A DNA stretch of 64,000 bases, taken from positions 137,332,429 to 137,396,428 of the forward strand of contig NC_068983.1 of the NCBI RefSeq assembly GCF_001194135.2, given 5' to 3'. The translations under genes were made by a program, and so were the position numbers. The DNA comes from Octopus bimaculoides (taxonomy: Eukaryota). The notes under the pieces were generated by a model that searched no databases, was not told the origin of the DNA, and saw only the letters and a list, made by a program, of their open reading frames with translations. Positions 1-64,000 of this stretch are shown here, piece after piece. The stretch's first letter is position 1. Each line of letters starts with the position of its first letter.

Positions 1-376
1 GCCAGTGCCCCTGGACTGGCTCTTGTGCAGGTGGCACATGAGATGCACCATTTTGAGCGTGGCCATTGCCAGTACTGCCTGACTGGCTCCCGTAGGATTT
101 TCGAGTGAGATCGTTGCCAGTGCCCCTGGACTGGCTTGTGCGGGTGGCACATAAAAGACACCATTTTGAGCGTGGCCGTTTTCGTGCGGGTGACACATAA
201 AAGCACCCACTACACTCTCTGAGTGGTTGGCGTTAGGAAGGGCATCCAGCTGTAGAAACTCTGCCAAATTAGATTGGAGCCTGGTGTTGCCATCCGGTTT
301 CACCAGTCCTAAGTCAAATCGTCCAACCCATGGTAGCATGGAAAGCGGACGTTAAACGATGATGATGATGATGATG
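1..376 (+). mobile_element. SINE 3' portion with internal tandem subrepeats and (GAT)n tail
   Basis: GGTTGGCGTTAGGAAGGGCATCCAGCTGTAGAAAC...CCAACCCATG..AGCATGGAAAGCGGACGTTAAACGATGATGAT. Related copies occur elsewhere in the window (26540-26745, 30688-31090, 34768-34822). Confidence 0.8.
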
Positions 377-3300
377 AGGCCCAAATAAGTGTTTTTGTGA
401 TGGTTTTTAGTGTTCAGGAGTACTGAAAACCCCTACAACACTGCTGATCATTCTCCTTAATATTATTATTATTAAGGGAAGTAGGTGGTTATAGAAATAG
501 TGCTTTGTGATATTGACTTATATTGGTTTTAAATTTTGGCACAAGGCCAGCAATTTCAAAGGAGAGAATAAATTGATTACAACAACCCAAGGGTTCAACT
601 AGTACTTATTTTCTTGACCAACCCCACTACCACCAAAGGTTGAAAGGCAAAGTTGACCTCAACAAAATTAGCATATTTACTTATATTCTTAGTTGAAATA
701 CCAGTGGTGTCAGTTTTGCATTCCCTCATTTTAGAGTTTATGAAGTATGCATTAATCATGTGTGTTGGAATAAATGCCTTGCAATATTTTTCTGGTACTT
801 TCTTCATTCTGATTTTAAATCCCACCAAGCCCAATTTTGCCTTTCATCCTTTTGGTGTCATTAAAATAATGTGCCAGTCAGGTACTGGTATAGATTTAAT
901 CAGTTAAACCGCCTATACTCCAAAATTTCAGGCCTTGCGTTTATGTTAGGAACAATAATTATATTACAGTCTCATCCTCTAATTTTTGTTTTCATTCTTT
1001 GCAGACTGCTATCATGAGTCAAGATTTTTTTTTAAAGACAGTTACTTCCTCCAGAATATTTCTTTCAACATTCATAGATTTTCTTCTACTGTAATTACTG
1101 TTTTGTTCACTGTAGTTGATGCTAACATTATTATTTTTTGAGGACATTAACCACATTGACAACTGAAGAATACTACATGGGTGGGAGCAAAATTCCAGAA
1201 AATAATATAAAAAACGTAATGAAAGAGAAAAATAACATTAGTTGGTGACCATTATAATTTTGTAATTGGTAACTATGAAAGACAACTCCAGATATTATAC
1301 CCTTGTTTAGGATTTTCAGTGGAACCATAATTTCATCTCCTCATACATGTTGAAGTGTTAGTGAGTGAATCACTAGCAGTTGTATATTTATTAGCAGAGA
1401 AAGGGTGGGAGTGGGAATTACATGATAATAATGGTTATGTTGGGTAAAATATTTTTTTATAGAACTTAACCTCTTTTCATACTAACCTGCCTGAGATTGT
1501 CTTTAGTTCTATGGTACAAACTTTTACTTAAATGTAATCTAAACCGTCCACCAAAATTTCATGTAAAGGTACCAGTTTAATATTGATAAAAGTTGTTTTA
1601 GTAAATTCTTCATTTTAAATTAATTGAAACAAAGGCAATATATTTCATCAAATTTGGTAACAAAAGGATTTAAAAGAAACTGAATCAAGTTTAAATTAGA
1701 AAATTGAAGTAAAATCACATATAACAATTAGGAAAGAGAACAATAAGCTAATGATATTTTGGATTGTATTGGCCACTCATGGATGTTTGATCATTTGTGA
1801 TGCCAAGAAATAAGGTTTTCTTCAATAAATTTGAAAGAAGTTAATCACTAAAGTCAGTTACAATTTCTTGCAAAATTTTATGATGTTTGATGTGTGCAGG
1901 GTTGGATTTATAGGGGGNNNNNNNNNNNNNNNNNNNNNNNNNNNNNNNNNNNNNNNNATTGCCCCAGGCATCTAGATATTGGGGACCCCTGCTAAGAAGG
2001 GTATGTAGCACTCAGTACAGGGAGCCGTCTACCACCTCCTAGCAATCGGGCATGAAGACATATCTTCTTAAAAAATGTAATGAATCCTCTTTTTATGATA
2101 AATAAAGACTTTGCCACCAAATAATTCAATTAAAAAACAGTTTATACCCAGTCCCAAAGCACTTAGAATTTGCAAGGGAATTGTAGCTGCTTTTGGGACA
2201 ACAGAGAAAAGGGAAACAACAGAACACCCCTGACTATGTATGTATGAGCGTGTTTGTGTGTGTAAGTATGAATGTATAAAGAGATTGATAGAAAAATGTT
2301 ATTGTCTCTAGGCGAGAAATTCTTCCAACACTGAGCTTGACCTTAGCTTGACCAATAGCGGTTGAAGGCACTGACACATACATTTCTACTTCTCAACTGG
2401 TCTTATTTTATGAAGCAAGTAAATAAAAAAAAAAACTTTTGAATTTAGTTTTAATGATAAAATTACATCTCTCAACAGCTAAAAGCATTGTATTTCAGCT
2501 TTAGAATTATTGCATATATATTCGAATGCTTCATTAAATAGAACCTTTTTCTTTCTTATTTTTTGCCATTCTGTCAAACACTTGGAATTACTATATGGAA
2601 GTGGGGCAAAATTGGTAACTAGGTCAAAATGAATAATTTCTGATTTCTTATTTTCCCTCATTTTGTACCATTCCATCATCTTTGGGAGTAAAATTTGGTC
2701 AGTATAGGTTATGTAGTTGGGAGTAAAAATTGGTCAGTATATTTTACATCAGGGGTTCTCAACTGGGGTCCATACAAAATTTCTGGAGGTCCTCAGATGG
2801 AATGCAGTAAATTGGTTGTCCACAAAAATTTTTCAGGGGTTATGAAAAATTGTGCTTTAGACCAGTAGTTTTCAATGTGGACCCTGCACAATGGTGTACT
2901 GAGACTAAGAAACTTGTTTAAAAAACACCCTGAAATATGTTGCTAGAAATTCTATCTTTACTAATTTATTTACTAGTTTACTTTTCAAAACAAGAATAAA
3001 GAAAAAATGGGAAGCCATTTAAAAAAGGAATTTTTAAAATCCACGTCTTTTAAATGTTGGTATCTCCCCCCACTCTTTCTCTCTCACATACTTATTATAT
3101 CTTTGGAACAACAACAACCACAAAAATTATTTGCTTCTTTTTCGTAATTTTCTGTCATTCATAGTGAAAGAAAAGTGAAACACTGCAAATAGCTGTGTGA
3201 TAAATGAAATTTGAATATTGAAAAAGTGTATCTATAAAGTGACATTTTCAGTCATCATCAAATTAAATTATTTGAAATAGATGGGTTTTGAGATTTAAAT

Positions 3301-4418
3301 TTGGTAATTTTCTAAGATTTTGATTCTTGTGTATAAGGGGCCCACCAAACATGACGTGCCCCCCCCCCCATGTTTTAAATCCAGTCCTCTGTGTATGTGT
3401 GTAAATGAGTTAGACTACTGTTTGTGTTTAACAGTGGCAGTAGTGATGGTTGTAGTTATTTATTGTGGAGGCAATAAGTCAGCTGTTAGACTAATTGTTT
3501 TATGTCAGCATATTCACTTCAAATGAGATCTTTAGCTACTATGATAGTGTATGTTGATTTTTGCTGATTAGTTGAATGCATTATCATCGTTATACATTTA
3601 ATACATATCAACCCTGATAGATTAGAAGTTTTAACTCCTGGTATGATTAGATCTCACCAGAATAAATCGTAATTTAAATGGTATATCTAATTATAAATCA
3701 GTAAGTGAAACAATGAAATGATTTTAGGCTCTTTGGAAGAAGTCTCACATTTCAGACAAAACCCTTCAATGCTTTCATAGTAGTAGCTTAGCAAGGGCTT
3801 TCAGTGTTCAGGAGAGCACTTGAATTGACAAGTGTGATAGGCCAGCGGAATTTTTAATTAACAAGTATGATAAGCCAGAGGAATTTTTGCATCCAGGAAG
3901 AGGGAGCAGGCTCTCATTCTCTTGCAACATCTGTTTCATAGTAAGCAGATGTAAAAAAGAAAAAGAAAAAAAGTAATATAAATATATAAAATAGACATAT
4001 ATTTTTAAGACTGCACACACTATGCCATTCCTTTTTATAAGAAATCCAAATTTATAACCTAACAAGTTTTGAAGAAATTATTTAAAATTTTAGTATTATT
4101 GTTCCATTTTTATTTACTGTTGAGAGATTGGCAATAGGAAGGGCATCCAAATAAAACAGTAAAAATAATAAAGCTTAATATTTCTCATTTTATTCCACTC
4201 CCTTTAAGATTTTGTTCAGACAGAGATGCTGTCCAGTTAAAATTTATGCAGACGTTTATTATACTAAAACATTTTTGGTCATACCAACTGTTAGTTGGGT
4301 TAGGATTAATTATTCCAAATAGTAATTTTAGAATAAAACAACGTGACAGCAAAACATTAATGTGAAAGTACGAGAGTTATCGAGTTTTTAAACCATTCAA
4401 ATAGCTTTTATCAACAGA

Positions 4419-4445
4419 CCAATGAGAAGCGGGTAGACGGTAGAA
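4419..4445 (+). promoter_or_regulatory. CCAAT-box-containing element upstream of THAP module A
   Basis: CCAATGAGAAGCGGGTAG is conserved as CCAATCAGAAGCAGGTAG at 13147 upstream of module B, while surrounding DNA has diverged. Confidence 0.5.
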
Positions 4446-4600
4446 GGCGGTGGTCTACATGAGATTGTCTCTTTATTATATATTTTTTTGCTAGTATTTG
4501 ATAGCGTCTGATACGTGACAATAATCCGTGCTAGATCGCCAAATTGGCCTTCATTTTCAATTCTGAGGCTCGCTAGTTCTTTTCTTTATTGTTCGCCACA

Positions 4601-4841
4601 ATGCCGGCTAACTGTATAGTGAAAGGCTGTCGCTCCATTCAGAAGAAAGGCGGGCCGATTAGCTTCTACCGACTACCATGGAAAAATGTCCGTTTAAGAA
4701 ATGAGTGGATACGACGCGCTGGTTATGATCCGAATAATTACGATGAAGTGAAGCACATTAGTCGTGACCATCGAGTATGCAGCAGGCATTTTTGGAACAA
4801 CCGCAAGGAAAGTCCTTATGATCTACCGACGTTTTATTTGG
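4601..4841 (+). CDS. THAP zinc-finger module A, putative first coding exon (80 codons + 1 nt, phase-1 donor)
   Basis: ATG 4601: MPANCIVKGC...W...VCSRHF...LPTFYLG carries the THAP C2CH signature with conserved W, F and P. Donor G|GTAAAG at 4841/4842; the unspliced frame stops 6 codons later. About 90% aa identical to module B. Confidence 0.9.
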
Positions 4842-5044
4842 GTAAAGAAACTATCTATTAAAACTTGGTTTTCTTTCCTTTTTTTAATATAATTTTCACT
4901 CTTTACCCCTCTCGTTTCTCTTCTCTTTTCCTCTATCTATTTTGTGATAATGAAAACGACTAAGTAGCTTAACACACATACACACATACAAAAACGAATT
5001 TTGTGTATATGTCGTCGGCGTCCTGAAATTTCTACCTCAATTTC

Positions 5045-5077
5045 ATTGGTCGATGAAGCTAAGTTATCGTGACGTCA
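5045..5077. promoter_or_regulatory. Reverse CCAAT (ATTGG) + CRE palindrome downstream of THAP module A
   Basis: ATTGG 5045-5049 and TGACGTCA 5070-5077; the same pair occurs at 13755-13790 after module B. Confidence 0.45.
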
Positions 5078-6110
5078 CACGAGTTTGAGTGGGGATGAGT
5101 GCTTATACTTCCAGCGCTTGATCAAGCGTGGAAGTAAATGAGTTATGCTGTGTATGATCACTTTCATTTGTTTACAAATATAAAATATTAATAAGCTAGC
5201 ATTAGTAAACAGCGATTAGCCTCATACGATAATGCACACTCACACACATATATATGTATGCGTATGAGTTTAAAACATTGAGAAAGCACTCAGTACATAT
5301 ATATTTATCGGTATGAGTTGATGTTAAAGGTAACTGTTCCCAAATAACAATACTGATTTCAATGAGATGTGTTGTGTTCTAATGATAGCAATGTAAATTG
5401 ATCAATGGAACGTTTCAGTTAGTTTATACTTTAACCCTATAATACCGATGTCATGCTGGAGGCTCTAACGCCAATAGACTATCAACTAATTTATTGTTTA
5501 CCTTTTATATCGGTCTGGTAGAGATACAGAATAAACTGATGCATACCTCAGATATTTCCCCTCGTTTTTTCTTTTAAGCATCTATATATTCCTTTCTGTC
5601 AGAGAATTTTATATATAATAACTGTCCTGCATTAAGATTTTTAAAAGATTTAATTTCTTAAGATGAGGATAATAGTCCGAAAACTATAATCTTATTCATA
5701 TCTCAGCTTCGAATTTAGATATGTTAGCTATTATGTTTAATTTAAACTTCTAATATGTGCGATAGAATTTGATGCACCAGTATTTTTCATCATACATGAA
5801 GTTCAGAAGGAAATAGTTTAGGGATTGAAAAGGGAGCTAGTTTAGGGATCGAAAGAGTGACAAATCTAATAAAAATTCAGAAGAGTGACAAAACTGTTTG
5901 GGAAGGGTTCAAACATAAAACTTTTTCATTGGTAATTCACTTCATAATCCTGTAATATTAGGCATACAATTATTGACTTAACCGTAACCGTTAAAATAAA
6001 AGGATTAGAGTGTTTTTAGGAAAATAGTTCTGTTGAGTCTGGAGGATTTGGCCGTTTATTCAAATGTCAATAGCGAAGTTTTATTTTTTTTTATTATCGT
6101 TTTGTCTATA

Positions 6111-6341
6111 ATGGATGAATACAAATTTGCCAAATCCCAGAAAGGTAAGGACAAACTATCCTTTAGGGAGCACACCTACCGACACCAACGATCTCGGGAC
6201 TAGAATCATTACTTCAGGTGCGAGGACAACATCTTTAGTGGTTCTGTAACCCTTCGTGGAGTTCAACTTTTTAATGCACATGGTGGTTGGGTATCCGAGA
6301 GAAAAAAAAGCACATAGTCATGCACCGCTTCCAGAGAGAAA
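6111..6341 (+). pseudogene. Decayed FLYWCH-type zinc-finger module (MULE transposase-related)
   Basis: MDEYKFAKSQKGKDKLSFREHTYRHQRSRD*NHYFRCEDNIFSGSVTL, then HSHAP in the +1 frame after an A-run. Matches the FLYWCH pattern (F.KSQ.GK.KL...Y.Y....YWRC...C...H.H.P). In-frame TAG at 6201-6203, second Cys apparently replaced by Phe, frameshift near 6301-6310, GTAAGT donor at 6342. Confidence 0.65.
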
Positions 6342-7302
6342 GTAAGTAATACAAGCTCTTGATGAACTGAAAAGTAAGGATTGACACAAACATAAAAGCA
6401 AAAAGAAATTGCAATACCTTCCTCTTCGGGGGATGTAATATTAACTTAAAAACATGTAATGTCACTCTTTTGAAGGGATCCCATCCTAAACACGTAGTTG
6501 ATGCATTTTCCATCACGGATATTTTTTTCTTCGTGTCATTTCTTGTTCTTATCCCGATATATATATATATATATATATTATATTTGTATATGTCTTTCTT
6601 TCTGTCTCTAAACTAAAGGCATATCTTATCCATCGCTTGTTGATAAACATGTCCCAAATAAATATTATTTCCTCTTACATCACTAGAAATTAACTCACCA
6701 GATGTCCCCAAATTAAGAATTAAAGGCTTGTAATAACGAGAATAACATGAGATATTTAAAAGTTTATTCTGTTTGGTTTAACCTTTTTATCCTTAGAACT
6801 TTTCTCAGAACTAAGTTTTACGCACCTCATTTGAAATGAACACAACGTTGAATATTGAGTCAATTATTCCCAACTTTATACTTTATTGAGAAATCAACTC
6901 TTATTTTCTCACTGAATTAATACATTGCCTTCCAAAACTTATCATGCTGTTGCACGAACAATTCTTACATTTTCGGTAAATCAATTTCCTTACGAATTTT
7001 ACATTTGGTTGAAATAATTTTCGTTTTAATGATTGTGTACAAAAAAATATTTACCTACTTACTATTCTAAGGCAAAATTTAAATATTGGCCTCGAAAGTA
7101 CTTTCCATGTAAAGGAACGTTTTGTATCATTCCAGTTCGTTAAAAGAATCTATCAAGTTATAATTGCAAGTTCAGCTACATTAAGGGGAGAAAAAGTGAA
7201 CTGAAATCGGGAGTTATCGTCCATTCATTCAATATCATAAGGTGGCGCTGCAAACTGTTTGGATAGCTGTGTAAGCAACAAAGGCAGACTTTAGTGTTTA
7301 TC

Positions 7303-7546
7303 ATGGGTCGAGCACGAAAATCATTCTCTGCTAAACAGAAGTTGAAAGTGATAGCCTATGCCGAAATACATGGGAACCGAGCTGCTGGTCGACAATTCAC
7401 TGTCGATGAGAAATCGGTCAGAGAATGGCGAAAGCAGAAAGATAAGCTCGAGAAACTGCCGAAAGTAAATACAGCTGATGATAACATGCAAGCAAAAGAA
7501 TGGCTGTGTGCTATGCAGAAATGCTGTTTATACATACCGAAATACG
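7303..7546 (+). CDS. Brinker-type HTH DNA-binding module A (pogo transposase N-terminus-like), putative first coding exon
   Basis: ATG 7303: MGRARKSFSAKQKLKVIAYAEIHGNRAAGRQFTVDEKSVREWRKQKDKL, the typical R.SY...FKL.V...A...GNR.AAR.F.V....VR.WRK pattern. The 3' boundary is uncertain: AAA|GTAAAT at 7464/7465 (phase 0) or ACG|GTACTT at 7546/7547 (phase 1); ORF stop at 7602. Confidence 0.75.
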
Positions 7547-9283
7547 GTACTTATAAGTTCTGCTTCTCACTTCATAACTTCTGTGTACACATATATGCAT
7601 GAGTGTATATGTATCTATTTGTGTGTATTTGTATATTGGTTGTTATTTTTTCCCCTTCTTTCACTATGTGCCAGAATTGGTAAGAATTATTCTATAGTAA
7701 AATTTTACCGATCATGCCCTACAGATTTGCGTAAGCTGGAAAATTTAAGAATGTATTAGGTTTATTTGTTATTCATTATATTCGTTCGTTATATTCCACT
7801 GCTACTGAATTTCGTTTTACCATAATATATTAATGTTAGTCTCTTCTTGGGTTGCATTGAGAATTAAAAAAAAAAGTTAAACATCCCAATCAGCTTTCTT
7901 ATATCATGTATGACTACAGGGGCTAAACAACAATATTCTAAATGAGATTGAAAAAATAGAGGGAATAAAATGGATACCTAGATCACTTAGACAATATTGT
8001 AGTGATTAAACGCAAATTTTGAGTGAAAAACGAGATGATTATTCACATTTCTAGTGGCTTGGGCAACAAACTTGTGCTTCTTAGTATCTTCTCAAAAATC
8101 TTTAGGGAGATTTTCAATCTGGTAAGGAGTTAACATCTACACTTGAGAATATACATTTTTAAAATTAATTGCTTGATGTTAGTCTTGTTATGGTTGTTTC
8201 CTTTTTACTGTATGATGCTAGGGATTGTATTCGACAAACTTAGATCTACTGTAGTAAAGTAGTTGTTCCGAGAGAGATTTTGGGAACAAGCTGATGAATT
8301 AAGGTCCTGATAATTGCTTAGAAATATCGACCTTTTGTTTTTATTTTCGTGACCAGTACGTTTGTATTTGACATTCTACGTTTTACTATGTTTTTCTCCA
8401 ACGTCCCTGGGGGTTTTGCTTGTTTTACTGAAAAAGTCGTGAAACGAGCTTTCAAAATTCTTTGTTAGTGGTGGGATTTCTTAAACAGAAAAAAAAACCC
8501 AACCAACAGAAGGTTGATAATTGCATCCAAATTTTTTTTGTACAGATCAATGCCATTGAATAGTATATGTTCTTGGTTGAAAGTGTTTCCGGTATGGAAT
8601 CTTTGAAACTAAGCTTGCAATGCCAAATGACTACTATTGAACGTTATTAAATCTGTGTAAAATTAATATAAATAAACAAAAAACACATCGATGATTTTCG
8701 TTGGCATAAAAAATATCTCGCTATTACCACTTTCTTCAGTTATTCCTTTTCGGGGTTTTACTAAAATCCGTACTTACCTCCCTTGTTCCATTTAACTGCA
8801 TAGCGAACCACTCAGTTTTATGTGCACCTTGTTGAAAACCTGTAGAAATAACTTTGATTCACTCTAAAACAAGACGTGTATGACGTTGGAATGGTCATGA
8901 CTTTTACAAAAGTATTAGTGGCACCTGAGAACTGTTCGAGTATAGAATCAAAGGTGGATTGTGAATTTAGCTATAAATTTTACCTTACAAAAATTTCACC
9001 ACAGACATTTAATGACATGCGTGGATGACGTGTGTATAGGAAAAGCTTCTGAAAGTTGGTTCATTAGAGTAGTGTGTTCAATGAGCTTGAGAACATTTGG
9101 TAGGGTATAGTTACATGAAGATTTTAATTGTAGCATACTGATAAAGGTGACTACAAAGTACACTATTGTATTACAGTGATGGTAGAGATTGTTTTAATGC
9201 TTTTCTTATTTTGATTTTGTCAGTAGAATTAAAAATGATGCTTCCAAATACATGGAGCATTATGAGTTTGGTGGGAAGTATGT

Positions 9284-9510
9284 TTAACCCTGTTGCATTT
9301 AAACTGGCCATATCTGGCCAAATAATTTACCTGCTTTACCTTCAAATTAGCCAGACCTGTCCTCACACACATGGCCTACAATGTTATTCTAATCATAAAT
9401 AATCATGTCATTAAAATCTCAAAGCTCTATGGCAATGCACGATTAATTCATATCAATATGAATAGATAAGCATTATATTTGTCAGAGAAATCTGAATGCT
9501 AAAGGGTTAA
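9284..9510. mobile_element. TTAA-flanked (piggyBac-like) MITE
   Basis: TTAACCCTGTTGCATT...AATGCTAAAGGGTTAA ends; an inverted relative is at 20573-20804. Confidence 0.65.
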
Positions 9511-9889
9511 CGTTTTCCCCATTGCATTAATGATATTAATGAAACGGTTCTTATTGACACAGTCTTCTTAGTGCATCTTAACTCTGACATATCTATATTT
9601 GTTCAAAACTACATACTTACTAAGTGCATATTTAATTATATAAGTAGAAGTTTGTTTCTTCTTTTTATACAAATGAATTGTTTTTCCTATATTTATACCT
9701 TTCTTATATAGAATGTAAATTGTGTCTCTAAATCTATTTTAGATATTATTTCATTTCATCATATTTCATTATTTTCAACTTCTGAATGAATCAAAACTAA
9801 CCTGAACAAAATTGTCATCTAATTGATCTATATAAAATCATCTATTGCAATAGAAGATTATTATTTATATAAGAGTAGAATATGATACC

Positions 9890-10650
9890 TTTTGTCACAT
9901 GTCATGCAGGACAGCAGCAATTAATTAGCTGCAATCTACTCTAAATGGATTCTTTCATTATGATTTACTTGATTTCGTGCATTCCAAAAGTATCCAACTT
10001 TATTTTTTCCTACTAAAACTAATGTCATGTGGGCAAAATCATCTGGATGGGAGGTAACACCACGTTTTCTGTGCATGCATGAAAATTTTCACGCAGGCAA
10101 GCCATGTCATTTCCCAGCTGTTGTGCTTAGAATACAGGCATGTAGTATCTTCTTATCAGATTTTCCTTTTCACAAAAGATGACTATACGCATCGAGCAGA
10201 GACCATAAACCCATGTCTCATCATGGTTTTACACACTCCAGCATGTCCTGAGTGATTTCCATGCTTCTGCATTTTGGGGGTGAATTTCACTGACACTATT
10301 TGCATGCACAAATCTTGTTAAAATGGAATGCACTGAACTTGTGCTTGTTCACACTTTGTGAGCAATTTCCTAGCTTGTTACACAAGCTTGTTTTAGACTA
10401 TTTGCCAGACCTTCTGAATGAGCTCCTCATTTCAGCTTGTGGATGGCCTACCTGAGCATGCCTTGCTCTTCACTGAGGTGCAGTCATGTTTGAAGTGCTT
10501 GTTATCATAGATCATTAATATGTCTTGTCAAATAGTTGCTATGATGCTACCTGTATTGAAAGCCATGCACTACATGTCACAAAATATAACTGTATGGTTG
10601 TGTTTGAACCAATGGTCAATCATTTCATGCAAAAATCAACCTGTGCAACC
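9890..10650 (-). mobile_element. Degraded mariner-family transposase relic
   Basis: The minus strand encodes remnants HDETWVYG and a P..DDFAPHD-like (SPDLAPxDF) motif amid stops and frameshifts. TIRs not resolved; boundaries approximate. Confidence 0.6.
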
Positions 10651-12218
10651 ACCTTGCTATTTTGCTCTGTATATTCAAATGTTTACCAGGTCCCAAGGCA
10701 GCCATTGTATATCATATATGTGTCACACTTTACAATCAATATTAGTCTTTTGAATATATTATTGATGGAGTAAATTATTTAGTATGCAGTACTGTGCTGA
10801 AGGAGTAAGCTCTCCTTTTAACCCAGAACTACAAAGTATACATTTTTAATGTGCATGAGTTAAGAAAACATCACTATTAAAGGACAGTTGATGGTTTCAT
10901 CAGTAGAGCCTATAACAAAATGCTTTGAGGTATGTAAGCTATGTTTCCTTATATTGTAGCTTCAAATCGCCCCAGTATCAACTTTGCACTTTATCTTTTC
11001 AGTGTTATAACAATTAACTATATTGTCTCATAAAATTAGTTTTTTTTGTAGCCAAATTAGAAATCAATATAATAATGACTAAATGTCAGATTAGATTGAG
11101 GACTTGATTTATATCTGTAACTGTTGTTGTTTAGCTCAAAGTCAGTCCAGATCAAAGCAGATCTATGACTAGAGTTATTCCAACCATGACCTACCCATTG
11201 TTTTCCTTTAATCTGAAGGCTCAGAACAACATTATCTAATGAGTATTTTGTAAGATAATACTGTGTGATTTGGGGGGATTTTCTTGCTATTTCAAACAGA
11301 CCATGTGACCAGTCTGTGGCTCTTAAGAACGGTGTATAACAGAGATTCTTGTTTTGAAGCCACTAAGTGTATTCTACTGCCATCTAGTTGAGGTCTATAC
11401 TGTGCACTCTGACATTTATTGGTTTATGTGCAACATGAAAGTCTGGATATAATCGATCTGTTCTAGTAACTACAGTCAAGGTAAACTCAATTGATTCATG
11501 ACAGTTGCTGTTCCTTTGCATTGCCATTCATGATGTGCATCTCAGCATGTTCTTCTGCACTAATAAGGCTATTGATGCTGCAATTTTTATAAATCTGTGA
11601 TTAATCTAATGTATTACTTGCAGGATTAGTGTTGAATAATTTTTGGGGGGGCTAATCAAAGGTCATAAGGTTTGCAGGTGCTCATTGACTGGTGAGATGA
11701 ATGCAGTTGATGTTAATGTTGAAAAAAAAAAAAAAACTGGTCTATGACTGCAGAGAACTTCTGAGTGATGTTTGCTTAGCATTTTGCTTTCTTTACTGTC
11801 TACTATTTGTACTATAAATATCTTAGAGGCATAACATACAATTACTGATATTTTTGTTTTTGTGTATCTATAATATTGAGTATGATGGATACTTTTATTT
11901 GATTTTGCTGGTGAGGGATGCAGTGGAACTGGTATGTGCTTCTTTTCATTTAATTGTTTGGAAACAACTAAGTGGTTGGAGCAGATGTTTGGGAATGGCA
12001 GGATTTGAGTGATATCTTGTACAATTATAAAGATGGGTGACTGAGAGAATATATCTTTGTTGTATACCATTAAGTAATTTGTAGGTTTTGATCTCATATT
12101 ATTGTATTCTGTATAGGTTTGGTGTTCTTAGAGTTAATATTAAAATGTATGAACCCGAAGTTAAAATTCTAGTTCTGACAGAGACTATGCACTTGCAAAA
12201 TACGTTTCAAAACAAAAA

Positions 12219-12680
12219 CGTTTGCGCCTCTGCTAGTCGGGTCTCTTCATACGTATATCTGAAACTCCCCTCACCCGCCAATTCCTCTTTGTGGAGTTGG
12301 CCTCAAGCACCAGACCATGCAGAGCCCCCAAATCCCATTTCCGAAACCAGCTTAAAACCACTCTCCTCCGCTGCTCCATTGACCCAAATACCTGGGAGAC
12401 AATCGCCAAGGACCGCCCAAAGTGGCAGCGTGTCATCGTCAAGGGATCGAACCAGATGGAAAATAACAGGTATCAAGAGGCAGAGATCAGACGTCGAAGA
12501 CGCAAACAGTGACTCGCACTACCTACCCACCGCCGGCCAATCCTCTGCGATAATTGCCCCCAGCTCTTCTATACCTGAACAGCCACCTCAGGCATCGGCA
12601 CCCTTCGCGTCCATCAGGATAAAGAGTCCTAATCACTCGCTACAGATTAACTACTCGGATATGATTTAATGCCAATGACG
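12219..12680 (+). mobile_element. RTE-type LINE 3' fragment
   Basis: RQFLFVELASSTRPCRAPKSHFRNQLKTTLLRCSIDPNTWETIAKDRPKW matches the RTE RT C-terminus (RLPKQLLYGEL...GRP..RFKD.LK...ID...WE..A.DR..W), followed by a decayed Cys-His tail. GC-rich against background. Confidence 0.8.
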
Positions 12681-13146
12681 ACGGCATTGAAAAAGTGGAT
12701 TACTGAAGTGATTGCAAAAATAATTTTTATTTTGCATGAACATCGGCACTTTTGTTATTAATTTTATCAGTCCTAAATATATAGTTTCAGTGAGGTATAT
12801 CTGTTTCAGTTAGTTTAATTACATAATTAATACGTAAGGTATTTAGTGTGTATTATCGAATGAATAATGTATCAATCCTTCTGTGATCTTAAGAAAAGAA
12901 TTACGTTAAGTACTTGTTATATCTTCCATTGTTTCTCTCTGGAAGAATTTGTGATTTGAACATTATAAATTTAATCGCGACAAACGGAAATTTATCAATT
13001 CCACTTGTAGATTAAAATATACGTTCTATTTTTAAAATTAATTTTTTATGATTGCTATTCTTAATATATTCTAAATTAAGGTGGAATTTTGAAAAGATGC
13101 GGGTGTTAGTGAGTTTCTATGCCGTTTAAATAGTTCTATCGACCAA

Positions 13147-13170
13147 CCAATCAGAAGCAGGTAGATTGGT
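13147..13170 (+). promoter_or_regulatory. CCAAT-box-containing element upstream of THAP module B
   Basis: Paralogous to 4419-4445; about 150 nt upstream of the ATG. Confidence 0.5.
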
Positions 13171-13295
13171 GGTTTACACGACGTATCTTTAGGGTATTTT
13201 TCCTTTTGCCGTTGCAGATGTCATCTCGAAATTTACAAAAATTCATGTAGGCTCGCTGATTTGCATAACTGGTTTTATTCTGCGGTTTGCTACAA

Positions 13296-13536
13296 ATGCC
13301 AACCAAATGTATAGTGAAAGGCTGTCGGTCCCTTCAGAAGAAAGGCGGACCGATTAGTTTCTACCGACTACCATGGAAAAATATCCATTTAAGAAATGAG
13401 TGGATGCGACGAGCTGGCTATGACCCAAATAATTACGAAGAAGTAAAGCATATAAGTCGTGACCATCGGGTGTGCAGCAGGCATTTCTGGAACAACCGTA
13501 AGGAAAGTCCTTATGATCTCCCAACGATTTACCTTG
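13296..13536 (+). CDS. THAP zinc-finger module B, putative first coding exon (phase-1 donor), paralog of module A
   Basis: ATG 13296, in-frame TAA at 13266 upstream. MPTKCIVKGC...VCSRHF...LPTIYLG. Donor G|GTAAAG at 13536/13537, exactly 240 nt after the ATG as in module A. Confidence 0.9.
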
Positions 13537-13754
13537 GTAAAGAAACTATCTATGAAACCTGCTTTGTTTCTTTTTTGTCTTCAATTCATGAGCATAATTT
13601 GTAGTCCATCTATCTCATTGTTTCTTCCTTTCTGCTTTGTTTGGTTTGTTCATAGCTATCCAATTCGTGCTGTTTTCTTCTCTCACTCAGCATTGTGTCG
13701 CCAACACCATCTCTATAATGATGCTTAATTTTTCGAACCTTCTACCTCATTCTG

Positions 13755-13790
13755 ATTGGTCAGATTAAGATTCGAGTTATCATGACGTCA
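13755..13790. promoter_or_regulatory. Reverse CCAAT (ATTGG) + CRE palindrome downstream of THAP module B
   Basis: ATTGG 13755-13759 and TGACGTCA 13783-13790. Confidence 0.45.
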
Positions 13791-15599
13791 CAGAAGTTAT
13801 AGAAGTATGTCGTACTTCAAGGAATGACGCAACTCGATGCAGGGCCCCAACCTGCGAAAGATAGCCTTATTTCCTTCAAATGAACACGGCACGGTCTTAA
13901 ATAAAGGAAGAACTCATTGGATACTGTAGTCTTAGGTAAATTTCCTTGAAAGTAAATGTAGGATGGTGACTACTTTGGATCATAAAGTCCCGTCTTAATG
14001 ATTTTGGCAACGCATGTTCAAATGTAAACAAGCCCGTTAATATTAAACAAATACCTCCAGCTTTCTTTTTTCTCCGATAATATGGATTTATAAACAAAGT
14101 TCAGGTTAGCTCGCGCAACTATTTACGAAAATACGGATTTAAAACTGTTCGTCTTTGCATAGACTTTGCTTAAAGATGGTAGGCGAAATTCGTTATGCCT
14201 TTTCCCAGAAAACTTAGAAACGAACGGAAAGGGTGACTCGGAAACTTTGCGCTAGGAGCATACCTTTCCGATGCAGCTTTCATTCTGAGTACTTAATTCT
14301 TTAAGATCTCCCAAACAAAATCATTAACGGCATCTACTGGACTTGGGAGTGATTAATAACAGTAGTTGTCTAGCTCTTGATCGATGCAGACGTACAATCA
14401 AAGCATATAGTGGGCGTGAGTATAGCTGTGCAAATGGAAGCATCACTTCGTGGCTGCATTGTTTCAGGTTCCACTACGCAACACCTTCGGCAAATGTTTT
14501 CTAACAGTTTCAATGTGTTGTGAATGAAGTTAGAGAGAAACTGAGTGAAAGTTCATTGGAAGGACCGTTCCTATTCTTGGGTGGAAAACTTAATCTCTTG
14601 TACGGTTTAATTCCCACCTTGAGTGCCTTTAGCGGAGCCCATTCTCTTGCGAGTATTTTCATCATGACCCCGATCTGAGGATAAAATTTCTGAAAGCAGT
14701 TATTGAGGCCCTGAAAAGCATTATCAGCCCAGTTCTTCTTTGACGAAGACATTACAATAAAATATACAGAATATCGCAAAGTAGAAAGATTTCAGCATCC
14801 ACACTCACCCTCAACAAAAGAATGGGATGTAGGCACTTACCCGCTCCTACAAAACAAAGTAATGTGGAACTGAGTTAACACGTTATTAAATGTTCTATAT
14901 AAGGTTGAAGATACTTTTATTAATTGGTTTAATTGAGGAGGTTCTGTTTTCAAATTATACATTTCTTATTGGAGAACAGTGAACGGTTTTTAGTATTTCT
15001 AAATGGAGATTCGATAAAATAGGTAGAGAGAATACAATTGAATTTCAGAGAAATGTAGTCCTGTAGAGGTGAGATTAGAAAAATTGTTTTATGTGAAGTG
15101 AAAAAAAGATTTTACGACTATCCCCTTCCAAGTGTTAATAACATTGTTCAGCTATTTCCACCGGGAATCTAGTTCGGATCCTAGGTTTGCTGAAAACCTC
15201 ACAACTTTTTATCTTACGCACGTCTCTTTCTCTCTCTCTCTTCCAGTGGCGATTTCTTTTTATTCTTCAGCATTATTCACACTTTTGTTTGCTCTTTCTT
15301 TTCCTTAATGTTGATTTTTTTTTTTTAAGGATATTAATGTTAAATTAATATGAGGTTGTCAATCCTATGCAATAAATTGTATTGTATTGGACTTCTTTTT
15401 TTCTTATTGTGTGTAGCGGGGATGTGATCGGAATAGTGAACTGGTAAAGTGAAAATACAGGGGGAAATACGGGCTAAGGAACCCAAATAAAAAAGGAATG
15501 CAGACACTATTTAATGGGAGAAAATGTATGTCTTTGCAAGCTTCGAGTAGAAATAAAGGAAAATTTATTATCAGTATATTGGAAGGGAGGGATCATTTC

Positions 15600-15627
15600 G
15601 CTCTCTCCCTTTCTCTCTCTCTCTCGT

Positions 15628-15669
<42 letters not shown>

Positions 15670-15685
15670 GTGTGTGTGTGTGTAT
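15600..15685. repeat. Compound (CT)n-(TA)n-(TG)n microsatellite
   Basis: Directly visible. Confidence 0.95.
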
Positions 15686-16197
15686 GTATAATGCTCAGAA
15701 TTGATTGTATTGCATGTAATAGAGATCAATTCTCGAAATTCCCTTCTAAACAATCGACTTACAAGATTCAAATTTCCATTTCATATTAGGCATTGTTCAT
15801 CCAATGAATAAACATTTCCACTTAATCTCAAACACCAATTGTAATAGACAGAAAGTGATCGATAAATAGTTTATGAGAACTTCGCAGCCATTTTTAAAAG
15901 TCTTATAATAACCATTCATCTTCTCATTCTTTTCGATATTTTCAAACATTATAAAAGAATGTAAGACGCAATCCGAACTTCCGGTTAAAACAAGCTTCGT
16001 GTTTTTTGTTGTTGTTTTTTTTTTTAAGTTAGGAATCATTCGGAAAGATGCAGTGAAAGGATGAAGTGATTTCTCCTTGCACGGATGAAAAATTGTTCGC
16101 CTTTTTCTAAATAGAACTTTCAACAAACTGAAATCAACTAACTCAGGTTAGGAAAATATTTGCACTACCTCGAAAACGGAAACAAATCTGAATAAAA

Positions 16198-16378
16198 ATG
16201 GGTTTTAAACGAATGAAATATACTTCAAAATTTAAACTACAAGTCGTGATGCTGGCTCTGAAAACCAATAATTCTGAAGCCGGGAGACAATTTAGTGTTA
16301 ATGAAAAACTTGTTCGGGACTGGAGAAAAAAGGAAGCTGAACTCCGGAATATGCCACCGACAAAATGTTCTAATCGCG
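16198..16378 (+). CDS. Brinker-type HTH DNA-binding module B, putative first coding exon (phase-1 donor)
   Basis: MGFKRMKYTSKFKLQVVMLALKTNNSEAGRQFSVNEKLVRDWRKKEAELRNMPPTKCSNR. Donor CG|GTAAGA at 16378/16379, and a second strong phase-1 donor CAG|GTGAGT at 16429/16430. Confidence 0.85.
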
Positions 16379-17963
16379 GTAAGAAAAGTACTGACAAAAT
16401 CGATATGCCATGTGTTCATTTTTTTACAGGTGAGTTTACACTTCCGAATTAATAATGATAATTTCTAACATTGCTGAAGAAAATGTGTTGAGAATATAAT
16501 CGATTGGTTCGGCAATAAACGAGTAGTTGCAGCATAGATGGGTTTTTTTGTTTTAAGTATTGGATTTTTGGATGAATTTTGATTTATGAAAAGCAAAATA
16601 AAATCCAACAATTATTGTTGATATAAAATCAACTGTTTGTTTATACAATCGTGTACTGTTCTTAGGTAGTTATTGTGTTGTGAAATGAATAAACAGGATG
16701 GCGACGTAATTGCAACAAATCCTTGACCGCTTTACTTTCGTTTTATCTGTTCGAAATTAATGAAAATCATCCTCACCTCAACCTCGACTTGTGTATAAAG
16801 GTCGTCACAGTTGCGTAACTGTTCTGTTAGAATTGCGAAGGATCCTAGTTGTTTTTACAACCTCTTTAAAGCTCTGCTTATGTAGGTTTAAGATATTTCT
16901 TCTCAGTAGAGCATGAGGATATGAAAATTGTTTGCTTTTGGATGATGATAGCATGAATCAGGTTGAAAATACAGATAGCATATATTTATTGTTGATAATT
17001 TTTTTTCTAAAATATGACATTCTAGAGAAAGAAATGTTTTTTATCTGATTTAAAGTGTAATGATGTTTTGCTTAATGCCCACCTATCTGCGTTTTTCTTA
17101 TGTCAGTGCTTGGAAAATGTTAGCTGAATTTTACCTTCCAGCATTTTAAGATCGTTGGAATCATTATGTATGATCTTATTCGATGCTTAGAATTTTTTTT
17201 AATGGTTTGCTCTACACGTATTTGTTATGAGGTGTATTCATAATTAATAAAAGTTAATTTTCTTCGTTGTAAAGGAAATGACCCTGAGAAATTTAAAAAT
17301 CGATCCGTAATCAAAGATCGTATGGAAGTGTATTTCGTTATCTTGTATTTTGACTGCGAGAAATGAAAAACTATGCCAACAAATGGACTGATGCTCTCAA
17401 GTGAACACATAATTAATGTGGTGTTCGTGGTTTTGATGATTGACAAAAATTGCTTTTTCTATCTATAATGTGAACTTCTTTTTTTTTATTAGTCTCCCTG
17501 AAAGCCCATAAAAAAAAAAAAAGAATCTCACCAAAATGTTTTCTGCAGCAATTTTTGAAGCAATTTATAAAGTTTATAAACTCGAGCAGGTCCATTCAAT
17601 GAATATGTTACGCTGGTTCATTGATAGTTGTCGATTCCAGTGGTTAAAATACAAGATAATTCATTAATCGATTACACTTCCGTTTTGGAATTTTCTTATA
17701 AGAAAGCAAGCAAACCAATCTGAATTAAATAGCTATGGAATTTGAAGAACACACCCAAACGAATGGAAGATAAACCAACCAATAAAGAATGAAATGATGG
17801 AATGAAAGAAAAACAAAAACGAAAGGAAGAGTAAAATCCTAAGGATCAGCAGCAGCAGTGAACTAAGCCGACCAACCCACCGACCAACTGAGTGAGGGGC
17901 CGACATGCTTGGATGTATATATGTGGGCAGCCATATTGCTTTGAATGAAAACACTGTAGAAAG

Positions 17964-18034
17964 ATGGTGAACTTCTGTGCTGTGTTTGGTTGTAGCAGTA
18001 AACACAAGACTGGAAGCGGCATTTCCTTCCACAG
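17964..18034 (+). CDS. THAP zinc-finger module C, exon 1
   Basis: MVNFCAVFGCSSKHKTGSGISFH(R), a classic THAP N-terminus. Donor CAG|GTAAGA in phase 2, matching the acceptor at 22845. Too short for the supplied ORF track. Confidence 0.85.
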
Positions 18035-20572
18035 GTAAGATCAATTTTCTGTGCTGTTATTGTTGTTTGATTTTTTTTTCCATTTTCTTATTCCCATTAA
18101 TGTTTGTTTAAATTTAACTCATTTCCGTATGACAATTCCAGAAGTCACTAAGTACCCAATACACGGGATCAGACTCTAGTTAGCTAAGTTAGTGAAGTAG
18201 CGGAGACTAAATATCTTTTAGATACGATCGCCTTGGTATTTTCTCCTCCTCTTTCATCTTATCTCACTCTGTGTACTCGATCTGTTGCCATTCTGTTTCC
18301 GTTACTCTTTTACAAGTATAACTATCTCCGAGTCTTTATTTTTCTCTCTCATTCATACATACACACTATTACTCTCTTTTCCTTTGATATTCGGTCAGCT
18401 CTCATTCCACGTTTTTATACTTTTTATCACATGGATTTCATAGATTTAGCCACCGAGATTAACATTTTTGCAGTATTTTCGCTATAATATAGAACTTCTG
18501 CTGAGTTATTCAATAGAAATTGTCTACTACAACATTCTTACATTATAACTCCTTTCCGTGTGTTCAAACTCTTTTGTCTTTGGCCAAGATGATGGTTAGT
18601 GACACTTTTCTTTCGAAAAATTAGAGAAATGAAGTCACGGAGTGATAATTGATGACGGACAGCGTCAAATATTGACGATGTGAATTTTAGCGAAGGAACT
18701 ACTGGCTCGAACTTTTGTTGTCTTTGATTAACAGGCACATGTTCTTTTCCTGTGTGTTTACAATACAGTGTGATAAACAGAATGTGTATATGTTCAGTAC
18801 TGGGTTATAGAATATAGCTGTATTGTTGGTGTATGTACTTGGTAGGCGATGGATCGTATATGTGATTATTTTATGTTGCCTTTCTGAACATTGATCAATG
18901 ATAGTTAAAGCTAAGAGATAGTTTACTTATAGTTTACTTAACTGTATCCCTCTAGTGAATACTATATTTATATGTGCATCATTTTAAGGGGACGACTATA
19001 TACACTTTGTTTTCCTGAGAATTATTGTCTTTGCAACAAAATAATGAGTGTTCACTGGATGTCTCTCACAACGTGATGCCAGCACTATGTAACTATTCAT
19101 GGTCAAGGTACTTGGTTTTTAGTGGCTAGGTCCACTGAATCGCTGTTTAGCTACAGATCAGTCCTGACTGAGCAGATCAAGGATAATTTTAGGCATGACT
19201 AACTATTCATCTTCCTCTTAAATATTGTGTATTTTTCCAAAACAGTTGAATATACTTTGACGACGATCTATTAGTAGCATGTCGAATGGCCATGTCCAGT
19301 TTTCCTTTCTCACTTGTTCTTATGTTCCTAGCTCTCAGTGGATACCCGGTATCATTTGGCATATTTACAACTGTAGACAATAACTCTTTGAGACTGATGA
19401 CTGATTCATTGGCTTGTGGTATAGTTTAATTCTCGTCTGGAAAAAACTAGTTCGTAAGAATTGTAACCAAGAATATAGATCAAAGCTGTGGAAACTGGAG
19501 ATAAATTCCACAGGTATTTATGATTTAGAAAAATGTTAAAAAGAGAGGTCTCTAATAATGCATTGAATTTAAGCAAAATTTTTCTCCTTTATAGTAGTAA
19601 AATGGGTGAGTGCATATGATGCTGGCATATGACTGCATGTATCTTGAGTTTAAATCCACTGCAGGCATTTTGTTGTGTTCACTTAATTCTACACATCTTA
19701 GTATAGGTAGCAGATCATCTATGAATGCTATCTAAGTTAGACTGACATTCCCCAAGAAAAAGTATATCTTTCATTTGCTTAATACTATAAAATCCACTTC
19801 TTAAACTCTGTTTATCAGTTTTTGTTACTCACGTTACATTACTAAACTAGCATGAATGGTAGATTTCTCTAATCATTCAACCATAAAGAAAGATGGGTGT
19901 TGTCAGTTAGACAAAATATACTATAGTGATACAGCTTAAAGACTGAATGTATTAGCACAGTCATGTGTAACCTGCAGCCCAGAAGACTTTCTAAATGGTA
20001 CACCTAATGAAAGATTACTTCGAAATTTTGTAGTGGTGCAGCCATCCTTATGAGCCATATTTCATGTGGACCACTTCTCAAGAAAAGTTGCCTATGTCTG
20101 TATTAACATGTCAGAGCAATGTGCACGTGATTGTACATCCAAAAACAGTGGTTAGAAACTTCTTAAAATGAAACTATAAACTATTCAAATTCTGTTTAAA
20201 CCTCTAGATACATGGATACAGGCAGGACAGAAAGCCAACGAAATGTACCTACTTTAGATTACTGCACCATAAATATAAACCATCTGCGAAATAGCGTACT
20301 GTGTGTGATATTAAAGCAGACAACTTGGTTGAATATTGGAATGTTTTGTGCTGGACTTGAAAAGTCACTCTTTAATGTTTGATTAACACTACAGCACTAT
20401 ATGTCAAATAGCTGGCTGAGGCAACACAAAAGTAATAGTAAGGTTTTAAATGATGTTTTAATCTGGGATATATTATATCATACCATATATTATATTGCAT
20501 CATGTTTGGTTAAATTAATCTGCAAAGTCTGTAAAAGTTAATCCAGAAGTTCTTTCACCTCTTGACAGAAAA

Positions 20573-20804
20573 TTAACCTTTTTGCTTTCAGATTACTCTG
20601 TCAAATGTAATGCTTATTTATTCACATTGTTTTGTTTGACTTAATCATGCATTACCTTGTAACGTTAAGATTTTGATGATGTGAATATTTATTTTTAGAA
20701 TGACATTATAAGCTAGGTGTGAAACGCTACATCTAGCCAGTTTGAACATAGAACAGGTAGAATATTTTGACAGGATATGGCCAGTTTAAATGCTAAAGGG
20801 TTAA
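20573..20804. mobile_element. TTAA-flanked (piggyBac-like) MITE
   Basis: TTAACCTTTTTGCTTTCAGATTACTCTG...AATGCTAAAGGGTTAA; same family as 9284-9510. It lies inside the THAP-C intron. Confidence 0.65.
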
Positions 20805-22844
20805 TTTTATGTTTCTACAAGTAACTTCCTCTAAAGAGACATGCATCATAAAGCCTACATTTGTATGTATACTGTGCATTTGGATTACTGACATGTGTAA
20901 AATACTGGAGTTAATATATTAATTGTAGTTGTAACTCTTCATTGTTCTGGGTGATCTCTCTACATTGCCTTGGTTTAGCCAATCTGTTTATCAGATCTAG
21001 GTTTTTTTATGCTTAGCACCTGTATTTCCTATTTGATTTACATCATCTCCAGTTTTAATGACCAATAGCTTATAAATACTTTACTCCTTTTCTTTTCATT
21101 ATTTGTCATCTTCAGTCTTCAAATTTTTCATATTTCTTAAGCTTATCAAAATTCAGCTTATTTCTTCAATTCATTGTACATCTTTTCTTTTTTCACAACA
21201 GAACAAAGATTTTTCTATTTTTGTTCTAGATGTAATACCTTATAGTGTTTAATAAAGCCCTTTTAGGAAGAAGAGTATAACTGAAAGGCAAAGTAAACAT
21301 TAATGCAATTTAGTATTTTAAAATATTACTTCTCTACCATATACCTATGTACAATTTTTTCTTGAAAAGTGTTTCAAGTGGATGAGGTGAATTCAATGTA
21401 AATTATATATAGTTTTTTTCCTTCAAAACTCATTAGCACTTTGATGCCACAACACCGCTATTATTTCCTGTGATCTATGCAGATTCAATAACAGCACTGC
21501 TTTCAGTGTACTTTGAACATTCAATGATTTTTGTAATTTATTGAGGTTTGATAGCTTTTTTTATTAGGTATCTCGTACTCAAGAAAATTTAGATGTGTTT
21601 ATTCCTGATCAAATTTAATTGCTCTGCAGATTTTTCTATCTCGTAGAAGATATAGGATGGCTCAACATTAACATCTATAAAAGAACAACATTTTTGTCTC
21701 TTAACATGAACATATTCTTTTAAAAGCATACTATATTTTATGAGTTCAAGAAAAGAAATATTCAATAAATTTCTGTCAAAAGCTATTTGACTTATAAAAT
21801 ATCAGAATAATTTTTAAAATTCTGTTGCTTGACAATTATACACACACTGGATATCCTGTTTTATGTTATTAAAAAGCTTTTGAGTTGCTGGTGGATTGTC
21901 ATTTATAGAAATTATATATATAGACTGCTAGCTCAGATTTTGTTTATAGAAACTGGCCTTTGTTATGAGATAGTTTGATAGTAACTAGATTTTACTGTAT
22001 TAATTCATACTAACCATATGTTGCCCTTCTATCATTTTTAATATGATCATACAGCTATATAAAAATGCTATTTACTCTGTTGTGTAGTCTTTTCATATGC
22101 ATTACTCACTAAACTTTAAAATTCTTGTGCAATCCTTTAATAAAAAGATTCTGTCCACAAGAGGTAAGCATTCAAGTGATCCCTACTATGTTGTCTCTAA
22201 TTTGCTCAAATGTGCAGCTGCATAGTTGCTCTTTAACAATATTACAACGTGCACTAATGTACACCTGTACACATCAAAATCTTGCAATTCGTTTTAATTT
22301 ATGAATGTGCATTTAGTTCTCTTCTTACCATATTTCAGTTTAAATACATTACCTTTATTTCAATTAATTTGGAGTTTAGTCAAATAACTTTGTAATTATT
22401 AATTTGGTATGTGGAAATTCAATTAATGTGAAATTTTGAAATAAGGTATTAATTTCAATCACTTTAAAACCTTATATCACAAGAGAGTTAATATGATGCA
22501 TTAAAATTTGTATGCTGCACACTGGCTTTGAACAGAAAGTACTTTTGCTCAGTGGTGGAGAAAATTTAAAGAGAACATTGGCCCAGTCATTCTACCTTGA
22601 ATTCATATGGATGAGATTTTATTTCTAACATGAATAGTTTAGTGATTCCCAAAATATAAAGTTAACTTGACTTTTGCTGCTGAATAAACTTAGCATGTTC
22701 TAGTGGTGTGGTTTCAGATGTTTCATTATAAATAGCTGGTTGCCTCAAATATTACTATAATAAAAGTTGTTTTTCTTTTACTTTTTCTTTGTAGACTTCA
22801 CTGTTTTAATAACTCTTTTATTTTTTCCTTTTCTTTTCATTTAG

Positions 22845-23116
22845 ATTTCCTGATGTGCGTAAAAAGCCAGGTCTGTGGAAAAAATGGGTCCGTGCTCTTG
22901 CCCGTCAGAACTGGACTCCTAGCCATTACACCTACATATGCAGTCAACATTTTGAAAAATCTTGCTTCCAAATGATCAAGCCAGGGGGGCGGGCTTTACT
23001 TCAGAGATATGCCATTCCTACAATATTCAACAATGTACCCAAGGCACCTCAAAGTCATGATATTAAACATGAAAATCCATTGCTGCTTGCAACTAATTCT
23101 TATGAGAGAAACTCTT
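22845..23116 (+). CDS. THAP zinc-finger module C, exon 2 (ends in phase-1 donor)
   Basis: Long pyrimidine tract + TAG| at 22844/22845. AG|A restores Arg, then FPDVRKKPGLWKKWVRALARQNWTPSHYTYICSQHFEKSCF...LQRYAIPTIF (THAP W, CxxHF and AIPTIF box). Donor CTT|GTGAGT at 23116/23117. Confidence 0.88.
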
Positions 23117-23203
23117 GTGAGTGCCTCTTTTTCTTCATTTTTTCATATCTTTTATGAAGTGGTTCATGAGCAAGAAATCCTTCATAGCTAACTTGCTTTT
23201 CAG

Positions 23204-23271
23204 TCAGGTTTAAATATGAAGTTCCATTCATATACAAAACATTCTTACCTTCTGAAGAAGCATCTTCAAAA
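23204..23271 (+). CDS. Possible additional small exon after THAP module C
   Basis: TTGCTTTTCAG| acceptor and AAA|GTAAGA donor; open from phase 1 (FRFKYEVPFIYKTFLPSEEASSK, exits phase 0). The upstream intron would be only 87 nt and there is no recognisable homology. Confidence 0.3.
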
Positions 23272-24199
23272 GTAAGAGATTATTATTCTTCCCTTACAAT
23301 ATAGATATACCTGTTTCACAATTTTTTTATAAGTTCTTCAATGTTAGTTTATTTGTTTTAATAATAATAATAATAGTTTCTTTTACTACTGCTTCTTACC
23401 TCACTCCAGAAATAGGTATCATTTATAGTGTATTTGTCCTAAAGGTCACATATTTTGTGCCTGAAATTATTTCATTTTCTATGCTCATATGATATTGTGA
23501 TTTTACAAAATTTTATTTCTTTGCTGTGCTGTTTCACAACTATTCTTGTAATTTTGTATTGAGAATTCTATGTCCAATATACATTGTACATCTCAGAAAA
23601 ATGCAAAAGAAAACACCACAACTGTGCATATTTTATTAGCATGAACAAACCACAAATCTAAACATCGTCCTTGTATTGGAATATTGTTACAAAATCAAAA
23701 ATATTTCTATTGGTTAAACCATGTGCATTGAATGATTAATTGATATAAATATATTGCGTATATATACATCTATGTCTCATCATCATCATCTCTGTCTTTT
23801 AATGTCCATTTTGTATGCTGGTTTGTGTTGGACTGCTGGCAGGAGTTCAATATATCTGTGTATGTATGTATGGGTATAACTTTAAACTGCATCCAATAGG
23901 GTCTCTGGTTCAAGAGTTTCAGGGTTCCTAGGAGTGTAGAACCACTTCTTAACCTCTATTGTTTCCTGGTCTACTCTGACCTGGATTAGTAATACTTGTT
24001 AGGATCCCATCTGTGGGTTAACTAGCAAATATGATGACTATCTAAGTGCAGGACACAGAAATACCATTGGTTGATATTGGTACACAGTAAAACCATCAGG
24101 AATGAGGGTTCCCTATGTGTTGTCACAACATTATTCTAAAAGAAGTACACTAATGTAAAATCTGCAGTTTCATGTGATTGCTGGTGATCTTGTTTCAGC

Positions 24200-24650
24200 C
24201 TGTCACTAGGCACTAGTAATGGAGACTTAAAGAGTGGTACTCATGATATACAAGCATTTATCCTTATAATCTAATGATGTGCAGATTTCCCTTTATGGTG
24301 ACTTCCTTTATCATTCCATCTTTTGAAAGCCCTAATGTTATGGAAGAGTGGCAACATGTGCAGAGCTATCCAGTTGGAAAGGCACTTAAGGTTACAATTT
24401 TTTCACCTATGCTTCAAACCATGGAGATCTGCAATATAACTGAATAGTTGAGAGGTCATGGACAGAAAGTCAGAAATGTCATTGACAATGAGGAAGCAGA
24501 AGGAGACAACAATCATCTGTGAAGATGGAGCAATCACCTTACATATGTATGTTATTGACCTCATAACAATTGTATAAGCTTTCTTGAGAGTGTCATCTGA
24601 TAAGCAATTCTTTTTTGGAATATCTTGAAGCATCCTAAAACTATAAATAA
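24200..24650 (-). mobile_element. Degraded LINE reverse transcriptase (Jockey/CR1-like)
   Basis: Minus frame: VVSFCFLIVNDISDFLSMTSQLFSYIADLH resembles LSPxLFLLFINDL...SFADDxTLH. Boundaries approximate. Confidence 0.5.
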
Positions 24651-25299
24651 TAGAGAAATGCTTTATGGCTTTATGTGTGTAGTTTGAGATAGGTATATAT
24701 GTGTATATACAAACTTGGGCACCAAACCGTTTATCATTAATTGACAAAGTTAACATTTTTCTTAATGATTTGACTTTTAAGCTAACTTTGGAAAATCATT
24801 ATCGGAGGGGGCATGTGGCCTAGTGGTTAGGGTCTTGCACTCGGGATCACAACCCAGACCCAACAATACATTGTTTGTAAACAAAACAATTAATCTCACA
24901 TTCCTTTTTGATCACATTGACATCTGAAATGTGGCACACTGTACACCTGTACAGAAAGTGTCAGTTTGATGAAGGAAGTAAGCTAATGCACAATACAATC
25001 AATATAAACAAATCATCTGTGCCAGCATGGAACATGGATGCTAAATGATGACAATGACATACACATCAAAAGGCTAATCGATAAAACTGCCATCAACCTT
25101 GATTGGTGCCTCAATACTGCTTCTGAAATGACTAGTGAATAGGTGATCCTTATTCATGTTGGCCATTATGTCCCTAATAGCAAACCTCCACAAGTCCTTG
25201 GTATTAAGGGCATGCTTGTTGCTCTCGAGCTCGGACACCAAATGTTAAAGATAACTTGATTATGAAAACTTTTGGCCATCCACTCCTTGTTCATGCTGG

Positions 25300-26530
25300 T
25301 TGTGTAAGGAGAATCAGTTTTGGTGGTACATGTACTACCTCTTCCAAGCTACTCTCTCAATCTTGGACTTGACAACTGTTTTCATTGTCTTGATGTAGGC
25401 TACCTCTATTCACCTTAAGATTTGTGGATTTGTGGGGAAAAGTGAGGAGGCATGACATGCTCAGAACCTCCCAGACCATCACAGTGATGAGGATTTCAAT
25501 AGATCTATCATAGAGCCATTTGTGATTCCTCCTGTTCACTTTTTGGACATGAACTGCTCTCTTTTTATTACAGATTTTGTACTTGATATCGTCATACACA
25601 GCACAGCTAATTGTTGATTCAGACACATGGCAATGGCCCTCATTGACTTGTTAGAATTCCTATTGGTGATAACAATGTACTAAACTGATTGGCAATCTGC
25701 TATGCTTGAGAAGACCCATACATCTCAGCAAAAGGGTGACCCTAAAAGCATAATATGTCTGTGCCCCTACAGCAAATCTGTCCTTGATATGTCTTCCCCA
25801 CAACTCATCTTCCTAACACTCCCCACCTTCTGGACTCATTTTATAGTAGCACTTTTCATTTAACTTCTGTAATTATATGAGTGCAGCACTGCATGCACAT
25901 TTTTCACCCCCCATCTTTTTATGCTTCCACTCACCATCCCTGGAACCACTTCTTTTGTTTTTTGCATTTCCTGTATCATCCCATGCCACCTTATTTTCCA
26001 CTGAACACTGTTTTCTCCTTTACAGCCCCCCCCCCCTCACTTATATTTGCTTCCTATTATTTCCACTCTTATGTGCTTCTGACCTTGTACCTAACACTGT
26101 TCATATCTTGCACACTGCTTACACTTCACATCACCTGTGCACCTCCTATTGTCTTCACCTTCTGCTCCTTACTATTTATATTCACCATTGATCATACTTC
26201 CACCCATTCACTGCATCCACCTCTATCTCTATCCATCTGCTATTCTCCTTTAACACTCTTGCAAACTTACCTTCCCATTCATCTTACCTAATCCTCTGGA
26301 CCACTTCACTTATGTTCACCTTTTTGTAACTTGAAGGCACATCCTGACACCTCTTCACCATTTGCTCTCCTTTTCAACTGAAATAATCTAGTATCTCCTG
26401 TACTGCAAGACACCTGTTTCTCTCCCTCTATCATACTTTAACATCTCATCATCTGGCATATAACAACCTCCTTCAGTACTATGCTCACCTCAATTGAGAG
26501 ATCTTGCCTTACAAGTTACTTGGTGACCTC
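25300..26530 (-). mobile_element. Highly degraded RTE-like LINE fragment
   Basis: Purine-rich minus strand with remnants resembling the RRLRW.GH..RM region of RTE reverse transcriptases; many stops. Confidence 0.35.
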
Positions 26531-26539
26531 ACTTTATAC

Positions 26540-26745
26540 CAGTTCCATGTACCCAGTACCATTCTTTGAAGTACCCTGTACATTCTTTGAAGTAGTTGGC
26601 ATTAAGAAGGGCATGCAGTCATACAAACCTGGCCTAAGTAGGTATTGGAGATTGTTACAGTCCTCTGGCTTATTGGCTCCTGTCAAACAGTCCAATTCAT
26701 GCTTCATGCCAGCATGGAAAACTGACATTAAGCAATGACAGTATG
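26540..26745 (+). mobile_element. SINE 3' fragment (family of 1-376)
   Basis: GTTGGCATTAAGAAGGGCATGCAG...TGCCAGCATGGAAAACTGACATTAA, same orientation as the copy at 1-376. Confidence 0.7.
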
Positions 26746-27449
26746 TACATAAGGTGTAGCATAGCTACATGTTGAAGAACCTTGCTGCTCAACCATGTGG
26801 TCTCGAGTTGTGTTTTCTGCTATAGCCCCAGCTCGACCAAAATCTTGTGAGTGGATTTGGTAGAATGAAATTGAAAGAAACTCGTCATACATATATGTTT
26901 GTGCTTTTGTCTAAGCATCATGGTTCTAAACAAACATTGCCTTCATGCAAACAATATTCATTTCCAGTTTTCTGTGAAAAACATGTCTGGCCACGAGGAA
27001 ATGTTAGCTTGTTTGGTGATGGTTGACAGGAGGAAGGTTATCTGCGTGTAGAAAATCTGCCTCACAAATTCTGTCTGATCCATGCTAGCATAGAAAAGTG
27101 AATGTTAAGTGATGATGATGTATGTATATTAAGTCTTCTTAACTGAGATTGAATACTGGTTGGCTGCTGGTGCATCCTCCTCTTCCACTCCATCTGTTTT
27201 GCCAGGCCAGGTGAGTGTCTATGTCTGCTCTTGATGACATAAGCACCTAAAATAAATGAATCCATAGTACAAGCTACCAGATCCTGTTCAGTTACAACTG
27301 ATGATAAAGCAAGCAATAGATGTAGACGTGAATGTGTGTATGTGTGTATCTATACGCATACACACATGCACAAAGTTTGAAAGAATAGGGTTATGGAGGA
27401 CCACCATGGTTATGTAAAGCAGCAAAACATGTCAAAGGCATGTTAGAAC

Positions 27450-28050
27450 CAGACTTTAAGAACTCTTGAGAAAGAACACAAACAGATGATGGCTTCCTCC
27501 AAAAAAAATATCCAGCATAGGTTGAACTGAAAGTATCTTTTCACTTATAGCAAGACTTATCTTCAACTTGCCTTTAAATCTCTGAATATTGTTTAGCATT
27601 AAGTATCATATTCTGAACTTATTAATTATGTCCCTGCAAAGCATTGCAGCTCAGGCTCTACAGTAGTCTCAACCACTTCTGAAGGGGAATACTGACCCTA
27701 CTTTCAAAGTCCTCAACTGTGGTTGTTGAGAACTTGTATATAAAAAGGGGCTAAAGAACCCATGGGAGGGTGCCTTACTGGTAAACCCAAGCCTTGATAT
27801 TTCCAGTTATTTGTCCATTGTGGCCAATTGCACTTCCAATTCTTAGTTGATCTCACAAATGGATGTGCTTTTCAAGCTGCTGTCAAACACCTTTTGCAGA
27901 CTGATTTTTTGCTGATAGATGGTATTTCTTGACTGTATTGAAATTCATGTGAGTCCAAATCATCAGCTTCGCTAAGCTCTTCTGACTACCAGGCACCAGA
28001 ATTGGTGAGCAGCTCTTACCTCTGAACTTCAGCTGACATTACCATCATGC
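27450..28050 (-). mobile_element. Degraded CR1/L2-like LINE reverse transcriptase
   Basis: Minus-strand remnants LQKVFDS, GSLAPFLY and CFAG resemble KAFDSV, GSVLGPLLFLIY and FADD motifs. Confidence 0.45.
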
Positions 28051-29967
28051 CAATAGCAAGTCTGTAAAGGATCACTAACATGTTATATCCTGTGATAATA
28101 CCTTTCTCAAGATTGTATCACTCTGGGGTTGTAGGAGGCATCATGTCAGAGTAAAATTATCATGTGATATGGGAATTTTCTATATTAAAGCAAGCATTAC
28201 CCATTTTGGAGGGGGTTTTCCAAAGAACTCACTGCTGAGAAACCAGATTACATGTTCTACATGAATAGAGTACGTGACTTTGCCCTGTAGCTTGTGAGAT
28301 CCTGTCAAACTGTCCAACCCATGCTAGTATGGAAAGTAGACATTAAATATGATGATGATGACAACAACAACAACAACAATCTAATAACTTTGTTGCCTCA
28401 TTCTCAGTACCACCAACATGCTAGGTCACAAAGAATCTAAGGGATCTATGGGTCAAGAACAACATAGTTCTACCCTTTCATCTTATGACACTAGAGAGGA
28501 GTTTAAACTTGAGAAACCATGGTGGATAATAAAAAGGAAGAAGAAAAAATGAGCCTGAACTAAGAGGGTGTAGGAGGTTAGTAATTCCTCTAGAAATGCC
28601 TATCTAGCTGAAGTGGCTGTGTTTCATGGTTGTTCAAATTAGTGGTGAGATTGGTCAAAATACAGAGTGAGCCAAAGGAGAACAAAGAGAATAATGTGTT
28701 AATTGTGGAGGAGATTATATATATAAGTTTATATCAAAGTACAAAAATGTAAGCTAGTCTCCATACAGCTAATAATCTATTCTCCACAGGACATTGGAAA
28801 ATTCACTGTTCTCCCAATTTGAAAGTACTGATGGGCAGGGATTTCAAAGGCCTATTTTAGCAGATGATTATTGAAGCCCATGAGCTGCCCTGATTTTGGC
28901 CGTGCAATGGTTTATCATCTTTGTAGTTGAGTGGCCCTCATTTGTATTATGTAACTAAGTTTTGAACTCATTTTAGTAAATTTAATTAGTTTCTGCCATA
29001 CCACCCCATTTATCAAATTATTCACATTGTTTTGATGCATTCAAATCTTTTGTTCTTTCTAGTTTAAAAATTATTACTTATTAGTAGGTTATTTTTCAGC
29101 TAAGGAAACCTCTTCCTCTTTATACCACATACAAAAGTTAAATGTAACAAGATCTTAACTACATGCTCATTTATTGTAGCATACGCATGTGTGTGTGTGT
29201 ATAATAATTGATTAAGTAAACAACAGATGGAATTGGTATAACAACCGTTTTGACCCATCCTGCGACTGTCCTTTATGGATGGGATGCTGTGCATCATATT
29301 ATGTTGCATCAATCTTGCAATCTGAGTCACATCAGGTACATTCATACATAAATGGTGTCTCGCTAAAGATCTTGAGTTTTGGCATGTGTGTGTCCGTTGT
29401 ATAGGCTTAGTGGTGCAAACAGAAAAATAGAACTCAAAATATAAGTGTATATATATAGATGTGCGTGTGTGTTTTAATTATCAGCAAAAGTTAGAGTATA
29501 TCAAGGGCCGATGCACAAAGCTTGCAGCTTTTGAGTCACTGTAACCTCTGCCAATTATTAATAATAAAATATATATATATATGGTGAAAAATCTTTGCGA
29601 TTTGATCTTTTGCATTTTGCTTCCATCTACCAGTTTTCTATTATTTTCGGTACATTATTTTCTACCCTATAAATGAGGGAATTGATGGCGTTTTTTTTTT
29701 TCTTTGTGCAAGAAATCAATTTTTTCCTTTGTATGGCTTATGTCGTCCTTATTAGTTATCTCCCTTCTATTTGCCACTTTTACATGTTACTTTTTAAGGC
29801 ATATGACAAATGTAGCCAATCAGAATCCTTTAAAATATCACATGGTTTGTCATGATAGACAAAATGGACTGCTGAATAGCATACATTTCTTTTTCTTATA
29901 ATTTAAAAGAAAATTGAATTGCCTTTGTTCTATCTTTCATTTTTGCTGCACAAAATCAAAAGAATTG

Positions 29968-30322
29968 ATGATGGAAAGACATATTGGAACACAAACCACA
30001 GTTTATGATATTGTAACCCAGTGTCAATGCCCTCAAATATTTTGTTCTTATAAAGATATTGAAGATCATGTGAAGTACACATTATTTACTAACTTTCATA
30101 ACTTGGCTAGTTGGAACTTGCAAAATTTATATTTGTCTAATTTAATGAAGAAGAAAGCTTGCAAAGGACAGTGTTTGCATAAGAGAAAAGATCCTAACTT
30201 TTCACGTCGAACTTGTACATGGGAATATTTTTTAAATATTGATGGGAGGTTAATTAGAGTTTGTTCAAAGGCTTTCCGATTTGTTCACGGCATTAGTGAC
30301 AAACGAGTTAGAAAAGCTCAAG
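29968..30322 (+). CDS. Cys-rich transposase-N-terminus-like module of uncertain family (phase-1 donor)
   Basis: 118 open codons: CQCPQIFC...LFTNFHNLASWNLQNLYLSNL...SRRTCTWEYFLNIDGRLIRVCSKAFRFVHGISDKRVRKAQ. Resembles the CxC..C / Q..YL / R..T..Y.L / RVCK.FF...GIS motif set I recall from uncharacterised invertebrate transposase-like proteins. Strong donor AAG|GTAAGA at 30322/30323. Confidence 0.7.
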
Positions 30323-30687
30323 GTAAGAATAACTGTATCTATTTGAGTGCATAATGTTATCTTTTCAAGTGGTTCTAAAGTAACTCATAAGTAAAATAGT
30401 TTAAGAGATTAGTTATTGATTTCAAGTCTTTTTTGTTGTTGAATAGTTTTATAATTCAGTTGTTACAAATACAGAGTTAGAAAGCATTGTGTATGATATT
30501 GTTGTATGAATCTGATAACTTTGTCATAATTTATTGTAACAGTTCTTATGGAGTTTTATGTAGCCATACCAGAGATCTCATTCCATTTAGACATTGAGTC
30601 TTTTGCACTGTGGAATATTCTCAGTATAGAACACTTTCTGCATCTTTACAGCATTCAACTGTGGTCATCAAATGTAAATCATTCATC

Positions 30688-31090
30688 ATCATCATTTAAT
30701 GTCTGCTTTTTATGCTGGCATGAGTTAGACACTTTGATTGGAACTGGTAAGGCAGAGAGCTGCAACAGGTTCCAGTCTTATTTTGGCTTGGTTTCTACAG
30801 CTGGATGCTCTTCCTAATGCTGACCACTCAGAGAGTGTAGTTGGTGCCTTTTACTGGCACAGGTGCTATTACGTGTCACCAACACCGGCCACAACTATAA
30901 TTTCACTTGGCTTGACGAGTCTTCTCAAGCACAGCAAATTGCCAATGGTCACAATCACTTGTCATTGCCTCGGAGAACCCACATTCAAAGATCTTGCTTC
31001 ACCTTCTCATCCTATGTCTTCCTGACTATGTATGATTGAATGCACAAATCCCTCTCGTGGGGATGATGTTTATCCATTGTTGTTAATGAT
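30688..31090 (-). mobile_element. SINE copy (reverse orientation relative to 1-376)
   Basis: CATCATCATCATTTAATGTC...TGCTGGCATGAGTTAGAC...GGCTGGATGCTCTTCCTAATGCTGACC. Confidence 0.7.
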
Positions 31091-31339
31091 AACCAAAGAT
31101 ATTACCTGGGAGAAGAAGATCGGTCATAGTGTGTCCAGCTGTGGCTGATCAATCCAATGCCTGCTCAGAAGGCTCTAGTGGTCTGCTTGGACTGAAGGCA
31201 AAGAGTTGGCTCTGACTTGTGCAGTTCAAGATTTCTTTGTGTTCCTGCAATCCTGTTCTCTTCATAGGAAGTGGCACCTCTTGTGATTGGCTACATGTGT
31301 ATAAGATTATGGAAAAGATGGCATTCTGTTGACTATATC

Positions 31340-32010
31340 AACCTAATGGGGGTGGGTGGCAATGAAATAGACCTCTAGGAATTTAACGCCAGACTGGAAA
31401 AAGCAGTTGGAGCATATGGAATGGAAGCTTGTCCAGAAAAGAGTAAAATACTAGTCAAGAGACACAACTACAATACAGCAACCAACATACTGTGTAAAGC
31501 AAAACTTGAAACAGTAGACAGCTTTTACTTTGGATTCATTTTAAGAACAGCAGCTCAGTAAAGGAGATAAAAAAAAAAGTACAACTTGGTATATTCTCTT
31601 CTACCATGAAGTCAAACATTGTCAGAAGTGTAGTTACATCAAAGCTCAAACTGTAGGAATTCTCTTTGACTTAGAAATTTTTATACGGGTGTGAAAGCTG
31701 AACAGTTACAGCTTAACACAGAATTTAGAATCCAGGCACTTGAGTATGATTGCTTCGAGGGCTGTTATTTGTCCCCTATGCAAAGCACAAAACCAACAGC
31801 TTTGTTAGCAACTTACCAGATACGCTGGCAGGTGAGAGCCATGCCCTACCATAATGAAACAACAAAAGCTCATCTGATATGGACATGTATCCTACTATGA
31901 TTCCCTATCCAAAACTATTCTCCAGGACATAGTTATGGGGTAGGGCCAAGAAAAGAGCAAGCAAAGAAATCCTGTTCTGCAGCCCTTCCATATATGAATG
32001 GAGACAATAG
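31340..32010 (+). mobile_element. Degraded RTE-type LINE reverse transcriptase fragment
   Basis: LEKAVGAYGMEACPEKSKILV and KTILQDIVMG remnants resemble YGMEISAEKSKIM and KTILQG of RTE elements. Confidence 0.65.
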
Positions 32011-32087
32011 CCAAAATACCTAGAATGAACACTGGTAATAATTGGCTGTATCAGTCATAAGAAAATTAATTAAATACATAGATACAT

Positions 32088-32091
32088 ACAT

Positions 32092-32150
<59 letters not shown>
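32088..32150. repeat. (CA)n/(TA)n microsatellite
   Basis: Directly visible; another (TA)n run at 32606-32637 borders the gap. Confidence 0.95.
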
Positions 32151-32233
32151 TAAAAGAGAGAGAATGTTGTACATACTTAACTCCTGTTTACCTGTCTGAC
32201 AAAAATCAGAATACCCTGTGTTAAAAGGCATTC

Positions 32234-32605
32234 NNNNNNNNNNNNNNNNNNNNNNNNNNNNNNNNNNNNNNNNNNNNNNNNNNNNNNNNNNNNNNNNNNN
32301 NNNNNNNNNNNNNNNNNNNNNNNNNNNNNNNNNNNNNNNNNNNNNNNNNNNNNNNNNNNNNNNNNNNNNNNNNNNNNNNNNNNNNNNNNNNNNNNNNNNN
32401 NNNNNNNNNNNNNNNNNNNNNNNNNNNNNNNNNNNNNNNNNNNNNNNNNNNNNNNNNNNNNNNNNNNNNNNNNNNNNNNNNNNNNNNNNNNNNNNNNNNN
32501 NNNNNNNNNNNNNNNNNNNNNNNNNNNNNNNNNNNNNNNNNNNNNNNNNNNNNNNNNNNNNNNNNNNNNNNNNNNNNNNNNNNNNNNNNNNNNNNNNNNN
32601 NNNNN
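32234..32605. other. Assembly gap (N run); other gaps at 1918-1957, 37259-37462 and 41512-41538
   Basis: Runs of n. Confidence 0.98.
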
Positions 32606-32641
<36 letters not shown>

Positions 32642-33109
32642 AATTATTTGTGGAGCAGCAGAAATAGTTGTTTTGATTTTCAGAATTGGATTCACTTTTC
32701 ATTCATATATTACCAATAAAATATTAGTTTAGTATTGCAGTTGATTTGATTAGTTACTTCACTAATTAATTTGTGGCCTTGTGCTAGTAGTAGAGAAACT
32801 ATTCATAGTATAGACGACTGTTAACATACTGGTCTTCAGTTTTTTGGCCTGTAAACTGCAGTTCAGTTTCTTATGCAACATGAATTAGATGCCTTTGTGC
32901 ATGTATCAAAATTATATTTTTGTTTATATATGGTTACAATTACTGTCATTATAACATTTTATTTATTCAGTGTTATATTCTTTACTGGTAAAACTAATGT
33001 TTTTGAAGCAGTTTTTTATATTTATTTATTTTGTGCAGTAGTAAATTATTAATATGCTTATGTATTTGTTTTGCAAGATTGTTGATATGAAATCATGTGT
33101 TGAAACAGA

Positions 33110-34219
33110 TATTGTTATATTAGAGGATGGTCATATTTTGCCAATAAACACATGCACTATTTATTTTATCTTCACTTTAGCAGCAGCAATAGTAGTAGTA
33201 GTATTCTTTCATCACACATTCTGTGACCTCTTCAGCAAAAGACAAAATGGTATAGACAGGACAAAACCAGAGAGGAAAGGAGACAGAAAGTCATTGAAGA
33301 GGCCACAGAATGTGCAAGAAGAGAACTCTGAAGAATAAATTAATAATAATAATAATCCCCTCTACTAAAGGCACAAGGCCTGGAATTTGTGGGGAGGGGA
33401 CTAGTCGATTACATTGACCTCCAGTGTTTCACTGGTACTTAATTTATCAACCCCAAAAGGATGAAAAATAAAGTTGACCTCAGCAGAATTTGAACTCGGA
33501 ACATGGCGAGGGGCGAAATACTGCTAAGCATTTCAACCAGCATGCTAACGATTCTGCCAGCTCACTGCCTTAATAATGATAATTATTATAATAATAATAA
33601 ATGCCCTGATGCAGTACTAGGCACTGGCCCTCATGGTTTTTGATCTTAAGTGATTGGAAGTGTTATCATGTACATGTTTTCGCCTTGGTATAAAGGATGG
33701 GCTACAGCAAATATTCTGCTCAATACCACAGATTTGCTTGTCAGTTGTTTGACCGAAACCAGTTGAGCATGTCCCTTGGTGGCTGACGATATGTGCATCT
33801 CTGATCGCAAACAGAAATAATGTGGAGGCGGTGGGCATCATAGTCACATGTTGACAGGAATTCTTTGGGATTTGAATAATTCACCTCTGGGAACATGGGT
33901 TTTATATTCAACATCCTTAAACAACCCTTATTCAGGGACCTTTTGAGTAGGATGAACTACTTGACCTGATGAAAATTCTCACTGGGACCCCACCTGGAAA
34001 GTCATGCACTGTTTATCTTGATATGAGATCACCATGTCATGCATGTATGGGTGTGATGCATGTACCTGGTGTACTCTTATCAGACAGGAACTGGGCTTCA
34101 CCTCAGCCATCACTTTGATGGCATGCACTGCTCTCTCACTCAATAATAATAAAATGAAGATCAAATAAATAGAGCATGTGTTTACTGGCAAAAGATGACC
34201 GTCCCCAAATGTAACAATA
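33110..34219. mobile_element. TIR element (mariner-derived MITE-like) with two nested SINE-type repeats
   Basis: About 70-bp imperfect inverted termini (TATTGTTA.ATT.G.GGA.GGTCAT.TTTTGCCA.TAAACACATGC at 33110-33180; reverse complement at 34150-34219) starting and ending in TA. Nested repeats at ~33345-33575 and ~33600-33975. Confidence 0.65.
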
Positions 34220-34595
34220 AATTATTCATATATTAAGTTTTTTTGCTGTGATATTACATTTTTTAGTTATGGTGTAAATTATTGTAATATGCACGCACCA
34301 AAGGGGGTGAAAAGCTGTGAAGGTTCTGTAATTCCACCATTCAATTTAACAAAATTGCCAACACTCAATTTCCACATAACACATTTCCTTCTTTTAAAAC
34401 CTATTTTATTTTCTTCACCATTTCCACTCATTAACTTCCATAAAACATTTTCGAAGTTCTCTTAAATGTATGAAGCTACAATAATTCGTTTTGTATAGTT
34501 GAGTGCTACTCGAGGCCATTTACAAGGATGTTGTATAGTGTAGTAAAAAGTGAGTAGTGTAAGACTTTATCTTGAAGCTGTTTGGTCAAAAGCAA

Positions 34596-35028
34596 ATGCC
34601 ATCTAGTAAATCGAAATCTCATATGGTTGTTATACGTGCTGTAGATGAAGGTACCAAAAAAAAAAAAAAAACGAAAAAGTATTTCGGTATCCCACCAATG
34701 ACATAAAAAATTATGAAAGATCGCGCTCGTACTTTGTCTGACTATGCCTCATAGCAACGCTAGCGAGATCATCATCATCGTTTAACGTCGTCCTTTCATG
34801 TTGGCATGGGTTGGACGGTTAGAGGTGCAATTTATAAAGATGTCGGAAAGACCATTTAGAAATGGGTCCTACAGCTTCGCCGTCAGGGAGTACAACTAAA
34901 TTCTACTGAAATCAAAAATTAAACTGTACAAGTAACGCAGTCTTGGTTGTAGTAGATTTTGCGTTTGAATAATTGATATGAGCTCTTTCTGGCTAGATAC
35001 AGGCAACAGTTTTCATGGGCTTGACAAC
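34596..35028 (+). pseudogene. Decayed paralog of the Psq/CENP-B HTH module at 42189
   Basis: Aligns by eye with 42189-42630 (e.g. AAATGGGTCCTACAGCTTCG.CGTCAGGGAGTACAA). Contains deletions, stops, an expanded A-run and a ~55-bp SINE-tail insertion (~34768-34822). Flanks are also homologous (34331 vs 41809; 35160 vs 42776). A GTGAGA donor remnant remains at 35029. Confidence 0.85.
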
Positions 35029-36558
35029 GTGAGATAAACAAAAAGTGTGATGGTAGTGGTAGCAGACGTAGAGTATATGAAAGAGAAATACTCTCATAGA
35101 AAGAGTCGAGTAACATCAACGTTGAAGTGAAAGAGGGGAAAAAAAAAACAATATGAAAACACACCTGAGTTGGACTTCGAGTTTGATGTCATGTAGTGTA
35201 CAAGCAATGTGTTTAAGAGGCTGGCTGCTAGATATATAACGTAGTAATCTAGAAAATCAGTCTATGGTCACGTTTTGTATCTTCATCGTTTCTTAAAAAT
35301 CACAGCTGTCTTTCCGTTCCTAACCATATTATTTACTTTCTGCACTCAAATTCCTTGTTCTTTCTGTTATATTTCGGTATTGTATAAACAGTAATGTATG
35401 GTATGTTTCTAATAAAATCAAAAATGAGTGACAAACCAGTGTTATCACTTTGTATGTATATGTCACTTCAAGAAACGATTGTTATATATAAACAGAAAGG
35501 GATGGGATACTTTTATTCAATATTTGGAAAGATGAATGTTCTTTATTTACTCGTACACAAGCTGTTAAACTGATAGTTGCAATTTAATTTAGAAAAACTG
35601 TTAAAATAATAGTGAACGTTTACACGCTTACTAAATCTGGAGAGACCGTATGTGCTCAATATAAGAAAGGTTGTGGATTATATGATAATTTTAGTTTGAA
35701 ATTTATTGATTTTCTTTTAACTCGCTGTCATTCTGAAACTGGTGAAAAGTGTTATTAAATTTTGGTTGTGTTTGTAAGTGAAGCTAATGGCTTGAGTTTG
35801 TTTCCTAGTTGGATCACCTCCAGCTAAGTTAATTCTCTTTTACCTTAACTTGACTAGCACTTTTTTTTTAACCGCAAGCTTAACTCATTAGTGCCCATGG
35901 TCTTTTAAGTTCACAAGAATTGATTATTAATTTACCAACAATTTTAGAGGTATATCTAAAATCAGTTGATTTTTAAAATGGCACTCTTGATAACTAATAC
36001 CGAAGCATTGCCATTAATCATAAGGCTAAAGTGTCTTCTAAAAACTACACACATTTCAATGAATATTGGCAACGCCCTGAAATTTTTTCGTTCTTATAAA
36101 GATAGAGAGTGAAAATTTGGGATGAAGCAAATAATTTGAGCATTAAGGGGTTAAGTAAAAGTTATTTATGACTATCAGAATTTAAAAGAGTGGATAATCT
36201 ATTGGCCTAATCAAATCTCGTCTTTTGTTCACTCTATATGTGTAACATTGAATCTTTGGATTGCGTATTTAATAATTATCAATCTAATCTGAGTGTTAAT
36301 TATCGAATGATTCTATGTAGTGAGAGATTTGGCGATCTTACGATACTAGTCACACGGCTGTCTCTTATAAACCACGTGTGTTTATTTACATTTGTGAAGA
36401 TGATCGTCCGTTTCCGTAAAAAAATTTTTTTAATGTTTACATATGGGGTTGTGGAGAAAGGGGATCTTTTGAAGTCGGCGTGAAAGCGAAAGAGACAGAG
36501 AGAGCGCGATTGTATGAGGGAAGTTCTTTTGAAGTTGGCGTGAATCGGAAAAATTATG

Positions 36559-36681
36559 GGTAATTTTTTAGATTAACACCCGAACGATCTTCACTAGGCT
36601 GTTAGGGTTTGGGTTAGGGAATTCGTCCCTAACTCTAACCCCCTAGTGAAGATTGTGCGGGTGTTAATCTAAAAAATTACC
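36559..36681. repeat. Near-perfect 123-bp palindrome with telomere-like GGGTTAGGG arms
   Basis: GGTAATTTTTTAGATTAACACCCG..CGATCTTCACTAGG...GGGTTAGGGA ATTCG TCCCTAAC...CCTAGTGAAGATT.TGCGGGTGTTAATCTAAAAAATTACC. Confidence 0.85.
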
Positions 36682-37117
36682 AAATTATGTGCGTGTGTGT
36701 GTCTGTTTGATGGGGTGTGCGAGACAAAGTGTGGTGTGCATGTGAAGTGCTTTTGTTATTGTGTGTGTATGTGAGAGAGAGATAACTGAAATTTTTTTAT
36801 TCACTTTTTGTAGTGAGTGATTGACAGAGAAAAAGTGAGAGGTTATGTATGAATGGCTTCAGTGACACGCACGCAGGTTGTTATATATATATGTATATGT
36901 ATATATATATAATTATATGTATTTCTTCTATCTTAATGAATAAAAATTCTTCGGATAGAATAAATGGGTTAATAGAAACCAATGTAGCAAAGAACACAAA
37001 ATAACTGTGGTGTAGTTCCTGTTTTTAAAGCAGGAACCCCTTGAAATTTTGGGTATTTGAGTATATTTAAAAATTTAAGGAATGGAGAAAACGCATGTTA
37101 TAATTGCATACTTTATT

Positions 37118-37258
37118 CCTACATATGTTTCAAAGGATTGCAACCTATGTGATCCATAGGGATTGATTCCCATGCATTCCCTGAAGAGAAGGTTACAATT
37201 TTAATATCATAGATCCCTATGGATCACACAGGTTGTAATCCTTTGAAACATATGTAGG
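37118..37258. repeat. Inverted repeat, 46-bp arms and ~49-bp spacer, abutting an assembly gap
   Basis: CCTACATATGTTTCAAAGGATTGCAACCTATGTGATCCATAGGGAT versus its reverse complement at 37213-37258, 2 mismatches. Confidence 0.85.
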
Positions 37259-38899
37259 NNNNNNNNNNNNNNNNNNNNNNNNNNNNNNNNNNNNNNNNNN
37301 NNNNNNNNNNNNNNNNNNNNNNNNNNNNNNNNNNNNNNNNNNNNNNNNNNNNNNNNNNNNNNNNNNNNNNNNNNNNNNNNNNNNNNNNNNNNNNNNNNNN
37401 NNNNNNNNNNNNNNNNNNNNNNNNNNNNNNNNNNNNNNNNNNNNNNNNNNNNNNNNNNNNNNGATGGTACAATGAAATAAAGTATTGAATGTCTTATTGA
37501 ATAGATGAAATATTGAGTTCAATATAAAGGATTAAATATATAAAGGCGAATACGTATTTTCTATACCTTGTGGTATTTCATCATGGCCGGTATGACAGAC
37601 TTTAACAGACTGTAATAGATTGGCTGGTTTTCTGTCTTTTATACCAATTCCTTTGGACAGCAGCAGTATGTGTTTGGCTATTTTTAGAATTGATGCCAAA
37701 TTTATTTTTAGAAATGATGACATTTGAGAAATTGTTTTGTGTTTTGGTTGTAGGGATAAGATTTTTAAACCCCAGTAGGTGTTTGGCTGTTCTAAGAAAT
37801 GATGACATTTGAGAAATTGTTTTGTTTTGGTTGTAGGGATATATAGATCGATGTATGGCCAAGAGGGAGAGAGAGTTGACTGAAATTTTTTTATTCACTT
37901 TTTGTAGTGAGTGACTGACAGAGAAAAGGAGAGAGAAGTTATGTATGTATGGCTTCAGTGACACACACACACAGAGACGGCGCGCCAACTTCAAAAGAAC
38001 TTCCTCGATCCAATCGCGATCTCTCTGTCTCTCGCTTTTACGCCGACTTGAAAAGATACCCTCCCCACCCCACATATTTTTAAAAAATTTTAAACTCTAC
38101 GGAAAGCGACGATGTTATTCACAAACATAAACAAAAACACGTGCACCATAGTTTGACAGCTACGGTACTCATACCGTAATTTAGCCAACTGTAAACTTAA
38201 CTTGACTAGTGTTTGTGGGTTCTTCTATAGATCAAAGTATTCACATAAATATGTAGTCATTTTAATTTTTAACCATAGCTTAAAACTACTTTCATTTTGG
38301 TGATCTAGTAGTGATGATATTTGTGATGTCTTTTACTTCTATTCATAAATTATCTTGACGTGTTGTTTTCTTTGTTGTTTCGTATTTCATCTAAATAAAA
38401 CTTGGTAGTAATAATAATTTCCAATTTAGGAATAATGGAAGCTTACAATTTCTGCTTTATGCTGTTTACACAATGAAATATAAGTTTTATAAGTTCATTA
38501 TTTTCTGTTCTATTAAGGATGAGAATTGATGATTTGGATGTATTGCCTGTCAAATAATTTGGTCTGGATAGCTTTTGCCTTTATATTTGTCCTTATCTTG
38601 CTTATGATAGAGAAACAAAATCCAATGTTTATCATATTGTTCCTCAGCATCACTGAACCTAGACTGTTTGTTAGTGTGTGTAAAAATATTGAAGATAATA
38701 TGATCTTCAATGAACATAACCCTAACTTTCAGAATCTGATCAGTAAGGAGTTGTAAAATTTGTGTTTAATGAAAAAGAAAATTTACAAATGACATTGTAT
38801 ACATAAGAGATAAAAGATACTAATTTTTCACGTCAAACTTGTATTTGGGAAAATTTTGCCAAGTACGGGAGGTGGGGGTGAAAGGTTTTTTTTTTTTAA

Positions 38900-40250
38900 A
38901 TTTGTTTATGTAGAAGATACTTGCTCAAGGGCTGAGGAGTGAAAGTGAGTTTCATACCACAGGGTCAGGAAACAAGATTCTTAAACATACACATGAATAC
39001 CTCTTTGGCATATCCAAAAAGTTATATTCTTACCAGTGACATTTTGTTCCATTGTACTTGTATGCTGAATTTGAGTTATAAGGAGCATATAGCCATTTCC
39101 TATTTTAAAATTTAAATTTTTGTAGTGGGTTTCCTGAAACTTCTAGTTAATTTAGAAACTCTTTTTGGATAGTTGATCATTCAATTTTGAATCAAGTACT
39201 GTTTCAAATGATTTGTAGCAGTGGTTCTTAGTAGAAGCTACTGCAAAAACTGTGTTGATGCCATCAGCTGCAACTGTTCTTTAGAACTAATATTACTCTT
39301 TCTGTGATTCTGATAGTTTTTCAGAAAGATTTGAGTAGACATTCCTTTTGGTTTGTGAGCAGATGATAGTGTTGTACTTACTGTTCCCATATTAATTCTT
39401 CCTCTTCATTTGGTTTGAATTTTCTATTGTCCTGTTGCAGTGACTTGTTTACAGATTGGCCAAATAACTGATAAGCAAATAAATTGTCTTTTGAATTGGC
39501 AGATAAGTGTAATTTCATTACATTTCCCCAAAGATATGAGGACTTAAGCAAATGTTCATCTGCTCTTGTCTCTCCTAAAACAACAGCCCATATCTGTCTG
39601 AAATCTCCAACAAAAAAGCAAGGATTTCCCCATTATCTTTTTGTTTATACATTGCCCTGTCCACTACTTCTAATATGACTTTATGAAACTTTGTGTGTTC
39701 ATTCCAAATTATGAATTTGCAACTTCTTAGAACCTCTATTATCTCAGTTCCTTTGCTGATACTTTCCATAGCACTTTCATTTATTACCAAGTTGAAAGCA
39801 TGCGCCGCCTTCTTTCTAGGTACATCAAGGAGAAATAGTTTACATTTCTGGAATTAAACTTTTAAGATAATTGTTAATTATGCTGTTATGATCAGGTAGC
39901 AGTTTTGTAATTTCAACTTGATTCTGAAGTTCTTATGTTATTGTCCCACACAGAATTTATTATGACACTTGTCAATGTGATTCCATTCAACATGAGGAAA
40001 GCAAAACCTTGGAACCTACTTTCCTTCCTTAAACAATACTTTGTGTTTAATGCCAATAAGTACTGAGTTGCAAATGGTTTTATTGTAGCAACCCATTATA
40101 ATTGAATTTAAGCTTGATGCTTGGAGTCTTGACAGATCTGTAATTTTTCTACAATGCAAGTGACTGCTTGGGAAACCTAGGTGCTGTGAGCATCTTTCAT
40201 TTATATTAGCGCAACAAATTGGTAGCCATTGGAGCATCAGATAGAATGCT
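38900..40250 (-). mobile_element. Degraded Helitron (PIF1-like helicase) fragment
   Basis: Minus strand: GGAHAFNL (GGRTAHS.FKL-like), ISKGTEIIEVLRSCKFIIWNEHTKFHKVILEVVDR (Helitron LIIWDE.TM.HK..LEA.DR) and an NGT remnant; many stops. Confidence 0.8.
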
Positions 40251-40914
40251 ATGTGTTATTTATTGTAACACTTGGCTTTTATCATTTTGGGCTATGAATT
40301 GGTGGAACTGAAATAATAGCAGGTTTAATGCCTTGTAGTATTTGTTCCAGCTGTTTGTGTTTGTTGTTCAAATCTTGTTATGGCCTACTTGGATGCCTTT
40401 AGCAGCATGCACTGTGTTGCAAGCATTTGAGTCTTATATCTGGTTTGAGGATGCCTTCTCTCCATCTAATCTTGGAGGGCCTCTGAAGAATTATGGGTAC
40501 CGTCTGTCTTCCTTTTTAAAAAATATAAAAGAAGACAGACAGAAGCTTGTAATGTAAAAATAAATGAATGAAAGATCTCGTATAAAAAGGAAGTACTAGA
40601 ATCGGCTTAAAGTAAAATTGAATTATAGTAAATTTATCTCTTAGCTGACTTATGAAAGTCTTTGGGACGGTGGTAAGTGTAAGTGTCACAAAAGTTTTAT
40701 AATTATTTGTCCTTTGAAGCGCGTGGAGTTAGAAAGAAATGTGAAATAGTATCGTAGCACAGGGGAGGTAATTTGAAGCATTGACTTGGAACAATTCATG
40801 AATATATTTCGTAGTTCAATTAACATATTCAGTATGAAAGGTCACATTATGATTTTGTGTCTTCGTTTTGTTATATTTCATTATATAATGTGTTCGTCCT
40901 TCATTACTGCTTGA

Positions 40915-41060
40915 AAACCGGTGTTGGTTTCTTTACTTCCATAACGTAGCAATTCGACAAAATGAAGCGATAGAATAAGAACTGGGGTCGATTTGTGCGG
41001 CTGAACCCGTTGAAGCTGTGCCACAGCATGGCCGCAGTTTAATGACTGAAGACAAAATTG
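40915..41060 (-). mobile_element. SINE fragment (same family as 44720-45056, opposite orientation)
   Basis: Reverse complement of the CAGTCATT..ACTGCGGC.ATGCTG...ATCGACCCCAG block. Confidence 0.65.
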
Positions 41061-42188
41061 ATGTATTGTAAAAAAAAATTTGTTTATTGTTCAACCCTAA
41101 TTCGTCTTTAAAAACGAGTAGATTTAATTTAAAGGCAAGTAGGGCGTAAACCACTCTCATCCTATTTGTGAGAGACTGTAGTGTATATGTGAGTTGACAT
41201 TTGGCTGCTATTTGTAATAAGGTTAAACTATGGTTCTTTTATGGGGTAATAATAACTGTAATATCCATAGGTATTAAATAAAGCGTTTGTGTGAAACCAG
41301 AATTTCATAACAAATTCAAACATGTATCTTGTTAGATGCAAGAAAAGAACCAAGAAAAAAAAAGCTCCTTGCTGGATCTGTACTTCGATATCATATACTG
41401 GTCCTCAGTTTTTGCTCTGTTGTAAAGTTTCTTAAGAGGTTATAATCTAATTTAAGGAATCAGATGCTACCCCCAGTGTGTTGTGTGTAACTCTCTCTTT
41501 CTCTCTAGATCNNNNNNNNNNNNNNNNNNNNNNNNNNNTATATATATATGTCTATATTCACACATATACATATATTTTAATTAATTCTATTATAACATTT
41601 TATCAATCTTAAGATTCCTTTCTGAAGAAATCGAGGTTTTGTTTGATTTATGGTCATAAATCTTTCTATTAATCAATGTCCCCCACCTCCTTTGAAATTG
41701 TTTAAACTTTTTTTTTCGAGACATCGTGTAAGACTAACGTAACACACATCCATTCACAATCAGTAATGAGGAAAATCATTAAAATTTAAAATAATCGTAA
41801 ATCCTACATTCCACCGTTCAATTTAACAAAATTCGAGCACTTTAAATACTATCATAACTTCACTTTATCCTTACTCCACCTCCGGTATTTCTGTTATTTA
41901 TTATTGTTATTATTAAATGAAAACTTTAGTAATTTAGTTCATTGAGTCAGGTTTATTTAACTAAAATCTATGCAGCTGCAATACATTGGTTTGTTTAGAC
42001 GATTACTACTAGAGAGCTCAAGTGCTGCTAGAGGCCACATAGTGCAGTAAATCTTTCAGTAGTAATTCTCTAACTCTAAGGCCAATCATTGCAGGCAGTG
42101 AACGAAGTGAGTGTGACTTCATTCTAAATATAACGTAGTAAAAGTGAGTAGAGTGAGAAGCGATAAGTAGACTGCAGCTTTAAAAAAA

Positions 42189-42630
42189 ATGACTTCTGCT
42201 ATCAATAAATCGAAGCCTTATGGTTGCAAACGCAAAGGTTTGCTACTCAAGACAAAAGTGGCTATAATACGTGCCGTAGACGAAGGCACAAAAAAGAAAA
42301 AAATTATCGCCCGCGAATTCGGTATCCCAGCGACAACATTATCAACTATTATGAAAAACCGCGCGCGTATTTTGGAAGATTTCACAGACAATGGCTCGTC
42401 GCAACGCAAGCGAATTAGAAGTACAATTTATAGAGATGTCGAACAGGCCATATACAAATGGGTCCTACAGCTTCGTCGTCAGGGAGTACAATTAAATGCC
42501 ACCAAAATCAAGCGTAAAGCTGTTGAAGTAGCACACAGTCTTGGTTACAATGAATTTTGCTTCCGTAATAATTGGTATGAACGCTTCCAAGCTAGATACG
42601 GATTCAATTTTCAGACGCCGAACCAAAAAG
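42189..42630 (+). CDS. Psq-type HTH + CENP-B-type HTH module (Tigger/pogo transposase DNA-binding region), putative first coding exon (phase-1 donor)
   Basis: KRKGLLLKTKVAIIRAVDEGTKKKKIIAREFGIPATTLSTIMKNR (HTH 1), RKRIR...YRDVEQAIYKWVLQLRRQG...IKRKAVEVA...F...NNWYERFQARYG (CENP-B HTH). No DDE domain follows. Donor AAG|GTGAGT at 42630/42631; stop 5 codons later if unspliced. Confidence 0.92.
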
Positions 42631-42796
42631 GTGAGTTGAAAAACTAGGCAACGTTTTGCTGTTGGTGTCTTATACATAACGTAGACCGTATGAAGGAGAG
42701 AAATAGATACAAAGAGGGAGATAGTTAAGTAGTATCAGCGTAGTGAGAGAGAGTGAGAGAAACATTTTGAGAATCCACCTGAGTCGGACTTGAGTT

Positions 42797-42804
42797 TGAC
42801 GTCA
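42797..42804. promoter_or_regulatory. CRE palindrome downstream of the CENP-B module
   Basis: TGACGTCA about 170 nt after the donor; the pseudogene paralog has TGATGTCA at 35184-35191. Confidence 0.35.
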
Positions 42805-44094
42805 TGCAATGTACAAGCTTTCTCTAATGATGGAGGTGGAGTATTGAGAGAATGCTAGATCTATAACGTAGAGAAGTTATAGAGACAATTAATCTGGTTG
42901 CATTTCATACTCTTGTCTCTTAAAATTATTTTTGTCTTTTCGTTTGTAACTATACTAATTTACGTTCAGCTTTCAACAGCTTCTTTTAATTTCTATCCTT
43001 TATATTTTGCTATTGTATAAACCAATGTTTAGTATCATGTTTACTTTTTATACTTGAAAGACCGTTTTAAATAAAAACGATATGTTTAGTCAATATTTAG
43101 AAATTTAACATTAATTTAGCACAGGTCCAGCAAGTGTTTTTATGCATTTCAAAGAAAAAAATTTTTTTAATCAAGTAAATTGCCAAGAAAATATCTTGCT
43201 GTAATATAGTTCTTGGTATATTTAAGACATAAAATAACGTTGTGCTAATACTTTTGTTTTAGCTTGTGACTTAATTTCATTGACATTAACCTTGGTTCTT
43301 TTTCCTTCATATCTTCAGATTCAAGTAGATGTTATTAATACCAGGTGGAATAGTAGAGTGAATAAGCTATTAGTCTAAAATTTTGTTCTTTATCCTGCAT
43401 TTTGTCTCTAGATGGAGCATTTGATAAGTATCAATTTTGGTGATTAGATAGAGTGTGATGATATTGTATCTGTATTTATAGAAACCCTGTTTGTTTTTAT
43501 AGTTTATGCTTTGTAGATTTGGATTAAAACATGTAATAGATTATTTCCTATGTCTATCAACTAAAAATTCACTAATTGTCATACTATTTAAGACTAGCCC
43601 AGTATAGCCTTGACCTAAGGCAATAATAAAAATTTATTTATTTGAATAAACATTTATTACCTCTAGATTGACAACACAATCTCCAACAGGTATTTTGTTA
43701 TCAGGACGATTTTACCTGATTTGAATGTTTCTTTGATTTACTATATCCAAAAACGAAATCTATTTTTTGTCATCACTTCTAGATTTCAAGATACCATCCC
43801 ATACACACATAATTTTCACAATTTTTGTCAAAGTATGTAAGTTAGTTATTTTTTTTAATCATGCCGACTCATAAGGGCCAATTTTTCAACTTCATGGCAT
43901 ATAAATTCCCCACATGGACAGGTCCGTCCATTACAGGATTGCTACTCATTTTTGACAGCTAAGTGGACTGGAACAACATGAAATGAAGTGTTTTGCTCAA
44001 GAACACAATGCGTTATCCATGAATTGATACCACAATCTTATGATCATGAGTCCAACACCCTAATCACTAAGCCATGCACCTCCACAAAGTTTGT

Positions 44095-44430
44095 TAAAGT
44101 TCTGTATAAAAATGGACCATGCCTTCACTATATCTACAGCACCCTTCCCAATGTAAGCAGTGAAATGATAAGAGCTGAAGTATTTAATGTCTCAAATCAG
44201 AAAATTGATGAAAGGTGGCTACTCAGTAAATTCAATGAATTGCATTGAAGCAACAGCATGGAAATCATTTCTAATAGTTATAAATGACTTTCTGAGCATC
44301 AAGAAAGCAGCTAACTATACCGAAATAGTCAATAACATGATGGACAATTTTCAAAAGTTGGGAGCAAATATGAGCATAAAACTGCACTGTCTCCACAGTC
44401 ACCTTGATAAATTCCTTGAAAATCTTGGTA
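44095..44430 (+). mobile_element. Degraded Chapaev/CMC-type transposase C-terminal fragment
   Basis: SQIRKLMK...EATAWKSFLIVINDFL..KKAANYTEIVNNMMDNFQKLGANMSIKLHCLHSHLDKFLENLG matches the GPQIR.LM...AW.SF..V...FLG..KA.NY..LV...GCNMSLK.HFLHSHLD.FPENLG pattern; frameshift near 44187. Confidence 0.75.
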
Positions 44431-44719
44431 ACCCATCAGAACATAAAATCAATGGAACAAATGTATCAAAGCCGATGGGACTTATCTATGTTGCTGGAAC
44501 TTGGCTCATGGTCTTCTTGAGATTCAGCACTCAAGAAAATCATCCAAATGCAAATTCATGAGAAATTAAACATAAGCAATGATGTAATTTCTCTGTAGAA
44601 ATTTTAGGGAAACATTCAGGTTTTTGAAGAAAAACCAATTTCTTTGTATGTTATGCCTATTCCTCATCAATTGTTTTATTGAAAAAAAAAAATTCTATGG
44701 ATCCAGTCTGTATACTCTT

Positions 44720-45056
44720 TTTTACTTGTTTCAGTCATTTGACTGCGGCGATGCTGGAGCACCACCTTTAGTCGAGCAAATCGACCCTAGTACTTATTCT
44801 ATTGGTCTCTTTTACCGAACCGCTAAGTTACGGGGACGTAAACACACCAGCATCAGTTGTCAAGCAATGTTGGGGGGACAAACATATATACGACGGGCTT
44901 CTTTCAGTTTCTGTCTTACCAAATCCACTCACAAGTCTTTGGTTGGCCTGAGGCTATAGTAAAAGACACTTGCCCAAGGTGCCACGCAATGGGAATGAAC
45001 CCGGAACCATGTGGTTGGTAAGGAAGCTACTTACCACACAGCCACTCCTGCGCCTA
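44720..45056 (-). mobile_element. Near full-length tRNA-derived SINE
   Basis: The minus strand begins with a tRNA-like head (GGCGCAGGAGTGGCTGTGTGGTAAG...GGTTCCGGGTTCATTCCC; A and B boxes), then GGCACCTTGGGCAAGTGTC and the body. Confidence 0.85.
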
Positions 45057-47441
45057 TATCTTAAAATTTTGATGTGATGGTAATTATCATTTTCAGATTC
45101 TGTGTATCAAAAAACTTTTAATTTAGGTTCATATTTATTGACAACAGAGTAAAAAAAATTGTTTGGTCTGTGTAATTATTAATTTCATGATCATTAATAT
45201 TTATTATATTTAGAGTTATAGGATACTGATATCTATTTTTGCTTTATGCTGCAAAAAATAAATATTTTTACTAGCATTTTAAATGATAGCATATATGCAG
45301 TTTTTGATAGTTTCCTATTTTAATTCTTTGTGTGTACCTATGTATGTATACACACAAACCTTTTGGTTTCAACTGTGAAGGAAAAAATTAAACCTCTGTC
45401 CTTTGCATGCCTTCTGAAACTAACCAATAAGACAAGCAAAGTTAATGTTCTTAAATAATCTGCAAATCTGCTACTGTAGAGAAAGGAATTTCAATGGGGG
45501 AATATTCTGGGGATGAAAGGTCTGTGTGTAATGATTAGTGCAGGACTTTGTTGGTAGGAATAGATTGCTGATGAGAGGAAGAGTGATGAGTAAGTGAAGG
45601 TGGCAAGGAGTAAAAGCTGCTATTGTTAGAGAAGAAAGGCAGAAAGAGGAGACAGTGCGTCATTAGGCTAAAGTCTAGTATGTTGGTGAAAAATATGTCG
45701 TATGAGTTTGTTTTCACTATCTTCAACCCTTTGCTGTTGAAACATTTTAGATTTAGAATTAAAAGACTTTGTCTAAATGCCTACTTGCAAATGCATGTAG
45801 CTTATTACTGTAGCAGTTCTAAAACAAAAGCTAATTCCATCAAAATATACATGTGACAATTGAGTTGGAAATAATATATATGGAGAATTAAAAGAATTGA
45901 TTGATACTGAAAATATAACACTGTCTATCAATTCTTACAATTGTATTACTTGGAGTAGTTACTCACTATCCCAATTGCATTCCACTTTCAACAAAATCTC
46001 ATGGAAGCAGTTTCATGCGTCTTCCTTGCAGGAAGACTCATGAAACTGCATGCATTCTACCTTTGTGTTTGGAACACCATGTGATCCTTATCCATGCAAG
46101 TATATTTGAAATTGTACATACCTAATTCGTAATTTGCAAGATTTTCATTGATGCAAGTAGAAAGATGCATTCAACCTGACTGCTAACTCTTAAACGAAGC
46201 TGTTTCTCCAACTCCTTCAGGTTAGTTAAATTTTATTTATTTTATAACCTTCAATTTATATCTTTGTCATTTTTGGATTTCATGATAATTTTTGTAATAT
46301 AAAATATTTATTTTTATAATTTAATGTTTCAATTTTTTTCTTCTTCCAGACAAAAAGTTTCAGAAAACAAAGAATTACAGAAAACACAGAAATGAATTTA
46401 AATCAATCTAGTTATAGTGGGAAAGAGAAGGGTCATATTGCTTTGTAAATTAAAACAATTTGGAGAGATTTATGAGTAGATTTCACTGGCTGTTTTAAAC
46501 AGATTATCCTTCAAGTTTTGAAAGGCTGGAATGTAAATATATGGGAGATCCTTACTGCACTGAACAAAGTGGGGGGGTTTTTTTTTTTGGTGGTTTTTCT
46601 TTCTATTAAAATAATTGTTTGAATGGCAAAAATGTACATAATAAAATTTTGTATATAACAAATATTGTATCAATAAAGATTTAAACAATCATTTTCTTTA
46701 AAATATGATTAATTATATTTTTTTGTAACAATGACTGATGTTTATTTATTTTTTTTGTATGCATTTATTCTGCTTAAATCATTAACTGTTTTATCTTGTG
46801 TACTCTCCCTTCTTTCTAGAGAATGTAAATTTTTGGAAAAGAAAATAATGAAAATATTGTATATTAAGTATGTTTGGCAGTGTTGCTTGGCTGATGTGCT
46901 AGTGATCAAAATTTTTTAAAGTGTCAAACTATTATCTAACTAAAAGCAAACAATGATTTTTATATCCTAAAGTACACCATACAGCCTAACTTCTCACACA
47001 CAAGACTACAATAATTATTTTTATTTATGGTAAAATTATTTTGATATTTATTATTGGAAATTTTGCAGTAGCACAAAAACAACTGTCGGAAATGAAAAAA
47101 AAAATTTTGACTTTAATCAAAAACATGCATTGTAGAATATGAACTGGACATTGTATTGGTTCTTCCTTTTTTGTTAGGTTCTGCTTGCAATTTTAACTCC
47201 ACCTCTGGCAGTTGATTTAACAGTTTCTGTATCTTTGAAACAGATCATAGTTTTTATACTACTTTACTGATTCATGTATGCAGGCAGCCTACTAAACTGT
47301 TTATTCTTCTTACAACTCCTTATGTATCATATTCTCAGAAATGGAACTTCACCCTATTATTTATAATTACATGCATAAATGCAAGCTTGTCATTTTCCAC
47401 TGTTACCCATTTGGTGATAAAATAGTTTCTTTCTGTTTCAG

Positions 47442-47491
47442 GTGATACCCAGAATGTTCAAATATCAAAGCAGACCCACCGGTTCTCAACA
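47442..47491 (+). CDS. Small internal exon, candidate first constant exon
   Basis: Acceptor TTTCTTTCTGTTTCAG| and consensus donor |GTAAGT. 50 nt; entered in phase 1 it reads (G)DTQNVQISKQTHRFST and exits in phase 0. It is also open from phase 0. Confidence 0.55.
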
Positions 47492-50400
47492 GTAAGTCAG
47501 CGAACCTTTTTTTTTTTTTTTTCATTCTTGTTTAATCAAATCTTGTGTTATTTTATATGTTCCTATTTAAGCTTTCAAAAATGTTGGGTTTTTTGTTATT
47601 AACGATTAATATATTCTTTCATTAGTTTCAATCATTGCACCGTAGCTATCCTAGGGTGACACATTCAAGAGTGTCTGACAATTATATAGTACATACTCTG
47701 ATATTCATTTTGTTGATTGTCTAAGTTTACATATTTTTAGAGAAATAACAGTGATGTATGGAATGCTGTATGCAAAAAAATATAATTACTTGGAAAAAGA
47801 AAACAAAAACTTAATGGCACTTGTTAACATCTCTCAAAGAAAGAAGGGAGATAATTTCAAGACGTTAAAAATTAATATCTGAAAGATTAACACTTACACA
47901 TGTCAGGCTTTCACATAGTATCTGTTTAGGAAATTTCACTCAGGATATTGGTCAATGAGACATGCTTTCTCAAAAGAGCACACCCTAAATTATGTGGCTG
48001 CAAAGTGAACTTACTAACTATGTAACCATGTCTTTTCTCATGTGTAACATGGAGTTTGTTTCCCTTAAATTTGTGTTTTTAAAACATCTATAAATAAATA
48101 AACAAATTTGCATGTAATTATATATAATAGCAGTAACTCTGGAAATACTACAGTTTTGAAAACATTCAGATTGTTGCAAATTTATAGAGTACCATAAAAT
48201 ACATAATGTTGGAGGTGGGGCATTTGATTCTTTAGATGGAGTTATATTCACACAAAACTATCATATTTAGCAGTTTATAATATGTCCCAATAAATCAGCC
48301 TGCATTTTATAAACATATGGTCATGGTTTGGGTTACTGCACTAAAGTACCCTATGAAATGAACTATAAACATCTTCCTTATAACTGTTTTCCAGTTATTA
48401 GTGTTTCCTAATGTAACAGTGTATAACAATAGTACTTACTTCATAGAGATTACATTAGTCAAGAGATCAAAGTGACAAGACTTGATCATACATTTAAACA
48501 AACTCACAGTCAGTTATGTGTCAAATGTGACATCATACACTAGTCCTATCATATTTCATTAGTTTGATACCAGCAGTTATTTAGTTAATTATATAATACA
48601 ATATTGATCAATAATTCATTTTATGTGATTATATTTAAACAAAAACTACGTTGTAATTTTCACTTGTATTTGTATAATTGGAGTGATCTTGAACTTTTGT
48701 TTTGTGTGAAACCCCACAATATGAACCAATCTAAATTCATGATTATTTTAGAATTTAAATAAAATATTTATGATGTGTATTTTAATTCAAAATGCAGTAT
48801 TAAAAGGCCTTGTGGGTTTTTTAATGGAAAAATAGTGAGATTTCATAAAGATCTGAATATATTAAACTTGAAAATGATTTGATAATGGGGGACTACAAAT
48901 ATCAGGTGTAAATAGTTACCAAAATAAAGCTTGTTCACCTTGAAAGCTATCAAATATGGCATATTACTTACTATACACTTGTCAATATCTTCACTCTAAG
49001 CAGTTAACACAATCTAGAAAGAATTACTTAAATATCAGCAAACAAATGAGTGAACTTTTCTCTACCTTTCTATTCTAACTTATTAAAAAAGAAAGAATAT
49101 GTCTATGACAAATGCTTTAAATAATCCAAATTATGAAACAAAATCAAAGATACTGTCTATAATATTATTCTGCTGTACTACAACCTAATTTTCATGTGAG
49201 AGAAAGATGCATATGGCAAACCCACAATATTAGCTCCATAGCTTATCAGTCAATTGTCTTGTGAATACTAAGATTAAAGGTTATAGAAACTGCAACAATC
49301 ATATTACAAGTGTGTTAAATGGTTAAAATTTACAAAAGTAAATCTAGCTATAAATATCGGAGTTTCATAGATGCAGTTTCCACATTAATTAACTCTTTGT
49401 ATTGGTAAAACTCTAGCACTGAGTTATGATCAAGTAATTCCTAATTCTTGGAGCTAACATTAGATAGGTTTTCTAATGTGAATTATTACATGAAGTGAAT
49501 TTGCTAACCATTTCACAATTGAATATGTACAGAGAGAGTTTTTACCTCTTAATCTGACAATATCTGAAGGGCAGTTATGAACCAAAGCTTTTACAGGTGT
49601 TAACTTTTTAAATTATTGTATTTAACTTTTACTGGATTGTAGAATTGGTGTCAAACTCAGAGTGGAAATGTGTACACAGTAGCCTTGCTACATATAAGGA
49701 CCAAATGCTGAGCACTGTCTGCATATGACGTAGATTTATGAAATACATTAGAATATTTTAATAATTCTTCTTTCTTTAAATGTATGACAAAATCAGTGTA
49801 TTGAAGTATTATATTAAAGTAAGCAACTCCCTCAAGATGAAATAATACTCTAACCAACATGGTTCATTATTTTGATAGTGGCTAGTGTTACAGCAGACAC
49901 TATATTTTGATTGTAAAGTTAAAGATAATTTTGGGGCCCAACAACTTAGATAATTTTGTAACATTTATGGGCACATGTCAGACTATAAAATAAATCTCAA
50001 ACTATATCTAGGCTTCATTCATACTTATGTAAGGTAATATGAAACCAGTATAGCATATCCTGCCCCAGGAAATTTTTCAATACATTGTCTGCAATATTGT
50101 AAGCAATTGCCATTGATAAAATGGAACTTATTGTTTCCATTGTACAATGTAATATGGTATATTGTTTCATATATATTTTTTCTAATTGAAACAAAGTCAT
50201 AGATTTGGACAGGATAGTTAATTAAATCAATGCTAATACGTACCTGCCATTATTTAATTGAGACAGTAAGGATGAAGAGTAAAGTTGATTCTAGTGAGAT
50301 TTTATTTCAGAAATACAGGAATGTATAAAATCCTGTACCTTAGATATTTATGACATTTAATTACTCTGGGTGGTTCCAATATTGCTATGTTCCAGTAGTA

Positions 50401-51899
50401 ATACAGTTGAAATCTATTCCATGTGAGATATGTATTTACAAAAATACAGTCTTTCTGTAATTGAAAAGGTGCGTAACCTAATATATAATGTCAACCTGGA
50501 ATTTTTCTATCAAGGTCATACTTTGACCCTGAGAACATTATTTTTTACAATTGTGATTCCACTTCATGAATTATAAGAATGAGTAATGATGTTTCTATCA
50601 TATATATTATGTTACTACTCAGTTCATTTGCTTTTGCTGCTGGTTGTGAGGAGGTTTTATTGTCCATTTTATTTTTATTCCTTTTTACCTTATTTATTCT
50701 TCTAAGTTAACGAAGTTTGTTGAAATATTCACTATGCACACATACATATGTTGGATACCCTAGTCCTTCCAGTAATGGGAATGACACTGGAAAGTTTATC
50801 TTCATATAATTTTACCTGGGAGCAAAATTCATTCCTCTTAAAGTTATACCCGTCATAGGAATTCTCTGCTGCTGTGTAAGTAGATAGTTGTGATGCATTA
50901 CAGGGAAATGGAATGTGCTATGAAAAGTGGACCATTTGTGGTTCTTGTATTTATCACAAAGCCTTGAACTTTTGATCTCTTCATGGAAAAATCCATTATT
51001 TATATTCTTGTTCAGAAATTTATATTGGTGATAAAATCATTCTACATTTGTTTATTATATTATATTTTATAATTATAGATACTTTTGTTTTCAATTTATG
51101 GAACAATGATGTCATTGTTTAACAAAATTTCCAACAATTTAATCATTGAGTGGTTCACTGCATTTCTAATTAACAAGAGTGACATGGGATCATATGTAAT
51201 TTAGAGGACTTTGTTTGAAGAGCACTGGATTTTCACCTGTGTTTACACTCTGTGCTGACATATGGCAAAAGATATCAACATAATCATGGCATCTTCTGTA
51301 TAGTTTCTCTCAACCAACTTCTACTCACAAGATATTAATCAACCCAAAGTTAGGGTACAAGATACCCAAGGTGCCATGCAAAGCAGACTTCTTAATTGCA
51401 AGGCTATACCTGCACCTGTAATCTATTTATTCATGGGCTTTGTTATTAGTGCTGCAGTGATAACAACTTTGTAAATTTAAGTTTGCAATCTATCTTATCT
51501 TCCATTTGCAAGCACTTTGCATTACTAAATTGTTTTAAGGGAAGTATAAACAGCGCAAGTTAACATTCTACATCCTATGAAATATGAAGCTATACAATAC
51601 AGAGTATATTGGAACTGGAGGTCAGATGCTACAGGATAAAAATTCCAAAGTCAAGAAATATTCAGTATTACATTTGTTCAATTATAGTCAATTTGTCTTA
51701 CTGACAAGTAAAGAAAAATTAAAATATTGAGCATTTATTTCTTGTCTAGATACTTGGATTGGTTTTGGGCAAAATACCATATTTTGAAGTATATATTATG
51801 TAAAAAGAGTATTATAATGGCTAAGGAGGAGGGGTGAACAATTATAAATCACTAAGTATTTTTCCAGTTATATGTCATCACTAAAAATCTATTAATGTA

Positions 51900-52190
51900 T
51901 GGACGCAGGCATGGCCTAGTTGTTACGTAGAGCAGTCGTAAGGTCCCAAATTCAATCTCACTTCCTGACATCTTCGGCAAATGTTTCATTGTAAGTGAAA
52001 TTGGGTAGACGGAAACTGTATGGAAGCCGGTCTGATGCACTCTATTATTTCAAGAGCTATCTTTATCACACTGTTGCGCTGATTCTTCTTGAGAACTACG
52101 TCAAAGGTACACGTGTCTGTGGACTCCTCGGTAACTTACACGCTATTCAATGAATAAGTAGTTCAGTTGATCGAACCACAGAAATTGTTG
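51900..52190 (+). mobile_element. Diverged SINE head plus repeat body shared with 61875-62030
   Basis: GGCATGGCCTAGTTGTTA... tRNA-like head; GAGAACTA.GT.A.GGGTAC.C.TGTCTGTGGA shared with ~61955-61990. Confidence 0.55.
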
Positions 52191-53049
52191 AAAATAATGG
52201 AGATCTATTTACTTAGTTATATAGTTGCAGCAGACTAAATATTTTATTTATATATCATTGTCATCACTCATTCGTCAATACCGAGAATAGAACAGATTTT
52301 TCATTTTGTTAAACTCTTCCTAGAGGTTAACTGATAATCTACAGATTTTCATCCTATATAAATCACCTTCACGTTATTTTTCATTGATTCAATGTTCGCA
52401 CTAGCACCCCGTCGTTCATATTCTTTTTCTTACCTGGTTTGCTTGTGAAGTAAATAGTTGAATTTAATGAGAAACGGGGGAGCGAACTCGTGACCTAATC
52501 AGTGATTTGCACATGTACTGCATTAAACAAATAGTAAGCGCCTCCCCATTAACCCAGTACGATTGAATTCCAACCTTGATGAATGTTCCCCCAGTCAACT
52601 GTTTGTGACAAGGAGTAGGAATAATGTATGCACAATTGTTGGCACCTAATGATTCCTGCACATATCATTGGCCTGTTATCGTCCCAATACCCCTGTATGA
52701 TCTACTGCTAACTAATTAAGTGTCGTTAACTACGCTTGTTCTAAGATTCATTTTCCTCCTTCCGATTGACAAAATATAATTCGTGTTATCAATACAAATT
52801 GGGTTTCGGCCACTTTCTCAACCTTAACATCACACTTGCTACTATCGTTTAAAATATCTTCATTTTCTCATCTATAATTTTTTTTTTTCCTTTCCATAGT
52901 TTCCAGTTTGCTTTTCATAACTTCCAAGATAGTTATAAATTACATTATATTACCGTAGCTATAGCTCTTACACTTTTTCTTCCTAATTTATTTCTCAGTT
53001 GCACACTAACACTCTTGATATTCTGTCTTTTTGACTGAGGAGAAAACAC

Positions 53050-53480
53050 CAACTCACCGACTCACTATATTTTTTATAATAAAAATCCTGAATTAATTTT
53101 CTCATTAAATTCGTCAGTCAACAAATAGATTTCTTTCTACCTCGTATGTTTTTCCACGGACGACTGGCGTTTTCTCAGCTTCTCTCTCTCTCATTCATTC
53201 ATTCATTCTCTCACTAGTTCCTTCTCATTCATTCATTCATTCTCTATCTTCGCTCGCTGTCACTCACTCTCTCAGCAGGCAGTATGGCGGGAGATGTCTG
53301 TGCCATTTACCGCATGCTCACTTCTCCTAACAACTATCATAAAAGCAGACTGTCGTTCCTACCTTCGGCAGTTGGAATAACTGTTCGGACAACAATAACA
53401 GTTTCAAACAATTAATGGAATACAGTGAACCGTGCCAGCACCTGCTTGAAACAATAAGCTTATTTTCGCCATAAGCTAAT
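53050..53480. promoter_or_regulatory. CpG-enriched, CT/ATTC-repeat-rich putative promoter or first-exon region
   Basis: Local CpG enrichment, (CT)n/(ATTC)n tract, ATGGCG motifs on both strands (53285 +, ~53470 -), donor-like GTGAGT motifs on the minus strand near 53053-53066. Direction cannot be determined. Confidence 0.3.
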
Positions 53481-54872
53481 CTTTCTCTATCGTGTATCAC
53501 TCTCCTTTTTAATATAGATGTGTTATGAGCTAAAATGTATTTGCTCGTAAAGCTGTAGCTCCGTGTATGTATTTATATATTTCACTGCTTCTATATAAGG
53601 ATGAGAAAAACGATGAGAAAGGTACTTAAACAAGGACCAAATTTTCGTAAATGAAATATCAGTTAAACATGCTCTAAGGAATGGAATGTATTTGGAAATA
53701 GAGTTGTTCTTACTATCAATACCGTTATTGGAATAAAATCACACTGCTGACTACAGGTGCATTTTATCTCCCTCATTCATCTCTTCTTTCCCTGTTTGTA
53801 ATGGAATTTACTGTTATTCGCTGTCTTTTGGGAAACATTCAACATAATCCGCTTATTTAAAAAGAAAAGGAATCACTTCTGTGATGCTGCTATCCCACTT
53901 TGATCATTGGAAAATTCCGGAAACCCTACTGAAGTACTTTCTCCCTGCAAATCTATATCATGTGGTTTGTAGCAGATTATTTTTTTTAATTTTAGTCAAA
54001 AGCCACTTTGGACGATGAAGTTAATAGAATCCTCTCTTTTCTTGTATTCTTCCCACATTCTTTTTCTTCTAGAAAATAGCTGAAAACAAACAATATATTG
54101 TACACATGCATTTGGATTTTTACATCGACATAACACATTTCTCTTTTTTCATATGACGAAAATATTCAATGTTCTGTTGAAAGTGATTGAGAGGATGCTT
54201 TCCAGGAATTACTGACCAAATTGATGGCGACATTTCCTTCTGTGCAATTTTATTGGAACAAAAGAAAATTACTTTCACTGAAACCGGAGATCGATTTTAA
54301 TCCCCGAGCGGAATGTTTTTGCTTGCGTTTATTTCTAATACCACACTTTAATAATTGTCTCTAGCATTATGTATTAATATTACAGCTCATTGATATATAC
54401 ATATAATACATTTAAAATCATTTTATTATCGATAAGAAGTTGAATCGATATATTTTGAAAAAGTCAAAGATAAAAGGAATACGCTGTCATTTGTTGAAAT
54501 GAATGAATAGAATAAATCGAGGTCTAATTTCGAACATTGCTTATATACATTCATCTTGAACTTTTAGTTTTTGTTCACTGAAATTATATCTTAATCCGAA
54601 ATTTCAGAGTATTTTGTTTCATTTACTTTTTTTTTTTTTAATAAATGTAACTTCTGTTTACCATAAAAAATATTGTAATTTGGGTTTATGAAAAAGAGAC
54701 CGAGAGAAATAAGTGCCTGTAGGTTTGACTATTATATTTCAAGTGAAGCGTACTACCTTATCCATTAAAGCAAAACAGTGACTGATGCGTTATTGTCGTT
54801 AAATCAGCTGTCATAAGCTTTTTGTGGGAAATGTATCCTTTTATGTTACTTGTTGTGTGACTGTAACTTTAG

Positions 54873-55829
54873 AGCCGTCCGAAACTGGATCAAGAGCAGC
54901 CGTGTAGCCACTCTTCTCTGGAAGAGGAGGGGAAAGATGACCTGCAAGGTACGGCGTCTGCCCTGGAAGATTTGGCATTGTGGGAGGAACAGCAACAAGA
55001 TGCCGTTTCTGCTTTTGGAGAGGAAACCCCAAACTGGTCGTTACAACAGGAGACCAGTGAGTCCCTACTTGAGGGTGATATCGAACGGCTGAGCAGTGGA
55101 CATCATGGGAGTGCCTCACACCTAGCAGAGCTAGAAAGGTGGGCTAGCCAACATAGCACTCCATCTCATAAACCACTCAACAGGTGGACAACTAGTCAAT
55201 TGCATGATGTAGCTTCCAGCTTGGACCGTGATCTCGAAAAATGGGCGAAAATTAATCAATCTTTCTATTCAGGTGTAGATAAATGGAAAGGTCTGAACAC
55301 GGATGTATCTGGTCTGGATAAAAATATTCAAAAATTGATGTGTAAGCGTCCCACTGCTATACTGAACAAAGAACGAATTCTTCATAAATGGCCAGTACCC
55401 TATCATGATATTTCAGTGAGTTTGGATAGAGACCTTGAAAAATGGGAGATCCAGCAGCGAGAGAACGCTGCTAGCTTGGAGAGGGATTTAGAGAAATGGG
55501 TTGGTCAATGTCAGCAGAGTGCTTTAAATAGGGAAACGGATTTAGAAAAGTGGGTGTCCCTTCATCGTAAAAGGACGTCGCACTTAGAAAAGGAAATAGA
55601 TGAATGGGTGGACAAACGGCGAAACAGCATACATCTGTTGGAGCAAGAAGTGAATGATAGCAATTACAGACGTCACAGCAGTGTCTCTCTTCTGGGGAGA
55701 GAACTAAAAAAGCTACCACATTCCCCGCACAAAGGACACAGAGAATCAACAGGTGCTGTGGCTACCTTACCGCGAAGGAATTTGAAAAGGGTCATGCAGA
55801 AAAGACACTTTAAAGAAACATCGGTATGA
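54873..55829 (+). CDS. Large terminal coding exon encoding a degenerate 18-aa repeat (xxLERDLEKW) protein of unknown function
   Basis: The supplied ORF 54972-55829 starts at TTG and extends in frame to an acceptor (CTGTAACTTTAG|AGC, phase 0), giving SRPKLDQEQ...KETSV*. About 318 open codons in AT-rich DNA, with strong 18-residue periodicity. AATAAA at 56132-56137. Confidence 0.8.
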   Translation, partial: SRPKLDQEQPCSHSSLEEEGKDDLQGTASALEDLALWEEQQQDAVSAFGEETPNWSLQQETSESLLEGDIERLSSGHHGSASHLAELERWASQHSTPSHKPLNRWTTSQLHDVASSLDRDLEKWAKINQSFYSGVDKWKGLNTDVSGLDKNIQKLMCKRPTAILNKERILHKWPVPYHDISVSLDRDLEKWEIQQRENAASLERDLEKWVGQCQQSALNRETDLEKWVSLHRKRTSHLEKEIDEWVDKRRNSIHLLEQEVNDSNYRRHSSVSLLGRELKKLPHSPHKGHRESTGAVATLPRRNLKRVMQKRHFKETSV

Positions 55830-56899
55830 TGTAGAATGACTGCTTAGTTTTTATTCAAATTTGTTCTTGTTCTTTTTTCCCCTCTCTATTGACATTTGTT
55901 TGGATATGTTTATAAAAAAAACAATGCAAAACAACAAAAGCGAAAACGAAAAAGGGTGCATGTTTTTCCTCTCTTTTTTCAACTTTCATTCACCGAATTT
56001 TTTTTTTTTTTTTTTTTTTTTTTTGCTATTTGATATATTTACTGTTGTTAAAGTTACCCTGTTACGATCGATTTTTTTTTTTAATATGAAGGCAGTGAAA
56101 GCGGCAGAAATGGTAGAACGCGTCACGATTGAATAAATGCTTTACAGTATATGATGTCATTGTTCTAGATTCTAAGTTCAAATCCTGGCAAGGTTGAATT
56201 TTGCATTTCGTCTCTCTGGAATCGATAAAGTAACACATGAATTACGGTTGGTTACCCGCTGCATTTGTGGACTTGTTCCAGTGCAAAAAGTAACATTGTT
56301 TATAAACGAATTCTCAGTGTTCACGATTACCATCCAGAGATGGTAATAGAATGTAGACCAAAATATTTATCTATACATTCACCAGTTTTATTTACGTGGT
56401 TACTAGATCTTCTAAAAACAGTAGTCAGATTTCTTTATGCTCCACTGCAATGGAAGGACACCACATCAGATAATTGTAGTCTTGGATATTCTCTTTCCAC
56501 AAAAAAAAAAGAAAGAAAAAGGCAGTGATTATTTCTTTATTTATACTAGCTAAAGGCTTTCAAGCCTTTAAGCTAGTAAATAAGGAAATAATATCGATTT
56601 TTATAGTCTATAAAGGTTGGGGTGGGGTTAAACTGTATAGGATGTCATGTCTAAAGAAAATTTGATATTAGATCAGATTTCCCCTTCCCCCATAAATTAA
56701 AGTCTTGCAAAATAGTGAATTACCCTTCTTTTTGCATATACCTTATCATTTGCATTGTAAACTTTGCACAGCCTCTTTCCTTCATACTTTTTCCTGCAGA
56801 CAATCATTTAGTTAAATGGGAGTTATAATACAGTTTTCTTTGAAATCATCTTCAGATGATGGTATGTTATATAGCACAGATACGCCCTATATTTATGTA

Positions 56900-56930
56900 G
56901 TGTGTATATATATATTATATATATTATTTG

Positions 56931-56973
<43 letters not shown>

Positions 56974-57171
56974 TATATGCATATATATGTACATGTATGT
57001 ATATACGTTCATCTACATGTACATATAGATACATAACTGGGTACATGACGTGGCAAAAGAACAAGGACAAAATGGTAAACAAGGTGCAACAAACAAGCAG
57101 GCCACATAGAAACATCCCTTTCATCAGCTGCCACCATTAAAACTCCAGCGTTTCGAAGAATTAAGGCATAC

Positions 57172-57211
<40 letters not shown>

Positions 57212-57212
57212 T
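56900..57212. repeat. (TA)n and (CA)n microsatellites flanking a short repeat fragment
   Basis: (TA)n 56930-56970 and (CA)n 57168-57210. Confidence 0.9.
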
Positions 57213-57679
57213 CATGTGTGACTAGACTGTGTAAGGAGTGTGTGTGTACATTTCTATGGTATGCGTATCATATGTATACATGTGTATGTCTCTTTAGAAA
57301 AATATATATATATATTGGAGTTGTGGTAATAACTTGATTTAAGATCATATGTTGAAACTGAAGCAACTATGTTGAGCCATTCTAGCTGTTTGTTAACATA
57401 AAAAGCTGTTAATTTCCCTAAAAATTTATTTCATGTGTTTGTCAGAATTTTCATAGCACAAATGCAGCCTTGTCACTGAAATAGTTCTGCTACAACTATT
57501 TAATACCCAGTATGACAAGCCAGTTTTTTATGTCTGAAGTTTTATTAATTTTGTTCCCTTTTTATTGTTGAGCTTAATGGCATATGGGTTTGTTGTATTC
57601 ATGTAGATTGACATCTGACCACATGACAGCAGCCATCAGTAATCATTTTCAGTTTGTTTGTTTGCAACTTAGTGTATAT

Positions 57680-57900
57680 TAACCCCTTCATTACCATATT
57701 TCTGTTGAAATGCACTGCTTTCATTACAGTTAAATTTGAAAATAATGAAGAACTTAGTAAGAGAACTCCCATTATTCAGTTTCTATTTGAAACATGAATT
57801 AACATGAAATTTTTATAGGTTTTCATTTTAACCATTTTAAAGGAATTTTGTATCACTAAATCAGAAGTAGTTTCAGGAGGGTTGGTATCAAAAGGGTAAA
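57680..57900. mobile_element. Possible TTAA-type MITE
   Basis: TTAACCCCTTCATTACC ... GGTATCAAAAGGGTAA imperfect inverted ends. Confidence 0.4.
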
Positions 57901-60654
57901 TGTCATCATTCTACCAATTTTCTTTACTTGTTTCACATTTATTTATTGTATTTTTTTTATGTTACCTCCTCATTTTCAATTACTATGTATAAAACTGTTA
58001 TATTGTCTTAGAAATTGGGTTCTGTTACACATTTCAAAATTATACTTTAAATAGAAGGAAAGAATTAGTATGCAATTAGCATAATGTTAAAGAGACAATC
58101 TTGATAAAGTTATAGGCATCTGTCTGTATTAACTTATAAATGTCTTTGCACATAATTATATATATATATATATTTATATGTATAGGTTAAATTGTTCAAA
58201 AGTGTACAAAAATTGGGAAGCAAAGCAGAGTTGGAGAGATGGGCAAATGTTGATAAGCACAGACATCTATCTGTATAAACTTACAAATGTGATTACACAT
58301 AATTATATACTTTGTGTACACATATGCATATACATACACTCCATACATGTGTATACGTATTTTGCAGTGTGTGGTGCATTATTGTTAGCCCCGTTTGGAC
58401 TGACAGTTGGAACTAGGTATGTTTTCTAGTATGTCAACTGATTCAGTTATTTGTATAAGTATTATGCCATAAGGATATGTAGCTATACATTCGTTGTATT
58501 GATTGTCTATAGTGTGTGTATGTTAGTAAAAAAAATGGAAGTACCTTTATTTTTAATTGTTCCAATGTTCACTGAATCACTCATTAATATGTATGCTGTC
58601 TCTTCCTTATAATTTTCAAAGAGGTTAGCACATGTTCCTTTAAAGCTCTTCATGACCTTGGAGTTGATATGTGGGTTTCTGGCATATATTTATTTCATTG
58701 CCACTTTCACAAGTGACCTTGTCTAAAGGATAAGATTTACAGATAATTTTAGATTCGTTTAAGATACTTCAACATTTACAAGCTAATTCACTATTGTCAT
58801 GTCTATAAACATTACACAATCAAAGCTCTTATTGTCACAGGGTATACTGTTCTTGACTATCTTATTGTCCCTAACTACCCTATTGCAAACTTGTTACACA
58901 TAAAAGGCATGTCCCATCTGTATTTTTTAGAATATTATCACACCTTTTCTTTGTTCCTTTATAATGCTTTGAGCCCATTTTCTAGTGTGTAACTTGTTGA
59001 CTGTTTTTTAAGCTAAGATACTAAATGAATTTCCGTCATTCTTGCAGTTGGCACATGAATAGCTCATTCCTTACCACTCTTGCTAAGTCTGCTACTAAAA
59101 TATTTGTTTTGACAGTTTCCAACATTACAAAATCTTTTTTGGTTCACCATAAGTTGTCTATAATGCATGTGTAGTATGTATGATTTTGGTGTACTGTTGA
59201 TGATAATGATTTCTGTTCATAATTTGTGTTCAGTACAGATAAATGGCTATTCAGGTACATAGAGGAGTAGTCAGTAACAGATGAAATTTGCTATGTACTA
59301 TATAGTATTCATCATGTGTTCTCTATCCACATGTTTGTCAATATGAAGATTCACTTCAATGAGGTTAATGATTCTATACTTTCCAGCATAAAAGTCAACA
59401 TTATATATTATGTAAATATGTAATGTAAACATTCAAACTTCACTTTCTTTCAAATCCTGCTGCATTTCACATGGAATTTTTTGTCTGAAAATTTCAACTT
59501 CTATGCAGGGAAAATACAGTTTAAATTGAGAACAATGCTAGATTTAACTATTTTCTACTTTCATTGCCCATCTGGCTACACCATACAAAGGTTGGTAATG
59601 TCAGTAACAATTCCAACTCTGATTGCATCACATTTCATTTGTTTATAAAATTTGTTCTCAAACTTAAAAGTATAATTCTTTTAGGTAGCTTTAAGAATAA
59701 CACCAAATGCACATGCAACTGTGGTTCTTATAATGTGAATATCTAAAGTGTAGTGGATTGCTCTGGTCCAACCAACTCAGGATTTGCTTGAAGTCATTTT
59801 GAAAGAAACGGCAATGGTTCACTGTATGCCTTGTCTTAGGTCAAGATTGGACACGAGTTCTGTAGGTTGTTTAAATAGGTATTCTTTACAGCATGTATTA
59901 ATAACTAGGAAAAGGTCTAGCACATCAATATTAATATTAAGGAATATTGCCTTGCTCTTAAAAATCAGTTCTGCATATTTTACTAACAGCAAATTTTATA
60001 TGGATAGATACAGTGAAACTACATCCATATTACCTGCATTATAGTTAACATAATTAGACGTTGTCACTCTACATAAATGCAAAACTATATACCTCTCAGC
60101 TCAACAGGAAATACATAAACAAATGATAAAAATGTAAAACCCTGTCAATCTCCATAAATAAGCTTAAACTGATTATCAATATTTGTTCTGGAACTGTATC
60201 AGTGACAAGCTGCTAGTTGTTTAACGAAAATTTTGTGACCTCATGAAATAAATCTAGATGAAAATGAATCTAACAGCTCAATGTGTTTATTTGATGTCAA
60301 AAATGACCCTTCCACAATTGAGTTACGTAATGGATATGTATGTGCATCTATATATGCATAGCTACATATATGGGGAAGTCTCCCTTCTTAATAGAAGGGA
60401 GACTTCTCCAGTAAAACCAAAGTCCTCTGTGCAGATTTGGGAAATGGAAACTGAAAGAAATCTGCCGTGTGTGTGTGTATTTTTCTGCCTCTTTGCTTTG
60501 ATATAGGGTAACAGTTGCAGAAATCAGAACTAGGCAGTCCTTTGAGTTATCAGACAATTTACATGATACAATATCATCATTAACATATATATATATATCA
60601 TTATTTAGCATTTGTATTTCACACTAGCATGGGTTGGATAGTCTGGCAAAATCT

Positions 60655-60686
<32 letters not shown>

Positions 60687-62079
60687 TTACTCATTATCAT
60701 TACCTATATGACAAAACTTTGAAGCTTCCCTTCTAAAATAATATGGTACTCTGCTAAAATATTGAGTGTCCTTCATTTTACTACTCAACTGTTTCATATA
60801 ATTAACTTAAAAACAAACATTAATATATATTTATATAGAAACCAAGCCAAAAAAGAAATTCATGGGCAATATACAATCTTCTGACCTGTTTAGATTAGCA
60901 ACTTTGGCAACCTGTCCAACCTGTACCAGCATGAAAACTTAATGTAAAATGATGGTGATGTATGAATGTATATATGTGTGTGTGCGCGTGTGCATGTGCA
61001 GACTTTGCTTCTTCCTCCAGACCAAGCAATGGAAACAATGTGTGTATTTATGTAGGTTTTTATGTCTGTATATGTGCCTGTATGTATATTGGTGTGTATT
61101 AATGTGTGCATGTGACAATTCTGGATAGGCTTTTTTAGTGTTAGGATATCCTTTCTTCCTAACACTCAGTTTTCCTGCTGAGCAAGGAAGTAATGATATT
61201 TTCATTTGTCAAAGGAGATTCGTTAAGCAGTGATCTATTCCCTACTCAAATCTTTTCATATTAATTAAGAATTCTTAGCCCCTTTTTCTATATGAGTGAT
61301 AAAGTGAAGCTGATTGACATGACTTCTTACTCGATTTTCCATATATTTCACAAAAGCTTTTTTATATAATCAATTTCAAAGCTTCTTTAATGGTATTTAT
61401 ATTTGCTGCCATATAATTGATAAATTATTCAACATCTTAATTATGAATCACTTCTTATCTCTAATAAGGCACCTTTAGATTTGCTAACGACTAATAATGT
61501 CACACATAATGGAAACGATCTTTAAATTCTTATTGACAACATTTTATTGGTTAAGTCTTATAGTAGACCATGGTAAAATTATTATATTCAGCATTTGTCT
61601 GAAAAGCCTCATGTATTTTCCAATATAATGTTGTTTGGTATAAATTTAAAAACTATCTTCCTTCAAATATCTTGCTAGCATATTAATCACAGATGCAAAT
61701 CTTGATGACAAGATAAATAGAATCTTTTGGAATATCACAATATTCTCTGATCTCAATAATATATACTAAATGATGCTGAGATATCCATATTAAAAACATT
61801 AAGCAGTTGAGTATTTTCAGCAAAAGCATCATCAAACAGGCGCATCACTTTGTTTATTTCACATTGCTCCAGTCCACTTAGCTCACAAAAATTAGTAGTA
61901 CCTGTAATTCAGAGAGCCAACTTTGTCACATTCTGTGTCACGCTGAATCTCCCTGAGAACTATGTTATGGGTACGCATGTCTGTGGAGTGTTCGACCACT
62001 TGCATGTTAATTTCACAGAACAGCAGCATGGAAACTTGCTTGCAATTTTACATACTGAAGTAAGCAAGTCATGTAACTC

Positions 62080-62410
62080 ATTTGGAACAATTCTAAAGCT
62101 TCTACCTATGAACTATGGTTTGGGAAAAGACTATTGTTATTCATAGAACTATGGTCTTCTTAAATTGGATCTGAAGAAGAGCAATATTAATGTGCAAACT
62201 TAGGAAGTTATTGTAGTTAAAAGTATCATAAAGAAAAATTTACTGAAAGCATTCATACATTTTGAAGAAAATCATTCAGTATGCAAAATTAAACCAAACA
62301 AAAGGAAAGGAAACTTCATAGCAATAATCCCTGCAAACGTTCAGTATGTGACAACATTTATCCATCTATTGCTGGTCTTGTTAGCCACATGAAAGAACTA
62401 TCATCTGTGA
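62080..62410 (+). mobile_element. Degraded RTE-type LINE 3' fragment
   Basis: LKLDLKKSNINVQT*EVI and CSVCDNIYPSIAGLVSHMK resemble the RTE C-terminus and its CCHH-like tail. Confidence 0.55.
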
Positions 62411-63564
62411 CAAATCTCATTACAAACCAAAGACAAAAGACTGCTCATGTCTGCCAATCATTCAATAATGCTAGTAGACATAGGTCAAAAAACAATGTCA
62501 CATGTCCTGATTATACAGTTGTAGTTAAATGAGAACGGAAAGTTTGTGATAGCTGTAGCAAACTTAATATGCTACCAGAAATAACAGCAGAATCTGGCAC
62601 TTTGAGTGCCTTTAATGGAATCTTCTGTTACAAGTATTTGTGCCAGGTCTCCAGTATAAGTATACTTTTCTATTGCCCTTACCTTCCCTCTTAACTTAAA
62701 AAAAAGAAAAAATATTGCATGTCATCTGCTTGGCTGTGAATTTTTTTCTCTACAGCCTAGTAACAAGCAATGGACTCAGTATTATTCCATAATTGGCATC
62801 TTGAATTAATGTGTAAATGGCTGAGTGTTCCACTGACACTATCATTGATGTAATTTTCAGGCAGAATTTGTTTGATTGTGTGTCTGACAAGGTTGTGCCT
62901 TCTGAATTAAAGCTTCAGTCCACCAAACTATAATACAGTTCCCATCAACCCAATTTTACTTATGAAGTATAGGTCAATCTGAAGCTTTAGAAAATGACTT
63001 TTGCCCAGGATGCCACACAGTGGGATCCAACCTTGAACCTTGTTGTTGTGAAGTGAATTTAACAATTCAGCAAGACTACATCTATATATCCACTTACATC
63101 AAAGCTGAAGAGAGTGGGTACAACCTAAATCAATATTCAAGTTGAGATGGTTGAATGGGCTAAGAATTTTTAGGAGTGTCTTAGAGTTGTAATGGATAAT
63201 TGTGTTTGTATTTTGTTTTTATTTATTGATTATTGTTTGTTTTGGTGCCCTTCTATTAATTGGAATCTAGGTTTGTCAATAAAAGTTTTGTTGTAACTTT
63301 GAGAAATTTAAGAGCAGATATTTGGTGTCATATGCTCAAGTAACTAAATAAATAAATTAGAAATTAAGTATAGTATATTTCAAGACTGGAGATAAATTAA
63401 GAAACAAGATTTAAAATATTAAATTCATTGTAATACTATTACAAATAATAATAACACTGATAATAGTATCATTACTACTATCGTTATCATTATAAGTGAC
63501 AGCATTCACAATCACATCATCATCGACAATAATAATGACCATAAAAATAATGCTTAATTGTTCC

Positions 63565-63975
63565 TAATTTAGGCACAAACCACCAATTTTGAGGGAAAGG
63601 ATGGTTATTCAATACCATTGATCCCAGAAGGATGAAAAGTAAAGTTGACTTGAGCAGGATTTGAACTCAGAACATAGGAGAGCTAGAAAAATACCACAAT
63701 GCATTGAACTCTAACAATATTCATCATCATAATAAAAGATACTAATAATGATGGTGATAGTAATGATAACAATAGCAGTACTAATAACTGTATCAAAGAT
63801 TGCTAAAAATTTGGTGAGGTTTCAATTTAAAACAACCCTAACACTTGACTGATATTTTACTGACTTTAAAGGTGCGCATAGCAAAGTTAATCCAAAGCAA
63901 CTTTCAAGCTCAGAACACAGGGTGTGGACAATTGTAGCACAGTAGCTTGACTGATGCTCCAATGATTCTATCACT
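63565..63975. mobile_element. Two diverged SINE-tail fragments
   Basis: TTTAGGCACAA...GGATGAAAAGTAAAGTTGAC..GAGCAGGATTTGAACTCAGAAC, same family as 534-665 and 33345-33575. Confidence 0.6.
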
Positions 63976-64000
63976 TCACTACCCTGATGATAATAGTAAT

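What the first reader, a model, noticed from the sequence alone, without database searches (positions are those of the whole stretch)
4601..42630. Array of captured transposase DNA-binding domains as phase-matched variable first exons (protocadherin-like architecture)
Seen: nine co-oriented + strand modules (THAP x3, Brinker-HTH x2, Psq/CENP-B HTH x2, FLYWCH, one Cys-rich unknown). Each intact one starts at an ATG at the domain's natural N-terminus, lacks a catalytic domain and any TIRs I can find, and runs into a stop shortly after a splice donor. Donors at 4841, 13536, 16378 (and 16429), 23116, 30322 and 42630 are all phase 1. Counting THAP-A/B once, five independent phase matches would be about (1/3)^5 by chance, though I picked the donors by eye. 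Established: THAP (P-element), CENP-B/Psq and Brinker-type HTH (pogo/Tigger) and FLYWCH (MULE) are transposase-related DNA-binding folds; clustered protocadherins and UGT1A use variable first exons spliced to constant exons; Drosophila mod(mdg4) and lola swap C-terminal DNA-binding exons. Inference: one locus producing a family of transcription factors with interchangeable N-terminal DNA-binding heads from unrelated transposon superfamilies on a shared tail. I know of no description of this in cephalopods, but cannot check the literature.
Basis: partly seen in the sequence, partly recalled or inferred. Interest (0 to 1): 0.93.

Follow-up and report, generated by a model that had tools for sequence, protein, structure and literature searches.

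The report
Octopus BTB gene with swappable DNA-binding heads
This stretch of Octopus bimaculoides DNA is the middle of one very large gene in which many alternative first exons, each encoding a different transposon-type DNA-binding domain, are spliced onto the same BTB-domain tail; the gene models are public, but I found no paper that describes the arrangement.

Summary
The window is Octopus bimaculoides and lies inside RefSeq gene LOC106877732, which spans about 195 kb and has at least 36 predicted isoforms.

**Modules.** All nine are real and lie on the + strand.
- Six are live heads used by RefSeq isoforms: THAP-A, Brk1, THAP-B, Brk2, THAP-C and CENP-B/Tc5.
- One, the Cys-rich head, is intact but unannotated.
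- Two, FLYWCH and a second CENP-B/Psq copy, are dead copies.

**Splicing.** Joining window 4601-4841, 7303-7546 or 42189-42630 to a 50-nt exon at 47442-47491 plus the shared tail reproduces isoforms X20, X19 and X10 residue for residue. Both Brk2 donors (16378, 16429) give X27 and X22. Every donor is phase 1.

**Conservation.** In Argonauta hians the heads keep the same order. Only the heads and one promoter-like flank are conserved, with dN/dS of 0.02-0.09, and the two THAP donors I checked sit at the same position and phase.

**Promoters.** Four of seven live heads have a CCAAT box 107-182 nt upstream of the ATG. This hints at one promoter per head but does not prove it.

**Prior work.** I found no paper describing the architecture. 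One paper's supplement lists isoforms of this gene as separate transcription factors. I could not inspect RNA evidence directly.

The parts
4406..4600 (+). Conserved upstream flank of the THAP-A head, likely its promoter and 5' UTR. Contains a CCAAT box at 4419-4428 (CCAATGAGAA).
   Evidence: This is the only sizeable non-coding block conserved with Argonauta: 85.5% identity over 4406-4850. The motif GACCAATSAGAAGC is kept in both species and upstream of THAP-B.
4601..4841 (+). Head exon THAP-A (80 codons + 1 nt, donor tgg|GTAAAG, phase 1). First coding exon of RefSeq isoform X20.
   Evidence: Pfam THAP E=5e-11. Splicing to 47442 reproduces XP_014782209 exactly. dN/dS is 0.017 against Argonauta, and the donor is conserved.
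6111..6314 (+). Dead FLYWCH head (pseudo-exon). In-frame TAG at 6201 and lost zinc ligands.
   Evidence: Translation. Pfam FLYWCH E=2.7e-5, matching only profile positions 1-35 of 62.
7303..7546 (+). Head exon Brk1 (Brinker/CENP-B-type HTH, donor acg|GTACTT, phase 1). First coding exon of isoform X19.
   Evidence: Pfam BrkDBD E=4e-8. Exact reconstruction of XP_014782208. dN/dS of 0.094 over the first 50 codons.
13147..13156 (+). CCAAT box (CCAATCAGAA) 149 nt upstream of the THAP-B ATG.
13296..13536 (+). Head exon THAP-B (donor ttg|GTAAAG, phase 1). First coding exon of isoform X21. It is an old duplicate of THAP-A.
   Evidence: Pfam THAP E=8e-11. 100% match to the head of XP_014782210. Similarity to THAP-A (88%) is confined to 266 nt. 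dN/dS is 0.086 against Argonauta.
16198..16429 (+). Head exon Brk2 with two alternative phase-1 donors: 16378 (gcg|GTAAGA, isoform X27) and 16429 (cag|GTGAGT, isoform X22).
   Evidence: Pfam BrkDBD E=2e-11. Both predicted products are present as XP_014782217 and XP_014782211 by exact look-up.
17964..18034 (+). THAP-C exon 1 (ATG plus the first 23.7 codons, donor cag|GTAAGA).
   Evidence: tblastn gives 100% to isoform X11. Canonical GT..AG pairing. dN/dS of 0.035.
22845..23116 (+). THAP-C exon 2 (acceptor tttag|A, donor ctt|GTGAGT, phase 1). With exon 1 it forms the head of isoform X11.
   Evidence: Pfam THAP E=1.5e-9, profile positions 25-87. Exact reconstruction of XP_014782200. 80% aa identity to the Argonauta protein P0001, which has the same junction.
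29816..29825 (+). CCAAT box (CCAATCAGAA) 152 nt upstream of the ATG of the Cys-rich head.
29968..30322 (+). Cys-rich head (118 codons + 1 nt, donor aag|GTAAGA, phase 1). The ORF is intact, but neither simple ATG-to-donor product I tested matches a RefSeq isoform. Its domain type is uncharacterised.
   Evidence: HMMER against 1.84 billion representatives gave 20 hits, best E=3e-11. Named homologues are uncharacterised arthropod proteins with no informative Pfam match. It aligns over its full length with that family and ends just after the conserved HGIS.KR.R helix. The predicted products are not in the protein collection.
34563..35050 (+). Dead duplicate of the CENP-B/Tc5 head, with at least 7 stops.
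   Evidence: tblastn gives 48% identity to the head of X10. Translation. There is an 81% DNA repeat with 42415-42535.
42082..42088 (+). CCAAT box (CCAATCA) 107 nt upstream of the CENP-B head ATG.
42189..42630 (+). Head exon CENP-B_N + Tc5 HTH (147 codons + 1 nt, donor aag|GTGAGT, phase 1). First coding exon of isoform X10.
   Evidence: Pfam E=5e-13 and 2e-12. Exact reconstruction of XP_014782199. The O. vulgaris protein CAI9720177 has the same head at 99.3% identity.
47442..47491 (+). First shared exon (50 nt). Acceptor tttctgtttcag|GT, enters in phase 1 and leaves in phase 0, donor aca|GTAAGT. Encodes x-DTQNVQISKQTHRFST.
   Evidence: Sequence. 100% identity to all isoforms that use window heads. 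72% identity to the Argonauta tail.

Best explanation
The window is the second of four blocks of alternative 5' exons ('heads') of a single gene of about 195 kb, Octopus bimaculoides LOC106877732.

Each live head is a short exon, or for THAP-C an exon pair. It starts with its own ATG and encodes a complete DNA-binding domain of a transposase type: THAP, Brinker/CENP-B-type HTH, or CENP-B_N+Tc5 HTH, plus one uncharacterised Cys-rich domain. It ends at a phase-1 donor.

Shown, at the level of gene models and conservation: every head in the window joins the same acceptor at 47442. The transcript then continues into exons beyond the window that encode a relic half-THAP motif (HFVGGNGPTRDHPDPLP), a linker, a BTB/POZ domain and a long Ser/Thr-rich tail.

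Inferred: transcription starts at a promoter just upstream of the chosen head. Downstream heads lack usable acceptors and are removed as part of one long intron, as in clustered protocadherin or UGT1A genes. The locus would then yield a family of nuclear proteins with identical BTB oligomerisation tails but different DNA-binding specificity. These could pair through BTB into homo- and hetero-oligomers that read combinations of sites.

Likely history: heads arose by repeated capture of transposase N-terminal exons and by local duplication (THAP-A/B; CENP-B and its dead copy), on an ancestral THAP-BTB gene. Unused copies decay in place, as with the dead FLYWCH and CENP-B/Psq copies.
For: 1. Exact reconstruction. 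Window 4601-4841, 7303-7546 and 42189-42630, each plus 'GT' and the shared tail, equal RefSeq X20, X19 and X10. THAP-C 17964-18034 + 22845-23116 equals X11. The Brk2 products through donors 16378 and 16429 exist as X27 and X22. The THAP-B head is 100% identical to that of X21.

2. Scale. The gene has isoforms numbered up to X36. The 26 I read carry 24 distinct heads that join one of four successive shared exons. The tail has Pfam BTB. The gene range is 195 kb.

3. Selection. In the Argonauta hians locus L001 the order THAP, Brk1, THAP, Brk2, THAP-C exon 1 is the same. Apart from interspersed repeats, blastn finds only the heads and one upstream flank conserved. dN/dS is 0.017, 0.086, 0.035 and 0.094 at dS of 0.5-1.3, and the THAP-A and THAP-B donors sit at the same position and phase. 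The Argonauta protein P0001 has the same THAP-C-to-tail junction.

4. Wider family. A 1788-nt transcript contig (L003/P0041) and a cuttlefish protein (P0022) join a Brk-type head to a homologous BTB tail. Neighbouring octopus paralogues have THAP, FLYWCH, CENP-B or FAR1-type heads.

5. Promoter hint. The exact motif CCAATSAGAA occurs 4 times against 0.57 expected. Three of those lie 149-182 nt upstream of head ATGs. Four of 7 live heads have a + strand CCAAT[CG]A 50-250 nt upstream, with a null probability of 5e-5. The motif is conserved in Argonauta. Each ATG has an in-frame stop 7-106 nt upstream.

6. Transposon ancestry. The domain types point to it. The Brk heads are 54-61% identical to pogo-like proteins that carry DDE_1. 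No DDE remnant or TIR remains.
Against: - The isoforms are computational RefSeq models. I could not see the RNA-seq or cDNA support, and no transcript contig with exactly these products was on record.
- The O. vulgaris and Argonauta annotations carry names copied from RefSeq, so they may not be independent.
- The Argonauta annotation treats its THAP-A orthologue as a 68-aa stand-alone gene. It also fuses Brk1, a FLYWCH and Brk2 into one 'hypothetical protein', so pipelines disagree.
- The Cys-rich head is unannotated.
- Three of the 7 live heads (Brk1, Brk2, THAP-C) have no CCAAT box in the tested range. The motif and the range were chosen after looking.
- DNA binding and BTB oligomerisation are inferred from domain families, not tested.
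Confidence: 0.85

Rival explanations
1. The heads do join the shared tail, but not through one promoter per head. Either transcription starts at one or a few upstream leader exons and the heads are mutually exclusive internal exons, or the heads are joined by trans-splicing, as reported for Drosophila mod(mdg4) and lola.
For: RefSeq isoforms X35 and X36 start in short leader exons with no DNA-binding head, so upstream start sites exist. Brk1, Brk2 and THAP-C show no CCAAT box 50-250 nt upstream. I could not see 5' UTRs or start sites.
Against: All heads are co-oriented and lie upstream of the shared exons, so cis-splicing is enough. Each head has its own ATG with an in-frame stop 7-106 nt upstream, and I saw no strong acceptor just before any ATG. 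A conserved CCAAT-containing flank sits upstream of THAP-A and THAP-B in two species.
Confidence: 0.2
2. The heads work mainly as stand-alone mini-genes. Unspliced transcripts would end at the stop a few codons past the donor and give DNA-binding-domain-only proteins. The joins to the BTB tail would be minor products or annotation artefacts.
For: Every head ORF closes 5-22 codons after the donor. The Argonauta annotation calls a 68-aa THAP-only gene at the THAP-A orthologue. Contigs that encode unspliced read-through products of other heads of this gene exist (P0068, P0077, P0080).
Against: All eight donors share phase 1 with the single acceptor at 47442. In Argonauta the THAP-A and THAP-B donors keep position and phase, and similarity stops about 10 nt past them. 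RefSeq has seven isoforms with these joins. The read-through contigs are up to 11 kb long and are most simply genomic.
Confidence: 0.07
3. The modules are decayed transposon fragments lying by chance in one orientation inside a long intron of a BTB gene, and the multi-isoform models are over-prediction.
For: The region does hold real transposon debris: a LINE 3' tail at 12237-12509, two dead heads, and MITE-like inverted repeats.
Against: dN/dS is 0.02-0.09 at dS of 0.5-1.3. Order, ATGs and the two THAP donors are kept in Argonauta while the surrounding unique sequence no longer aligns. There are no DDE remnants or TIRs. All live heads share the same phase.
Confidence: 0.02

Closest known systems
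Drosophila lola and mod(mdg4): BTB transcription or insulator factors with about 20-30 isoforms
   Same: One locus, one shared BTB region, and many alternative exons that each supply a different DNA-binding module. In mod(mdg4) these are FLYWCH, a fold also found among this gene's heads. BTB-mediated oligomerisation allows mixed complexes.
   Different: The polarity is reversed. In the fly genes the BTB is N-terminal and constant, and the variable zinc fingers are 3' exons, partly joined by trans-splicing. Here the variable part is the 5' end and the BTB lies downstream. The fly variable exons are paralogues of one fold, whereas here at least six unrelated folds are used. TTK-type BTB is reported as arthropod-specific and was not found in molluscs (PMC11426971).
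Clustered protocadherins and UGT1A (variable first exons spliced to constant exons)
   Same: A tandem, co-oriented array of alternative first coding exons, each with its own ATG. All share one splice phase and join the first constant exon, and dead copies sit within the array. There is possibly a promoter element per exon (a CCAAT box here, the CSE in Pcdh).
   Different: Pcdh and UGT1A variable exons are paralogues made by duplication and encode extracellular or catalytic parts. Here most heads are unrelated to one another and encode DNA-binding domains of transposon type. The array is also tiered, with four blocks that each join a different successive shared exon. Promoter choice has not been shown.
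Host-transposase fusion genes formed by alternative splicing (e.g. KRAB-transposase fusions in tetrapods, Cosby et al. 2021; from my own knowledge, not read here)
   Same: A transposase DNA-binding domain is joined by splicing to a host regulatory domain, with loss of the catalytic domain.
   Different: Those are single capture events, each giving one fusion gene. Here one host gene has accumulated two dozen or more captured heads, used as alternatives.
Drosophila Pipsqueak, Bric-a-brac and Ribbon (BTB plus Psq HTH proteins)
   Same: A BTB domain combined with a pogo-derived Psq/CENP-B-type HTH.
   Different: These have a fixed architecture with an N-terminal BTB, and no array of alternative DNA-binding exons.
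[quoted passage not shown]
   Same: It reports that Octopus THAP and CENPB proteins carry BTB/POZ. Its supplement lists LOC106877732 four times; the entries shown are CENPB-BTB, BTB-THAP-PSQ and HTH-PSQ-BTB.
   Different: It treats the entries as separate members of expanded TF families and calls BTB itself transposon-derived. The words 'isoform' and 'alternative' do not occur in the main text. The single-locus variable-exon architecture is not described.

Membership tests
Variable-first-exon gene cluster (Pcdh/UGT1A type) | Tandem, co-oriented alternative 5' coding exons upstream of shared exons | tested here: met
   Seven live and two dead heads lie on the + strand at 4601-42630, and the shared exon is at 47442-47491.
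Variable-first-exon gene cluster (Pcdh/UGT1A type) | Each variable exon splices directly to the same first constant exon in one phase | tested here: met
   RefSeq X10, X11, X19, X20, X22 and X27 were rebuilt or looked up exactly from window coordinates, and the X21 head matches at 100%. All donors are phase 1. This is met at the level of predicted models and conservation, not of reads.
Variable-first-exon gene cluster (Pcdh/UGT1A type) | A separate promoter in front of each variable exon | tested here: inconclusive
   A CCAAT box lies 107-182 nt upstream of 4 of 7 heads (P=5e-5, post hoc) and is conserved in Argonauta. No start-site data were available.
Variable-first-exon gene cluster (Pcdh/UGT1A type) | Variable exons are paralogues of one another | tested here: not met
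   THAP, BrkDBD, CENP-B_N/Tc5, FLYWCH and the Cys-rich domain are unrelated Pfam families. Only THAP-A/B and CENP-B with its dead copy are duplicates.
Variable-first-exon gene cluster (Pcdh/UGT1A type) | Mutually exclusive or stochastic use per cell | not testable with these tools
   This needs single-cell or long-read RNA data.
lola / mod(mdg4)-type BTB isoform locus | A shared BTB domain with alternative DNA-binding exons | tested here: met
   Pfam PF00651 is present in all isoforms, with different DNA-binding Pfam families in the heads.
lola / mod(mdg4)-type BTB isoform locus | BTB at the constant N-terminus, with variable C-terminal exons | tested here: not met
   The heads are N-terminal and the BTB lies about 330 residues downstream of the junction.
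lola / mod(mdg4)-type BTB isoform locus | TTK-type BTB and trans-splicing | not tested
   PMC11426971 reports no TTK motif in Mollusca. Trans-splicing cannot be assessed from DNA.
Domesticated transposase DNA-binding domain (host-transposase fusion) | The domain is homologous to the N-terminal DNA-binding domain of a transposase family | tested here: met
   Pfam assigns THAP, BrkDBD, CENP-B_N, HTH_Tnp_Tc5 and FLYWCH. The Brk heads are 54-61% identical to proteins with DDE_1. This is not established for the Cys-rich head.
Domesticated transposase DNA-binding domain (host-transposase fusion) | Catalytic domain and terminal repeats lost, and coding sequence under purifying selection | tested here: met
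   There is no DDE or other Pfam hit in the remaining + strand ORFs and no flanking inverted repeats. dN/dS is 0.02-0.09.
THAP zinc finger | C2CH signature (C-x2-4-C-x35-53-C-x2-H) at the protein N-terminus, followed by a P-containing C-terminal motif | tested here: met
   THAP-A reads MPANC-IVKG-C...VC-SR-H-F...DLPTFYL, read directly. Pfam scores are above the gathering threshold.

The most novel reading that the evidence does not exclude
Octopods, and probably all coleoid cephalopods, may have built a 'transcription-factor exon array'. Promoter choice among two dozen or more captured transposase DNA-binding heads would put different reading heads on one BTB oligomerisation scaffold. Cells expressing different subsets would then assemble different hetero-oligomers, giving a combinatorial regulatory or chromatin-architecture code. 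This would be convergent with Drosophila lola/mod(mdg4) in logic and with protocadherin clusters in gene structure. The array would keep growing by transposon capture, and paralogous arrays lie next door.
Probability: 0.15. Interest if true: 0.95.

Novelty: new variant of a known kind. Interest (0 to 1): 0.8.

Why it matters
If the gene models are right, this is one of the most extreme known cases of transposase DNA-binding domains being recruited into a host gene. It is not one capture but a standing array of at least 24 alternative heads. They come from THAP/P-element, pogo/Tc5, MULE-type FLYWCH, Crypton-like DUF3504 and Tc1-like families, all on a single BTB scaffold, and they are conserved between Octopus and Argonauta.

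It would show that the 'one BTB, many DNA-binding exons' solution known from insects evolved independently, in mirror-image form, in cephalopods.

It offers a natural system for asking how new transcription-factor specificities are born, tested and discarded, since live, duplicated and dead heads sit side by side.

It also corrects the literature. Counts of lineage-specific 'expansions' of THAP, CENPB and Psq transcription-factor genes in Octopus include isoforms of this one locus.

Tried and rejected
1. A concatenated query of all heads found few hits. Isoforms are hidden inside 90%-identity clusters. Searching with the tail and listing cluster members solved this.

2. The mini-exon LKTQNQINEEYDV and the next shared exon HFVGG... 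are not in the window. No head of the other three blocks is either. They lie outside the window, or conceivably in a gap.

3. Direct transcript evidence was not obtainable. Exact-product look-ups for X20, X10, X11 and the O. vulgaris CENP-B isoform found nothing on record. The gene ranges of the O. bimaculoides and Argonauta genes exceed 100 kb, so no DNA was returned. I could therefore not test conservation of the Cys-rich or CENP-B heads, or of exon 47442, at the DNA level.

4. The Cys-rich head remains unidentified.
   - Pfam gave nothing relevant.
   - Its homologues have no informative Pfam domain.
   - The AlphaFold model is moderate (pLDDT 74).
   - Foldseek against PDB gave no match (best E=1.9).

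5. A Pfam scan of all other + strand ORFs of at least 45 aa up to 42.4 kb gave nothing. This scan misses fragments shorter than 45 aa or broken by frameshifts.

6. The sigma-70 promoter scanner does not apply to a eukaryote and I ignored it.

7. Literature searches for the locus IDs, and for combinations of BTB, THAP, FLYWCH, octopus, alternative first exons and lola/mdg4, found no description of the architecture.

Full report
**What the window is.** GC content is about 33%. Protein matches are at 100% identity to Octopus bimaculoides RefSeq products. The window therefore lies inside gene LOC106877732. In assembly GCA_001194135.2 this gene spans about 195 kb and is followed about 10 kb downstream by a paralogue encoding CENP-B_N + Tc5 HTH + BTB.

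**Checking the observation.**
- Pfam confirms three THAP modules (4601, 13296, 22845), two Brinker-type HTH modules (7303, 16198), a CENP-B_N + HTH_Tnp_Tc5 module (42189), and a FLYWCH remnant (6111-6314).
- A second CENP-B/Psq copy at 34563-35050 is 48% identical to the live one but has at least seven stops.
- The FLYWCH copy has an in-frame stop and has lost ligand residues.
- The Cys-rich module is an intact ORF.
- All modules are on the + strand.
- No inverted repeats bracket any module.
- No other Pfam domain, catalytic or otherwise, is detectable in the remaining + strand ORFs.
- The four assembly gaps all fall between modules. None lies between 42189 and 47491, so they do not affect any conclusion about frames.

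**Finding the tail.** A search with the concatenated heads returned an Argonauta hians protein (P0001). It begins with the THAP-C sequence and continues into a BTB-domain protein. Mapping it back to the window gave two results:
- THAP-C has a separate first exon at 17964-18034.
- The next coding segment is a 50-nt exon at 47442-47491, with acceptor tttctgtttcag|GT entering in phase 1 and donor aca|GTAAGT leaving in phase 0.

**The isoform set.** Searching with the tail returned O. bimaculoides LOC106877732 and its O. sinensis/vulgaris orthologue LOC115209932. Listing cluster members revealed isoforms numbered up to X36. I read 26 of them. They carry 24 different N-termini that join one of four successive shared segments:

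| Block | Heads join | Isoforms | Head types |
|---|---|---|---|
| 1 | mini-exon LKTQNQINEEYDV | X4-X7, X9, X35, X36 | THAP+Psq, THAP, CENP-B, FLYWCH, leader only |
| 2 | exon xDTQNVQISKQTHRFST | X10, X11, X19-X22, X27 | the window's heads |
| 3 | HFVGGNGPTRDHP... | X1, X2, X13, X16, X29, X30, X32 | DUF3504/QRICH1-like, THAP, Psq |
| 4 | AGPSNQV... | X3, X14, X15, X18, X28 | DUF3504, CENP-B, zinc-finger-like, paired-like HTH, THAP |

Only block 2 and its shared exon are in the window.

**The decisive test available to me.** I spliced window coordinates in silico.
- 4601-4841, 7303-7546 and 42189-42630, each followed by the GT of 47442-47443 and the common tail, give proteins identical to X20, X19 and X10.
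- 17964-18034 + 22845-23116 gives X11.
- The two products predicted from the Brk2 donors 16378 and 16429 are both present in the protein collection, as X27 and X22.
- The THAP-B head equals that of X21.
- The products predicted for the Cys-rich head, from ATG 30145 or 29968, are not in the collection. That head is therefore unannotated.

**Independent evolutionary evidence.** The Argonauta locus L001 (39.8 kb) carries, in the same order, a THAP-A orthologue, Brk1, a second THAP, Brk2 and THAP-C exon 1.
- Between the two species, blastn aligns only these exons, about 195 nt upstream of THAP-A, and copies of interspersed repeats.
- Nei-Gojobori dN/dS is 0.017 (THAP-A), 0.086 (THAP-B), 0.035 (THAP-C exon 1) and 0.094 (Brk1), at dS of 0.5-1.3.
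- The THAP-A and THAP-B donors are at the same codon position in Argonauta, and similarity ends about 10 nt beyond them.
- The heads are therefore functional coding exons that end at those donors, not decaying transposon copies.

**Beyond octopods.** A cuttlefish protein (P0022) and a 1788-nt transcript contig (P0041/L003) join a Brk-type head to a homologous BTB tail. This is transcript-level evidence that the head-BTB architecture is real in the wider family.

**Mechanism.** That the heads join a common acceptor is shown at model level. That each head has its own promoter is inferred.
- Each ATG is preceded by an in-frame stop 7-106 nt upstream.
- The exact motif CCAATSAGAA occurs four times in the window against 0.57 expected. 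Three copies are on the + strand 149-182 nt upstream of the ATGs of THAP-A, THAP-B and the Cys-rich head.
- A CCAATCA lies 107 nt upstream of the CENP-B head.
- Four of seven live heads have such a box 50-250 nt upstream, against a null probability of 5e-5 for random ATGs. The motif and range were chosen after inspection, and THAP-A/B are duplicates.
- The box and its flank (GACCAATSAGAAGCnGGTAGA) are conserved in Argonauta upstream of both THAP heads.
- The CCAAT box is the classical NF-Y promoter element (my own knowledge). Its position fits a start site about 60-100 nt further on.

**Origin.**
- Transposon ancestry follows from the domain families.
- For the Brk heads it also follows from 54-61% identity to proteins that still combine BrkDBD, Tc5 HTH and DDE_1.
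- THAP-A/B and the CENP-B pair are local duplications limited to the exon.
- The shared segment HFVGGNGPTRDHPDPLP resembles the C-terminal part of the THAP head of X4/X7 (SQHFVTFNGPSKDHPLPSIFP).
- Heads X29, X30 and X32 end in '...VCSK' directly before this 'HF'. A THAP domain (Pfam E=2e-7) is completed across the junction.
- The likely ancestor was therefore a THAP-BTB gene with an intron inside the THAP domain. This last step is inference.

**The Cys-rich head.**
- It aligns over its full 118 residues with the N-terminal region of a family whose named members are uncharacterised arthropod proteins, such as Penaeus LOC119576110.
- Its donor cuts just after the conserved HGIS.KR.R helix.
- Neither Pfam nor Foldseek identifies the fold.
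- An intact ORF, a phase-1 consensus donor and an upstream CCAATCAGAA make it a plausible live but unannotated head.

**Prior knowledge.**
- No paper in the searchable library contains the locus IDs or describes the architecture.
- PMC10027918 noted that Octopus THAP and CENPB proteins carry BTB. Its supplement lists LOC106877732 four times under different TF families. Its main text never mentions isoforms or alternative exons.
- The original UniProt models either split the heads (A0A0L8GD14) or chain six of them into one 1402-aa chimera (A0A0L8GDU7 = P0067).

**Verdict.** The object is a new variant of known kinds: a variable-first-exon locus by structure, and a lola/mod(mdg4)-like BTB isoform factory by logic, with reversed polarity and heads from unrelated transposon families. 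Remaining uncertainty concerns RNA-level support, promoter usage, and function.

Noticed in passing
window 54873-55826 (+): An unannotated 318-codon ORF lies in the intron after the shared exon, on the same strand as the gene. It contains repeated 'SLDRDLEKW' motifs and has no Pfam match. Its only database hit is a 96%-identical protein on a 3.8-kb contig from SRR11869391. That contig is colinear with the window at 88.8% nt identity, while the ORF region is 95-96% identical and gap-free. dN/dS is 0.14 (25 synonymous, 14 non-synonymous differences). The ORF starts right after ...ctgtaactttAG| in phase 0, the phase in which exon 47442-47491 ends, and it ends at TCG|GTATGA. It could be a phase 0-0 cassette exon, an alternative terminal exon, or a nested gene.
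   Followed up: partly
outside the window (shared exon 2 of the gene; proteins P0054, P0055, P0058, P0065): The shared segment HFVGGNGPTRDHPDPLP looks like the C-terminal half of a THAP domain. Heads X29, X30 and X32 supply only the N-terminal half ('...VCSK|HF...'), so the zinc-binding C2CH motif is split across the splice junction.
   Followed up: partly
window 4406-4600 and L001:74-271: This 195-nt non-coding block upstream of THAP-A is about 85% identical between O. bimaculoides and Argonauta. It begins at a CCAAT box and contains a TATA-like run about 55 nt further on. It is a candidate core promoter and 5' UTR.
   Followed up: partly
L001:29540-29725 (Argonauta Brk2 orthologue): In Argonauta the Brk2 head has Ile (KIGFRR...) where O. 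bimaculoides has the start Met (MGFKR...). The ORF continues upstream towards an intact-looking FLYWCH segment that the Argonauta annotation fuses to it. The start of this head may therefore differ between species.
   Followed up: no
window 4601-4841 vs 13296-13536 vs L001:272 and L001:22630: Both O. bimaculoides THAP-A and THAP-B are closer to the first Argonauta THAP (85-86% nt) than to the second (77-79%), although position suggests THAP-B is orthologous to the second. Gene conversion, or duplication plus loss, in one lineage could explain this.
   Followed up: no
window 12237-12509 (+) and 31379-31897 (+): These are LINE-like fragments. The first has the typical reverse-transcriptase C-terminal tail '...DPNTWETIAKDRPKWQRVI...'. 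A similar tail is embedded in the Argonauta chimeric model P0002. No Pfam hit reached E<=1e-3.
   Followed up: no
window 43982-44558 (+): Two adjacent ORFs ('...NMSIKLHCLHSHLDKFLENLGNPSEH...') lie between the last head and the shared exon. From memory they resemble the C-terminal region of a widespread uncharacterised transposon-associated protein. Pfam gave no hit.
   Followed up: partly
window 36491-38032, 36559-36681, 37118-37258: These are MITE-like structures with inverted repeats of 46-55 nt at 89-96% complementarity. One lies next to the assembly gap at 37259-37462. (TA)n and (CA)n microsatellites flank the gaps at 32234 and 41512 and probably caused them.
   Followed up: no
window 211-377; also 34768-34823 and 44893-45003: A short interspersed repeat of about 165 nt has at least 12 copies, on both strands, at 69-90% identity in the 40-kb Argonauta locus. 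It appears to be an old SINE-like family shared by both octopods.
   Followed up: no
outside the window: genes LOC106877737, -38, -41, -43, -44, -45 and the gene about 10 kb downstream of LOC106877732: These O. bimaculoides genes have near-consecutive locus numbers and lie on the same 168-Mb chromosome record, so they look like a cluster of paralogous BTB genes, though adjacency is confirmed only for the one 10 kb downstream. Their tails are 42-57% identical to the query tail. Their own transposon-type heads include THAP (nearly identical to the X4 head), FLYWCH, CENP-B and ZSWIM3_N/FAR1. Several have multiple isoforms, so the whole architecture seems to have been duplicated.
   Followed up: partly

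What the first reader, a model, noticed from the sequence alone, without database searches (positions are those of the whole stretch)
47442..55829. Phase-compatible candidate constant region downstream of the last variable module
Seen: a 50-nt exon with textbook signals (47442-47491) converts phase 1 to phase 0, and the large terminal exon begins in phase 0 at 54873. Any phase-1 variable exon could therefore read DBD-G-DTQNVQISKQTHRFST-SRPKLDQEQ...ETSV* without a frameshift. Inference only: the CpG-rich region at ~53.1-53.5 kb could instead be the promoter of an independent gene owning the 54873 exon, and the 47442 exon is also open from phase 0.
Basis: partly seen in the sequence, partly recalled or inferred. 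Interest (0 to 1): 0.72.

Follow-up and report, generated by a model that had tools for sequence, protein, structure and literature searches.

The report
Shared mini-exon and unannotated orphan exon
The 50-base exon is the already-annotated common splice target of the alternative DNA-binding first exons of an octopus BTB transcription-factor gene, but the big "terminal exon" behind it is in no annotated product: it is a conserved, unannotated protein-coding exon lying in the next intron.

Summary
The window is part of Octopus bimaculoides LOC106877732, a 195-kb gene with at least 36 RefSeq isoforms. The coordinates, splice signals and phase arithmetic all check out.

Joining each of the six in-window variable first exons (THAP x3, Brinker-like x2, CENP-B/Tc5) to 47442-47491 reproduces six RefSeq proteins exactly.

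The other half is not supported. In all 16 fetched annotated proteins that contain the mini-exon peptide, it is followed by HFVGGNGPTRDHP..., then a linker and a BTB domain. Those exons lie beyond the window. None continues into 54873. No public protein contains the 54873 ORF, apart from one gene call on a related octopus's genomic contig.

The ORF is nevertheless real coding sequence:
- dN/dS is 0.14 against that relative.
- It carries an in-frame indel, and its acceptor, stop codon and AATAAA are conserved.
- It has no Met in its first 154 codons, so it needs an upstream phase-0 exon.

Most likely (about 0.45, inferred) it is an alternative last exon spliced from 47491, giving BTB-less isoforms with a helical tail ending in ETSV. 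The main rival (about 0.3) is a small nested gene driven from the conserved, CpG-undepleted block at about 53.3 kb.

The parts
4601..4841 (+). Variable first exon THAP1. It has its own ATG and ends in phase 1 (G|GTAAAG).
   Evidence: Pfam THAP, E=6.5e-11. Spliced to 47442 it equals RefSeq isoform X20, XP_014782209.1 (P0067), exactly.
7303..7546 (+). Variable first exon Brk1 (Brinker/psq-like HTH), ending in phase 1 (G|GTACTT).
   Evidence: Pfam BrkDBD. Exact match to isoform X19, XP_014782208.1 (P0064).
13296..13536 (+). Variable first exon THAP2, 90% identical to THAP1. An in-frame TAA lies upstream with no AG in between, so it can only be a first coding exon.
   Evidence: Exact match to isoform X21, XP_014782210.1 (P0060).
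16198..16378 (+). Variable first exon Brk2, ending in phase 1 (G|GTAAGA).
   Evidence: Pfam BrkDBD, E=2e-11. The predicted Brk2-mini-exon-BTB protein is in the collection as isoform X27, XP_014782217.1.
17964..18034 (+). THAP3 exon a (MVNFCAVFGCSSKHKTGSGISFHR), ending in phase 2.
   Evidence: tblastn of P0004 and P0056. Donor CAG|GTAAGA.
22845..23116 (+). THAP3 exon b. It enters in phase 2 and leaves in phase 1 (T|GTGAGT). The split codon becomes TGT (Cys) with the mini-exon.
   Evidence: Pfam THAP. Exact match to isoform X11, XP_014782200.1 (P0056).
42189..42630 (+). Variable first exon CENP-B_N + HTH_Tc5, the last variable module in the window, ending in phase 1 (G|GTGAGT).
   Evidence: Pfam E=5e-13 and 2e-12. 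Exact match to isoform X10, XP_014782199.1 (P0077).
47442..47491 (+). 50-nt mini-exon and first shared (constant) exon. It accepts phase 1 and leaves in phase 0, encoding (G/C)DTQNVQISKQTHRFST.
   Evidence: Present in 16 of the fetched annotated proteins, always followed by HFVGG.... Matches Argonauta hians at 13 of 18 aligned residues, including the split codon.
52800..53600 (.). CpG-undepleted region (o/e 0.7-1.0 against a window median of 0.27). It is possibly an unmethylated promoter or regulatory element.
   Evidence: It has no copies elsewhere in the window.
53275..53480 (.). Strongly conserved non-coding block. It differs at 5 of 203 sites from the related octopus, against 11% divergence in the flanks.
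   Evidence: P=4e-6. No Rfam match and no significant RNA fold.
53613..53621 (+). Weak candidate for the end of an independent first exon: ATG AGA AAG|GTACTT, phase 0. The ATG and donor are conserved in L001.
   Evidence: Such candidates occur at about 2 per kb by chance, so this is not evidence on its own.
54873..55829 (+). Unannotated coding terminal exon: 318 codons plus TGA. It starts in phase 0, has no Met before codon 155, and ends KETSV*. It carries 18-residue W-repeats and a long predicted helix.
   Evidence: dN/dS 0.136 against L001, and 0.166 for codons 1-154 (P=1.7e-5). In-frame 3-nt indel; conserved TTTAG acceptor and stop. AlphaFold2 and repeat analysis.
55830..56155 (+). Probable 3' UTR, with an AATAAA at 56132-56137.
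   Evidence: The AATAAA is conserved in L001. The UTR is 89% identical to L001.

Best explanation
SHOWN. The window lies inside Octopus bimaculoides LOC106877732, a 195-kb gene. The gene is built like a clustered-protocadherin or UGT1A locus. It has many alternative first exons, each with its own ATG and each encoding a transposase-type DNA-binding domain (THAP, Brinker/psq-like HTH, CENP-B_N+Tc5). All of them end one base into a codon.

These first exons have a donor but no acceptor, so each splices to the first common acceptor, 47442. That 50-nt exon restores phase 0 and joins the real constant region (HFVGGNGPTRDHP..., a linker, a BTB domain and a Ser-rich tail). The constant region lies beyond the window's 3' end.

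The ORF at 54873-55829 sits in the intron that follows the mini-exon. It is a genuine protein-coding terminal exon under purifying selection. It has a conserved acceptor, stop and poly(A) signal, but no start codon of its own for 154 codons. It is missing from every public annotation searched.

INFERRED (about 0.45). It is an alternative last exon of the same gene, used through intronic polyadenylation. The mini-exon donor at 47491 (phase 0) occasionally pairs with the weak acceptor at 54873 instead of the distant HFVGG acceptor.

Each upstream DNA-binding first exon would then also be made as a BTB-less protein. That protein would be DBD, then G-DTQNVQISKQTHRFST, then an acidic stretch, 18-residue L..DLEKW helical repeats with a roughly 100-residue helix, a basic tail, and a class-I PDZ-type C-terminus ETSV. 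The helical region would replace BTB as the self-association module. These isoforms could be competitors or differently localised partners of the BTB forms.
For: Gene identity and the DBD-to-47442 junction:
- Six exact matches to RefSeq isoforms.
- At least 36 isoforms share one constant region.
- Argonauta has the same junction.
- The gene range is 195 kb.

The ORF is coding:
- dN/dS is 0.136 overall and 0.166 in the Met-less first 154 codons (P=1.7e-5).
- dS of 0.138 is close to the flank divergence.
- It has a 3-nt in-frame indel and no other gaps in 957 nt, while the flanks are full of indels.
- The AATAAA 303 nt after the stop is conserved.

The link to the host gene:
- Same strand as the host gene.
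- The only known upstream exon ending in phase 0 is 47442-47491.
- Direct DBD-to-54873 splicing is out of frame.
- The acceptor is weak: matrix score -3.2, against +5.7 and +7.2 for the two annotated acceptors. That fits an exon that is usually skipped.
- The NCBI annotation has no nested gene there.

Tail architecture: AlphaFold2 gives a confident helix over residues about 180-270. Tryptophans fall exactly every 18 residues.
Against: - No annotated isoform in O. bimaculoides, O. sinensis, O. vulgaris or A. hians uses the exon, although RefSeq lists at least 36 isoforms. The six predicted products are not in the collection.
- The phase fit is cheap. The chance of the right length class and an open frame together is about 0.12.
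- A CpG-undepleted, strongly conserved block lies 1.4 kb upstream and could be the exon's own promoter.
- Only one comparison species was available, about 11% diverged, and only for 53205-56910. The mini-exon-to-ORF junction is therefore untested.
Confidence: 0.45

Rival explanations
1. Independent nested gene. A promoter in the CpG-undepleted, conserved block at about 53.0-53.5 kb drives a short first exon, for example ...ATG AGA AAG|GTACTT at 53613-53621. That exon splices in phase 0 to 54873 and gives a protein of about 321 aa that never contains a DBD. LOC106877732 transcripts simply splice over it.
For: - CpG o/e is 0.7-1.0 against a background of 0.27, similar to the islands at the verified variable-exon promoters.
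- The block differs at 5 of 203 sites, against 11% flank divergence.
- The nearest acceptor downstream of that block is 54873.
- An ATG plus a phase-0 GTACTT donor is conserved in the related species. GTACTT is also the donor hexamer of the annotated Brk1 exon.
Against: - No such gene or protein is annotated. The 321-aa and 163-aa predicted products are absent from the collection.
- ATG-plus-donor candidates of that quality occur about twice per kb by chance.
- The block holds several upstream ATGs and has no CCAAT box. Every verified variable-exon promoter has at least one.
- The TATA-like TATATAAG near 53.59 kb is not conserved.
Confidence: 0.3
2. The 54873 exon is fed by some other unannotated exon ending in phase 0. 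This could be a further first exon in 47.5-53.2 kb, or one upstream of the window. Under this reading the exon belongs neither to the mini-exon isoforms nor to the 53.3-kb block.
For: - This intron is where the gene keeps further first exons. Isoforms such as X13, X16, X29, X30 and X32 enter at HFVGG in phase 0 from exons that lie outside the window.
- Eleven ATG/phase-0-donor candidates exist in 47.5-53.2 kb.
Against: None of the candidates has any support. No comparative sequence was available for 47.5-53.2 kb. No known variable exon maps there.
Confidence: 0.12
3. One reading: 47442 plus 54873 is THE constant region, and the DBD exons normally end in ...ETSV*.
For: Phase arithmetic only.
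Against: All 16 annotated proteins with the mini-exon continue into HFVGG... and the BTB domain. The BTB constant region is shared by at least 36 isoforms and by the orthologues in three other octopods.
Confidence: 0.03
4. The ORF is not expressed. It is a chance open frame, a recently dead exon or a transposon remnant.
For: It has no annotation and no homologue beyond one close relative. It has no Pfam or PDB sequence match.
Against: - It has 318 open codons in a 33% G+C sequence, where the other two frames have 17 and 26 stops.
- dN/dS is 0.14, with P=6e-9 against neutrality.
- It is single-copy: no other copy in the window and none in 15 billion proteins. That argues against a transposon.
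Confidence: 0.07

Closest known systems
Clustered protocadherin (Pcdh-alpha/gamma) and UGT1A loci: variable first exons spliced to shared constant exons (own knowledge)
   Same: There is a tandem array of alternative first exons. Each has its own start codon and 5' splice site but no 3' splice site. All join one common acceptor in one phase. The upstream regions look like separate promoters (CpG-undepleted, CCAAT).
   Different: The variable part is a DNA-binding domain of transposase origin, not an extracellular or substrate-binding domain. There are three tiers of entry into the constant region: at LKTQNQ..., at the mini-exon/HFVGG, and at AGPSNQ.... Promoter use was not measured here.
Drosophila lola, mod(mdg4) and fruitless: BTB transcription factors that diversify their DNA-binding domain by alternative exons (own knowledge)
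   Same: One BTB oligomerisation module is combined with many alternative DNA-binding domains from a single locus. FLYWCH, the mod(mdg4) domain type, is among the octopus variable exons (isoform X9).
   Different: The layout is mirrored. In the flies BTB is the 5' constant part and the DBDs are alternative 3' exons, trans-spliced in mod(mdg4). Here the DBDs are alternative 5' exons and BTB is the 3' constant part.
Host-transposase fusion genes / transposon-derived transcription factors (Cosby et al. 2021, own knowledge; PMC10027918, read)
   Same: THAP, CENP-B/Tc5 and Brinker/psq-type DBDs are joined by splicing to a host domain. The Brk exons are 58-66% identical to pogo-like proteins that still carry a DDE_1 domain. 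PMC10027918 notes that Octopus THAP and CENPB factors mostly carry BTB/POZ.
   Different: That paper counts them as separate genes and treats BTB as transposon-derived. Here they are isoforms of one 195-kb locus.
Alternative last exons produced by intronic polyadenylation (own knowledge)
   Same: For 54873-55829: an in-frame acceptor inside an intron of a same-strand gene, its own stop codon and AATAAA, and a weak acceptor.
   Different: No transcript evidence was available, so use of this exon by the host gene is an inference.
THAP proteins with a C-terminal coiled coil (e.g. THAP1, THAP11) and class-I PDZ ligands such as the ETSV end of Vangl2 (recalled from memory; a lead, not a test)
   Same: The predicted short isoform would be an N-terminal THAP (or other) DBD, a long helical region, and a C-terminal -T-S-V.
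   Different: There is no sequence similarity to those proteins. The tail has no homologue outside Octopus.

Membership tests
Variable-first-exon / constant-exon locus (Pcdh/UGT1A type) | Several tandem exons, each beginning with its own start codon | tested here: met
   Six modules begin with ATG, and the RefSeq proteins start at exactly those Met residues. THAP2 has an in-frame TAA upstream with no AG in between.
Variable-first-exon / constant-exon locus (Pcdh/UGT1A type) | All variable exons splice to one common acceptor, in one phase | tested here: met
   All six end in phase 1 and join 47442. Six exact RefSeq matches.
Variable-first-exon / constant-exon locus (Pcdh/UGT1A type) | Each variable exon has its own promoter | not testable with these tools
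   Indirect evidence only. CpG o/e is 0.9-1.4 upstream of four of the six modules, against a background of 0.27. CCAAT/ATTGG occurs at about twice the window density. No transcription start data were available.
BTB transcription factor with alternative DBDs (lola / mod(mdg4) type) | A constant BTB domain shared by isoforms that differ in their DBD | tested here: met
   Precomputed Pfam PF00651 (BTB) occurs together with THAP, FLYWCH or CENP-B_N/HTH_Tc5 in isoforms of one gene.
BTB transcription factor with alternative DBDs (lola / mod(mdg4) type) | BTB encoded by 5' constant exons and DBDs by alternative 3' exons | tested here: not met
   The order is reversed. The DBDs are N-terminal first exons and BTB lies about 200 residues downstream. 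So the locus works like this family but is not a member.
Alternative last exon of LOC106877732 (for 54873-55829) | Acceptor in frame with an upstream exon of the host gene | tested here: met
   47491 ends in phase 0 and 54873 starts in phase 0. The spliced products have a single terminal stop.
Alternative last exon of LOC106877732 (for 54873-55829) | Own stop codon and polyadenylation signal | tested here: met
   TGA at 55827-55829 and AATAAA at 56132, both conserved in L001.
Alternative last exon of LOC106877732 (for 54873-55829) | Transcripts joining the host exon to it | tested here: inconclusive
   No read data were available. No annotated or assembled protein carries the junction. Absence from annotation is not absence from the transcriptome.
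Protein-coding sequence (for 54873-55829) | Purifying selection on the reading frame between species | tested here: met
   dN/dS is 0.136 (P=6e-9). The only indel is in frame. The frame is open in both species.
Class-I PDZ-binding C-terminus | X-[S/T]-X-hydrophobic residue at the free C-terminus | tested here: met
   ...KETSV* in both species. Actual binding is not testable here.
Transposable-element protein (for 54873-55829) | Multiple copies, or homology to known TE proteins | tested here: not met
   Single copy in the window. One homologue among 5.8 and 1.84 billion sequences. No Pfam match.

The most novel reading that the evidence does not exclude
LOC106877732 has two alternative 'constant regions'. 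Every DBD first exon that enters through the mini-exon can be finished in one of two ways. One uses the BTB module. The other uses a lineage-specific, octopus-only helical-repeat tail ending in a PDZ-type ligand (54873-55829). The locus would then be a two-dimensional combinatorial system (DBD x effector). Its short forms could compete with the BTB forms on DNA, or tether a DNA-binding protein to PDZ scaffolds.
Probability: 0.4. Interest if true: 0.55.

Novelty: new member of a known kind. Interest (0 to 1): 0.35.

Why it matters
The mini-exon result adds no new biology, because it is already in RefSeq. I found no paper in the searchable library that describes this architecture.

The new element is a 318-codon, octopus-restricted coding exon under clear purifying selection that every annotation searched has missed.
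- If it is an alternative last exon, it roughly doubles the protein repertoire of the upstream half of the locus and provides BTB-less forms.
- If it is a nested gene, it is an unannotated orphan protein.

Either way it is a concrete correction to the octopus gene set, and cheap to test with existing RNA-seq.

Tried and rejected
- Pfam on the ORF: no family.
- PDB sequence search: nothing at E<=1.
- Exhaustive HMMER search against 1.84 billion representatives. It returned only the close relative and two long repeat proteins (25% and 19% identity, low-complexity matches). I judged those two spurious.
- AlphaFold2: mean pLDDT is 56, with one confident long helix. I did not run a fold search, because a single helix would give meaningless matches.
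- The conserved block 53275-53480 as an RNA gene: rejected. No Rfam hit at the gathering threshold or at E<=1, no tRNA, and fold z-scores of -0.5 and -1.2.
- The block as a coding first exon for 54873: no ATG inside it reaches a usable phase-0 donor (read directly). The ATG TAT TTG CTC|GTAAAG candidate just downstream of it, near 53.54 kb, is lost in the relative.
- Direct DBD-to-54873 splicing: out of frame.
- Reading the mini-exon from phase 0 into 54873: stops after 89 codons.
- Literature searches for the gene IDs, the SRA run and the architecture: nothing specific.

Full report
**1. What is in the sequence**

The window is AT-rich eukaryotic DNA (about 33% G+C) with four N gaps.

The 50-nt segment 47442-47491 is flanked by tttctttctgtttcAG and GTAAGT. 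Read with one base carried over from the previous exon, it encodes (G)DTQNVQISKQTHRFST and ends in phase 0. It is also open from phase 0.

The ORF at 54873 opens immediately after TAG, whose AG is the acceptor. It runs 318 codons to ...KETSV-TGA at 55827-55829.

The arithmetic of the finding is correct. Every in-window DBD exon ends one base into a codon. Direct splicing of a DBD exon to 54873 stops after 11 codons. Insertion of the 50-nt exon gives one continuous frame.

The signals alone are not compelling:
- A simple splice-site matrix finds 10 equally good acceptor/donor pairs on the + strand and 1 on the - strand.
- A random 50-mer is open in the needed frame 36% of the time.

**2. Identity of the locus**

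I searched the concatenated DBD exons against the protein database. This found an Argonauta hians protein, "LOC115209932 isoform X6" (THAP + BTB). Mapped back onto the window, it uses 17964-18035, then 22843-23115, then 47438-47491. It then continues HFVGGNGPTRDHP..., which is not in the window.

Searching that constant part returned Octopus bimaculoides LOC106877732 and its O. sinensis and O. vulgaris orthologues. The isoforms carry THAP, FLYWCH, CENP-B_N/HTH_Tc5, DUF3504 or no recognised domain in front of one BTB-containing constant region. At least 36 isoforms are named.

Splicing each of the six in-window modules in silico to 47442-47491, plus the annotated constant sequence, reproduces RefSeq proteins residue for residue:

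| Module | RefSeq isoform |
|---|---|
| THAP1 | X20 |
| THAP2 | X21 |
| Brk1 | X19 |
| Brk2 | X27 |
| THAP3 | X11 |
| CENP-B | X10 |

So the window is O. bimaculoides, and the mini-exon is the annotated shared acceptor exon. The gene spans 195 kb in GCA_001194135.2. Its neighbour is a CENP-B+BTB paralogue.

**3. The real constant region**

Sixteen fetched annotated proteins contain DTQNVQISKQTHRFST. In all sixteen the next residues are HFVGG. No HFVGG-coding sequence exists in the window, so that exon is more than 16.5 kb downstream of 47491.

Other isoforms enter the constant region elsewhere:
- Some enter one exon earlier, at LKTQNQINEEYDV, which is also outside the window.
- Some enter at HFVGG.
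- Some enter at AGPSNQ.

The locus therefore has tiers of alternative first exons.

**4. What 54873-55829 is**

Its only homologue among 5.8 billion clustered proteins and 1.84 billion representatives is a gene call on a 3.8-kb Logan contig from run SRR11869391. That contig, L001, is collinear with window 53205-56910 at about 89% identity. It is genomic DNA of a related octopus.

Evidence for coding, comparing the window with L001:
- The ORF is 96% identical with a single 3-nt in-frame indel. The flanks are 86-90% identical and full of indels.
- dN/dS is 0.136 (dS 0.138). For the first 154 codons, which contain no Met, it is 0.166 (P=1.7e-5).
- The TTTAG acceptor, the stop codon and an AATAAA at 56132 are conserved.

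It is therefore a translated terminal exon that must receive its start codon from an upstream exon ending in phase 0.

It is single-copy, so it is not a transposon. It has no Pfam or PDB relative. AlphaFold2 gives low overall confidence, but a confident helix over residues about 180-270. Tryptophans recur exactly every 18 residues in L(D/E)RDLEKW repeats. The N-terminal 80 residues are acidic and the last 38 are very basic.

No annotated protein of four octopod genomes contains it. The NCBI annotation shows no nested gene at that place.

**5. Who owns the exon**

Two readings remain.

(a) Alternative last exon of LOC106877732, spliced from 47491. This is the only known upstream exon on that strand that ends in phase 0. 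The acceptor is weak, as expected for an exon that is normally skipped. The product would be a DBD plus a long self-associating helix, which is a plausible transcription-factor format.

(b) A nested two-exon gene. The region 52.8-53.6 kb escapes the CpG depletion of the surrounding intron (o/e 0.7-1.0 against 0.27). It also holds a 200-nt block with 5 differences in 203 sites (P=4e-6). That block is not a recognisable RNA. A conserved ATG AGA AAG|GTACTT at 53613-53621 could supply the start in phase 0, but such candidates are frequent by chance.

Neither reading has transcript support, and neither predicted product is in any database. I put (a) at about 0.45, (b) at about 0.30, another unannotated partner exon at about 0.12, and non-expression at about 0.07.

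**6. Comparison with known systems**

The DBD-first-exon / common-acceptor logic works like the clustered protocadherin and UGT1A loci. Functionally it parallels Drosophila lola and mod(mdg4), but with the order reversed: DBD at the 5' variable end and BTB at the 3' constant end. It therefore fails that defining feature and is not a member of that family.

The DBDs are of transposase origin. The Brk exons are 58-66% identical to pogo-like proteins that retain a DDE_1 domain. This fits the host-transposase-fusion concept. One paper noted that octopus THAP and CENPB factors carry BTB, but treated them as separate genes (PMC10027918).

**7. Verdict**

The other half is unsupported as stated. It does point to a real, conserved, unannotated coding exon whose attachment is a simple question for existing RNA-seq.

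Interest is moderate-low (0.35). Nothing here is of a new kind.

Noticed in passing
window 34614-35012 (+): A decayed copy of the CENP-B_N/HTH_Tc5 variable exon. It is 47% identical to the 42189-42630 module and has several in-frame stops and an insertion. It is a dead variable exon left by tandem duplication, and it sits in a CpG-rich patch (34.4-34.8 kb).
   Followed up: partly
window 53275-53480: This block is the most conserved stretch in the 3.8 kb comparable with the related octopus (97.5% against 89% background). It lies inside a CpG-undepleted region and contains a fully conserved 43-codon ATG-initiated small ORF (53286-53417). No RNA family or stable fold was found. Its function is unexplained.
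   Followed up: partly
window, 400 nt upstream of 4601, 7303, 13296, 16198, 17964 and 42189: Each variable first exon is preceded by at least one CCAAT/ATTGG box: 11 in 2.4 kb, about twice the window density. Most sit in CpG-undepleted islands, while the introns are strongly CpG-depleted (median o/e 0.27). This suggests individually unmethylated promoters in a methylated gene body.
   Followed up: partly
window 7303-7546 and 16198-16378: The Brinker-like exons are 58-66% identical to pogo-type proteins from other data sets that still carry HTH_Tc5 and DDE_1 domains. So they look like fairly recent captures of a transposase N-terminus.
   Followed up: no
window 12237-12509 (+), and Argonauta protein P0005: An ORF (...RAPKSHFRNQLKTTLLRCSIDPNTWETIAKDRPKWQRV...) resembling the C-terminal tail of non-LTR retrotransposon ORF2 proteins (recalled from memory). 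The same motif sits inside the Argonauta 'hypothetical protein' P0005. That protein joins the Brk1 and Brk2 exons through intron and repeat sequence, so the model is probably chimeric.
   Followed up: no
window 39381-39853 (-): Two adjacent ORFs with motifs typical of Helitron/PIF1-type helicases (GDFRQ...), recognised by eye only. This is a transposon fragment in the intron.
   Followed up: no
window 1-351 (-) and 30738-31022 (+): Two copies of a short interspersed repeat. Their translations share ...LQLDALPNA(N/D)HSESVVGAF....
   Followed up: no
window 44172-44558 (+): A 129-codon ORF with ...MSIKLHCLHSHLDKFLENLG..., a motif I recall from transposase-derived proteins of many animals. It has no Pfam match.
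   Followed up: no
window 1918-1957, 32234-32605, 37259-37462, 41512-41538: Assembly gaps (runs of N, 643 bases in all). Exons hidden in them cannot be excluded.
   Followed up: yes
O. bimaculoides GCA_001194135.2, locus: The gene spans 195 kb. It contains one annotated nested gene (177 aa, Harbinger-type HTH_Tnp_4/DDE_Tnp_4) near its 5' end. It is followed by a paralogue encoding CENP-B_N + HTH_Tc5 + BTB. Many further BTB paralogues with consecutive gene IDs appear, so this looks like a tandem cluster of such multi-DBD loci.
   Followed up: no
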